64,000 nucleotides of DNA from positions 31,490,226 through 31,554,225 of the forward strand of contig NC_081354.1 in assembly GCF_030684315.1 (NCBI RefSeq). The letters run 5' to 3'. Numbering within the stretch: position 1 is the first letter of the stretch; every line of letters starts with the position of its first letter. The notes beneath the pieces are model-generated. The model was not told the DNA's origin. It did no database searches and worked only from the letters and a program-made list of their open reading frames with translations. The translations under genes and the position numbers were made by a program. Positions 1-64,000 of the stretch are shown here, in pieces. The stretch is from Stegostoma tigrinum (taxonomy: Eukaryota).

Positions 1-714
1 TTTTCAGTTTCACCATGGACAAAAGTCATTAAACCTCAATTGGTGTTAGGCTACCATATTTTGAGGGTCCCTCACTCAGATGTAAAACATTGACAATCTC
101 AAACTTCTGGGATGTGAAATCCCAGAGCATAAAATGTTTATTGATCAGATACTGCACTTTGTTTGAAAATTATTCTGAGCTTGTAACAGGGGTACATAAT
201 TAAGCCAACCATGTTTGTTGCCTGCCTTTTAAAAAAAAGCTGCAATCAGCTAAGCAGCCAAAGTTACAAGCACTAGTACCTTGATAGTAGGAATACTTTC
301 TCCCCACTGCATTCCAACTTTAAGCTGATCAGAGAATCTGACAATTAATCCATGCGAAACCTTGCAGTTGACTGAAAAGAATCTGTTTTTCAAGACCTTC
401 ACTCTTGCCAACTCATCCAAGCAACTACAGGCCTGCTTATGTATGAAAGACTGAAGAAATTGCATATTGTAATTACACTTGTTTTCTTCATTTACATCTC
501 ATTTTAGTGGCAGTATTGACTGTATAAGTTAAGTGAGTGAAGCATTAAATATTAGGGTTAGTGGCGGATAATAACGTTCTTTATTTTAAAATCCACAAAG
601 AAAGGCTTGATGTTAGAATTATTTAAATTGATAGACGTCACTTTGACAGTAAGAAAACACAACACACCTCATACAAAATGCGATGATCATGGAGGGTAAA
701 AAAACACAAATTCT

Positions 715-920
715 TGATGTTTGGAATTTCCTCCCTCATTGCCCGTCTCTCTAATTGTCTTCCCATTATAATCTGCTCCTTAAAAATAATATTTTGGCAA
801 GCTTTTAGGCATCTGCCTTAATATTATCTAATAATATTAAAGTGCTAAGTCTTGTTTGATGAAGCTCCTGAGACATTTTTCTCTTTTATAGGTGCTGCAT
901 AGATGCAAGTTGGCATTGTT
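715..920 (+). mobile_element. Degraded L2-like LINE 3' end
   Basis: Resembles L2 3' UTR (ggaatttcctccct...ctccttaaaa...gcttttagg...ataggtgctgcatagatgcaagttg); recognised by eye only, ends approximate. Confidence 0.35.
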
Positions 921-2109
921 AGCATTTAAACAGTTCAGAGAAAGTCAAACTTTAAATGTTGTCTTTTTCTTGAGTCTGACCATAGTGAATTGATTGGCAT
1001 AATAAAAGTTAAATATAACTTCCTTGACATTTAATAGCGACAAAAAAAACTTGCCTAACTCGAGCAAAGCAAGTGAGGCACGTGACTGGAAATCATATGT
1101 GATTGCAATTTGCATGTAATTGACATGCCCTTAAATATTTCAAAAAATTTCCAGAGCAGTAGAATTTGCACCAAAAGCCTCAGTGACCAATAATTGTAAC
1201 CACTCTTGTTAGTGAAATAGAACTTTTGGTGTACAAGATGTAATTAAGTGCATAGATTTAAAGCATACATAAAAATGACATTTGGCAAACTGCCATTAGA
1301 CATATTGAAATTTTGGCAGTCTGGCTCGATATTCTTTACACTGCACCAATAGTGCAAAATCCACGTTAAAATGAATTTTATGTGACACCACCACCATTCA
1401 ACTTGGGGCAAACTAAGATTAAAGCTAGCAGCTAAAAACTTAACATTGCTGAGGTAGCATGAGCCATTAGCAATATGCCATCACAGCCTGTAACTTTGTG
1501 GCTGGCATTTGGCTCACTTCTGTATCATCATTAAGTTGATTGATCAATCTTGATTCAGTGCAAAATGTGGTAGGGCTTATAGGGAACAATACCATCTGTA
1601 CTTTGGAGAGAGGCATCATCCATTAGAGGCCACACACAGTCTAATTGGTAAAAACAGAATCAATGGACATACCTAAGTAGCCCCAACAGGTCAGAGAACA
1701 TCTCTTTCTCCAATACATCCAGAAATGTCATTGACATCAGGCAACAACTCATGGAGCAAAGAATCATCATGAACATCCCCATCCAAATCCTTAGCAGAAC
1801 ACAAACATGACTGACAGCGGTTTGCAGCCAAAATTGCAAAATAAACTTTGCGGCCACATTTTTGTTACCAATGTGGATAACTTGAATTGGCTGACAGCTC
1901 CAACTTCCTTAAAGGCTTTAACTTTGTTCCCAAAGATGGAAAAAAAGTGGAATCATTACTTGATTGAACACTTTTTGAAGTTGTAGCAAGCCATTATTTT
2001 CTCAGATCACTTTTCACAATGGCACAATGTTTACGTGTAAAAGAAAAAAAGTCTCAAGTGTGTATTGTTGCTGTAATCAAGGCTTTAAAGTTTTTATGGG
2101 TGCCTTAAC

Positions 2110-2390
2110 CAGAGGCCTGGTTTTCAACCTGAATGCCATCAACAAACAGGAGGATTTAGACGCCTTTATACAAACTCATGCAAAAAAAACTCAGAAATGA
2201 CACAAACCAACTTAATAAAACAGATCATATAAATTCCAAGCAGAGTAGAACAACATCACTTCATTGGAGGCTACACTGATGATGTTACCTAGCATGGTGA
2301 TGAAACATCTGTACAATTACCAATGAGCTCGGCGATCAAGCCAACAACCTTGTCTATGACCCAAGCAACAACTCTTCGCCAGAACTTAAA
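2110..2390 (+). mobile_element. Penelope/Poseidon-like PLE 3' fragment (GIY-YIG C-terminus plus ribozyme-bearing terminus)
   Basis: Frameshifted remnant EAWFS..NAINK..DLD; terminus similar to 51300-51440. Confidence 0.7.
2272..2313 (+). ncRNA. Minimal type I hammerhead ribozyme motif
   Basis: taca-CTGATGA-t-gttacc-tagcat-ggtgat-GAAA-c-ATC-tgta: core boxes, stem II, and stem I taca/tgta. Confidence 0.6.
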
Positions 2391-3089
2391 CTTGTTCCTT
2401 TCACAGAATATGCACATCAAACAGTACAATAGATTCTTTACAACCTAAGGAATTTCTCAAATTGAAAAAAAGCTGAACATGTGAAAGAATAACAGTCAAT
2501 AGTCAAAGTACATAGCAGGTCAATGACCACTTATAAACTACGGATCAAGTTAGGATTTGGGAATACTGTATGCCTTTTCAGGTTTCAGTTCTCCCAACTA
2601 ATAGCATCAAACTGGAAAATGATCTCTGATTAAACTAAATTTTAGTAAGAGTTTGTAGCCACAAATTAGAAAACCTCTGGTTCCATTTTGTGGCCTGTTA
2701 ATTTTCTATTTGGATCAAATTAAACAGTGTATTTACAACATAGTTGTCAGTTGCATCCTTATTTTTTTCCTTTCCACCCTTATTAATCTTTTAATGTTAA
2801 TTTTGCTTGCTTTAAACTTTCTATAAAATGTGCATTATCACATAATTATAAATATGAAAATTTGCCATTCCTCAACATATTTCTCTAATTTGTCCACAGC
2901 CCTTAAAAATCCTTCATCAAGATATACTGTACATAACTTTGTTTGACAATATATCTAAGAAATCTGCCAACAGTGGTGAGAATGCTATTGATTAGTTGCA
3001 GCTTGATTCACTCTGGTTCACGTCTATACATCAAAACAAGAAAAAATAATAATTTTGAGAAATAAAATATAATTGATTAAAAATTGATA

Positions 3090-4207
3090 GTTCATTGGAG
3101 TTATGCAAAATGTGAGCTTAGCTTTGCTTCTAAATCTTTGTTCAAATTTAGTATCCCTATCTTCAATGATGGAGGATCCCAGAATATTTGTACAGGAGAT
3201 AAGGCTGCAACAATCTTCAGCCAGAAATCCCAAGTGGATAAGTCATCTTCACCTTCACCTGAGACACCCAGCAACATAAATGTTAGACTTTAGCCATTGC
3301 AATTCACTCTAAGCAACATCAAGAAATGGCTGGAGGTATGGGATACTGAAAAGTCTATGCATCCTGATAACATTCATAACAGGAAGACTTGTGTTCCAGA
3401 ATTTGCAGCACCCTAGCCAAGCTCTTCCAGTGCAGCAATGGCATCTTCAATATGGAAAAATGTCTGGGTATATCCTGAATAGAAAAAAGGATAAAATCAA
3501 CTTGGACAATTACTGCCCCAGTCTACTCTTGAGTATCAATAAAATGATGGAAGCTGTTATCAACAGTGCTATGAAGCAGGGCTTGCTTAATAATAACCTG
3601 CCCACTGAGGCTCGTTTTTGCTTCTACCAAGGATACTCTGTGTCTTCTCCATCTAATTGAAACATGGACAAAAGAGCTGAATTTTATAGGTGAGCCCTTG
3701 ACATTAGTTTGCTTTTGACTGAGTGTGGCATCCAGGAGCCCTACCAATATTGAAAGCAACAGGAATTGGGACAAATTCTCTGCCTGTTCGACATTTGGCT
3801 AAACAAAAGTTAGAGATCAGTCCTCTCATCTCCAGGAGATCTCTGCAGAAGTTCCTCTGAGTTGTGTCCTAGCCCCAAGTATCTTCAACTGCTTCATCAA
3901 TGTTTTTCTCTCTATCATAAGCTCAGAGGTGGGAATGTTTGCTGATGATTGCATAATGTTCAGCAACATTCCTCTGATTTTGAAGCAGAACATGTCCAAA
4001 TGCAGGTAGACCTGGACAATATTCAGGGTTAGGACCGAGAAATGGCAAGTAATATTCACACGATACAAGTGTCAACTAATAGCCATCATGATGAAAGAGA
4101 ATCTAATCATGGCCCCATGATCTTAAATTGTAAAAACCGTTACTGATTCCCTCACTCTCAATGTCCTGAATATTACCATTGCCCAGAAACAATACTGGAC
4201 TAGGCCT
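3090..4207 (+). mobile_element. Degraded CR1-group (L2/Crack-like) LINE, RT region
   Basis: Frameshifted motifs IPIFNDG, LAKLFQ, NYCPSLLLSINKMMEAVIN, FADD (tttgctgatgat near 3938); same family as 16.5-18.8 kb and 63.1-64 kb. Confidence 0.8.
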
Positions 4208-5007
4208 TGTGGCAATAATATGGTTTTTAAAAATGTATTCATCCTTTTTTTAAAATGAATGAGAGGTTGAGACTGGTGTCAAATGGTCTGTTCCAAGCCA
4301 ATAAAGTAAAGAGCTTGAGGCCTTGTTTTTTTTTAATTTAAATTGGAACGATAGAAGCACATGAAGGTGCATGGTCAAACTCCCACAGAATTAGGATTTT
4401 AGTTTTACTTTTAGTAGCTGTTGGGTTTGGAAACTTCAATACACCTCTCCCTGCTACAGCAAAATTCTTGATCTCTCTCTCTCTCTGAGTTTTCTGTTGA
4501 TGTTCTTTCCTCCTGAACTGGACAACTGCATGTGAGACAGAGATAGTAGGAACTGCCGATGCTGGAGAATCTAAGATAACATGGTGTGAAGCTGGATGAA
4601 CACAGCAGGCCAAGCAGCATCAGAGGAGCAGGAAAGTTTGACTTTGAGTCAACACCCTTCTTCAGAGAAAACATGTGAGACAATCTTTTTTTCCTTTGCT
4701 ACTTGCCTTTGCCAAGGATGAATTTATGGATTGTTACTATATTGGAACAGTTGCTGTTTTAGTGGTTAAATAACCCATTATTCTGTGAGGTTGTCCAGGA
4801 GAGTTAAGTTATTCCAATTCTTCTTTCTTTCATTTGTATTTTAACTATAGTGTGAGACTAAAGTGTGTTTCGCTTCAAGCCTGGTAGTTTGACCAATCAA
4901 AATGCATTCAAAATGCAATGCCTTACACTTGCCTCTAAAAGGTAGAAAATTTTGGTGTCTAGGCTACCTTCCTAATGTTTTGAGGGGATTTGGTCTGGGT
5001 TACAACA
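4208..5007. mobile_element. Solo LTR (probably Gypsy)
   Basis: TGT...ACA termini flanked by 4-bp TSD GCCT (4204-4207 and 5008-5011). Confidence 0.7.
4540..4671 (-). mobile_element. Neptune-like PLE terminal fragment with decayed hammerhead, nested in the solo LTR
   Basis: Similar to 8180-8307 and 53890-54020; 11-bp TSD CATGTGAGACA (4529-4539, 4672-4682). Confidence 0.8.
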
Positions 5008-5446
5008 GCCTGAGGTGCTAAATCTACCAAATTGAGCCCAATTAGATAGTAAATGGCCTCTTAAGAGTTGCTTCCAGTCCAGCCTCAATTTTAAGGATAG
5101 TAGGAGAAGTTTAGAAGAGAAAGAGTAGATGCCTAGTACGTACTTGCACCTTGGGCAAAAATATATGGCACAGCTTCCTCACCAGTTCCTGACTAACACA
5201 CACCCTCAAATATCTTCTTGCCCTTGCTGCTCCCTGACCCTTAATTACCTTAAGACACCCCATTGTCCCTTGTAGCTTCCTATTCTGTTCCTGCTAAGAC
5301 ATCTTACATCTGAATCCAGTCTTCAGCATATTGATTTCAGTCATTTGCCCTGTGTAAGAGTCAGTGTAGTGTATTTGGTCATTCCACTACGTGCATGCAG
5401 TGTATAACAAAATTAAACTATCTGCATAGATCTGTAATATTGTAGC

Positions 5447-5680
5447 TGAAATAACTCCACAAAGGCTGGTATCCCATCATCAAGGAACCCTTAATTTACA
5501 TGTACATGGTACATGATACTGATGCAGCTGGCTCAGTGCCAGCACTTAGAGTGAGTATAACCCCTGCCACTCCTGTATATATCTGCCAACCAGGGCTCTG
5601 ATTTGACCAGGTTAACAGACCCAGTCAGGGAACTCATATTCTATGATAGCCACGTGGTCGACCTTATTACAATCACTACA
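5447..5680 (-). mobile_element. Short solo LTR
   Basis: TG...CA ends with 5-bp TSD GTAGC (5442-5446, 5681-5685); strand inferred. Confidence 0.6.
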
Positions 5681-6509
5681 GTAGCCACATAAATAGTTAG
5701 TGTTGTTAATAAATGTCAAGACATCTGCCTCAACAAGAACCTGACTCTTTGTGTTGTGGGCTAATATATAAAGCCTCAAACCACATTACTACATTCCCTC
5801 CCTACCAAAAAATAACAACTTATATATTAAGACATGGAATAGTGCATGTCAATAATTTTCCAAGAATAAAAAAAAACCCTGAAAATTAAATAGGTTGGGT
5901 GCTACTTCTTTTTACTCTAATCATGTCGCACATACACATGATCAAACTGAGCAAAGTAATTTACATTTTTTTAAAATTCGATTGCAGTTGATTTTTAACA
6001 AAAGTCTCACTTGATAGTAAGTGTTGAAAAGAATCACTTATTTTGTTTACTCCCTAAATGCCTTCAATTAAACCTGCCTGGCTGCTTTCTCCTTCTGTCC
6101 GGAAATCTTTTTTCAATTTGCATTTCTAATAACTTGACCCTATTCTCTCAAATTTTCTGACAAGGTCAAGTCTGAGATTTGACTACAAACTCCTCTTAAT
6201 GGAGTGTATTGTGACATTAATTCGTCTTAATTAAAGAACTGTTTAACTTTGCTGTTCCTGTGAATTCCATAATTCTGGAAAAACTTGCATTTTGTTTTTG
6301 ACTTTCGCTGTGTTGTTCAGGAGAATTTGGTTTGTGGGCTTTCTTCCTTGATCATTCTTTGTCAGATTTTCTCTTTCACTGACAGAGCACTGTTCCAATC
6401 TTCATCACAAATGTGAAGGGAGCTCAGTAATTTTTCACTTTGACTTTCTGACCAGACCTAAATCCTTTAAGTTTCATGCCTTGTGTTTTATGATTCATCC
6501 TCACTTTAG

Positions 6510-7125
6510 TTACTCTTCATTGGTCAGAGCATTAAGTATTGGGGTCAGGACCTTTAGGCGCAGCTCTACAAGATGTTGGTGAAAACACATTTGCAGCACT
6601 GCATGCAGTACATTTGCCCTACTTTAGAAACAATATTATTAAACTAGAAAGGGTGCAGAAAAGTTTTCTTGTATGCTACCTGGACTGAAAGGTTTCAGTT
6701 ATGGGGGGAGTTTGGATAGATTGGGACTTTTTTCCTGTAGAGCATAGGAGACTGAGGGGTGAACTTATAGATGGATATAAAATCATGAGAGGATAAGTGT
6801 GGTAGATAGCCAACAGTTTTTCCCATGGTAGGGGAGTCTAAGACTAGAGGATATAGGTTCAACGTGAGAGGGGAGAGATACAAAAGGTCCAGAGGGGCAA
6901 TTGTTTTCCATACACAGGGAATGGGCTGCCAGAGGTATTGGTGCAAGTATAATTTTGTATTTTAAGAAACAATTAGACAGGTATGTGGATGGGAATGCTT
7001 TGAAGGGTTATGGGCCAAATTCAGGCAAATGGGACTAATTTAATTGTGAATTCTGGACAGCATGGGCATGTTGGGCTGAAGATCCTGTTTCCTTGCTTCG
7101 AGTTTTATGATTCCGACTCTATTCT
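6510..7125 (+). mobile_element. CR1 LINE 3' fragment, degraded
   Basis: Colinear with the CR1 RT C-terminus and 3' UTR at 58990-59620 (QLYKMLV..HL, LERVQ, GLFS..RRLRG). Confidence 0.85.
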
Positions 7126-7617
7126 CTTACTTTGCGATTGATGTCAATATTAAGCAAAAAAAAACTTACCCTAAGACAAGCTGTAAAAACTAACCTACAG
7201 AGGTGAGTAGCCTATTATATAATAGGGTGATCTTTGGTACTGACCTATCAGTCTGTAAGACGGGTGAACATAGACGTTGCTGCCTAGCTGGTTACTGAGC
7301 TAATACTTCTGCACAGCCATTTTCACAATCTGTCATCTTCATTCTGCAACACCATTTGGTGCTGCTTTACATAATGGTATTAGAATGTGAATGACCATGT
7401 TCTCACTCAAATATTTCAGACTCTTCTGATATAAACTGTAGACCATTATTTGTCACTAATACCCTTGGTAACCCATAAATTTTAACTCAGTTTCAAAAAA
7501 CCTCAATTTTGCCTCCATGATATTGGTCATAGATTCAACAATTATGCATTCGCTGTCTCTATTGACCAAAACAAAATACTCTTTCCTTCTACTTCAAAGC
7601 ATGCAGCCCAAGGGTAT

Positions 7618-8307
7618 AGACGACATGTCCATCATGGGCCTCCTGCAGCACTACAACGATGCTACCTGAAGGTTGTAGGAAAAGCAACTCATATTCCGCT
7701 TGGGAACCCTGCAGCCCAATGGTATCAATGTGTACTTCACAATCTTCAAAATCTCCCTTCCCCCATTGCATCCCAAAACCAGCCCAGCTCTCTCTGATGA
7801 AGGGTCTAGGCCCAAAACGTCAGCTTTTGTGCTCCTGAGATGCTGCTGGGCCTGCTGTGTTCATCCAGCCTCACATTTTATTATCCAGTTCATCCCCGCC
7901 TCCATAACCTGTCCTTCCTCCCACCAATCCCCTCCTCCCACCTCAAGCCCTACCCCCATCTCCTACGTACTAACCTCATCCTGCTCCCTTGATCTGTCTG
8001 TCCTCACTGGACTGACCTATCTCCTCCCTACATCCCCACCTACACTCACCTTTACTGGCTCCATCCCTGCCTCTTTGAGTGGTCTGTCTCCACTCCACCT
8101 ATCTTCTCTTCTAACCATCTTCTACCCGCCTCCCCATCGCTCCCTATTGATTTCAGATCCCCCTCCCTTTCCCCCGTTTCTGAAGAAGGCCCTAGGTCCA
8201 AAACGTCAGCTTTCCTGTTCCTCTGATGCTGCTTTGCCTGCTGTATACATCCAGCTCTACACCTTGTTATCTCAGATTTCCAGCATTAGCAGTTCCTACT
8301 ATCTCTG
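7618..8307 (+). mobile_element. Neptune-like PLE 3' part (GIY-YIG C-terminus, C/T-rich UTR, hammerhead-bearing terminus)
   Basis: DDMSIMGLLQ...QLIFRLGTLQPNGINV, similar to 22194-22810; CTGAAGA core at 8180, GAAA decayed to AAAA. Confidence 0.85.
7791..7884 (+). mobile_element. 94-bp terminal fragment of the younger PLE subfamily nested in the older PLE
   Basis: Nearly identical to 22681-22774; flanked by ccagctc (7784-7790) and ccagttc (7885-7891). Confidence 0.7.
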
Positions 8308-8569
8308 CACACGTCCTCATGGTTTGCTTGTGTTTAACTATGGGATGAAAAGAAACTTGCTTGGATTATTTTTCGTTTTGAGACATACTTCATAACTTTC
8401 ACATACTGTTGAATATTTCTATCTCTGTCTGGTTAACAAAAATAGCTTCTTGTTACTGCTTTCTTATTGATTATCCGTATGTGCACTTGATGAAGTTCAT
8501 TTAACAATTTCCCCCCATAAAGTGGTGCAAGATGGTTATTAAACAGCAAAAGATCTGTATTTCATACTT

Positions 8570-8668
8570 TTGAAGAAGGGACACTGGACTTGAAACATTG
8601 GCTGCTTTTCTCTCTCCACAAATGCTGCCAGATCTGCTGAGTTTCTCCAGCAATTTCTGTTTTACTTT
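8570..8668 (+). mobile_element. Old PLE terminal fragment, different subfamily, decayed hammerhead
   Basis: tTGAAGA-agggacactggactt-GAAAC-att followed by atgctgcc..ctgctg..tccagc motif shared with the other PLE termini. Confidence 0.55.
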
Positions 8669-9389
8669 TAATTTATACTCAACTCATTGCAACATCCCTT
8701 TATTTTCACATCAATCATTCATTACATTGAGCACTCAACTAATCACTACATCCTTATGAGTTTCTTCACTAATTTCTCTGACAATTGCATGCCATTTGTT
8801 ACTGCATAGTAATTCACAATTCAGTGGTGAGAAATATACCTGGAAAATATGAAAAAAACATAGAAAGTATAGACAATATCAAAAGTTTGCATGAATTGTT
8901 CTATTGGTATCACAATGATACCTTATTCTACCATTTGATCTTCCTTGCTGAAATATCAATTCATGTTCTTAGTATTTCCTTTTTGTTAGATTTTGCAGAT
9001 CCCTGTTTCAAATATCTCAGCTCAGTTTACTGTCCAAGACTCATTCATTCTCATCAGGAAATTTTTGTTCCTACCATCAATGATGGCAAGTAATGAGATC
9101 TATTTTATTCCACCCTTTAACTTTGTTGTCATCCTTCTGTAGTCAATCCTCTGAGCAAGAGGAACACATGCCCAGACACAGGTCCTTATTATGAACTAAC
9201 TTACATCTGAACAAATAGAGAGAGCAGCAGAGAGGACAGAATAACAAAAATGCTCATTCCTTGCCATATATTACAATATCTGAGGTGACATTAGCCTAAT
9301 TCAAGAAGTATTCTGGCTAATTAATGCTCCATGGATTGCTAAATGAGGCAACAACGGTAGTGGCACATTAAATTCTATCCAGTTTGCAT

Positions 9390-9575
9390 GTCATGATCTA
9401 GAATGTTCTGCCTGCTAATGTAGTGGAAACAGATTCAATAATAGCTTTTGAAAGCAATTCAAAGAATACCTGGAAAATGCTGTAGGGTTATGGAAAAAGA
9501 CATGGAATAAGACTAATTTGAAAAGCTATTTCGAAAACCTGGCAGAGGTATAATGGCCAAATGACTTCCATCGCC
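9390..9575 (+). mobile_element. Highly degraded CR1 3' end
   Basis: gaatgttctgcct..gtagtggaaacagattcaata..gggttatgg..atggccaaatgacttcc resembles CR1 3' end. Confidence 0.45.
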
Positions 9576-12500
9576 TCATAATTGGCTTTCCCTGACCCCA
9601 GGAGCCATTAACCGAAGTGCAATGAATTTTGTCTAAATTTTACTTTTTATTATTATTACGTATGACTTCGATATTTTTCATGTAAAAGGACATGTGACAA
9701 TACATTTCTATTCTCTGAACTGGGTCTTTCTTATTGTTGGAATTTTATCACATCTTTTGACTGTTCATAATGGTGATACTTCAAATTTAGTTATTGCAAT
9801 ATTTGAATCTAATATTTGCCTTAATTCCTGCAAAATACATTCAATAGCAGCCATGACTTACTTCATGGCACTGTTGAGGGCGAGAGCTACCAATCTATGA
9901 CATGGAATTTTGGTGGCCTCCGCACTGCCCACTGTGAAAGGTGAGCCTTCCTTAAACTCTTCAGCTGGCAGAATCACTGCCACCCCAACAAAATTCTGCC
10001 CATCATTCCTAAAATAATCTGTTAAAAAAAACACTTTTGCAGTGCCAGGAAGTCTTGGTCTTAATCATTGAAAATTCTTACAACTCATATAGTCAAGGAA
10101 AGAACCATAAGCATGAGTTGTGTCAGCAGATTTTTGCCTCAAGAGATTGTTTCATGATAATTTTTAATTGGGAAACAAATGACTAGAAATTGCATTGAGT
10201 TGAACAAAATACGTGGCAGTGGTTTATTGAGGAAGCAACATAAAGCAGTTAAAATGATTCACGTCATCTGTTCCTCATACCAAGGTTTCCACAGACATGT
10301 TCATGAGGCAGAAAAATGCAGAATAGTTCCACATTTGGTCTTAGTCGATCAAAGATGTATCATTTCACTATTCCTGCTTATTGTGGCCGTCAAGGAGATG
10401 AAGAAAATGTTGTGGATGGACAAGGACTGCATATTCAATAGATTATGTGAGCCAGTTACCTAATTTAGATTTGAAATGTGATGTTGCCTTCCTGACAGAA
10501 AGTCTGGGTATAATGCAAAATCTAATTGGTTTTGGCAGGAAACTGCAGCTTGTCTGAAGATTAGCGTAGCTAAATGTAAATTGAGAAGAGATTACCATGC
10601 TGGTTGATTCTGATGTACAAAGACATATCTTATTGAAAGGCAGAAAAGACAGACAGCTCCATGACACCATGACCTTGAGTACTGTACTAGGAATCTCTAA
10701 AAGAAGCTGTCAAGCAGGAAGAACTCATGTAGTTTGTAGATGACACACAAAGGTTTAGTTCCATTCCAAAATGGATGTCCCGACTGTTTCAGAAAGGAAT
10801 GAGAAGGAAACTGAGATTACACAGGTAGTTCAAACTACTCAAGTCAAGCACTTCTCTGAACTTAGCACCAAGATAAAGCACTGCTCTCATGACTGATATT
10901 CTATAGTTATTCATTTGAATGCATTGGGCTGTTTGAAATTTTAATTACTGCTCATCTGTAACATTGTATGGTACAATTCATTATTGGAAAATATCCAAAA
11001 TAAAATTATAACTTGAGTGTAAGACCAACACATAAGACAGATATTTGCAAATCAACTATGCACTTGATGATTTGTTCGTGTGAGATACATCCTTGTATTC
11101 AAGTGAAACTGGAATAAATCTGGAAGAAAAAGTGAAATGGATTCCCTGATCATATTAATGCAAAGAAGTTAAATTTTAGCTAGCATCTCTATGTATGAGG
11201 ATCAAAATGATAAAACAAATGTTAATTCAACCTAACAGGTTATGTTATGCTTCAGCCTCTTGTTCTGTAGCAAGACAAAATTAGAGAACTCGGTGCATTC
11301 AGGAAGAAGCAAAGTTCTTTACAAAAACATTTTCTATGTGTGAGGAAGAAAAATAATGGAACTCCAGTCTCTTTTGGGAATCAGAATAGACGCAAACTAA
11401 AAGGGAGTGAATCCTAAAAGCACCATGAATATCTCAAATGATCTAAAAAGCTGAGTTTATTCTAGAGGACCAGACCATGAAATGGGTGATGTTGGTTATT
11501 TGGTTATAAAGGAATTCTGTGAAGCTACACCACCAGGACTGACCTGAATTAGGGAAGGTTTGTGTTCAAGCAGCTTTCAGTGTTTGCTATATCTGGAGAA
11601 AGCCAATAGAAAACAGCTGCCTATTGAGGAGATTTAAGAAAAAATTGAGAGATCCTAATACAAACGGCCATGTTGAAATAACTGTGAGACATCATGAGCG
11701 ACCACATTTACACAGGATGTGATGCAAAGGTTTGCATTTTATAAGCTGGATCTTTATCTTATTAACTATTTAGAGTGAAATACATCTTTTCCAATGAAAT
11801 ATAAGCCCTAATAATGCACATTTCTGACACTTGGACTACCACAGCTGAATTTTTAAAAATGTAACTCTTCTCCTTGAATTTCTTTCATTGAAGTTGTTTG
11901 AAAATCTCTTTTTATTAGATTACCTGTGTCTCTGGGGATTGTAACAACTTTCAGAATGGAAACTAGATACCTAGAATTCAGAAGAAATGTCAGAAATGTG
12001 GCTACATTTCAAAAAAGTCAACAGTAGGACAAAAAATTCCATTATTACTTGAGTAGTATTAGCCTTACCACTCATCTGTACCAGGAGGCAATATTTTGGA
12101 TTAATATCCAAACTCAGAACTGTATCTCCAAAAAGCACTCTGCGCTATTAAAACTCAAAGGTGTCAAACCATGGTATGAGTTAAATTTACAACCAAGTGC
12201 ACAGATTGGTGATCAGAGTTGAGAGAACTACATGATGTCAATAGCCATCCTCGATATTCATCGCTTTTCATTCTTAATGTGATTTAAATGGGACATTTCT
12301 TGTGAGAGATTTCAATTCTAACCAGATAAAATTTCATGACGTGGCATTTTAAACATCTTATCAGCTATTATTTCAGCAATTTGCTGTCACCTTTTAATAT
12401 CAGCATTACATTTAAATATCTGCTATATTTTGGAGCTTTTGATCATTTTCATGTAAAGTATACAGGTGAATGATAATTAAATGATGTGTTTCTGGTCTGA

Positions 12501-12758
12501 ATAACTAATTTGTTTTTTTCCTGAGAAGTAGAGTATACTTGTTCAGGATGCTTTCCAGTGCAATGCAGGGAGAACATTGGAGGACAAACCACACCCAGTT
12601 TTATGGCATTAACTGTTGTAGTCAGAGCTTTAGCATTTCATTGACAAGGAAAGATGGTAACTATTTAAGGTGAATGGATGAGGAGTACAGTGGCATGAAA
12701 TGGGTGAGGGTACAAGTATGCCGGTAAGACAAAATATTTCAGATGAATATGAATTACC

Positions 12759-12830
12759 CCACACAGATAGTCACCTGAGGGTGGAATCAAACCCCGGACC
12801 CAAGTGCTGTGAGGCACTGAGCCACCATGT
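12759..12830 (-). mobile_element. tRNA-derived SINE head (HE1/V-SINE-like)
   Basis: Reverse complement gives ggtggctcagtg (A box) and ggtttgattcc (B box); similar to 48960-49045 and 62770-62856. Confidence 0.6.
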
Positions 12831-13429
12831 ATACTTAAATGGGTAGACCAGAATGACTAGAAAGTTCATTTCCCAATAATTTCCTTCTTAATTAGATTTT
12901 ACAAATCAAGCTAAATTCTTCTTTAAGCCCAGGAGAAACATATTTGGAAGTCAAAGTTAGTCATGGCATAATTAACACGTAAAGGCAGAGAAATAGCGGA
13001 ACTACTCTTTATCTGACAGAATCAAATAACTGTACTTCTCAGTAGATTGACGTACTGGAGATTAAAGCTGATCGTTCAAGTGTTTAATTGTTAGGGAAGA
13101 AAGTAATACAGAATTAAGAGAAATATTTCCTAAATTTTCATGTAAGGATAAGCTGAAAAATCAGTACCATATTATGATGCAAGCAAATGTAATGCCAGTT
13201 AGCTGCTAAGGGATAAAGTGATGGCAGAAATTGAAAGAATAGAGCAACAGGGTGTGGTTTGAAGATCACTGAAACTACTAAATGGTGCTTAGACATGGTT
13301 ATTGTTCTTAAACCGAATACAACATTAGAATCTACATAGACCAAACACAAATTAACAAGACTGTACAAAGGCAAATCCATCCAATCTCATTGTCGATGGT
13401 AGCTCTGTAAAATTAGCAAAGAGAACACT

Positions 13430-15260
13430 GTTCACTTGGGGCCAATGGATTGCTGGATGCTGGCTATTATCATTAGTGCAGGAATCAATATTGACAAATG
13501 CTTTTATAATGCTTATTGGCTGGTACTGTCTTAATCAACTCTCATTTGGAAAAAAACATCACCACTAGAAATATTCCAATGGACCTTCCAATCCACTCCA
13601 AGGGAAGGAAAGATTAATATTGCAGATAGATGATATCTTCGTACATGTTTCAACAAAAGAGGTTTGCAGAAGTTAATTTAGGGATGTTCTGAAAACATTG
13701 CAGGAGACAAACTCAACATGAAACAAGTGTGTTTTTTCAACACCCATTCTAGTAAAAGTATTTGAAAGGTTAATATGTGAAAGAGCGTAAATAACATCCC
13801 ATTGTGATAGTAGATGATGTAAGAGATTACATGAGCAAGTCTCTCAAAGAGAAACATCAGGATGTCAACAGGTTTAGTCTTAATGCTCTAATGATGTCTG
13901 CATATCTTTAATGCATACAAACTATTTATTGTTCAAAAACTATTTAAAACTCAGGAAACTCTCCTTGCTAATTAAATACAGCACCTCTGGTCAACTCCTT
14001 AGATATTGTAGTGCTTGCCACTGTCATATAATTGGCTCTTCAGAAAACAAAGTTGAACAGAGGGTTTCCTCACTTCAGCAATAAGAAAGAATTATATAGA
14101 TTTATAGAAATGGCCAATCAGGTCAGGAAGTTCCTTTCTAACCTATCATTGAGCCATTGAAGGAATTGTTGAGACAAAGCTGACGGTGATGCTGGAATTT
14201 TGATTAAAGAATTTCTTTTGAAAACCTACAAACTTGCTAACTTTCTCAAAGACATAGTAACACATTGCAATCAATGATAACAGCACCAGGTACATTGTTG
14301 ACAGGTTTGGGTGCAATGCTGGAACAGATTCAAGAAGATGACAACAAAAGTCCAGTGTATCATGCTTCAAAGTCTCAAACAGATACTAAGAGGTAACCAC
14401 AATTGTAAAAGAAGCCCTGATGGGCATGCAACACATTTCTGGATAATGCCACAGAGATAAGATTCAAGATTGAAACAGATCACAAATCATTGGTTTCTCT
14501 GCTAAATATGAAATAAATTGGAAAGGTGCCTTGTATTCTACGCAGCAGACTGTATTTCATGAGGTTTGAATAAAACACAGAGTATGTCCAAGAGGAGTTT
14601 CATGCAACAGCTACAACTTTGCCAGAATACAGTTGAACAGGCTATAAAAAAGGCAGCTTTGAGTTGAAAGCACAGATAGAAGTCCATATATCCTTAGTGA
14701 CAGGAAACTTAAAAACATCACAGTAAGATATTGCAGCAGCGCAGAGACATTTAAGGAAGAGATGAATGAATATCTGATCAGAAGATATTATCAAGTGGTT
14801 GTTCAGAATATACCTCTAATAATCCTGTATCGAGACAATACTCTAAGCAGTGAAAGTGTCTCATGATTAAAGATGCTTTATTATTCTTTAATGAAAGACT
14901 TTTAGTATTTAGAGGGCTCAGAAGTGATATTTTCCAAAGATTGCAACAAGAATTACTATGGGCCAGAATGAAACCCATCTGACCCATTCGATTTCTGAAC
15001 ATTTTAAATAAGTGCCAAACATTCACATATTGTTTATTAAAATAATCATCCAGTGTCCTCTCAAAAGCCTCAGCTGAAGCTGCCTCCCCCATGATTCAAG
15101 GAAGGATATCAAAATGCCAAGGAAGAGCCCTTCAGTCAAGTTCCGTCATCAGCAATTAGTTGATAAGTTGAAGAGTTAGTAGAAAATTGTAACGCATGCA
15201 CAATCAACAGTGAAGAATGGAAAAAAAATTTGTTGTCAACATTTCCATCAAGACAATCGG
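13430..15260 (+). pseudogene. Gypsy LTR-retrotransposon pol remnant (RT, RNase H, integrase zinc finger)
   Basis: Frameshifted motifs: DAGYY near 13457, IDDIFV near 13625, KEAL and FKIETDHKSL at 14408-14492, IN-like EELVENCNAC near 15172; RT-RH-IN order. Confidence 0.7.
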
Positions 15261-15526
15261 TAAGATTTAAATGGATTGATTTCCATTGCAGGTTTTATTC
15301 AAGTAGAGTGCAAACATATTTGTTTGGTTCTTCTAGTCAATTCACTGTTATGTCTACTTATTTTTTTCTCTCCTTTTACATTTTTTTTCATTGTTCTGGC
15401 CTTTTTAAGAAGTTTCACAGATTGTGGGCCTGGACACTTTAGGAGATAAAAAGCCTACAGTATGCTTCAGCCAGCACGGGAATTTGTATCTAAAATAAGG
15501 CAGTGATGATAGACGATAGCCAATGG

Positions 15527-15615
15527 AAAATAGGTGCTGGAGTAGGCCATTCAGCCCTCCTAGCCAGCACCACCATTCATTATGATCATGGCTGATCATC
15601 CACAATCAGTATCCT
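15527..15615 (-). mobile_element. Short CR1-type 3' end
   Basis: aaataggtgctggagtaggccattcagccc..ccattcattatgatcatggctgatc. Confidence 0.5.
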
Positions 15616-16501
15616 ACAATGTCACACTAGCTATGGCACTGAATTGAAACAAAACAAATGGCACAACTAACCAACCAAAACACAAAGGTAAACTTCTTTA
15701 AGTTAGAAAATCACTGTTTTGAGCTTCAAATGCCATTTCTTTAAATGGGAGGGCTGTGTAGTTAATCTATCAATACTCTTGGACTGTCAATATTAGGTTA
15801 AACCCAATAGAAAATTCTTGGGCTGAAGATATTTCCTTTAAATCTAAAGTCTTTGTACCATGACTTATGTTGTGAAATAAGCTAACTTCCTTTTAAATTG
15901 CTATAAAAAAGAATACAGGATGTCTAGCTTGATAGGTCTTGTGTGTTTTAAAGAGAAAGTTTGCTTCATTCAAATGCTTTATAACCTAGGGCTGCCCATT
16001 TTCCAGTGAGGATTCTTTTATAAGCAGTTAATGGTACTTACTATCATACTGCCATCATTGTATACAGATGAGAATATCACTCAGTGATAAATTCAATGAA
16101 ACTTTTATACAGCTCCAGATATTGACACATGTATATTATAACCACAGGCACTTACATGTCCAGATTCAAGTTAAGCATGTCATGCAGTAGGAAAACAGAT
16201 CAGTCAGAAGGTGACTGAGAGCTTTATACCATTAAGTCACATGACATAATATGATGATGATATCATGAAGATATCCCTTAAAGTCATACTGCATACTTGT
16301 TGTGCAATGTAACACTGCATTGAGATCTTTGTAGAGCTAAATTTTATGAGATTGTTTGGCAAGAATGAAGTCTTATCATGCAGATATAAAAAAATCACTC
16401 ATACTTAAAGTATCAGCGACCCTTTTTTGGCAAGATTGACTTTTTAATGAGCAAGTATAGACTATAACATCATGTCTTTGAAGTATTTTAATGATTTACT
16501 C

Positions 16502-18770
16502 TTTTTTCATTAACTTGTGGAATGTGGGTGTCATTTGCTGGCCAGCATTAATTGCCTATCTCTAGTCACCCTGGAGAAGGTGGTGGTGAGCTGCCTTCTC
16601 AAACTGCTGCAGTCCATCCACTGTGGGTTGACCGACAATGCCATTAGGGAGGGAATTCCAGGATTTTGACCCAGTGGCAGTGAAGGAACAGTGATATATT
16701 TCCAAGTCAGGATGGTGAGAGACTTGGAAAGGAACTTTTAGGTGGAGGTGTTCCCATTTATCTGCTGCCCTTGTATTTCTAGATGGATGTGGTCATGGGT
16801 TTGAATATGCCTTCTGAGGATCTTTGGTGAATTTATATGACTGAACATTGGTGATGAAGGGAGTGGATGTTTGTGGGTGTACTGCCAATCAAGCGGGCTG
16901 GTTTTGTCCTGGATGGTGTCAAGCTTCTTGAGTGTTGTTGGGGCTGCATTCATCCAGGCAAGTAGGGATGTCCCATCATGTTCCTGACATGTGCCTTGTG
17001 GATGGCGGGCAGGCTTTGAAGAGTCAGGAGGTGAGTTACTCACTGCAGTATTCCCAGCTTCTGGCTTGCTCTTGTAACTACTGTGTTTACATAGTGAGTC
17101 CAATTGTGTTTCTAGTCTATGATAACACCCAGAATGTTGATAGTGGGGAATTCAGTGATGGTAACACCATTGAATGGCAAGTGGCCGTGGTTAGATTGTC
17201 TCTTATTCATGATAGTCATAGTCTGATATTTGTGTGTGGTATGAATGTTACTTGCCACCTGTCAGCCCAAGCCTGGATACTGTCCAGATCTTGTTACATT
17301 TGAACACGGACTGCTTCAGTACTTGAGGAGTTGCTAGTGGTGCAGAACATTGTTTAATCATTGATGAACATCTCAATTTCTGACCTTTTGGTGGAGTGCG
17401 GGTCATTGATGAAGAGGCTGAAGATAGCTGGGCCTAGCACACTACTCTGAGGAGCTCCTGTAGAGATATCCTGGAGCTGAGATGATTGACCTCCAGCAAC
17501 CATGACTATCTTCAGGTGTCAGGTATGACTCCAACCACAGGAGAGTTTGGACCTGATACCCATTGATTCAGTTTTGTTTGAACTCTATGATGCCACACTC
17601 ATTCGATTGCAATCTTGATGAAAAGGGCTGTCACTCTCACCTCACCTCTGGAATTCAACTCTTTTGTCCATGTTTGAACCAAAGCTGCACTGAGGTCGAT
17701 GCTGAGTGACCCTGGCAGAACACAAACTGGGCCTCACTAAGCAAGTTATTGCTGAGTGGGTGCTGTTTGATAACAGTGTTGATGGCACCTTCTATCACTT
17801 TACTGATGATTGCGAGTAGACCAATGGGGTGGTAATTGTTTGGGTTAGATTTGCCCTGCTTTTTGTGAACAGGACATACTTGGGCAATTTTTCACATTGT
17901 GATGTGGTTGTTCCAGATGGATGTGATCATGGGTTTGGAATATGCCTTCTGAGGATCTTTGGTGAATTTATATGACTGAACATTGGTGATGTAGGGAATG
18001 GATGTTTGTGGATGTAGTGCCAACCAAGCGGGCTGCTTTTGTCCTGGATGGTGTCAAGCTTCTTGAGTGTTGTTGGGGCTGCATTTGTCCGGGCAAGTGG
18101 ATGACACCAGTGATGTAACTGTATTGGAACAACTTGGCTAAGAGAGCGGCAAGTTCTAGAGCACAAGCCTTCAGTACTATCACCAGAATGTTGTCAGGGC
18201 TGATAGCCTTTGCAGTATCTAATGTTTCCAAAGGTTTCTTGATATCACATTTGCTGCGTTTGCTGTAAGATTGCTGTGAATGCTTCAACCTTACTTTTTG
18301 CACTGACATGCTGGGTTCTTCCATCATTGAGAATGGGGATATTTGTGGAGCCTCCTCCTGCAGTGAGTTGTTTAATTATCCACCACCATTCACGACTGGA
18401 TGTGGCAGGACTGCTGACCTTATATCTGATCCATTGGTTATTGGATTGGTTATCTCTGTCTATCATTTGCTGCTTGTGCTGTCTGGCATGCAAGTAGTCC
18501 TATTTGGTGGCATCACCACGTTGACACCTCATCTTCAAGTATGACCTCGTGCATTGTCCACTTAACTAGGGTTGACCCCTTGGCTTGATGTTAAAGGTTG
18601 AGCCGGAGCTGTGCTGAGGCGTAAGATTACAGTTTGTGCTGGAGTACAATTCTGCTGCTGCTGATGGCCCACCATGCCTTATGGAAGCCCAGTCTCGATT
18701 TGGTAGATCTGTTTGAAGGCTGTCCCATTTATCATGGTGATAGCGCCACACAACATGATGGAGGTGAGTT
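16502..18770 (-). mobile_element. Degraded CR1-group (L2/Crack-like) LINE with internal duplication
   Basis: Minus ORFs with REWWWIIKQLT.GGGSTNIPILNDG, AISPDNI..VLKACALELAALLAKLFQYSY, APTTLKKLDTIQDK; 3' end near 16502. Confidence 0.85.
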
Positions 18771-18879
18771 GCTATTGATGTAGTGTTGCTTGTGGAGGAG
18801 CAAGGCAAATTCTAGATGATCACCTTTAATTGCCTGTATCTTATCTGTGTAGTCCTAGTATTACATTCTCCTCCAACAC

Positions 18880-19010
18880 CAAGTGCCTTGAGCTATTTGA
18901 TTTCTTCTGACTCCAGCCTCTTGTGCATTCCCAAGTTTAGTAACTGTATCATCAGGACCAGATCTTCAGCTACCTATGTCCTAAGCTGTGGCATTTGTTC
19001 CCTAAACTTC
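18880..19010 (+). mobile_element. Degraded L2-like 3' fragment
   Basis: cctcttgtgcattccc..ttcagctacct..cctaagctgtgg..ttccctaaac resembles the L2 ORF2 end. Confidence 0.35.
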
Positions 19011-19142
19011 ACTACAAATACAAGTTGTTTTAATATGCACACTCCTGAAATTGCTGCTTGAAGTATTCTATTAGAATAGTGAGCATCAATAACCTATTGT
19101 TTCTCCTGGAGAATCTGGGGGTCCAAAGGGCTTATCATTGAT

Positions 19143-19362
19143 TTTAGCCCAGCTAGCTGGATGGTTGTTTTGTGAAGCAGTGTGATGCCAATGTTGTGGG
19201 TTCAATTTCTATCATCAGCTGAGGTTACCATGAAGGACTCTCCTTCTCAACCTCTCCCCTTGCATGAGGCATGGTGGCCCTCCGGTTAGATTACTCCCAG
19301 GCTTCTCTCTCTCTGTTTCTGTAATGGGAGAGCAGCCTTATGGCCTAGTAAGCCTATGGTGA
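19143..19362 (+). mobile_element. tRNA-derived SINE (second family)
   Basis: A box-like tagcccagctagctgg, B box gggttcaatttc; body ctgaggttaccatgaaggactctcc shared with 37051-37250. Confidence 0.65.
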
Positions 19363-19749
19363 TACAATATGAACATTGATTGCAGGATGTCTTTTTCTCT
19401 ACGTTTGACTCTAATTCTCTCCATTTGTATATTTTTGTCATTTCATACATTCAGTCTATTTCTCTTATAAGTCACAAGACTTATACTTGGATTTTCCAAA
19501 TAACAGCAGAATACGAGTATTAAAAACCAAAACGCAAGAATTATTAACAAAATAAGATGAAACAACTGGAGAACAGATTGCAAAATGTACGAATTGCCTA
19601 TTTGCTTTACTGTGACTTGGGCTCTCAATTTAACGTACTTTCTCTACTGAGAGATAAATAGCACCTATTTAAATATTTTGATGCATTCTACTCAAATATA
19701 TAAGGTATGGATAAAGTTGTGAGCGCATTGAACAGAGTGAAAAAGTGAT

Positions 19750-20205
19750 TTATAAGAATGGTTTCAAGAATAAGAAACTACAGAGATGAGTTTGGATGAA
19801 GAAGTTGGGACTGTTTTTCTTTGAGAGAAGAAAGCTGACAGGAGATCTGATCAATGCTTTCAAAATCATGAGGTTTCTGGGCAGAATTGACAGGGAGAAG
19901 CTGTTCCTAGCTTTAGTGAAAGAAGAAGAATGGCATAGGTTTAAAGTGATGTGCAAATCAAGCAAGGGTGCTGTGAGAAAGAGAACATCTTCATGCAATG
20001 AGTTGTTAGGGTAGAGAAGGCATTGCTTGGCAGACAGTGGAGTTAAGTTCTATTGAGGCATTTGAGAGGGATTGATGATTACTTGGGTAGAAATGTCGTG
20101 CAGGAATATGGGAACAAGGGAGGAGCTTGGCACTAGGTCATAAAATCTGTGCAAGCATGGTGGGAACAAATGGCACCATTCTATGCCATAACAATTCTGT
20201 GAATA
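19750..20205 (+). mobile_element. CR1 LINE 3' fragment
   Basis: ORF 19796-20014 KKLGLFFFERRKLTGDLINAFKIMRFLGRIDREKLF matches the CR1 ORF2 C-terminus. Confidence 0.8.
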
Positions 20206-21445
20206 CATCATCTTGTTTGAATTTGAATCATTTTTAAACACACCAGTCAAATTATTGTATAATATATCAAAAGCAAAACACAGTCCTGTATATGCCAGAA
20301 ATCTGAAATATTATTACACACGGAGGCACAATTTAAAGTTTCCATTAAAAGACTACAAACATAACAGGTGTGCATTTAATATACTTTATTATGTTTGAAG
20401 TTAATTCTTATTCTCCTTCATTCTTGCACATATATGTGCAAACCCCTCTGTTTTAGATGACATTATTGTCCTGAACAAATTAAAAAACATGCCCTCTATT
20501 GTCTTTTATTTCAAAATTTTAAAAAAAACTTACAAGCTACGAGAATAAGAGAGAAGACTTATTCTCTTGTCTAATTCCCGTCATCATCCAATGCAAAGCA
20601 AAATGTTTGGCAAGGATTAAAATGCAAAAACTGAAATTATGGATTTTGTGAAAATTCTTTCACCCTATTGTATTGATAACATGAATTGAGGTGCTGGACA
20701 TGGGGGCTAACTTAATGCTGCTGATGCATGCTGAGAAATTGTAAACATTGCATATTCAAACTATATCATATGTTGTCAGCTAACAGATTCCAAGATGGAA
20801 CATGCATAACTTTCATTGAAAGGAAAATGAAAGTTATTAAAAGATAATCATATTGTGAGAGATTTTGATATCATTATATGGCTTGAAACTTCATTTTACA
20901 TGATAAGCATATCAATTTCTATGAAAAGATTGGAGATATTTGCCTTTCAAAAAGTTTTGTGCTATTCATTTGGTTTACATTTTCTCTTAACCTTTGCTTT
21001 TAATTGGTTGGATATAAGATTATTTTTGGTAGTCATTCATAGTTTCTAAGCAATGAGTTGCTCCTCACTTGCTTATTTTTGGCGTATACACACTTTGATG
21101 CTTTCATACGCAAGAACAATGCAAAAGTTCTTTTCCAAAAATTCTGCTTTAAAGTCATTGCGTCTGCATATTATCAGTCTGCAGCTGCTATAGGAAAACA
21201 AATAAAAGATTCAGAGGTTAGGGCAAATTTTGCTTCACTGTCATTTTTTTTATAGAATTCATAGTGGGCCAAAGTCTTACTTCAAGCAAAAAATAGTTAA
21301 GTTGTCACTCATTGTTCTTGCAAATTGTAGAATATTTTTGAAGGAGTTAGCTGTGGACTCACAAATGATGTCCATGTGAGGAAGATAATAAAATGTGAGG
21401 CTGGATGAACACAGCAGGCCAAGCAGCATCTCAGGAGCACAAAAG

Positions 21446-21477
21446 CTGACGTTTCGGGCCTAGACCCTTCATCAGAG
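21446..21477 (-). ncRNA. Minimal hammerhead ribozyme motif, mirror copy in left arm
   Basis: Exact reverse complement of 22682-22713. Confidence 0.7.
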
Positions 21478-22006
21478 AGGGGGATGGGGGGAGGGAACTG
21501 GAATAAATAGGGAGAGAGGGGGAGGCGGACCGAAGATGGAGAGTAAAGAAGATAGGTGGAGAGGGTGTAGGTGGGGAGGTAGGGAGGGGATAGGTCAGTC
21601 CAGGGAAGACGGACAGGTCAAGGAGGTGGGATGAGGTTAGTAGGTAGCTGGGGGTGCGGCTTGGGGTGGGAGGAAGGGATGGGTGAGAGGAAGAACCGGT
21701 TAGGGAGGCAGAGACAGGTTGGACTGGTTTTGGGATGCAGTGGGTGGGGGGGAAGAGCTGGGCTGGTTGTGTGGTGCAGTGGGGGGAGGGGATGAACTGG
21801 GCTGGTTTAGGGATGCAGTGGGGGAAGGGGAGATTTTGAAACTGGTGAAGTCCACATTGATACCATATGGCTGCAGGGTTCCCAGGCGGAATATGAGTTG
21901 CTGTTCCTGCAACCTTCGGGTGGCATCATTGTGGCAGTGCAGGAGGCCCATGATGGACATGTCATCAAGAGAATGGGAGGGGGAGTGGAAATGGTTTGCG
22001 ACTGGG

Positions 22007-22459
22007 CAGAGGTTCACCTGCACATCTGCCAATGTGGTATACTGCATCCACTGTACCCGGTGCGGCTTCCTCTACATTGGGGAAACCAAGCGGCTGCTTG
22101 GGGACCGCTTTGCAGAACACCTCCGCTCAGTTCGCAACAAACAACTGCACCTCCCAGTCGCAAACCATTTCCACTCCCCCTCCCATTCTCTTGATGACAT
22201 GTCCATCATGGGCCTCCTGCACTGCCACAATGATGCCACCCGAAGGTTGCAGGAACAGCAACTCATATTCCGCCTGGGAACCCTGCAGCCATATGGTATC
22301 AATGTGGACTTCACCAGTTTCAAAATCTCCCCTTCCCCCACTGCATCCCTAAACCAGCCCAGTTCATCCCCTCCCCCCACTGCACCACACAACCAGCCCA
22401 GCTCTTCCCCCCCACCCACTGCATCCCAAAACCAGTCCAACCTGTCTCTGCCTCCCTAA
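22007..22459 (+). pseudogene. GIY-YIG endonuclease domain of the PLE ORF, 5'-truncated, no RT
   Basis: NVVYCIHCTRCGFLYIGETKRLLGDRFAEH...VANHF...EQQLIFRLGTLQPYGIN: VVY-YIG motif, Cys/His residues, catalytic R/E/N; uninterrupted frame. Confidence 0.9.
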
Positions 22460-22681
22460 CCGGTTCTTCCTCTCACCCATCCCTTCCTCCCACCCCAAGC
22501 CGCACCCCCAGCTACCTACTAACCTCATCCCACCTCCTTGACCTGTCCGTCTTCCCTGGACTGACCTATCCCCTCCCTCCCTCCCCACCTACACCCTCTC
22601 CACCTATCTTCTTTACTCTCCATCTTCGGTCCGCCTCCCCCTCTCTCCCTATTTATTCCAGTTCCCTCCCCCCATCCCCCT

Positions 22682-22713
22682 CTCTGATGAAGGGTCTAGG
22701 CCCGAAACGTCAG
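22682..22713 (+). ncRNA. Minimal hammerhead ribozyme motif, intact core
   Basis: CTGATGA (22684-22690)-a-GGGT ctag GCCC-GAAA-CGTC; palindromic ACGT stem III; predicted cut after C22711; stem I only 2 bp. Confidence 0.7.
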
Positions 22714-25223
22714 CTTTTGTGCTCCTGAGATGCTGCTTGGCCTGCTGTGTTCATCCAGCCTCACATTTTATTATCTTGGAATCTCCAGCATCTGCAGTTC
22801 CCATTATCTCCATGTGAGGAATATGCCTTTCTATTGAGTATATGTGACATTTGGAGGACAGACATTAAGTTAAATGGCACCACAATGTCTTGGAGGTTGC
22901 CTGCAGCAGATTCTGGCTGGATTACAGAATGCAGAAACCAAGCAGCTTGCTGGTGTTAAAAACAGATGAGTCTTATCCTAAGAAAAAGATAGTTGTTGAA
23001 TATATCTAATCCGAGCTTGTCTGCAAGCTCCTCTGTTCCAGTGTTCTTTTTAGCAGCTTGACAGTGAATGACTGAATGTAACACCATAGTTCTTAATGGA
23101 AATCTCACGTCATGCAAAGATAAAATGGATTTTGGCATCTGGACTAGATTATGAACTTGAGCATTGCTAGTTAGAATGAGAGAAAAAAACAGCTGAAGGA
23201 ATCCTTACCTTTATACTTTGCCATCTGGTCTTCATTAAATGAGAGTTCTGCCTTATTACATGAAGCTAGCCAGAAGACAGAAATGGATAGTTTTCAGTGC
23301 TTTTAGTTAAGCTGCCACCTTTTCTTTTCCCTGACAAATCCTCTATTTTATTTGATAATTTTATTTTTGAACAAATATTCAAAAAGAGATTTTGAGCAGC
23401 ATTTACCCTTTATGAGTCCCCCTCAGGAAATGAAATGGCTGATGGAGGGGCTGTAATTTCAGCCACTGACATTTCTCTCAACGTGGCCTGTAAAGACAGT
23501 ACTTGTCTAATTTTAGCTCAGCATATTCAGTACATTATAAAGACAACACGTGCATTTCTTCCATGTTGAGAACATTACAGAATTATAGACCCACATTTCA
23601 TACTGCTGCTGTTTATTTTTTAGCCAATGACTCTTGTTGATGATCATTGTTTGACTCTATCTGAGGTGAAATGCTTGCACTGCTGCCATTGTCTTCTGGT
23701 GGAAATTGATAGAATGTATTCCCATGTTTTCAGGGCAAATCTTTCTAACCTAATCATCAGAAGACCCAATGTCTTATGCATAATCAGAATGCCCTGGGAA
23801 ATGATCTGACAGTTATACTGTGGTAGATCAAGGCATTTGCACCTTACAGTTCTTTTACCACTGGGTGGGGTGGTGGGGTGTGAAGTGGAAGACACCATAA
23901 TAGCCTTTCATGTCCGATATTCTCAGAAAAACGATATCAGAGGATTTCGCTCACAAGTAAAATACACAGTTATTGTTGTTTTTCAGCCAAATTTCTCCAG
24001 AAAGATTTATTGTTCTGCCTTAGAGTTTTATAGCACTGCTACAGAGCATATGTGTATGCCAAATGCAAAGTATCACAAATACCATAAATAGGTTATATAT
24101 TAAATTGTCAGTGCAAGTTATATGATATGGTTGACAGCAGGCATGTTGTGACTGAAACAATGCAATGCTGAGCATGTCTCCTTTCAATTGTATTGAAGTA
24201 AAAATGTATATGAAGCAAAAATATCTCCCATTATGGTCAAACCCACTTTTTTAACCAAGGGTAACAAGTGGTGGAATCCACACCTTGTCATTTTTTTCAA
24301 CACTTAAGTAGGGAAACTGAAAAGACTGAATTTTACCATTAATCAATTGAAAGCCAATTTCAGTTTTTTGGAGGGTTTCTCTCCATGAGCTCTGGCAAGT
24401 TCACACACTATTACCTGTTGCTTACAACATTATCTGTGCACCACTCCTCTATGGTGTTATGCAAAGTAATTGAGTGCTCATCATTGGCAGAAGTACTTGC
24501 CTCTGCTGTCACTTCCTAGGATTTCAGCCATTGGCACAATGTTTAAAGCCCAGTAATGAACCAGGTCCAAGCCCCTAGCCAGAGATCATATGCTGCTATT
24601 GACTCACTGTGCCAGTACACACTGACTCATGACAGACCCATTGGCTTGATTGAAGACTACGCCCCTCAGGCTTTGAAACATTGCCATTTGGTTAAAGCAC
24701 AAGTATGCTTGCCACGTAAGCTGCTGTTATTGCAGCATTGACATAGCACTGTGCTGTAAGAACAGGTCCACTTCCTTACCTGATCACTGTTGACAACTAT
24801 TGCAAGATGCTTGGCACGCTGAGCCTTTAAGTTCTGAATGAGACAGTAAAGTGCATAAAGGCAATGCAAAATAGAGAAGCATTCAGGTAACTACGGAGTA
24901 AGAGACCAAGCAGAGAGCCCTGGGATGCACCCTGCTGTGAAGCATGAGATGAGTGCGAGTTCCTGCATGCAAAGCAGTCTGGCTGCAACAGTGGAGTGCG
25001 GTGTCGGTGAACTGCAGCACTGATGTGGAGAACCATTGTCAGTGAGTCAGAGATGTGCCATGATGCAAGTCCAGAGGAGCAAATGACCAGTTGCATCTAC
25101 CAAGTATCGGTTCTGACATTCCATTTCAGGAAGTGTCAATGCCCAGTTTCTCCCTGAGTATGGGAGAATAAACACATTGCATATAAAGGAGATTAGTCAC
25201 TAATTGAATATAAAGGGCAACTT

Positions 25224-25430
25224 ATAGAATCATAGACTCCCTACAGTGTGGAAGCAGGCCATTCAGCCCATCGTGTCCACACTGACCCTCCAAAGAGCAT
25301 CCCATCAGACCCACACCCTACCTATCTCTGTAACCCTGCATTCTTGATGGCTAATCCACCTAACCTGCACATTCCTAGACACTATGGACAATTTAGCATG
25401 GCCAATCCGTCTAACCTGTATGTGTTTGGA
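25224..25430 (-). mobile_element. HE1/V-SINE-like SINE, 3' half
   Basis: atagaatcatagactccctacagtgtggaagcaggccattc..tttagcatggccaatc; similar to 62529-62700. Confidence 0.7.
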
Positions 25431-25894
25431 ACTTGCAAATTACTTGAGTTGACTGAGATCCTCATCTTATCATTCATGCTTTGTTTGGAAAATCAGTGTT
25501 TGTTTTTCTTGATAATGAGAACCTTGTCTGTCCTGACCATATTTTCCCAGCTGACTCAACTTTGCGAATACTATTCGAGTCTGGGAGAATCCAATCAAGA
25601 GTATTTGCTTGCTAAGGAACTTCTGGAGAGATGGACCTCTCTTAACCTTCAACCAAAGTCTTGGGGTGGACTTTCCATTTAATACAAAGTCAGCAATGCA
25701 AGCCGTACCAAAGATAGCATCCATTCGTCAAAACCTTTATTGCCCCGGAATATCTGCTCAAACACATTTCCATATTTCTAAATGCATGATGTGCCATGAT
25801 CCAGCATGGCTCTTGGTGTTTTACAGCATAATTTAGTAAAACAAATGGTTTTTTTTAGAAAGGTTAATGTAATATTTAAGGCTGATAACTTTTA

Positions 25895-26255
25895 TTTATT
25901 TTTAAATGGAATGTAAGTGTTGCTGGTAAGGCCTTCGTTTGGTACAAATCCGTCATTGCCCTTGAACTGAGGAGACTACTTGCCAGGCCATCTCACAGTC
26001 AACTTTATTTTGTGGACAACATACGGGCCAACCAAGTAAGAGGAGCAGTTTTCCCTCTCTAAAAAGATGTTAGTGAAACCAGATGGGATTTTTATGATAG
26101 TCAGCCACTGTTAGTGGGAATAGCTTTCAATTATTAACTAATTGAATTTAGTTTTCACCAGCTGACATATTGAGATTTGAACCTGTCTCACCAGAATGTT
26201 AGCTTGGGTTCCTGGGTTATTCATCCAGTGAAATATTATCATTGTGCCACTGGCT
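25895..26255 (-). mobile_element. Old SINE-like element sharing its 3' end with the L2/Crack-like LINE
   Basis: ggaatgtaagtgttgctggtaaggcc..attgcccttg resembles the LINE tail at 16515; B-box-like gagatttgaacc near 26172. Confidence 0.4.
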
Positions 26256-28014
26256 CACTAAATTTAACAGAATTTGATTAAAATGGTTGAAGCTAGTTTA
26301 TCCAAAATTAAAACACCTTAAAACACAATGAAGAACCACCACCTATGAGTAATCCAAATTCAATTTTCTGAAAATGTAACTTAAAATATGAGCACATCTA
26401 TTTTCTGGTTAGGCAGGATCACAGTAGTGAGTCATAAGCACTCAGTAAAGCGCATTCAAAACCTAACCATTGATGTTCTTGCACCCACAGGTTCATGCTG
26501 AATCTTTGGAGCTCCCACAGGTTTCTGGAAGAAAGTAGAATTAAAAATTCCCCATGATGATTTATTTACTCCAAGAGTATGGCCAATTTTGTAGCTCAGG
26601 TCCATTTCTCGTTTTATGCTTTTTAAAACTAATGCAAAGAATCATGGAAATATAAACATTATTGAAATAATTTTTGGTTGAAAAATTTGCTCTGATGACT
26701 CTGGACATCAGGCAAATTGCGCTCAGAAAACTAATACATTCCAGCTGAAGCACCTTTAATTCCAGTTAGACTACAGTTCATATTAGCTTGCATCCAGGTA
26801 AGATTCTACAGTGGAATAAGAATAAAGCAGTCACTTCAATTATAGTATAATCCCTACACTTTATCGCAACAATACATTTATAAAGAACAGACGTGTGGTA
26901 GCTTTGTCCACTTGTATTATAGGAGCCGATTACAACAGTGCTGCTTGTAAGATAGGAGGTTCACAGCCATTTTGAGCAGTTTGTTACATCTCATTAGTTC
27001 TGTGCATGACAATTGCCATTGTGTGATCTCAGCAGTTGCCTCAAGTGCTCCAGGAACCTTAAGATTTGTGTCTCTATGTAATTCTCTTCACAATCAAGTT
27101 CATACCTTCTTTTGGTATTACACACAGCCAGCACAAAACCTGAGTGGAAACAACATCTGATGTATTTTAATGAACACCAAAGTCTGCAGAGATCACGGTT
27201 GTACAGGTTGCTTGTACCATATTTCACATTTCTTTCAGGAATTGATGGCACTTTGCTGGCATGCTAGCTACATGCTTGTATAATTAGGAGCATAAGATCT
27301 GTGGAATAAGTAAAGGCCTTTTGGACCATCTAGTCTGTTCCGCTTAATGAAGTGGTTTTTGCAGTCATTCCACATCCATTGGTCACCATCCCACAATACC
27401 ATAATCTTATCTATCATCAACAGACTGCAAGCTTGTTCCAAGTATATTTCTTTAACTGAAATTGTTTTTGAACTGATTTACAAATTCCATACATTAAATT
27501 GACACCCATCCCATTGCCCTCAGGAAGATGTTCCTTTTTACTCCAGTTTATCTCAGTGTCCTGTTATTATATTTTCCAGATTTCTTTTAAAGATTTATGA
27601 ATTTTCTTTTCAACCATTTCCTTCTTTACTCTAAGCCTGAATCCTGCATTCCTCAAACATGTTTTGCTGAAGAGAATAATCCACATGTTTGTAACTGACC
27701 AACAAAAAAATGCTATAAATTATAGATTCTGGCTTTGATATCACGCCGTGGGTTACTGCAATATGAACTTATGAATTTACTGGAGTTTCTGTCCCGATTG
27801 GTATTGCAGACATACTAATGTGTGTTTAAAATAAATAGAATAAATAGGGAATCAATGTCAGATGAGCCCAAGAAAAATTCATGGCATAGTATTCGGGAGA
27901 TAGTTAGCCAGCAAAATAAAAAAAATCTTACAGTAAGAGTTTCTACAAATAATCAAAAGGAAAATAATGACTAAAACTCATGATAGTCCTCTAGAGAGAG
28001 AATGTCAGGAATTG

Positions 28015-30890
28015 ATAATAATTGATCTTGGAGGGAGTACAACATAGATTTCTGAGAACGATACCTGGACTTCAGTGGTTAACATACAACATAGAACATT
28101 ACAGCACAGTACAGGCCCTTTGGCCCTCGATGTTGTGCCGACCTGTCATACCGATCTCAAGCCCACCTAAGCTACACTATTCCATGTACGTCCATATGCT
28201 TATCCAATGACGACTTAAATGTACCCAAAGTTGGCAAATCTACTACCATTGCAGGCACAGCGTTCCATTCCCTTACTACTCTCTGAGTAAAGAAACTACC
28301 TCTGACATCAGTCCTATATTTTTCATCCCTCAATTTAAAGCTATGCCCCCTCGTGCTCGCCATCACCATCCTAGGAAAAAGGCTCTCCCTATCCACCCTA
28401 TCTAACACTCTGATTATTTTATATGTTTCAATTAAGTCACCTCTCAACCTTCTTCTCTCTAATGAAAACAGCCTCAAGTCCCTCAGCCTTTCCTCGTAAG
28501 ACCTTCCCTCCATACCAGGCAACATCCTAGTAAATCTCCTCTGCACCCTTTCCAAAGCTTCCACATCCTTCTTATAATGCGGTGACCAGAACTGTGCACA
28601 ATACTCCAAGTGTGGCCGCACCAGAGTTCTGTATGGCTTCACAATAACCTCTTGGTTCCAGAACTCGATCCCTCTATTAATAAAAGCTAAAACACTGTAT
28701 GCCTTCTTAACAGCCCTGTCAACCTGGGTGGCAACTTTCAAGGATCTGTGTACGTGGACACCGAGATCTCTCTGCTCATCTACACTACCAAGAATCTTAC
28801 CATTAGCCCAGTACTTTTCCTTCCGGTTACTCCTACCAAAGTGTATCACCTCACACTTGTCTGCATTAAACTCTATTTGTCACCTCTCAGCCCAGCTCTG
28901 CAGCTTATCTATGTCTCTCTGCAATCTATAACATCCTTCGTCACTATCCACAACTCCACCGACCTTAGTGTTGTCTGCAAATTTACTAACCTATCCTTCT
29001 ACACCCTCATCCAGGTCATTTATGAAAATGACAAACAGCAGTGGACCCAACACCGACCCTTGCGGTACACCACTAGTAACTGGTCTCCAGGATGAACATT
29101 TCCCATCAACTACCACCCTCTGTCTTCTTTCAGCAAGCCAATTTCCGATCCAAACTGCTATATCTCCCACAATTCCATTCCTCCGCATTTTGTACAATAG
29201 CCTACTATGGGGAAACTTATCGAACGCCTTGCTGAAATCCATATACACCACATCAACCGGTTTACTCTCATCTACCTGTTTGGTCACCTTCTCAAAGAAC
29301 TCAATAAGGCTTGTGAGGCACGACCTTCCCTTCACAAAACCATGCTGATTATCCCTAATCAACTTATTCTTTTCTAGATGACTATAAATCCTACCTCTTA
29401 TAACCTTTTCCAACACTTTACCAACAACTGAGGTAAGGCTCACTGGTCTATAATTATCAGGGTTGTCTCTACTCCCCTTCTTGAACAGGGGAACCACATT
29501 TGCTATCTTCCAGTCGTCTGGCACTGTTCCTGTGGACAATGACGAGTTAAAGATCAATGCCAAAGGCTCGGCAATCTCCTCCCTGGCTTCCCAGAGGATC
29601 CTAGGATAAATCCCATCCAGCCCAGGGGACTTATCTATCTTCACCCTCTGTAGGATTTCTAATACCTCTTCCTTGTGAACCTCAATCCCACGTAGTCTAG
29701 TAGCCTGTATCTCAGTATTCTCCTCGACAACATTGTCATTTTCTAGAGCGAATACTGTTGAAAAATATTCATTTAGCGCTTCCCCTATCTCATCTGACTC
29801 CACACACAACTTACCACTACTATCCTTGATTGGCCCTAACCTTACTTTCGTCATTCTTTTATTCCTTAAGTACCTATAGAAAGCCTTAGGGTTTACCCTG
29901 ATCCTATCCGCCAACAACTTCTCATGTCTCCTCCTGGATCTTCTGAGCTCTCTCTCTAGGTCTTTCCTAGCTACTTCGTAGCCCTCAAGCGCCCTAACTG
30001 ACCCTTCACATCTCATCCTAACCTAAGCCTTCTTCATCCTCTTGACCAGAGATTCCACCTCCGTCGTAAACCACGGCTCCTGCACTCTACAGCTTCCTCC
30101 CTGCCTGACAGGTACTTACTTATCTAGGACACACAGGAGCTTTTCCTGGAATAAGCTCCACATTTCTAATGTGCCCATCCCATGCAGTTTCCTTCCCCAT
30201 CCTATGCTTCCTAAATCTTGCCTAATCTCATCGTAATTGCCTTTCCCCCAGCTATAACTCTTGCCCAGTGGTATACACCTATCCCTTTCCATCACTAAAG
30301 TAAAATAACAGAATTGTGATCGCTATCACCAAAGTGCTCACCTACTTCCAAATCTAACACCTGGCCAGGCTCATTACCCATTTCCAAATCTAATGTGGCT
30401 TCGCCCCTTGTTGGCTTATCTACACACTGTGTCAGGAAGCCCTCCTGCACACAGTGGACAAAAACTGACCCAGCTATAGTACTCGAACTATCGTGTTCCC
30501 AGTCAATAACTTATGAGAAGAGATTGTACAAATTCAACCTGTTTTCTGCGAATTTAAAAGGTTAAGTGGTGAGTAGATAAAGATAAACTTTTTACACTGA
30601 TTGGAGATTCTAGAATTAGGGAGCAGAGGCTGAGAATTAAGGCCAGTCCATTCAGGAGAGATGTTAGGAAGCACTTCTATACACTAAGGCTGTTAAGTGT
30701 TTGGAACTCTCTTTCACAAATAGCGGTGAATGTGGGATCGGTTGTTAATTTTTAATCTGAGAAAAATAAGTTTTGTTAAGCCAAGAGACATAAGCAAAGG
30801 CAGGTGTATGGAGTTAGGCCATAGATTAGCCATGATCTGATTGAATGGTGGAACAGGAGGTACTGAATGGCCTACTCTTTTCACTATGTT
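28015..30890 (+). mobile_element. Old CR1 3' fragment split by a younger CR1
   Basis: LEGVQHRFLRTIPGLQWLT before 28082 continues as YEKRL.. after 30508 and on to a 3' UTR near 30890. Confidence 0.75.
28082..30507 (-). mobile_element. Young 5'-truncated CR1 LINE (ORF2 RT pseudogene)
   Basis: ORFs 28991-30016 and 28172-28849 with [30 protein letters not shown]; stop at 28991; FADD reads FADN; TTCTATG-type tail. Confidence 0.95.
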
Positions 30891-30894
30891 CCTT

Positions 30895-31890
30895 AAATAA
30901 GGAAATGGCAGAGACTTTGAATAGGTTTTGTTTCTCTCTTCACAGTAGGAAACTCAGAAAACTTCCCAAAGTTAATTGAAAATCAAAAAGTGAAAGGGAG
31001 TGAGGAACTTAAAACAAACACTGTCACTTGTGCTAAGGTATTAAGGGAAGCTATTGGGCCTAAAGGCTGACAAATTTTCTAAACCAGATGGCCTCCATCC
31101 TTTACAAGAAGTTGTTTAAAAAATAAAAGATGCTTGGATTAAGTTCTCTAAAATTCCTTGAATTCTTGAAGGATCTCCTTGGACTGGGAAAAAAGAGAAT
31201 TTAGCACCTTAATTTAAGTAAGGGTGGAGGCAGAAAATAGGGAGCTAAATATCAGTTAGCTTAACATCTGTTACAAAAATATGCTCAAATCATTATTAAG
31301 ATGGCTGTTGCAGGATACTTAGAAAATCACAGTCTGATCAGGCAGAGCTAATATGGTTTTGTGAAAGGGAAATAATGTTTAATGAATCTATCACTGTCTT
31401 TAAATAAAGCAAAATTAATGGTTATATATAGGGGAACTAGTAAATGTGATGCATGTGGATTTCCAAAAAGTATTTGGAAATTTGCCACATCAAGGTTAGA
31501 ACATTGGGCACAAGTGGTAACATATTTACATGGCTAACGGATTGATTAATTGACAGGATGTAAAGACATATGGGCCTTTCTTGGTCTGGTAAACTGTCAT
31601 GAATGGAGTGCCACAGGAATCAGTTCTGGGTCATCAACTATTTTCAATATGTAAAAAATGATTTGGATAAAGAAAATAAATGTGTGGGAGTTAAAGTTTC
31701 CAAAGAGACTGCGACAGATAGGAAAGTAATATGACAGCAGGAGATCTGTAAAGACTTGCCAAAAAGTTACAGGTGTGCAAAAATTTGGCAGCTGATGTAT
31801 AATGTGGGTAAACGTGGACCTGTCTATTTTGCAGGAGGAATAGAAAACTGGCATATCATTTAAATAGAGCAGGATTGCAGAACTTGACAG
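30895..31890 (+). mobile_element. Old degraded CR1 RT fragment
   Basis: Frameshifted PDGLHP, VSLTS, YGFVKGK, DFQK.F, GVPQ.SVLG motifs. Confidence 0.75.
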
Positions 31891-33174
31891 TTCAAATTAG
31901 CCAGCACCTTCTTGGAGCTTTGTAGTCAGTTCAACCTTCACTCCCGAGGTGGAAGCCACTTAGGTCTCCTCAGAGGGTGAACTCGCAAGGCTTTCATTAC
32001 ACCATCCACCAATCCAGAGATGCTTATTTGGTGGATTCTCTATCCAGATATGATTTGGAAGCACAATCTGGTGTGTACATTTATGACATGTCTCTGCAGC
32101 TGGTTGAGGAAGAAACATCCCAAGCCCCTGGCACTTAAGGGACATCAACAGACTAATTCATCTTCTCAGCCCTGGGCAGAAGGTTATCCCATGATTTTGA
32201 CCAATAGTGATGTCATCAGAATGTACAGAGAGTCTCTGCAACATCATACAGTTCTTTCAGAGGATTGTTAAACCGGATTGACAAATGGAGGACCTCATCA
32301 AGATTATCTGTGCCATGCTGGCACTGACATGCATGCCCCAGCTATCTCTGCAGGTAAGTTGACTCTGGTCAAAACACCTGACTGACTTGTCTATTCCCCT
32401 GAGACTGAAAACATGTGGCTAAACCCCTTTGACTGACCGCAGTTCCCGTTCCCACTGCTCAGTAATGGTCCATTTGGTGATTAGGTAGGGCCATTTGGTT
32501 GAAGCACTGGCAGTGTGTTAGCCAATGTGAACATGGAACATGCTGTAGGTGTGGCACTGGTGTCTGGCAAGGTGCTGTGCAGCAACGTGTCCAACGCCTT
32601 GACTGTTCAATACTCTGGATAATAACAAGATGCATACCTTTCCCTCTGCAGTAAACAACAATGCAAGCAAGTGAGGTTGATAGTCTTCACATTAAGGATC
32701 AAGAATGTATGTAATGTAATGTAAGCCAGAGAAGCTGGCAGCCATAATCTAACTATTTGGATCCTTTCAGCTTCCCACTGGGTTAGGCTATTTCCTTGCT
32801 TGTTTTGCTTATAGTTATTTCTTCATTCAGAAGAAAATAAATCATCGTCATCTTGTGCATTCAATTATTCAATGTTTGAAATTCAATTTTTATATTTAAA
32901 AATAGTGCTGACCAAAACTAGATTTAAAAGCATGTCTCTGGGAGTTTGATGCTAGAAAATCATAAACACATTCTCTGTCAATGTGTTTACAATTTTGCTG
33001 CACTTGGCACACAGAGGAACTCCTCTCCTCTCTTGCTAATATCTTCCAACCAATTCTTTCCCATGAGTGCATTTGATACTGTACCTTGAGATAGAATCTA
33101 CTACTGACACTCATTCCACTTTCAATTGACAAGTAAAGCTCTGAAGATTATTTCCAACAACAAGGGAGCTACTC

Positions 33175-33350
33175 TTTCATTAAAGAAAGACACTTGGTGG
33201 AGGTTTAATCTGAATGTCAGCACAGTCAGACAAGAGGCGAGATAAAGGAGGACAGCCCTTCAGGGAAATCTGGAACAGTATAGGAACTGAACCCATGCTG
33301 TTGCTTTAACTCTGCAATGTCAATCAGCTATGCAGACAACTGATCTAACC
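33175..33350 (-). mobile_element. Degraded tRNA-derived SINE (family of 19143/37051)
   Basis: ggaactgaacccatgctgttg..caactgatctaacc is the reverse complement of the SINE head. Confidence 0.5.
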
Positions 33351-35394
33351 TACTCAGTGTTGCTTTTCTTTGCAAAGCCACTAAGTTCTTTTCGAGGACA
33401 GGCAGGCAGGACAGCCAGTATACCTAACGTTTCAGTTTCATTCTTTAACAATGCTCTTTGATATACCATCATATTTAGATACTCATATGAGCTGCCAATA
33501 GCAGGCTGTGTTTGCAATCTTACCGTCCTGTGTCCTGATTACAATTCACTCATGCTCTTTAACACTGTTCTGTTGTTCCCAAGTCAATATTAGCCTCTAA
33601 GTTATGAACGGTATCTGAGCAAGAGATTGGCTGCCTGTGTCTGATTTTCATAGATTCGCTTCGTCCTCCTGGTATTTATTTGGCTGGATGGGCTGCAGTT
33701 GTTGGGTGTCTGAAATCAGAAAGTGAAGGCAGGTGGACAGGAAGAGATCCATAAGGATACAATTGCACATTGTGCTCATTGTCAGGGCAAAGGTGACCTG
33801 GCAGTTGAGAATGTACAAAAAGGCAGGAATTTCCTTCTTTTTCAATATTATCAGAAACATAATTTGCCATGGGCTGTCTCACAGCTCATGCTGAAAGCAA
33901 TATCCTTATGTCAGGCAAAGGAGGTGCTGGTACTCTTCTCTCCCTGCTCCCTTAGATTGTTTGGCATCTTGTCCTGCTAGTCAGAGGGCACTGTGTCTGG
34001 ATAATATACCAGTTACAGCTGGATGGCTGGATATATGTGGATAGACTAAGCGGTGAGCTTAAGACTTGCACCATTGGTAGGTTTGAGACAGTGAAGTGGA
34101 GTATCTAGATATTAATAATTCACCCTGAGTACAACAAACTGATGTGAGGTTATGGCCCACTGTGCAGTTTGAGACGTTGGTGTGTGTTGGATGGGAAATT
34201 TCATAAGAAGAAACATTGCCTGACCTTGATAATTCATATGAAGTATTTAGAATCTAATGGCGTCGCTGTCAAGCTTATGGTCCAGATACTCATTCTAGTG
34301 AAATATCACTCCCTTTCTTAGCGACCTTTTTTTTCTTCAATTTGCAAACTTGCAAGCTTTCCTTTCAATGAATTTATGCACACTCACTAAATGTGATTCT
34401 CTCCCTTACTGTTTCTGGTTGACATACAAGGAGTTGGGCCGAATTATTGACTCTTCTCACTGAAATCTAAGAGTAAATAAACAAAATTGTTCTCTGCTAC
34501 TTTCACTACATTTAGGCTAAAAAATGGTGAAAATGCTCGTATGGATCTTTTCTTTTGAACCAAATTGCATTTGGACTTTATCCTTTATTAACCCAAGTTG
34601 AAAAAGGTCAGCTTAACAATCACTTCAGCAATTATCTCATCAGGTACCTTACCTAGATATTTAGCTTAAATCACATGATTTCTGGAAATGTTATTTTGGC
34701 CCATTGATTAAAAAGTGAGCCTCTGACCTTTAAGAAAGACAGTTTACCTTTAGAGAGCTAAAACCTGAAACTCATATATGTCTATTTTGAAATCCAAAAT
34801 GATAATCATAGAATAATATAAACATTCAGCTGCTCTACCACACTAGACGAAGCAAGCCCAGGAGGCCTCTATGCTTGAAGAGATTGGTAGCAGTAACATG
34901 CATCATAAGCTGCAACCAACAAGAGTATGAGTTGTTATACCCATACAATAGGCAGGACTTCAGCTCATTCAAAAGACAGAAGAGCGAACAGTTTCATTAA
35001 TGTACGTATCTAATTTTATGCTCTAGGCTAAAGAGAGAGGCAGACTGTTCTAATGATGGCCTATATTTGAAAATCGTTTGCATACACTAGATATACTGAT
35101 TGTTGAAGTGAGAAATCTCTTAGCATTCTAAAACCCACAGATCTTTGATGGTAGTCCTTTTTTCTTTGGTTCTTGATCTTTGAAAGTTTGACCACCCATG
35201 TTTTAGACTTCACAAAATTTTGATTGTATGATTAAAATGAGTTTTGTTTTTACATGTTTAGATCAGTGCACCCAAAGTAATCTGAATACATTACATTTAG
35301 GCTAATAAAGAAAGAATGGAAACAAATTATGATTATTGTAACTAGGCCAGACATCTTTGATCATTTCCATGTTGGCTTCCTGGGTGGTCTAGTC

Positions 35395-36439
35395 CATTAG
35401 CTATCATTCACATTGGTAATTTCAATGATTTTTATTCCATATATCTTTTTTTACTTGTAACTACTTTCTAATATGAACAAACCTAACTAATATCAGATTT
35501 TACTTTGTACTTCCGCACATTAAAATCATGTTACCAAGAGAAAGAAATTCAGCACCTAAATCCTGTTCCATTAATCAACTAGATCGAATGTTCCTGACTT
35601 CATCTTCCTGCCTCTGTTCGATAAATCTTACGTCAAAAAAAGTTAACTTTAGTTTTGTTACAAATACAAGATTTAGATTGGTAAGTCATGTGAATGTCTA
35701 TTTAATTTACAGTAAAATAGAGGAATAAATGGGGCCATGTGACCTGATTTGGATTCTGTCCAGCAGCAAGCCTTAATTGTTGAAGGGGCAAGAGGAGTCA
35801 AGTCAAGAGGCTACACTAAGAAGGTATACAATGTTCACACCTGTGGACAGTGAAAGTACATCTGAGCTAACTGCAGGCATACTGTTAGTCTTCAGTTTCC
35901 ACAGGGAGGACTTAGGAATTTTAGATTTGTAAATAGTTATACTTTAAAATGTATATTTAATTCTGAGCTAGATGGAGTTGAGGGCCACAATGAGAGCTAT
36001 TAAGATTTCTACCATGATAGGAGACCCATGTTCTTATTTTGATGGATTTTGACTTTGAGAGCAGCAGAGCCATTGAGACCCGTTGCAGTGTTGGATTAAA
36101 GGTAACCTAAGCTATCACTAAAGCCTCACAGAACCATGTCAGTCTGCAAGAATCGGAGAAGAAGAAAAAGAAACTCCAGGCAGCACGTCTTGCTCCTTAA
36201 ACAGACACAATGCATATGTTTCACCACACAGAGTGCAGGTGAAAATTCTTTCTCGTGTTGACAAGACCATGTTGTGAGGAGTTATTGAAGTTGGAGGAAA
36301 ATCCTAACTTGGGTTAAATAGATAGAATCTCCAGTGTAACTTTCTCAGTGGCAGTCATTAGCTGTCATTCACATTGGTAATTTCAATGATTCTTATTCCA
36401 TATATTTCTTTTACTTGTAACTGCTTTCTAATATGAACA
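35395..36439 (+). repeat. Dispersed direct repeat of about 85 bp (35395-35479 and 36356-36439)
   Basis: cattagct.tcattcacattggtaatttcaatgatt.ttattccatatat...ttacttgtaact.ctttctaatatgaaca present twice about 960 bp apart, few mismatches. Confidence 0.9.
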
Positions 36440-36441
36440 GA

Positions 36442-37049
36442 CATAGAGTCATAGAAATATACTGCACAGAAACAGACCCTTTGGTCCAACTTGTCCATGC
36501 CGACCAAATATCCCATATAAATCTATGTCCATTTGCCAGCATTTGGTCCATGTCCCTCTAAACCCTTCCAATTCATGTACCCATCCAGATGCTTTTTAAA
36601 TGTTGTAATTGTACCAGCCTCCACCACTTACACTGGCAGCTCATTCCATACCCACACTGTCCACTGCGCAAAAATGTTGCCCTTTAAGTCTTTTTTGTAT
36701 CTTTCCCCACTTCATCTTAAACCTTTGCTGTCTAGGTATGAACTCCACCATCCCAGGAAAAAAAATGCCTATGTACCCTATCCATACCCTTCATGATTTT
36801 ATAAACCTCTATAAGGTCACCCTCAGCCTCCAACAGTCCGGGGAATTTAGTCCCAGCCTACTCAGCCTCTCCCTATAGCTCAAAACCTCTGACCCTAGTG
36901 AAATTCTTGTAAATCTTTTCTGAACCCTTTCAAGTTTCACAATGTCCTTCCAAAAGCCGGGAGACCAGAATTACACACCATACTACAAAAATGGCTGAAC
37001 TAATGTCCTGCACAGCTGCAACATGATCTCCAAGTTCCTATACTCAATG
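36442..37049 (-). mobile_element. CR1 LINE 3' fragment
   Basis: catagagtcatagaaat tail; reverse complement is colinear with 6510-7125. Confidence 0.85.
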
Positions 37050-37050
37050 C

Positions 37051-37250
37051 AGTTTAGCTCAGTTGGCTGGACAGTTAGTTTGTGAAGCATGGGTTCAATT
37101 CCCATTTCTGGCTGAGGTTACCATGAAGGACTCTCCTACTCAACCTCACCCCTTGTCGGATGTATGGTGGCCCTCAGGTTAAATCACCACCAGTTGTCTC
37201 TCTCTAATAAGACAGCAGCTCTATGGTTTGGTCTGGTGATGGTGGCACAA
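37051..37250 (+). mobile_element. tRNA-derived SINE
   Basis: tagctcagttggctgg (A box), gggttcaattccc (B box); body shared with 19143-19362. Confidence 0.7.
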
Positions 37251-37444
37251 CAACAATACCAGTTTCCTAATTACTTGCAGTTCCCGCACACTAAAATTTG
37301 GTGATTCGTACACTTGGACATTGAGATGTTGATCCTCAAGTTTACCAGTTCTTCTCGAATCCTTATTTTAAACCACTTCCTTTGAGCTAATGCAATCTTT
37401 AAATTTAATTTTAATTTTAAATCTAATTGGTGACAGCTTTCAGA

Positions 37445-38112
37445 GCTTTGAGAAGCAGAGAGAACTTAATGTCCTAACGCATGAATCACAAAATTTAGTG
37501 TACAGGTACAAGTCATTGGGAAACTAATAGAACATTATCATCTATTGCAAGGGAAATCAAATACAAAAGTAGGGAGGTTCTGTCTCATTTATACAGAGCA
37601 CCATTGAGATGAAATCCTGAAAATTGTGTACAGTATCAGTTATATTGAAGGAAAGATGTACTCCTATCACTTTGAAGCAGTTCACAGCATGTTTACTGGG
37701 CTAATAACTGGAAAGGGTGAATTCCCTTATGAGAGAAGGTCGGACAAGCTAGATTTGAAAATGTTGGAGCTCAGAGGAGTAAGACATAAATTGACTGATA
37801 AGATTCTAAGGGATCTCTAACAGTACAGAGGTGGAGAAGAAGTTTCCGCTTATGGGCTAATCTAGAACTAGTGATTGTCCATTTACAATAGAGTTGGGGC
37901 TTTTTTTTTGTTTCTTAAAGCGTAGTGACTCTTTGTAACTCTTTTTCCTGAAAAGATAATGGAAGCAGAGTTCTTGACTACTTTTAACAGCAGAGGCAGA
38001 CAGATTCTTGTTTAAAAAAAGGTTGAAAAACGATCAGAATAGGTAAGATTTGGATTGAATCTTTCAGTATGACAAGTCCATGTGGCCCACTCCTGTTCCT
38101 TGTTCCTATCTT
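37445..38112 (+). mobile_element. Old CR1 3' fragment
   Basis: Degenerate EYKSREV..LY, FEAVH.MFT.LI.G and CR1 3' UTR (ggcccactcctgttccttgttcctat). Confidence 0.7.
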
Positions 38113-39433
38113 TATATTTTAACTCCTTTTGTTAGCTATATGTCTCCCATTGGTATTTTAGAAAAATGTATATCTGTTCTAGACAATATCATACGTCTTT
38201 TAATATTAGCCATTGCCTATCTGTCATGAAATATTTCAATATATTTTCTCAATTTGCCATAGCCAACTTGCCCCTCATACATTCAAAGCTTCCATTGTTC
38301 AGATTTAAGACCCTATCTTCAGAATGAATTGTTTCAAAAACCAATGTAATGTGATATTCTATCATCTTAAGGTCACTATTTTCTAAAGACTTCTTTACAA
38401 ATGTTACTATTAGTCCTTTCTCATTACATTATAAATCAAAAATCACCCAAATCCGAATTGATTCTTCAATGTATTGCTCCAGAAACTCTCACTTTCATAG
38501 TTGAGGGGTTCATCTAGATTAGATTAATTTTATCAAGTCTTTTGATTCTCATTTTATGACGAAAGTTTGTCTTCTCCCTGAAGAAATAGGAAATCTATTG
38601 GAGATTTGAATTCTGGTTATCAGTGTGCAATACAAAACGTCCTCAAAAACAAAACGGTACAAAATCTTTTGGACCACCTCCAACTTTTTAAAAGGGCAAC
38701 ATGGAGTACTTACTTGAGCAAAGCAAAATTTTCTTTCCATACAGCTGGTTAATGCCTTGCTGTTAACTTATCAGAACACTTCAGGTGGACCAATGTTCCC
38801 ATCTTTTGCATTCATTAGCATGTCATGAATACTCAGTCACACACCTCTACAATTATATTCAGGGCCACAATCTTATTAGGCAAAAACAGGAAACAGGTGC
38901 AATCATAAACCTGGCATGAAGGCATGTACCTAATGGGTAGACTGCTTCATCAAGGCTCCAGTGAGTACAAAAGTCTTCTGTTATTTGGCATCTTTACAAC
39001 CGTGCCATTTCTTTGTGAAAATGCATAAAGTTTATGTCATGAACCTGACTCGGTCTCCACCTCATAAAAAGTCTCTTGTTATATGTGTCTTGCTTTGGTA
39101 GTTAATTGATTCCTAAGTACGCAGTAAAGACTAACCAACTCATTAGCTTAGCCAGGCAAAGCTGATGCCAGCAAACCTGACTATGCAGATACGTAGGCTG
39201 AAAGGGCGTTTGATTTGAAAGGTAGCTCTGCTGAAAAGAAGGTTAAAAAAGAAAGAAGGATAGTCAACAGAAGATGTTGACAGAAATGTGGGCTGTGAGA
39301 AAAGGAACAGTTGAGGCACAAATTAAAGGGAATGGTTTTCAGGGAATTGGAAAGATCAAGGTGAATGGATGAAGCAAACTGGGATGCAAAATGTATAGAC
39401 AGGGGCAAGTGGGACAAGGAAGCTTGGGAGCTT

Positions 39434-42043
39434 CATAGAACATAGAACATAGAACAGTACAGCACAGAACAGGCCCTTCAGCCCACAATGTTGTGCCGAC
39501 CATTGATCCCCATGTATACACCCTCAAATTTCTGTGACCATATGCATGTCCAGCAGTCTCTTAAATGTACCCCAATGACCTTGCTTCCACAACTGCTGCT
39601 GGCAACGCATTCCATGCTCTCACAACTCTCTGTGTAAAGAACCCGCCTCTGGCATCCCCTCTATACTTTCCTCCAGCCAGCTTAAAACTATGACCCCTCG
39701 TGTTAGCCGTTTCTGCCCTGGAAAATAGTCTCTGGCTATCAACTCTATCTATGCCTCTCATTATCTTGTAGACCTCAATTAGGTCCCCTCTCCTCCTCCT
39801 TTTCTCCAATGAAAAAAGTCAAGCTCAGTCAACCTCTCTTCATAAGATAAGCCCTCCAGTCCAGGCAGCATCCTGGTAAACCTCCTCTGAACCCTCTCCA
39901 AAGCATCCACATCTTTCCTATAATAGGGCGCCCAGAACTGGACGCAGTATTCCAAGTGCGGTCTAACCAAAGTTTTATAGAGCTGCAACAAGATCTCACG
40001 ACTCTTAAACTCAATCCCCCTGCTAATGAAAGCCAAAACACCATATGCTTTCTTAACAACCCTGTCCACTTGGGTGGCCATTTTAAGGGATCTATGTATC
40101 TGCACACCAAGATCCCTCTGTTCCTCCACACTGCCAAGAATCCTATCCTTAATCCTGTACTCAGCTTTCAAATTCAACCTTCCAAAATGCATCACCTCGC
40201 ATTTATCCAGGTTGAACTCCATCTGCCACCTCTCAGCCCATCTCTGCATCCTGTCAATGTCCCGCTGCAGCCTACACCATCCCTCTATACTGTCAACGAC
40301 ACCTCCAACCTTTGTGTCGTCTGCAAACTTGCTGACCCAAACTTCAATCTCCTCATCCAAGTCATTAATAAAAATTACAAACAGTAGAGGGCCAAGGGCA
40401 GAGCCCTGTGGAACACCCACTCAACACTGACTTCCAGGCAGAATATTTTCCTTCTACTACCACTTGCTGCCTTCTGTTGGCCAGCCAATTCTGTATCCAG
40501 ACAGCTGAGTTCCCCTGTATCCCATTCCTCCTGACCTTCTAAATGAGCCTACCATGGGGAACCTTATCAAATGCGTTGCTTAAGTCCATATACACCACAT
40601 CCACAGCTCGACCCTCATCAACTTTTCTAGTCACATCCTCAAAGAACTCGATAAGGTTTGTGAGGCATGATCTGCCCCTCACAAAGCCGTGTTGATGCAT
40701 TTGATCAAGCCATGCTCTTCCAGATGGTCATAAATACTATCCCTCAGAATCCTTTTTAACACCTTGCAGACGACAGACGTGAGACTTACTGGTCTGTAAT
40801 TGCCGGGGATTTCCCTATTTCCTTTCTTGAAGAGAGGAATTACATTTGCCTCTCTCCAGTCCTCAGGCACGACTCCAGTGGAGAGCAAGGATGCAAAGAT
40901 CCTCTCAAGTGACGAAGCAATTGCATTTCTCGCTTCCCAAAGTAGCCGAGGACAAATCTCGTCCGGGCCTGGCGACTTGTCAATCTTAATGTTTGACAAA
41001 ATTTTCAGCACATCAGCTTCCTCTATCTCTATCCATTCCAGCATGCACACCTGCTCTTCAAAGGTTTCATTCACTACAAAGTTCATTTCTTTCGTAAAGA
41101 CAGAAGCAAAAAATTCATTTAGGGCTTCCCCTACCTCCTCAGACTCCACACACAAGTTCCCTATGCTATCCCTGATCAGCCCTACTCTTTCTTTGACCAT
41201 TCTCTTATTCCTCACGTAAGTGTAAAATGCCTTTGTGTTTTCCCTAATTCGTTCTGCCAAACCTTTCTCGTGCCCCCTCCTGGCTCTCCTCAGACCATTT
41301 TTGAGCTCCTTCCTTGCCTGCGTATAATCCTCTCTAGCTGAACTTGACCCTAGCTTCCTCCACCTTATGTAAGCTACCTTCTTCCTTTTCACAAGAAGCT
41401 CCACTGCTCTTGTCATCCAAGGTTCCTTTATCTTACCCCTTCGTGCCTGTCTCAGAGGGACATATTTACTCATCACTCGCAACAACTGTTCCTTAAACAG
41501 TATCCACATGTCTATAGTGCCTTTACCATGGAACAATTGCTCCCAGTCCATGCTTCCTAACTCATGTCTAATCGTGTCATAGTTTCCTCTTGCCCAATTA
41601 AATATCCTCCCATTTTGCCTAATCCTCTCCTTCTCCATAGCTATGTAGAATGTGAGGCAGTTATGGTCACTATCACCAAAATGCTCTCCCACCACAAGAT
41701 CTGATACCTGCCCCGGCTCGTTTCCGAGCACCAAGTCTAGAATGGCCTCTCCCCTCGTCGGCCTGTCAACGTACTGAATTAGGAAACCCTCTTGAACACA
41801 CCTTACAAAAACAGCTCCATTCAAATCTTCTGCTTGAAGGAGGTTCCAATCAATATTAGGAAAGTTAAAGTCACCCATTACAACAACCCTACTATGTCCA
41901 CACTTTTCCAAAATCTGTCGACCTATGCTTTCTTCAATCTCCCTGCTGCTATTGGGGGGCCTGTAGTAAACCCCCAATGAGGTGACTACTCCCTTGCTGT
42001 TCCTAATTTCCACCACACTGACTCGGTATGCAGATCTTCCTCG
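39434..42043 (-). mobile_element. Young CR1 LINE, partial APE endonuclease plus RT (frameshifted)
   Basis: ORFs 40679-42112 ([30 protein letters not shown]), 39779-40420 (GVPQGS, KFADDTK), 39561-39809; (CATAGAA)3 tail at 39434. Confidence 0.95.
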
Positions 42044-42114
42044 ACATGTTAAGGCTGGGAACACCGTGGTGTAATTATGTGGGCTGAGGAGACAGAATAA
42101 GCAATTGAGCATAC

Positions 42115-44399
42115 CAAGTATACTTTATGATACAAATCCCTTATTGTCTTACCTTTTTGTTGTAACTCCATCAGTCTTTCTAATCTGTACAACACTGCCC
42201 GATCCTTTGCCTGCTGAAGTTTTTACCTTACCATTTCATCAAACAGATTGTCAGCTAAATTGACTTGAATTCTTTCATCTTTCTCTTTTGCTTTCCCTTT
42301 TTGTTTTATTTATTGGCTGTGGGATCTTGTCACCATACAGTCCAGAAAAATTACAGGGTATTTTTCTTTCTCAGGAACTCCTCAGTTCCTCGATTTTTTT
42401 TCGGCTTCTGTGCTATAATGGGTCTCACTCCCACCTTTGATCCAGCTGTACTATTTCCAAGAAAAAACTGTATTTCTGGAAGAGCCACTCTTTCAGTAAC
42501 TCCCATTATCACTTTCCCAATCTTGAGTGGACTTGCTATTCTTATCTTACACAGAGGAATACTAATTGTCTCTCCACATATTCTACAGGTTGTCACTGTC
42601 TTGGGCAGTGTTTAGAAGGATTGCAAATATTTTCATTTCTTTCTATTTGACACTGACCAGGTCCCATATCTCTAAGTATGTTAACTTCTTTAACTACTCC
42701 CCTTGTTCTACCTGAGTAATACATACCAACATAGCTGAAGTCTTTGTAAAGAAGGAACACTATCTTACTTTCCAGCCAGTGACTAGGCTGTTCATTTTTC
42801 ATTGGCTCCTCAATTTCTCTTGGGATTTCCTTCACGATCTCAACTAATCCGATTGGTTTAGCTTCTTTCATCACATCCTTTTTCCAAGTGTGTCCCTTAA
42901 TTCACCAGCACAGTGGCTTTGTGTGTTCCAGCATATTACAGTGAAGAAAGCTGAGGTCTTTCATTTCTTTTCCACCCTCTTGGGTTTCATTTTACACCCA
43001 TGGTAGACTGTTCCCAGTGTTATCTATCTTTTGTTTTTCATTAAAGGATCTCCTGCTTTCCCAATTTCTATCCCTCATGGAATGAAATTGCTGTCCGAAG
43101 CTAGATTTCGATTAATGCACTAATGTGTATTCATCTGCCCTCTCTGCAGCTCTTCTCGCTGTTTTAACTTTCTGTTCCTCAGTATGAGTTCTCATCACTT
43201 CTGGAAGAGAGTTTTTAAAATTCTCCAGCAGAATAATATCTCTAAGATCCTCATATGTCTTTTCAATCTTTAATGCTCTCACCCATCTTTCGAAGTTGCT
43301 CTGTTTTATTCTTTTAAACTCGATATGAGTCTGACCCAGATTCTTTCTTGCATTTCTGAACCGTTGTCTGAATGTTTCTGGTACCAATTTGTAGGCATTC
43401 AGAATAGCCTGCTTTACTTCTTCATATTGTCCTGACAGCTCTGACAATGCTGCAAACACTTCATTAACCCTGCCTACTAACTTGGTCAGAATTAACATTA
43501 ACCACACTGTTTCCGGCCGGTTCATCTAGTTAGCTGATTTCTCAAAGGAAATGAAAAAGGCTTCTACATCTTTTTCATCAGATTTTGGAAATGTTTTGAT
43601 ATATTTATATATATCCCTACCAGGTCTTTGGCTACTATGGGTCTGCTCATCATCACCCTCCTCTTCAATAACCCTATCTTCCACTTTCAAGTCCATCATT
43701 TTAAGACGGCTATCCTGTCTAATTTGCAACTTCTGAAGTTCAAACTCTCTCTTTTCCTTTTTCATGTTCAAGCTGCTTCATCTTTTCCAACTTTAACTTT
43801 CTTTCCTTTTCATTCTGTTTTGCTTGTACCTGTAATTCAAACTGTTTCGGTTCCCTTTCTTTCTCTTCAGTACTGGTTCTTCTTTCTCTTTCTTTCCCTT
43901 TGTCCCCTAATTTCCACCTTTTAAGATCACTTTCTGACTCCACTAGTCTTATTTGCAATTTAATATTTTTCTAACTCTACTACACTTAACTGTTTCTCTG
44001 GTATACGTTAAATACTTAAATCCTTTACAATTTCAGCTTTCCTGTTGCCCCTAGTCCAATTTTAGCCTGTCTGCTAATTCTAAAAGTTTCTCCTTTTTCT
44101 GTCTTCTTAAAATTTCTTGGCTGATTTGGGAAACATCTTCAAATTCCAGAACCTCATTAGCAATATCAAGAGCTTTTCCGCCCACTTTTGATTTAACCAA
44201 TAACAAGCAAACGAAATGAAACAGATTTTCTACTTCTCTCTTAAGTTTTATTTAAAGATTAATTCCCAAGTCTGTTTAAATCTGATGGGACCTCTCATAC
44301 TTCAAATCTGTACAAATCTGCCTGAATCCATTCAGATTGGTTCAGGTCCATTAAGATCCTGGACACAGACTGGTCAGATTCAGACCTGAACCCCCAAAT
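42115..44399 (-). pseudogene. Gmr1-like Gypsy gag (SCAN-like capsid, zinc knuckle) and protease remnant
   Basis: FPKSDEKDVEAFFISFEK; YEEVKQAILNAYKLVPETFRQRFR; ILLENFKNSLP; ARRAAERADEY; decayed knuckle FLHCNMLEHTKPLCW near 42905-42950; protease-like ILRDMG. Confidence 0.85.
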
Positions 44400-45291
44400 T
44401 GAAATAAGGCGGAGGACACTGATAACTAAAACTGAAACAGCCAGAGAGGATTGCCTCATCCATAATCTGTTAAAGAAGAGTGAAAATTGGTATAACCTGC
44501 CTCTCCCCTCTACCTGTTATAAAGGTGTCGTTAAATGAAATGAACTCTTTTCACTCTCTCTATAATCAACATGCAACAATTTATTTATCTAAATCTAACA
44601 GTGAACAAGCTAACTAAACCATTAACAAACTGAACAATTCTCCAATAACCACTAACTATTCCAAAATTTTTAAAAAATTCTAATGGCATGTTGTTCCAAT
44701 AAATATGACTGCCACTTATATGAACCAAAATAATAAAGTAAGTAAATTAATTTCAGTCTCTTGAAATTAAAGTCATGATACATCTTCCAGAATGTTCTGT
44801 GCCATTTCTGCTGATCTTCAGTCAGGAATGTCTTCTTCTATTAAATTCTTGGGTCATGTGTATTAGCTAAGAGTGCCGCGGTACCTTTAATAGTTAGATG
44901 ATTCTTTGTCTAAAAGTTGAGAGAGCTACTCTCTTATCAGATGGCAGTTGGTTATCTTGCACTGATTTTCAAATGTCCTCTTCTTTTACACCCTTGATGA
45001 CATATCAATTTCTTACAATAGGATTGGTCCTATGTTGTCAAAGTCGTCAGATTTAAACTTAATTAGTTCTTAGTTTCTAAGAAGCTGGTTTAAATTAATT
45101 AGCTGTTATTCAAACAGGTTGCCTTGCTAATGAAACAAAACTGCTGCCTGGGTTGCTAACCATATAGCCTTTGATGCAAATGTTTCAATTTTAGGAGCTC
45201 TCTATGCACCTGCAACATATAAACTGCCCACAGACTTGTTTTTTGAATCTTTAAGCACAGAAAAAGCCCATCATCTTTTAAACGGACAACA
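44400..45291 (-). mobile_element. 5' LTR of the Gmr1-like element
   Basis: Minus strand TGTTGT...TTTCA followed 3 nt later by TGGGGGTTC (tRNA-Pro PBS-like), upstream of gag. Confidence 0.7.
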
Positions 45292-46610
45292 ACCCTTTTC
45301 CCAATCATTTTACAAACATCGAAATTTAATGTCCTGCCTTCTAATCCACAAGCATTCTCCCCAACTTTGCAACATATCACCTGTAAGCTTATGAACCATA
45401 CACCCTTCATTTACATCCAAATCATCTACATCAATTACAGAAAACAGCTCTTCAGTGACGCTCCTGGGTTGCACAGTGTGTATTGATGAACAAGTTGCTT
45501 TTCAATATGGCTGCCAGAATTTGGAGCCTGGAAGGTCCTTGTAGGGGCCGAACACCTTGCCCTCCTGTCCAATGATCCATGCACATAACTATGTGAGAAA
45601 TATTATCATATCTCCCCTGCCAAACGGACAATGAGAGGCGTCAGTGAAAAACAATTAGATAGAGCCTGGGTGACTTTACATTTTATTACTTTACATTGGA
45701 ATACACAAATACATGATAGCTCACTAATTAATCTAACTGATATCAGTTAACAATGCACAGGGTAAAGGGGTTGTGATTAATCACAAATTAAAATGGGCTT
45801 CCTGTCTGAAACTGGCATCAGTTGTAGGTATCTTTCAAAATAGTACATGTTTACTATCAATGTTAACAGGTCTGCGAGGCTACTGACCAACTATGAGGCC
45901 ATTACTACCTCATGAAGGCAAACATTAATGCCTGACTCCACACTTAGTCTCAAAAAAAGGCAAAATTGGGCTCTATCAGTGGATTGTATCTATTCCCTAG
46001 TAAGTATTGTTCATAATTTCCTTTGGCATCTTCTATACTACTCCCTTTCCTGGCTCCCTGTTATATGAAGGGGATTGATCTTCCTTGTCACCAACTATTG
46101 GAAAGAAAAAATGAAAGCTGTTGAAAGAAATTGTCATGTAACTGTGTGTTAACGAGGGCCAGTTGATGAAATCAATCAGATGCCCCATTACCTCTCTCAG
46201 CTGCCATTATTGTTGCATTTTTTTTGGTGTGTAGTTTAAAATCTGCCCCCTGTATTCTCTTAAGTCTGGCCTTTGTGCTATATTTCCACCTCTGGAATTC
46301 TGTACCAATCCCCTCACTAGTTTTATGTTCATTGTGCTCCCTGTAGATTTCAATGGATAGAAACAAAGTGACAATGCAAGGAGACTAAAGCTATATGCCT
46401 GTATCTTTATGTATGAGCTGGAATAGATTCTGAGGCAGAAGTTTCAAATTATGGAATAGACAGCAGAGAAAATTGGAAAGTTAATTTTTCATGCAAAAGG
46501 TTCCCTTTGTACTATTTTGAAAGATACCTACAGCTGATGCCAGAAGGTTCCCTTCTCCAGACCACCCTATACTATCTAAATTTAAGGAACATTAACCAAG
46601 TAACTGTTTT

Positions 46611-46824
46611 AGTGATAATGGGAACTGCAGATGCTGGAGAATCCGAGATAATAAAATGTGAGGCTGGATGAACACAGCAGGCCCAGCAGCATTACAGGAG
46701 CACAAAAGCTGACGTTTCGGGCCTAGACGCTTCATCAGTTGAAGGGTCTAGGCCCGAAACGTCAGCTTTTGTGCTCCTGAGATGCTGCTGGGCCTGCTAT
46801 GTTCATCCAGCATCACATTTTATT
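46611..46824. mobile_element. Non-coding hairpin PLE derivative (85-bp arms, 5-nt loop) with hammerhead core on minus strand
   Basis: Arms 46650-46734 and 46740-46824; tail 46611-46649; TSD attaaccaag(t/a)aactgtt at 46591-46608 and 46822-46839; core at 46711-46738 (-). Confidence 0.9.
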
Positions 46825-47159
46825 AACCAAGAAACTGTTATTGTGCTGATCAATGTTATAAATACCTCATTAATATTAATTCATATAGATTTCCGTTTTC
46901 TCAACAGAAACAAGCTTGAAAAAGGATATTTCCAACTTATTGAGCACAGCTGTAATTCCAGCTTCAGATTCATTTTACTTTCTGAGTTAATATATTTTTC
47001 TCCTAATATTTATTGAATGCTTAGGTACAATTTAAATATCAAAATGGGCTTCATAGAGACTTGGTTACAATAGCTGTGAGAACAGTTGTACAAATGCATT
47101 GAGATTGTTCTTGATTGTATTTCAGGAATATTAAAAAAAGCAATTCTCTGAAATGTCAA

Positions 47160-47272
47160 CTCAGAGATAGTAAGAACTGCAGATGCAGATGCAGGTCCTG
47201 ACCCGAAACATCAACTTTCCTGCTCCTCGGATGCTGCCTGGCCTGCTGTGATCCTCCAGCTTCACACTGTTA
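47160..47272. mobile_element. Minimal inverted PLE insertion (minus-strand tail joined to plus-strand terminus)
   Basis: cagagatagtaagaactgcagatgc then ggtcctgacccGAAAcatc..tgtta; 15-bp TSD TCTCTGAAATGTCAA (47145-47159, 47273-47287). Confidence 0.8.
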
Positions 47273-48181
47273 TCTCTGAAATGTCAATGTTGTTTTATTC
47301 AGCACCAAACAGTGTGAAAGACTACTCCATTTCTTATCATCAACAGTAAGTTGATTCTGTAAAAATAGGCGCTTTCCAGAACTACCATCTTCCCTTTCCG
47401 TGTGTAGCTGCAACAATTTTTTTAAAAATGAATAAATATTTATGGCTATGATGAATGAAAATTCTTACAGTGGAGCTCAGATTAGTAAACAAAATCTGAT
47501 TGATAAATAGTCTGTAATGCATAGTTCTGTCAGTGAATCACAAGACAGTAATTAAATTGAGGGACTTCAGTGACCTAATAAACCATAAAAGCAAAGCTCA
47601 AGTGGTTTTACATTTATCAACAAGACTCACAGCATTGGCTTCTGATATAATTAACTAAAAACCATTGAGCATTTGTTTAGGCTATTTCAAAGGCAGTAAT
47701 TGTTTGATATTTTATAAATGTTTGTTCTACATTCATAAAATAATCAAAAAGAAGCAATTAGAAGTCACTGCATAACCTAACAGATCATCCATTAATCAGA
47801 CCAATTATGCATCAACAACTATACACTACAGATGTTTAAATAAATGGGAAAAACAAAAAATATGGTTCATGTAGGAGTGAGAGCTATCAAACTAGGATAG
47901 TCTAACTTATTTCTTTGTATTACACTATATTTTCAGCTAGGGATGACATACAGGTCAGTATTCACTTGTTCCAGAAAACACAAAAGGAATTTCATGAAGA
48001 CTAATCACCAGAAGAACTCTGTTTAATTTGAACGGAAAATCAAGTCATGGATAGTGAACCTCCGAAAGCATTTACGTCTGAGATTTGCATGTGATCAGTG
48101 AAGTTGTGAAGCTTTGGAGCTTTTGTAAATCAGGTTGTGTGAAATCCAGAATCCTGGATTGCTTCCTGTTACACAGACATA

Positions 48182-48184
48182 GTG

Positions 48185-48266
<82 letters not shown>
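48182..48266 (+). repeat. Compound microsatellite (GT)n(AG)n
   Basis: GT repeat 48182-48220 directly followed by AG repeat 48221-48266. Confidence 0.98.
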
Positions 48267-48269
<3 letters not shown>

Positions 48270-48871
48270 GAGGGAGAAATAATTTGAAACAGGGTGTGTT
48301 CAAGCTACAAGATAATTGTCCTGTTGACAAAATTGTGCCCTTGCTATCTTTTCATATAGAATGAAATTGTCTCAAATAATGGCGACGATGGCACAAAATA
48401 GTCAATTTGAATACTCTAACAATGCCGAGCTTTTCATTTTTGTGATCGTCGACGGAGAAATTCATAATATTATAACACATAGATTCTACATGTGTTTCTT
48501 TTCGGCTGCTTTCAACCAGTAATCTGATTTTGTCTTGCGAAGTCTGGCATTACTGGTGCAGCAATGGCTTCAAACTAGGCTAGTAACCTGACCACCCTGT
48601 TAACATTAACAGTACATAAGTACCAGATTAAAGATGCCTTACCTTTCACTGGCTTAGCACATTCTGGTTTCAGGCAAGAGACCCATTTGAAGGTACAAAT
48701 CAGGGTAGACGGTCAATCTCACCCTGCTGCTCTGTGCTTTGTTAGATAATTGAGACATTTGAAGACCTGTAATTTAGCATCACTGTACAAAGAAATCGCC
48801 AATTCCTTTTTACTGACATATTTGATGGTAGGAATAAAGTTTTGCAGGGAATAGGGATTGAGTGCAGAATT

Positions 48872-49045
48872 CTTAGCATGGCCAATCCATATAACTTGCA
48901 CATCTTTGGACTGAAACCATAGAAAAACCCACCCAGACACTGGAAGAGTGCACAAACTCCACACAGACTGTTGCCTGAGGCTGGAATTGAACCCCAGTCC
49001 CCAGCACTATGGGGTAGAAGTGCTAACCACTGAGCCACTGTGCCT
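48872..49045 (-). mobile_element. HE1/V-SINE-like SINE, 5' half
   Basis: Reverse complement ggcacagtggctcagtggttagcac (A box) and gggttcaattcc (B box). Confidence 0.75.
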
Positions 49046-50480
49046 TCAATGCTTTGTGTCTGTACTGGCTCTGAAAAGAGCTACCCATCTCATCTTATTC
49101 TCCAGCTTTATCTCTGTAGCCGTCTAAATTCATAAACTTTCAAATATATATTCAGCTCTTTTCTATACCCGCCCATGGAATCCACCTCCACCACTCTCCC
49201 AGGCAGCGCATTCCAAATCCCAACAATTCTCGGAGTAAAGAAATGTCTGTTCATCTAACTCCTATCTCTGTTGCTGACAATCTTGAAATTGTGACCCCTA
49301 GTTACTGATATACCAACTAGTGTAAACAGAATATCCTTCTTTACCTAGTCAAAATTGTTCATAATTTTGAACACTTCAATAAGGTCACCTCTTAATCATC
49401 TCTGCTCCAAGGAGGAATAGCTCAATTTCTCTAATCCTTCTTTGTATCTAAAATCCCTCATTCCTAAATCTTTCTATTAAATCTCCTTTGCATTCTCTCC
49501 AGGGATCTCACATCCTTCTATAAGTGAAATGCCCAGAACTGAACATTCCATGTAGTCTGACTAATGATTTGTAGAGGTGTGGCATCATACATTGCTTATC
49601 TTTATACTCTATGCCTCTACGTATAAATCCAAGGGTTATACAATCTATCTTAACAACAGGTTTACCTTGCCAGGCTACTTTCAAAGAATTTTGCAATGAA
49701 CCCTGACATCCCACTGCTACTGAATGCCCCTCAAAATTGTACCACTGAGCCAGTATTGTGTCCTCGTGTACTTGTGTTCTTCTAACAAAATGCATTTCCT
49801 CACATTTCTCTGCATTGAAGTTTATCGGCCAGGTGTCTGCTTATATGGCCAACTTGTCAATGACTCTCTGAAATCACTTTGCATCATCCTCACAATTCAT
49901 TATTCTCACTAGCTTCAAATGATATGCAAATTTATATATTTTACACTCACCACCCATCTCCAAATCATTTATATAAATCAGAAAAAGCAAAAGTCCCAAT
50001 ACCGACCCCTGAAGAATACTACATTTCAATAACTTGAGAAATGCCCGCCTGTACCTATTGTCTTTCCCTGTATTTTAGCCAACTTCTTATCCATGCTGCC
50101 AAAGACCCATGGTTCTAATTCTAATTTGCTGACCAACCTGCCAAGTACCACCGTATAAAACACTTTCTGAAACTCCAAATATGCAATTTCCACAATACTG
50201 CCCTCATCCACTTTTTGTGTCACCTTATGAGAGAATTCCATTAAATTTGTCAGCTTTGACCTACCCTTGACAAAGCCATGATCACTTTCTTGTACTAACT
50301 TGTTTTTCTTGAGTGTATCTTTACCTTATTCTCTTTAATGGTCTCTATCAGCTTTTCCTACTATTGATGTTAAGACAACAGGTATTTTAGTTTTCTGGGT
50401 TGCCCTTTGATAAACAACAACATCACATTTGCAATCTTCCAGTCCCCCAGGACTAATCCTGTGTTCAGAGAGGCCTGGAA
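49046..50480 (-). mobile_element. Old CR1 RT and 3' fragment
   Basis: Minus ORFs with EFSHKVTQKVDEG..EFQKVF and LGFIRRGIEYK..LYKSLVR. Confidence 0.85.
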
Positions 50481-50705
50481 TTTTTTTTATCAATTTGCTC
50501 CCTTACCTCTCTCAGCAATCAGAGATACATCCCTTCCAGGCTTGGAGTGCTGCCAGCCATTTTAGCATTTCTTCTTTATCTATATTGCTCACTTGCTCAA
50601 CATTGAACATTGATCAACATCCACACTCTCAACTAAGCCAGTATCTTAGAAGATTCCTTAAATGAGGCAATTTGGATAGAACTTAAACACAAAAAAGGGG
50701 CTTTC

Positions 50706-51440
50706 AGGTTGGTTGGCTCACCGAGCTGGCTTGTTGTTCCACAGAAGTTTCGTTACCGTGCTTGGTAACATCCTCGGTGCAGCTTCTGATGAAGCGTCAG
50801 TGTGTTTTCCCATCTGGTTTTTAAACGCTGGGGTCCATTGCGATGGATTGCCTCACTTCCGGGTTTCCTCCTTAGTGGAATGTATATGGGGTCCAGTTCA
50901 ATGTCTGTATTAATAACCTGCTTCGTGGAATGCTATGCTTCCGGGAATTCTCGTGTTTGTCTCTGCCTAGCCTGTCCTAGGATCTTGGTGTTGCCCCAGT
51001 CGAAGTCATGGTTCTCTTTGTCCATGTGGATTGTGATGAGTTAATATTGGTGGGCCAATACTCACTCATCTCAATCCACATGGACAAGGAGAACCACGAC
51101 TTCGACTGGGACAACACCAAGATCCTGGGACAGGCTAGGCAGAGACAAACACGAGAATTCCTGGAAGCATAGCATTCCACGAAGCAGGCTATTAATAAAG
51201 ACATTGAGCTCGACCCCATATACATTCCACGACAGAGGAAGCCTCGAAGTGAGGCAATCCATCGCAATGAACCCCAGCACTTAAAAACCAGGCAGGAAAA
51301 TACACCGACGCTTCATCAGAGACTGCACTGAGGATGTTACCAAGCATGGTAACAAAACATTTACGGAACTACAAACCTGCTCAGTGAGCAAACCAACCTC
51401 AACACCCACAACCCGAGCTACAGATCTACTCTAAAACTTT
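50706..51440. mobile_element. Penelope/Poseidon-like PLE with inverted arms (336 bp)
   Basis: Arms 50706-51041 and 51064-51399; right arm encodes HDFDWDNTKILGQARQRQTREFLEA*HS..INKDIELDPIY; tail 51400-51440; TSD aaagggg(ct/ta)ttca at 50694-50706 and 51441-51453. Confidence 0.9.
51324..51364 (+). ncRNA. Hammerhead ribozyme motif (decayed); mirror copy at 50740-50781 (-)
   Basis: CTGAGGA-t-GTTACC-aagcat-GGTAAC-aaaa; the left arm keeps GAAAC-TTC but has CCGAGGA, so the consensus of both arms is a full core. Confidence 0.6.
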
Positions 51441-53889
51441 AAAGGGGTATTCACTTTTCTGGGAGTGTAAACAGACCCCCATCTCAGCGGAGATAGAAAG
51501 ATGCATATGTCAGCAAAACTCAGATGTGTGAAAATAATAAGATAATGACAGGGGATTTCAAATTCCCCAATACTAATTGGCATTGTCAAAGTATAGAAGG
51601 CTTGGAGGAGACAAAATTCTTAAACTATGTTCAGGAGAGCTTTTTAAGCCAGCATTAGGAAGCCCTACAAGAGAGGAGGTGATATTGGATCTAATTTTAG
51701 GGAAAAAAAGCTGGATGAGTTGTGGTTGTGTCTGTGGGAGAGCATTTCAGTAATAATTCAGTAAAATTGAAGGTAATTGTGGATAAGGACAAAGATGGAC
51801 TGGAAATAAAGTTTTGAATTGGGGGAATGCCAAATTTAATAATTTAGAACTTAGTCAAAGAGGACCAGGAACAGGAACTTACAGAAGTAAAATCCACATT
51901 ACAGCAGTGGGAGACGTTCAAAAGGTAATAGTAAGAGTGCAGGGCCAACATCTTTTCATAAAGAGAACCCTGAATAAGAGAAGGAAAAGGGAAACTTTTC
52001 ATAGGTATTCAAAGCTCAAAACAGCAGTTCCTCTGGAAGAGTACAGAAAGTGGAGAGGGTAGATTAATCAAGAAAGTTGGGGAGCAAAGAGAGGACATGA
52101 AAAAACACTGGTGGCTAATATTCAGGAAAATGAAAAAGCATTTCAGAAGAACATTAGAGAAAAGAAATGTCCAAGAAAGGAGTTGAGTCCATAAGAGACC
52201 AAAGTAATATAGACTTGGAAGACAAAGCTGAGGTTTTAAATGAGTACTTTGCATTTGTATTCATTGTATTGAAGAAAAATGGGGGTGTAGAAATCAGGGG
52301 GGAATATTGCAGTATATTTGAATAAATTAGTTTTGAGAGAGGTAAGGTATTAGCAGTTTTAGAAAGCTTGGAAGTTGACAGACCCTCAGGCTCAGATGAG
52401 ATGCATCCCTGCTGTGTGTGGGAGATAAGACATTTGCAAGGACGCCAACATTAATTTTCAAATCCACCATGGCCAGAGGAAGTATGCCAGAAGATTGGAG
52501 GACAACTAATGTGGCACCATTTTTCAAGATTGAGATAAATCAAATTGCAGTCCAGTGAGACTTCATCAATTAGTTGGGAAAGCAATGTAAAAAAATTTTG
52601 AAGGACAGAACAAATCGCTATTTGGAGAGGCAAGGATGAAGCAAGTAAAGTCAACATGGCTTGGCAAGGGGGAGAACATATCTAATAAATTTGATTACAT
52701 TTTTCAAGGAGGTGAATTGATATGTAGATGATGGCAGCGCTGTTGATTTCGTATTCATGAACTTTAGAATGGCTTTTGACTAGGTCTCACGTGGCAAAAT
52801 GGTTAAAAGTTAACAGCCCAGGTGATCCATAGCATTTTCGCAAAATGGATCCATAATTAACTTAGTGGTAGGATGCAAAGGGTGATTGTTGAAGGGTATC
52901 TTTGTGACCAGAAGCCTGTGTCCAGTGGAGGACTGCAATGTTCGATGCTGGAGCTCTTTTTATGTACGTTAATGTTAAGCACAAATTTGGGAAGTATGTG
53001 AGAAGGCACAAATATTGGTGGTGTACTAAATAGTGAGTAGTAAAACGTTAGACCACTGGATGACATAGACACACAAAACTGTGGGCCAAATACTAGAAAA
53101 TGGGACGAGAATAGATGATTGTTTCTTATCTGGTGAGGACACAATGGGTCAACTGGTCTCTTTCCATGTTGCAAAAACTTTTTGACTCTAATTTAAAGCT
53201 TGCAACCTCCCCAAAGACTGCCTACAGAACAAGCAATGGTGACAGTAACAGGAAGAGTGAGCAACAAGACAGATGCAATGGCAAGTACTTGAAGACATGC
53301 CCATAAGCATAGGCAGGACAAACTTTGAAGGCAATGGGGCAGTAAAGACAGTGCAATGAAAATATCTCAAAATGAATAGCCCAATGAATGTGATGAAACA
53401 TTGTTCTAAGATTATGCCATAGAACATAAACTACCACGACCAGAATCTTTTATCATGTGGAATGCTCACAACCAACTGAGAAATGGCAGAACTGATGCAA
53501 ACAATTCACCCGAGACAGAAATTTTCAGGATTGACAGAAAAATCAATAAAGTCCAGCCCAGTGCCCTACTCAGTGTAGCTAGTGGCATTCTGGATATGGA
53601 AAGATCTAATAAATTTATTCCAAGAGATTATCTTTTTGGTAACCCCATCCATGTTAAAATGGATGGGGTTAACAAAAAGATAATCCCTTGGAATAAACTT
53701 ATTAGATCTTTCCATATACTTAAGTAATCAGTGCAATATATTTATTGAAATAGCACAATTTAATAATTGGAAGCAAAAGCCAGGAGAGGAGATAAATTCC
53801 TTTCTCAACGTTATTTCATATAATTTGCAAATGTAAGACTTTAAAAATAATGTAATCAGAGACTGGATCAAATTAAGAGTTTTGGGAAG

Positions 53890-54130
53890 AGATCAAAGGA
53901 AGTGCAGATACTGGAGAATCTGAGATAACAAGGTGTAGAGCTGAATGAACACAGCAGGCCAAGCAGCATGAGAGGAGCAGGAAGGCTGATGTTTCAGGCA
54001 TATACCCGTCTTCAGAAAAAGGGAGAAGAATTTTTTTCTGAAGAAGGGTCTCGGCCTGAAACGTCAGCTTTCCTGCTCCTCTAATGCTGCTCGGCCTGCT
54101 GTGTTCATCCAGCTCTACACCTTGTTATCT
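53890..54130. mobile_element. Non-coding hairpin PLE derivative (98-bp arms, 12-nt loop) with hammerhead motifs
   Basis: Arms 53923-54020 and 54033-54130; tail 53890-53922; TSD GAGTTTTGGGAAG (53877-53889, 54133-54145); intact core CTGAAGA...GAAACGTC at 54038-54065. Confidence 0.9.
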
Positions 54131-54259
54131 ATGAGTTTTGGGAAGTTTTCTTTTCATTTTTCATACATTGTAGTGAAGGCTCAATAATAAAATTGGTGTA
54201 ATTAGCCATAGAAGATGAAGTTGGGAAACAAAAAAGAGTAGTTGTTTTGGGGGATCAAG

Positions 54260-55400
54260 AATTCCTATGGTTTAAAAAAGGGTGTTCAAGGCAATACAGC
54301 ATGTCATGCAATGTGGAATATGAAAAGTGAAAGTCTATCCAAGCCAAAACCAGGAGAAGTGCAAATAAATGATGGAAGGTGCAATTACATAGTAGCCTTC
54401 CTACAGATGGAAGAGAAGATGCTGCATCAGTGAGCAAGCTGTCTCATTAAACAAGCAGAATGCCACACCTGTGGAAAAGTCGTCAATTTTAAAACAGATT
54501 TTAAAATCAAAAAAAGAGTGAAAATCTTATTAGAAGCAGCAGTAGGCAGGAGATTAAAGAGCCTGTCTGTAATGAAATCACATGCTTAAGTAAAATACAA
54601 AAAGTTAGAAGAAATGATCTGTCACTTGGCTGGTCTTTGAATTCAGGGTAAAACAGAAACTGAGCATAAATGAAAGGATAGGAGCAGTACTAAAAACTTT
54701 GTAAGAAGCAGCATTAATACTAAATGAGAAATGTGACTTCTCAAAACTTACTGTCAAGTTTTTTTCCATATTGTTTACAAATCATGCATTACAGCATACT
54801 TGTTACAATATAAACGTTATCAAAGAATTCTTATTATCAAGGAATATCACAGAAGTGAAGGTGTTCATGGAATGGTCAGTTATGTTGACAAATTATTATC
54901 ACATTTCACACAAATCAATGAACCATTGAGACATCTTCACAGACAGGGCCAGGCATGGTGTCAGAATGAATATTATGAGCAGTCTTTTGGGAAAGAAACA
55001 AAGACATGCTGATTTCATCAGAAATTCTAGTTCTTTACGAGCCTGAACTAATGACCACAGTGCTGGGTGATGCATCGTCAACCGGACTAAGGGCAGTGTT
55101 ATTATAAATACAAACTGTTGGCAAAAATGCCAGTTTACTATGCATCCTGATCAATATCAGAAACTGAACTAAGATACATGATGATCAAAAAAGAAGCATT
55201 TGCAGTTACAAGGGCACACAAAAAAATTCTGATCACATTCTTTGAGTTGTAACTTTAAATTAAAACAGATGATAAGTGATTAGTAACATTTTTGAAAACC
55301 AAATAAGTTGCAAATATACCAATAAGGTTTCAAAGTTTCATACTCAGGCTAATAAGCTAAGACACCACAAAATAATGCATTCTGGGAACGTATTAAGCCA
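54260..55400 (+). pseudogene. Gypsy pol remnant (RNase H region)
   Basis: DASSTGLRAVLL, PVYYAS.SISETELRY, KEAFAVT, KTD motifs at 55068-55275; outer bounds uncertain. Confidence 0.7.
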
Positions 55401-55423
55401 AAACATAAAGAAATCGATCAACC

Positions 55424-55553
55424 ATAGAATATAGAAACATAGAACATTACAGCGCAGTACAGGCCCTTCGGCCCTTGATGTTGCACTGACCTGTGAAACC
55501 AATCTGAAGCCCATCTAACCTACACTATTCTATTATCATCCATATGTTTATCC
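55424..55553 (-). mobile_element. Short CR1 3' end
   Basis: Near match to 28085-28205 (catagaacattacagcgcagtacaggccc). Confidence 0.8.
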
Positions 55554-56647
55554 AGATCAGGCAAATAAAACCTCCATGGAACAAGTAGAGTTCTCATATC
55601 CTTGACAACCAAATAATTGCTTAAAATAGTAAGCAAACCAAACGGGTCCAGAAACTTAAATTTTGGCCACTGTGGGTGGAGGAGAACCAAAAGAACCAGG
55701 AGTGCATTTGGGTCAATGAGAAGAAAAGCATTAGTTGGGTGGACTAAATATCCTGATGTCCAGAAGGGGAACCATAATCAAACAGTTAATGTTTTCTGTT
55801 GATTTAAACAATTTGACTTTCAGAGGCAATGCAGATAGAGAGGACAGATCCTCACCTACTTCTGAGCAGAACTCAAACAACTCAGGGGAAATTAGTGAAA
55901 CAACAGTGCAATGGTTATCTCTTTGAAACAGGGTCTTTATGATGGTTGGGTAAGGGGGTGGTAGGTGGCAGGGAAAATTTTATACAAGTTATAAATGTTG
56001 GTATAAAGACAATGAACTTTCCAATAAGATTAAGCATGTGTGTATGTTTTTAGGAAGCTTTGTCAGTAGCGCTGTAATAAATTACACAGTAATGGAGAGA
56101 CTCTGAAGAGAGTAGCAAGAGAGAAGATAAAGCCTGTGGCTCATGTTAAATCTAAATGTATATAGTTATTAGAGTGTAGATAGCAGTTACTTTGAAAAGT
56201 AACCCAGAATACTGCAATCTCTCTTTAGTGATATACTGCATCCAACCCCACAAGGTTAACCACACAACAGATTGAGTGTGGGATTAGTGTAAATGTATGT
56301 TTTCTTAAACGGAGACTGGAAAGAGGAATAAGGAACATACTCACCTCCAATTAATGGCACAGGAAACACTCTCAGGAGCTTGTTAAAGTGCCAAAGAGGG
56401 CGAGAATGGAATTTTCAGCCAAATAGTCTGGTGTTCATTACTACAAAACTGTTGAGGTCAATGCAGGAAATATTTTTTAGTGAAGTGTAAAGTTACCAGG
56501 AGCCCAGGGTCTTGCACTGGATTATGCTCATTCTTTCTCCTTTTGAATGTTTGGCCACTTTCGTGGGTTGTGAGGCTGTGGTTATGTACCATTCAGCAAA
56601 ACAAAAGCAGACACAACTACGTCTGCTGCCGGCCTTTGCCAGTGATG

Positions 56648-57151
56648 ATGTGGAGATGCTGGTGTGGGACTGGGCTGGACGAAGTCAGAAATCACATGAC
56701 ACCAGATTATAGTCCAACAAGTTTATTTGTAAACACAAGCTTTCAGGCAGGCAGTTCTTTTTCAGGTGGTTGTGAGAGAGGTAGTATCAGACATAGAATT
56801 TATAAATAAAAGATCAAAGGCCCATATCATTAATGAGGATGTACTAAACAACCCTAAGATGATGTTAATCAGTTAGAAGGTTCCCAAATTCCTTTCAAGC
56901 CATGATCCTGAGAGAACTAAAGGCTTTTATCAATGGAAAGAAGAGATGACATTTTATGTCAGACAATGCATATTAGGTATGGGGCCTTGTTTAGAGCCTG
57001 TTTGTCTTTTGGTTTGGAGTCAGACGGATTTTATGTCCAAAGTAGGAATTTATAAATTGCTACATTGACGGAGTGTCAATACATTGTGTGCTTTTTGAAC
57101 AAAATTGAATATATCTGCAAATACAAATACACCCCATAGATTTGCGTGCGC

Positions 57152-57187
<36 letters not shown>

Positions 57188-57363
57188 ATCTTATGTTTTT
57201 ATCGTACATCCTCATCAATGGTGTGACCCTTTGATCTTGCACTAATAAATTCTGTGTCTGATGCTACTTCTCTCACTAACACCTGAAGAGGGACTGAGGC
57301 TCCAAAAGCTTGTGTTTGCAAATAAACCTGTTGGACTATAACCTGGTGTGGTGTGATTTCTGA
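56648..57363. mobile_element. Third-family PLE derivative with inverted 160-bp termini and internal (GT)n
   Basis: Arms 56684-56844 and 57204-57364; tail 56648-56683; 15-bp TSD CCTTTGCCAGTGATG (56633-56647, 57364-57378); decayed core cCTGAAGA..ctccAAAAGCTT near 57283-57310. Confidence 0.8.
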
Positions 57364-57769
57364 CCTTTGCCAGTGATGTTCTGCAGACAGTGTCTATCTT
57401 GGTGCCACTCACGAGATGTCAAGGTTACCTCTGCTTTAATTATTAAATATAAAAATGGTATTATGTAATTAATGTGGATGTGGTGAGGGGTCAGGGGAAA
57501 TTATCTGGGATTAGATTCCCAATCCCAAATTGATAATCTGGTCCCAGGTATCAAACTTGAAGCTTTTTGTTTCATAACTTAGAATTAGACTGGATGCTTC
57601 CTTGATCATTACATTTTGAAGCATTGGGTGTTTTCAAGCAGCCATCATAAGCATTGGAAAACGGAATAGACTTTTAAAATATCAAAGAACAATGATTGAA
57701 ACAAAAGTGGAAAATTCTGAAACTGCTCAGCTGGTTGATGTCCTAACGTGGAACTTAAATGTTGTGGAA

Positions 57770-59850
57770 CCATGAAGGACATCGATAGTCTGAATAGACA
57801 AGGTTGTCTTCCCAGAGTGGGGGAGTACAAAACTGGAGGACATAGGTTCAAAGTGAGAGGGGAAAGATTTAAAAAGGACGTGGGGGTAACTGTCATGTAG
57901 GGGAAGGCCTAAATGAGTATTTTGCTTTGGTTTTCACTAAGGAAAGGGATCTTGTTTTGAATGAGAACTTTGAGGAGCAGGAAAACAGGCTTGAACAGAT
58001 CAAGATTGAGGAAGTTGATGTACTGGAAATTTGGCAAACATTAAGATTGATAAATCCCCAGGGCCAGACCAGATTTATCCTAGGTTGGTCCGGGAAGCGA
58101 GAAAGGAGGTTGCTAAGCCGCTGGCGGAGATCTTTGCTTCCTCACTCTCCACGGGAGTTGTACAGGAAGATTGGAGGGAGGCAAACGTTGTTCCTCTTTT
58201 CAAGAAAGGGAATAGGGAAATCCCTGGAAATTACAGACCAGTCAGTCTTACGTCTATGGTCAGCAACGTTTTGGAAAGAATTCTGAGGGATAGGATTTAT
58301 GATTATTTGGAAAAGCATAGCGTGATTAAAGGGTGTCAGCATGGCTTTGTGAGGGGCAGGTCATGCCTTACAAATCTTATTGAGTTCTTTGAGGAAGTCA
58401 CGAGACAGATTGACGACAGTCGAGCTGTGGATGTGGTGTACATGGACTTCAGCAAGGCATTTGATAAGGTTCCCAATGGCAGGTTCACTCATAAAGTCAG
58501 GAGGTATGGGATATAGGGTGATTTGGCTGTCTGGATTCAGAATTGGTTGGCTGACAGGAGGCAGAGAGTGGTTGTAGATGGTAAGTATTCTGCCTGGAGG
58601 TCAGTGCTGAGTGGTGTCCCGCAGGGCTGTGTTCTTGGGCCTCTGCTCTTTGTAGTTTTTATAAATGACTTGGATGAGGAGGTTGAGGGGTGGGTTAGTA
58701 TGTTTGCTGGTGACACAAAGGTTGGAGGTTCCGTTGATAGTATCGAGGGCTATTGCAGGCTTCAGCGAGACATTGACAGAATGCAGAGCGGGGCTGAGAA
58801 ATGGCAGATGGAGTTCAACCTGGATAAATGTGAAGTGATGCATTTTGGAAGGTCGAACTTAAATGCTGAATATAGGATTAAAGGCAGGATTCTCGGCAGT
58901 GTGGAGGAAGAGCGGGATCTTGGTGTTCAAGTGCATAGCTCCCTCAAAGTTGCCCCCCAGGCGGATAAGGTTGTTAAGAAAGCATATGGTGTTTTGGCTT
59001 TCATTAACAGGGGGACCGAGTTTAAGAGCCGTGAGGTTATGCTGCAGCTCTACAAAACCCTGGTGAGACCACACGTGGAATTTTGTGTCCAGTTCTGGTC
59101 GCCCTATTATAGGAAAGATGTGGAGGCTTTGGAGATGGTGCAAAGGAGGTTTACCAGGATGCTGCCTGGACTGGAGGGCCTGTCTTACGAGGAGAAGTTG
59201 ACTGAGCTTGGCCTTTTCTCTCTGGAGAGAAGGAGGAAGAGAGGTGACCTGATCGAGGTGTACAAGGTAATGAGAGGCATGGATAGAGTCGATAGCCAGA
59301 GACTATTCCCCAGGGCAGGAATGACTGCCACGAGGGCTCATAGTTTTAAGATGTTAGGAGGAAGGTATAGGGGAGACGTCAGAGGGAGGTTCTTCACCCA
59401 GAGAGTTGTGAGCACATGGAATAGTTTACCAGTGGTAGTCGTGGAAGCGGAGTCATTAGTGACATTTAAGCAACTGCTGGACATGCACATGGACAGCAGT
59501 GAAATGAGGGGATTGTAGGTTGGGTTACTTTATTTTTGGATTAGGATTATTCCACGTCACAACATCATGGGCCAAAGGGCCTGTACTGTGCTATACTTTT
59601 CTATGTTCTATGTTCTATGTTTCATGCAGAGGGTGGTGCAAGTGTGGAATGAGCTGCCAGAGTAAGATGTGGAGGCTGGTACAATTACAACAAATAAAAG
59701 GCATCTGGAAGGATACATGGATAGGAAGGGTTTACAAGGATATGGACCAAATTCTGACAAATGGGACTAGATTACTTAAGGGCATCTGGTTTGCATGAAC
59801 AAGTTGAATCAAAGGGTCTATATCTATAATGTACAGCTCGATGACAATGA
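57770..59850 (+). mobile_element. Old CR1 3' fragment split by a younger CR1
   Basis: ...ggacataggttcaaagtgagagg..ggggtaac before 57897 continues as tcatgcagagggtggtgc after 59621. Confidence 0.75.
57897..59621 (+). mobile_element. Young 5'-truncated CR1 LINE (RT pseudogene)
   Basis: In-frame ORFs 58031-58516 and 58523-59518 separated by one TAG; FADD reads FAGD; (TTCTATG)3 tail; 5-bp TSD TCATG (57893-57897, 59622-59626); same subfamily as 39434-42043. Confidence 0.95.
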
Positions 59851-62528
59851 CTGTATTATATAGGGTTCCCAGTCACCATCCTCCCGCCTGATTAAATGAT
59901 CCTTAACACCAAACATGCTGCAGATGAGGCCACAAGATTCCACTTATTAACTCTGTTTTGCTCTCTAAAAGTGCAGCCATATTTACCGAGCAGTTCCAGG
60001 ATTTTCAGTTTCTCCTTCACATTTCCAGCATTTACAGTAGCTTGCTTCCTGTTGAAAGAGTGTTACTGCTGCTATTATTTTTAACTGCTTGAATCAAACA
60101 TGACTCTCAGCTTTTTCAACAGAGGCAAAATAGAAGGGAAATTGAATATTAGAAAAGAGAAATTGGTGAGAAGCATTACACTTGTATATGATACTGCAGT
60201 CAGTCATTTCCACCTTTGAATACTTTCAGTTTCATGATCATCTCAAAAATTAACTTTTATGAATAGGAAATAATCATTAGGTTTCTGTCAGAGATGGTTT
60301 ACAATTCTTATAAAAGTCATCGCTGCTGTTTTTCACATTGTTTCCTTCAGGGAACCGATTGCATGAGTTCCAGTCAGAAGGAGTAGCTGCATCTGCTCTG
60401 TAGCTCAACATATGGCACCAATAGTCTGCATGATTTAAACTCCCTTTCACATCGCTGAAAAAAATTTGCCTACGCAGACACAGGAGTACAAGAGTTCAAC
60501 TGGTGCTAATTAATGATACTGACACAAATTTTTATAACAAATTAACATGTGAACTTACCTCACTGAAAACTGTATTTTTTTAAAAAATACAGCACTTAGG
60601 AAAATAATAAACTTCAAAATATTATATTGTCAATTAGACTTGGTCCAGAAATATTACTACAGACCTGGGAGACCTAAACGTTTATGGTTCAGGGTTGTTG
60701 GAACTCATATAAGCACTGCCTGAAGAAAGAAGTCTGGCCAAATATTAATGCAAATGTACCCAAAATTTATATCAGTTGTTCTTGGCATTAGTTTCCAAAT
60801 CTCTTGTTACTCTGGTTATATAGACGGAGTGTTGATAGTCTTATGTGCAAATCTGTATGATAGTCCAATAGTTCAGCGAAAATCACAGATTTCCGAAATC
60901 TGTGTTCCTTATGATTGAGAATAGTTCTACTTATAAAGCATGTTTTCACCACTTGTTAAATCTATAGCCATGGAAACAACAGCTAATGTCTTATGCATCC
61001 CGCTGCACAGAAGCAGGCTGGCAGCCGGAAGTATGATTCTGTAAAATTGGGCCATATTCTGATGGATGCCATGCCCCTTGCCAATCTGTCTTCTCTTGCA
61101 TTTTAGTAACAATGAGGATGGTGTCATCTAGTCTGCCCACCATGGGCCAGTTCAGTGGCAAATTAATGGCTAATTAAGGAGCCTCCTGCTGTCACCACTG
61201 GCCAGCCATGTGGCGAGATGATCAAGTTAACCCTAGCATTCTAGTTGTAGGCATGGTGGGAGGGGTGCTCTCCTGTTTAGCGACTCTGTGCCCAATAGTG
61301 AAACCCTACAACAATAATTGTGTACTGCCTGCATGTTTCCAGGGACCTGCCTGATCAGCCTCGGTAAAGTCTACTCAATTCACCTTTGAATCCAATATCC
61401 AAGCTGTTCCTTGGTGTGTCCAGCTGTAGGCCCAGCAGTGGTCACTGGTCCCAGAGATACTACCGACACTGTTGGGCCATCTGATGGTCATAAGCTTTTG
61501 GAGACAGGATTTCCACTCATTTAGATATATTTGCTACCTCACAGCTAACCAGTCATTAAATCAGGTTGGGTCTTCCTGGCCTGTGGAGTTAAACCCTCAT
61601 CATCTTTTAAGTTCAACAGTAGGGCCATTATCATAATGAAGAATTATGATCAATGTCTTTTCAAAGCAACAGATACAAACAATCCAATGGATTCCTGTTA
61701 TGTTATCTTTGAACAAGTTTTGTTCTTCGTCACAGTCTCAGTTCACCAGCAGCTTAGTTCGAAGTTATTGATTAATAACTTGTTCAGTTACTAGTTAATC
61801 TAGACTGACATTTACTACTTAGGAGGTATTGTTAATTGAAGATGTTAGTTGCAACATATGGCTCTATAGCACCTGTTATTTTTGACAAGCCACGTGTCAC
61901 TTTAAAACAAAAATGACTTGCAAGCCGAGGACTCACACTTCCTCTATTGGCCATAAGAAGCACTGTTTTTGATGAGGTTACTAACAAAAGTATTACAAGT
62001 GTACATTGGAATTTTGCAAAATAGGGACATTATGTTTTTAGTCAGCATCTAATGTTAAGTTCATGCTAGCTGTGCTATTTTCACCCTCAAAGCTCCAACC
62101 AGCCTCTCATAACTCTGGGCTGCTAAACAGAAGCTTTATTAAATTATTTTCCAGTTGGTTGCTGAATGATTTTTACTGCTGATCACTGAGTTTGTAGAAA
62201 GACTCTGTGTTTTCTACCATAGCTTGAAGGTAGCAAAGTCAATATCTTGCACTGCTGCACATGATGCAAAACTTGTTTTTTAGTTCAAGGATTCTGCTTG
62301 GTCCATGTTATGAATTTTATTGTAAACCAGCTTATTCCTAAATATATGGATACCCTAACTCATTTAGAAGTGTTGGAAAACATGCTAAGAACAGGTCCAA
62401 GTGTGTATATAAGTTAAATACCGTACTAACCTGGTAATGGTATAAGTCAGGACTATATACATGCTAAATCATTAAAAGGAGCATGGTATAAAGAGAAGCC
62501 ACAAACGAGATCAAATCTTTGAAATCCG

Positions 62529-62856
62529 ACATAGAATCCCTACAAAGTGGAAGCAGGCCATTCAACCCATCTTATTCACACCAACTCTCCAAAGAGCATC
62601 ACACCCAGATCCACCCTATACCCCTGCATTTCTCATGGCTAACCCATCTAGCCTAGACACTATGGGTAATTTAGCATGGCCAATCATCTACTCTTAACAG
62701 GTTTGGGCTGTGAGAGGAAACCGGAGCGCTCAGAGGAAACCTACACAGACACGGGAAGTATGTGTAAACTCCGAACAATCACCCACATCTGGATTTAAAC
62801 TGGCTCCCTAGTGCTCTGAGGCAGCAACATTAACTGCTGAGCCACCATGCTACCCT
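62529..62856 (-). mobile_element. Near full-length HE1/V-SINE-like SINE
   Basis: tRNA-like head (ggtggctcag), central tttagcatggccaatc domain, CR1-like tail catagaatccctaca. Confidence 0.75.
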
Positions 62857-63077
62857 GCATACCCGGTCATAAACGGTTACAGACAAATAACAGCAAGAGG
62901 AAGTTCCAAAAACAGCTTTATCTATCTTAGTGACCCAGCACTTGTGTGGAACACTCAGGGTTAATGCAGTTGTAAACATCTTCAGTTAAAAACACCAGAC
63001 AAATGATCTATCTTGGACACTGTTCCTGATTACCTCCCCGTGCCCATCTTCACCTGATGAAACATATTCTTGAAGGT

Positions 63078-64000
63078 TTTTTAAAATTCATTCATGAGTT
63101 GTGCATGTTGCTGATTGGGCCAGCATTTATCACCCATCTTCAGTTGCACTCAAAAGATGATGGTGGGTGGCCTTCTGGAACCACTGCAATCCATTCGCTT
63201 TAGGTACATCCACAATGTTGCTAGTGATGGAATTCCGGGATTTTGACCGAGCAACACTGAAGTAACAACGGTATATTTTCAAAGTGGGATGATGAATGGC
63301 TTGGAGAGGAACTTGCAGGTGTGTGGTCTTGCCAAAATTAGCAGCCCTTCTTCTGGATGGCAATTGCATTGCGTTTGGAAGCTGATGTTTAAGGAGTGTT
63401 GGTGATTTTCTGCAGTCCTTTTGTAGATGGTACATCTACTGTTACTGAGTGTTGGTGATGGTGATATATTGGCAGTCAAGTGAATTGATTTGTTCTGAAC
63501 AATATCAAATTTCATGAATGTTATTGGAAAAGCCTTATCCAGACAAATGGCAGTATTTCATCATTCTCCTGCACCTTGCCGATGGTGGGCAGGGTTTTGG
63601 AGTTAAGAGATGCGTCACTCAAGGCAAGACTCTGAACTTATGATGTGCTTATGTAACTACACTATCTGCATGTGTACTTCAGTTTCTGATCAATGGTAAC
63701 ACCAGGATGTTGATAGTAGAGTATTCAGTGATGTCACTATCATGAAATGTCAGGGGCAATGGTTAAGTCCTCTCTTGTTGGAGATGATCATTGCCTGCCA
63801 TTTATGTGATGCAATTATTACTTGCCACTTACTTGCATGGGTACTGTCCAGGTCTTGGAGTGGAGTGCTTCAGTATCTAAGGAAATGCAACTAATACTGA
63901 ATATTGTATAATTACCAGCAAACAGCCCATTTCTCAACCTATTATGATGGAAAGGTCATTAATGAAGTAACTATGATGACTGACCTCCAAAAACCACTTC
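63078..64000 (-). mobile_element. Degraded CR1-group (L2/Crack-like) LINE 3' part, runs off the window
   Basis: Colinear with 16502-17500; ORF 63130-63435 ends in GLQWFQKATHHHLL. Confidence 0.8.

Follow-up and report, generated by a model that had tools for sequence, protein, structure and literature searches.

Inverted Penelope-like element (PLE) insertions in this genome follow a one-of-each rule, in that one outer end carries a short tail and the other lacks it. The rule held for 104 of 105 TSD-validated inverted insertions from four families (sampled loci; about 50% expected by chance), and it is accompanied by coupled arm lengths, arms of the same subfamily, microhomology at both outer junctions, and a TSD mode of 14 to 15 bp at the sampled loci, the signature of a staggered cut. 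These insertions probably arise by dual priming, in which both target overhangs would prime on one RNP, with the tail end used by one overhang and an inner site by the other, before the two cDNAs are joined.

Six insertions of four families

The window, i.e., the whole 64,000-nucleotide stretch that was analyzed, contains six PLE insertions, each located between TSDs and oriented back-to-back with the tail outward; a tail is present at one outer end and absent from the other (Table 1). A first-pass annotation of the sequence had placed all six correctly, while several of its details needed amendment. The TSD of 13 to 18 bp that it gave was found for insertions 1, 3 (15 bp exact), 5 (13 bp exact), and 6 (15 bp exact) and, with one mismatch, for insertion 2 (18 bp, 46591-46608 and 46822-46839), but the degraded TSD of insertion 4 retains only 7 bp exact, or 13 bp with two mismatches. 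An inverted arm that stops before the tail, described for all six, is present in five; insertion 3 lacks an inverted repeat, with the tail alone on the left and a longer tail-less arm on the right. By self-alignment, the tails of insertions 1 to 6 measure 33, 38, about 26 (partial), 38 to 41, 33, and 36 nt, which leaves three of the earlier values (33, 33, and 36 nt) unchanged and the others close (about 39, about 25, and 41 nt). The tailed arm of insertion 1 exceeds the tail-less arm by 146 nt on the 5' side, and the arms of insertion 4 are 335 nt each counted from the anchor, with a spacer of 4 nt. The motif class of the insertion 1 hammerhead core follows the passages covered of PMC4209133; insertions 4 and 6 hold decayed cores.

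Table 1. Features of the six PLE insertions (window coordinates)
Feature	Position	Strand	Remarks
Insertion 1, left TSD copy (13 bp exact)	21371..21383	+	Last 2 nt also match tail-less arm
Insertion 1, inverted tail-less arm, family A	21382..22006	-	GIY-YIG ORF end, 3' UTR, pLTR with hammerhead
Insertion 1, tailed arm, family A	22007..22810	+	Neptune-like GIY-YIG fragment
Insertion 1, TATA-like TATTTATT, putative promoter	22650..22657	+	Putative RNA start 22680, 30 nt downstream
Insertion 1, minimal type I hammerhead core	22684..22711	+	CUGAUGA, helix II, GAAA-CGUC; predicted cut after 22711
Insertion 1, tail, 33 nt	22778..22810	+	From self-alignment
Insertion 1, right TSD copy	22809..22821	+	From sequence
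Insertion 2 including TSDs, family A	46591..46839	.	Tailed arm 46611-46738 (-), tail-less arm 46740-46825 (+)
Insertion 3 including TSDs, family A/B	47145..47287	.	Tail-only arm from 47160 (-), tail-less arm to 47272 (+)
Insertion 4 including TSDs, Poseidon-like family C	50694..51453	.	Tail-less arm (-), tailed arm (+)
Insertion 5 including TSDs, family B	53877..54145	.	Tailed arm 53890-54024 (-), tail-less arm to 54130 (+)
Insertion 6 including TSDs, family D	56633..57378	.	Tailed, longer arm from 56648 (-), tail-less arm to 57363 (+)

Insertions 1 and 2 belong to family A and insertions 3 and 5 to family B, two related Neptune-like subfamilies that are 75 to 85% alike; insertion 4 represents the Poseidon-like family C, and insertion 6 a second Neptune-like family, D. 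A CX2-5CxxC linker between RT and EN marks Neptune and is common to Nematis too, according to the parts of PMC8557442 consulted. This linker appears as CNRRKCYTC in the family A copy L141 and as CHGNLCKTC in the family D copies L089 and L090, so that the "third" of the families initially distinguished carries a Neptune-type linker. Family B is placed in Neptune by DNA likeness to A only. Family C is assigned tentatively to the Penelope/Poseidon clade, in which this linker is absent before the EN: one decayed copy (L052) has none within the 70 residues before its GIY-YIG motif.

The full-length copy L141, in whose ORF start the tail sequence of insertion 1 continues, consists of an inverted tail-less arm, a 5' pLTR, a frameshifted ORF, a 3' pLTR, the tail, and a 14-bp TSD. 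This is the layout of endonuclease-bearing (EN+) PLEs: a pLTR-ORF-pLTR partial tandem, a tail reaching into the ORF start, and an adjoining inverted truncated copy. The L141 frame of 483 aa has YIDD and VVYCIHCTRCGFLYIGET and a Pfam GIY-YIG match (E=0.00075, below the curated cut-off); family C shares the GIY-YIG motif with two cysteines between GIY and YIG. The EN+ PLE hallmark of an RT followed by a C-terminal GIY-YIG is thereby present, family D being known from C-terminal pieces only; a Pfam search of the fragments matched no RT family. Another EN+ hallmark, a minimal hammerhead in the pLTR, is apparently present as well, judging from an intact predicted core pattern in 111 of 182 family A arms, 34 of 148 in B, 23 of 77 in C, and 15 of 83 in D. 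Rfam had no family for these hammerheads, and its matches were hairpin look-alikes. The tail is complementary to the upstream pLTR over 7 to 9 bp in families A, C, and D, with 90 to 92% of cells paired in C and D; as a helix, this pairing showed no covariation and was not recovered by RNAalifold in C or D, and it serves as a lead only.

One tailed and one tail-less end

From 198 candidates, a first sample yielded 90 TSD-validated pairs, all of them mixed (72 in A/B, 10 in C, and 8 in D), and 14 of 15 pairs were mixed in a second sample of new loci (9/9 and 5/6). The TSD threshold lets through 0.6% of 3,000 mismatched pairs, and the sampled loci on which the rule rests come mostly from one chromosome. 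Hairpins chosen by their centre alone were one-tailed in 45 of 46 cases. Since arms with a tail and arms without one occur in nearly equal numbers (89:93 in A, 77:72 in B, 39:38 in C, and 40:43 in D), independent ends would make half of the pairs mixed. The exceptions are a tail-less/tail-less pair with a TSD (L296) and a tailed/tailed hairpin without one (L229). Direct insertions comprised nine tailed and three tail-less examples, the latter with TSDs of 12 to 14 bp, which suggests that the inner site can prime by itself; 36 of 64 unpaired family A arms had no TSD.

An inverted insertion is a single event. At locus L159, contigs of one related species from two studies skip exactly 167 nt, the distance from TSD to TSD, so that both arms are missing together. 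Two further skips agree within a few nucleotides; in the window, insertion 2 is skipped by one related-organism contig, and insertion 3 is shared with a related organism. That the two arms landed separately at a hot spot, an outcome named at the outset as fatal to a common mechanism, might be entertained given how abundant the families are (124,132 exact family A anchors), yet it is refuted at L159 by the exact empty site and is, in view of the single TSD around both arms, the empty sites lacking both, and the 104 of 105 mixed pairs, exceedingly improbable overall.

Junctions and arm lengths

Overlap with the TSD had been reported for the tail-less junction but is not peculiar to it: microhomology of 1 to 5 nt marks both junctions, with a mean overlap of 1.82 nt at the tail-less and 1.53 nt at the tailed junction (n=72 each; p=0.21), both above the simulated null (0.76 and 0.75 nt). 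In family A/B, the distance from the anchor to the tail-less end beyond it is 4 to 13 nt for 69 of 72 pairs; this end thus clusters rather than falling at random, the other outcome that had been set against the mechanism. In 6 of 44 centre-selected hairpins it lies 14 to 45 nt further in, and the tailed end spreads over 39 to 57 nt. The priming ends are windows, not points, and the two-primer mechanism of the first-pass annotation remains the best-supported reading without its fixed positions.

Arm lengths were compared in 66 of the 72 pairs, six with an unassigned spacer being left out. The arms were within 15 nt of each other in 35 pairs, the longer arm was tailed in 19 and tail-less in 12, and where the difference exceeded 100 nt, it favored the tailed arm in 14 of 19 pairs and the tail-less arm in 5. 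Length classes were strongly coupled (17 long-long, 46 short-short, and 3 mixed; p=5e-13). The ends of short arms lie 7 nt from each other, against an expectation of 22 nt; the end correlation of long arms was not significant (n=17, p=0.21-0.27), so that the data show a common RNA end for short arms only. Both arms of a pair belong to the same subfamily, with mismatches between them at 1.14 positions versus 1.88 for permuted pairs (n=29, p=0.0002), which points to a common template. Arm overlaps range from 25 to 1,340 nt, long insertions have private centres, 12 hairpins have a spacer of 0 to 1 nt, and the tailed arm consists of the tail only in L208, as in insertion 3.

Putative RNA 5' ends and tandem arrays

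Some arms carry tandem arrays with units of 68 nt and 103 nt, the cut-type units starting 3' of the cut and lacking the catalytic core. Counted by eye, 86 of 100 listed inner-site re-priming junctions (of 145) resume exactly at the predicted hammerhead cut, and 26 of 45 upstream-start junctions have a G that neither side could have templated. Such a G would be expected if a cap had been copied. The search for cut-type junctions covered families A and B, the latter giving only six matches, four of them at the cut. Hairpin centres number 709 at the predicted cut, and a control centre placed 10 nt further inside has 279; the control being recurrent as well, these counts offer the cut little support. 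The junctions that fall on the predicted cut would amount to in vivo evidence of cleavage by the minimal hammerhead.

Tailed-unit arrays occur on the tail-less arm, with a single tailed arm, at L330, L338, L343, and L366, and L356 has different arrays on its two arms; these arrays are therefore not copies of the tailed arm. Junctions vary within 17 of 29 arm arrays. The idea that each strand keeps its first start site on re-priming was rejected, because both switches and stays occur. Two loci, L357 and L362, have mirror-identical arms with a rare internal junction, and source loci that already hold an array exist (L363 and L371).

Proposed mechanism and alternatives

[quoted passage not shown] One would start at the tail end, the other about 35 nt further upstream, at the inner site. 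The enzyme may act as a dimer whose two active sites engage both start sites on the same RNA, and the one-of-each outcome would then be forced. The trailing enzyme would displace the leading cDNA. Both cDNAs would extend to the RNA 5' end, set either by the hammerhead cut or by a cap at the start site 30 nt past the TATA-like box, unless synthesis ended sooner; short annealing could then join their 3' ends into near-perfect palindromes. A single surviving cDNA might give a direct insertion with either end, and run-off cDNA might rarely (about 0.2% of family A arms) re-prime at either site to produce the 68-nt or 103-nt arrays. Somewhat short of an even chance, and put forward tentatively, is the fuller picture of a programmed twin priming, with a dimer, two built-in RNA sites, a 5' boundary set by cap or germ-line self-cleavage, and telomerase-like re-priming recorded in more than 200 genomic junctions.

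It is tempting to explain the same structures by fold-back of one cDNA, primed at the tail end, which would copy itself to or short of the inner site and then use microhomology to attach to the other overhang. Junction palindromes have led to a proposal of self-priming, there on an antisense template (PMC3846280, in the part covered), and fold-back accounts for the presence of just one tail, shared variants, centres that are nearly symmetric (arms within 15 nt in 35 of 66 pairs), the bias toward longer tailed arms (19 versus 12; 14 of 19 above 100 nt), and the deeper tail-less ends (6/44). It also predicts mirror arrays as in L357 and L362, whose arms count against dual priming in that they would need an RNA already holding the array. 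At a single locus it gives the same picture, so the mechanism is not, as had been claimed, legible from one locus, and only the wider sample argues against fold-back. There, it is at odds with the three direct insertions, out of 12, that lack a tail yet have intact TSDs, with tail-only arms, with arrays on the tail-less arm only, and with spacers of 0 to 1 nt, too short for a loop. Tail-less-longer pairs likewise oppose it, unless they stem from later deletions at the palindrome centre, and in vitro the inner position is an RT start site (PMC11167929, in the part covered). Altogether, fold-back is disfavored and appears unlikely.

Less likely still is dual priming on two RNAs in one dimer, the asymmetry of the complex fixing the site of each. 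This would do without strand displacement, fits the uncorrelated long-arm lengths and the independent arrays of L356, and resembles L1 dual priming as covered in PMC2837659; however, it offers no simple reason for a strict one-of-each or for short arms ending at most 7 nt apart away from the two fixed 5' ends, and it requires both RNAs to be of the same subfamily and length class. Alternatively, the pattern may have been copied or edited, with transcripts or DNA of inverted copies reinserted whole or arms equalized and trimmed after insertion (by conversion, cruciform repair, or loss of two-tailed palindromes). Palindromes are unstable, and this instability, the recurrent centres (709 and 279 identical hairpins), and the mirror arrays speak for such editing. 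Yet the private centres of long insertions, the junction differences within 17 of 29 arm arrays, and direct insertions using both ends speak against it, and loss of two-tailed and of tail-less pairs should not hinge on a tail 50 to 1,000 nt from the centre; we regard it as very improbable.

Comparison with known systems

Earlier work has already described inverted pLTRs, a tail on one side only, and two positions at which the RT starts in vitro, as the consulted portions of PMC8557442, PMC3846280, PMC2377424, and PMC11167929 attest, while our literature search did not find the strict one-of-each pairing rule; earlier Penelope papers may hold a two-primer model. Inverted-pLTR insertions of EN+ PLEs are described for Penelope of Drosophila virilis, Pen2a of Adineta, and Naiad (PMC8557442 Fig. 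2, PMC3846280, and PMC2377424, as far as covered). In the covered text the tail is optional and given without counts, whereas here 104 of 105 insertions from four families are one-of-each; the microhomology at both junctions also sets the present insertions apart from those descriptions, and TSDs are 8 to 10 bp in Adineta versus 14 to 15 bp here. With a strict rule common to Neptune-like and Poseidon-like families, the "optional tail" becomes a constraint testable in the existing in vitro system.

Non-LTR retrozymes are also tandem repeats from hammerhead-bearing PLE ends (bioRxiv 10.64898/2026.07.22.740005 and PMC4209133, in the passages covered). According to these passages, their units run from cut to cut with a whole hammerhead, whereas the arrays here extend between the cut and an RT start site, without the core and with junctions varying within an array; they are not tandem cut-to-cut units of the retrozyme type. 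The part of PMC8557442 covered lists the origin of tandem and inverted PLE structures among the unsettled questions, and the arrays bear on the origin of repeat addition in the sister group of telomerase.

The closest biochemical counterpart is Anolis Poseidon (PAc), for which two RT start sites were mapped in vitro to the borders of the tail (Frangieh et al. 2024, PMC11167929, here and below as far as covered). The two RNA positions, presented in the first-pass annotation as a new inference, were therefore already on record. PAc cuts and extends both strands in vitro, a dimer is predicted, no start-site difference between strands was seen, and uncut RNA is the main template; the last two findings count against the proposed reading. 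As in PAc, two putative start sites bound the tail here and genomic ends fall on them. The passages covered relate the two sites neither to the two strands nor to the inverted structure, and they leave the steps after priming unvalidated; no RNA ends were found at the hammerhead cut, whereas genomic junctions lie on it here.

In L1 twin or dual priming, both overhangs prime, giving inverted pieces within one TSD (average, 14 bp) and junction microhomology (PMC2837659, in the part covered, as for the L1 comparisons below). Geometry, TSD, and microhomology at both outer junctions recur here, with the priming itself presumed. In L1, however, the second site is variable and the pieces do not overlap, whereas here the site is clustered and built into the RNA, and the arms overlap. 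Unlike in L1, inverted insertions are the main product here.

Inverted insertions carry one tailed and one tail-less end

Self-comparison of the window, together with the sequence itself, located all six Penelope-like (PLE) insertions where the first-pass annotation had placed them, each with its tail restricted to one side, as had been claimed (table). Their two arms are oriented back to back, each with its RNA 3' direction facing outward, between target-site duplications (TSDs) that are direct repeats.

Features of the window and of two sampled loci (L073, L153); pLTR, pseudo-LTR
Feature	Position	Tail (nt)	TSD (bp)	Remarks
Insertion 1, family A	21382-22810	33	13	
Insertion 2, family A	46611-46824	38	18 (1 mismatch)	
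Insertion 3, family B	47160-47272	about 26	15	Atypical: tailed arm is tail alone
Insertion 4, family C	50706-51440	38-41	13 (2 mismatches)	
Insertion 5, family B	53890-54130	33	13	
Insertion 6, family D	56648-57363	36	15	
Mid-tail complementarity, families A, C, D	22744-22800, 51370-51420, 56650-56715			7-9 nt, to upstream pLTR; encloses inner site
Direct tailed solo pLTR	4540-4670 (- strand)		11	Begins at inferred RNA start
Older family B copy	7619-8306			
Young tail-less family A pLTR	7790-7885			Nested in preceding; begins at inferred RNA start
124-bp palindrome	53594-53717		none found	Unrelated to PLE arms; may be a miniature DNA transposon
36-nt inverted copy of 45812-45847	46508-46543			Apparently missing from related organism
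Long multi-copy repeats	28081-30465, 39434-41812, 57897-59619; 3448-4201, 16540-17899, 63118-63857			65-81% alike
Separate family A insertions	L073:1160-1331, L153:5379-6521			Same spot within family D pLTR; target end matches inner start site over 5 nt

The window belongs to a 3.2-Gb animal genome in which exact pLTR anchors (19 to 23 nt) occur 124,132 times for family A, 35,476 for B, 1,218 for C, and 4,512 for D. Besides the window, the main sample comprised 220 anchor-chosen, partly overlapping loci (1.16 Mb, all on the largest contig). Arm ends form two clusters there with almost nothing between, showing that tail-less ends are not random, and tailed and tail-less arms are equally common (89:93 in A, 77:72 in B, 39:38 in C, and 40:43 in D). 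A TSD adjoins both ends in 90 of 198 candidate outward-facing pairs, at a threshold reached by 0.6% of 3,000 mismatched pairs, and all 90 (72 A/B, 10 C, 8 D) combine one tailed and one tail-less end, the tail lying on one side in 47 and on the other in 43. With the TSD filter left off, mutual nearest pairs no more than 700 nt apart were mixed in 104 of 105 cases. Twenty added loci yielded nine pairs with a TSD, all of them mixed, and 17 random tiles from other contigs yielded six, of which five were mixed; the exception (L296) has two tail-less ends and a 14-bp TSD. TSD length peaks at 14 to 15 bp (40/72; 28/41). Among 46 hairpins chosen by their centre only, two of them already in the first set, 44 carry one tail; at L238 (the same hairpin as L305) the tail sits on an outer tandem unit, and L229 has two tails without a TSD. 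Six of those 44 one-tailed hairpins have a tail-less end displaced inward by 14 to 45 nt, where the anchor-based sample is blind. The inverted architecture with one end of each kind is real and general in this genome.

The comparison with empty sites proposed in the first-pass annotation bore out its joint reading of the arms. In two studies, runs from a related organism yield contigs in which L159:6367 abuts 6535 with nothing intervening, so that both arms are absent together, and the skip of 167 nt equals the TSD-to-TSD distance. A second pair at L159 (net skip 156 versus 157) fits less exactly, as does insertion 2, where 72 letters replace 337 and about 69 are expected after allowing for a separate 36-nt piece; insertion 3 is also present in that organism. 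At L159, the two-armed insertion is a single event.

Elements and junctions

The sampled locus L141 contains an almost complete insertion of family A, bounded by a 14-bp TSD and ordered as inverted tail-less arm, 5' pLTR (its tail continuing into the ORF), frameshifted RT plus GIY-YIG ORF, 3' pLTR, and tail. Judged by sequence, the CX2-5CxxC linker assigned to Neptune and Nematis (PMC8557442) is present in families A and D; none was seen in the single family C copy inspected. Sequence patterns of minimal hammerheads, as described in PMC4209133, are intact in the cores of 111/182 A, 34/148 B, 23/77 C, and 15/83 D arms. No covariation accompanied the complementarity between tail and upstream pLTR in any of the three families that show it (A, C, and D).

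The overlap with the TSD ascribed to the tail-less junction does exceed simulation, but it is not special to that end: its mean is 1.82 nt on the tail-less side and 1.53 nt on the tailed side (72 junctions of each kind, p = 0.21), whereas simulated junctions, scored identically, give 0.76 and 0.75 nt. Since the excess holds at each end, both ends look as though primed by short pairing. In families A and B, the two sites resemble each other in their final, ATTATCT-like motif. Unpaired family A arms number 64. Direct insertions with TSDs account for 9 tailed and 3 tail-less ones, and at 8 more the inverted partner is short, lies deep, or was missed; candidate repeats beside another 8 turned out not to be TSDs, and none was found at 36.

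Probable RNA starts and arrays

Genome-wide, 231 direct junctions resume immediately 3' of the predicted hammerhead cut, 144 of them leading from the inner site and 87 from the tail end, and they often form arrays of 68 or 103 nt. A floating pattern, with restart free over 17 positions, gave 145 matches, and among those listed 86 of 100, counted by eye, restart at the predicted cut to within one shared A. Counting against a reading by cut and re-priming, cut-centred hairpins number only 709 versus 279 at a control centre, and family B has only six cut-type junctions. A second class of 45 junctions, with examples at L344-L355, restarts near CTCTCTGATGA, 30 nt behind the TATA-like box TATTTATT. 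This restart is likely a capped RNA start, because cap copying would leave an extra G, which 26 of the 45 show by eye.

Arrays of 68-nt units, which run from the cut as far as the inner site, and of 103-nt units, which run from the cut as far as the tail end, occur at L304-L343 and L356-L375 in up to about 10 copies and with varying junctions. Junctions are not uniform inside 17 of 29 arm arrays, at loci chosen for having arrays (five kinds among six at L361), a pattern for which a circle or DNA duplication is a poorer fit than repeated re-priming. Counting against it, L357 and L362 bear mirror-identical arrays with a rare junction on both arms; they are the best cases for fold-back or an array-bearing source RNA.

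A probable two-primer mechanism and its alternatives

A centre could be assigned in 66 A/B pairs, six others being dropped; 46 of the 66 have two short arms, 17 two long arms, and three are mixed. Short arms stop 7 nt apart versus 22 in permuted pairs, and subfamily variants are common to both arms (1.14 differences versus 1.88; n = 29); in the 17 long-long pairs, arm ends are uncorrelated. The longer arm is the tailed one in 19 of the 66 and the tail-less one in 12.

We consider it probable that two primers on one complex underlie the rule. Both target ends would prime on that complex, one at each of two RNA sites, which would give one end of each kind, microhomology at each end, direct insertions with as well as without a tail, pairs with the longer arm tail-less, arrays confined to a single arm, and the spacers of only 0 to 1 nt. 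Were tail-primed cDNA instead to fold back and copy itself, the rule, the symmetry of the arms, the excess of longer tailed arms, and the mirror arrays would be accounted for; however, unless later deletion is invoked, microhomology at both ends, both kinds of direct insertion, tail-less-longer pairs, one-arm arrays, and the 0- to 1-nt spacers would not, and we regard fold-back as unlikely. That the two primers acted on two RNA molecules rather than one is a reading we consider somewhat less likely still.

Relation to known systems

Inverted pLTRs, an optional or one-sided tail, and TSDs are described in PMC8557442, PMC3846280, and PMC2377424, and self-priming is proposed in PMC3846280. In PMC11167929, two start sites bound the tail, both strands are extended, and a dimer is predicted; RNA ends at the cut were not found in that study. 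Our literature search met neither an obligate rule of one end of each kind nor cut-to-start arrays, and some older papers outside it may bear on both. Twin priming and dual priming are described for L1 in PMC2837659. The architecture is thus known in outline, and what is new is the strictness of the rule and what it implies.
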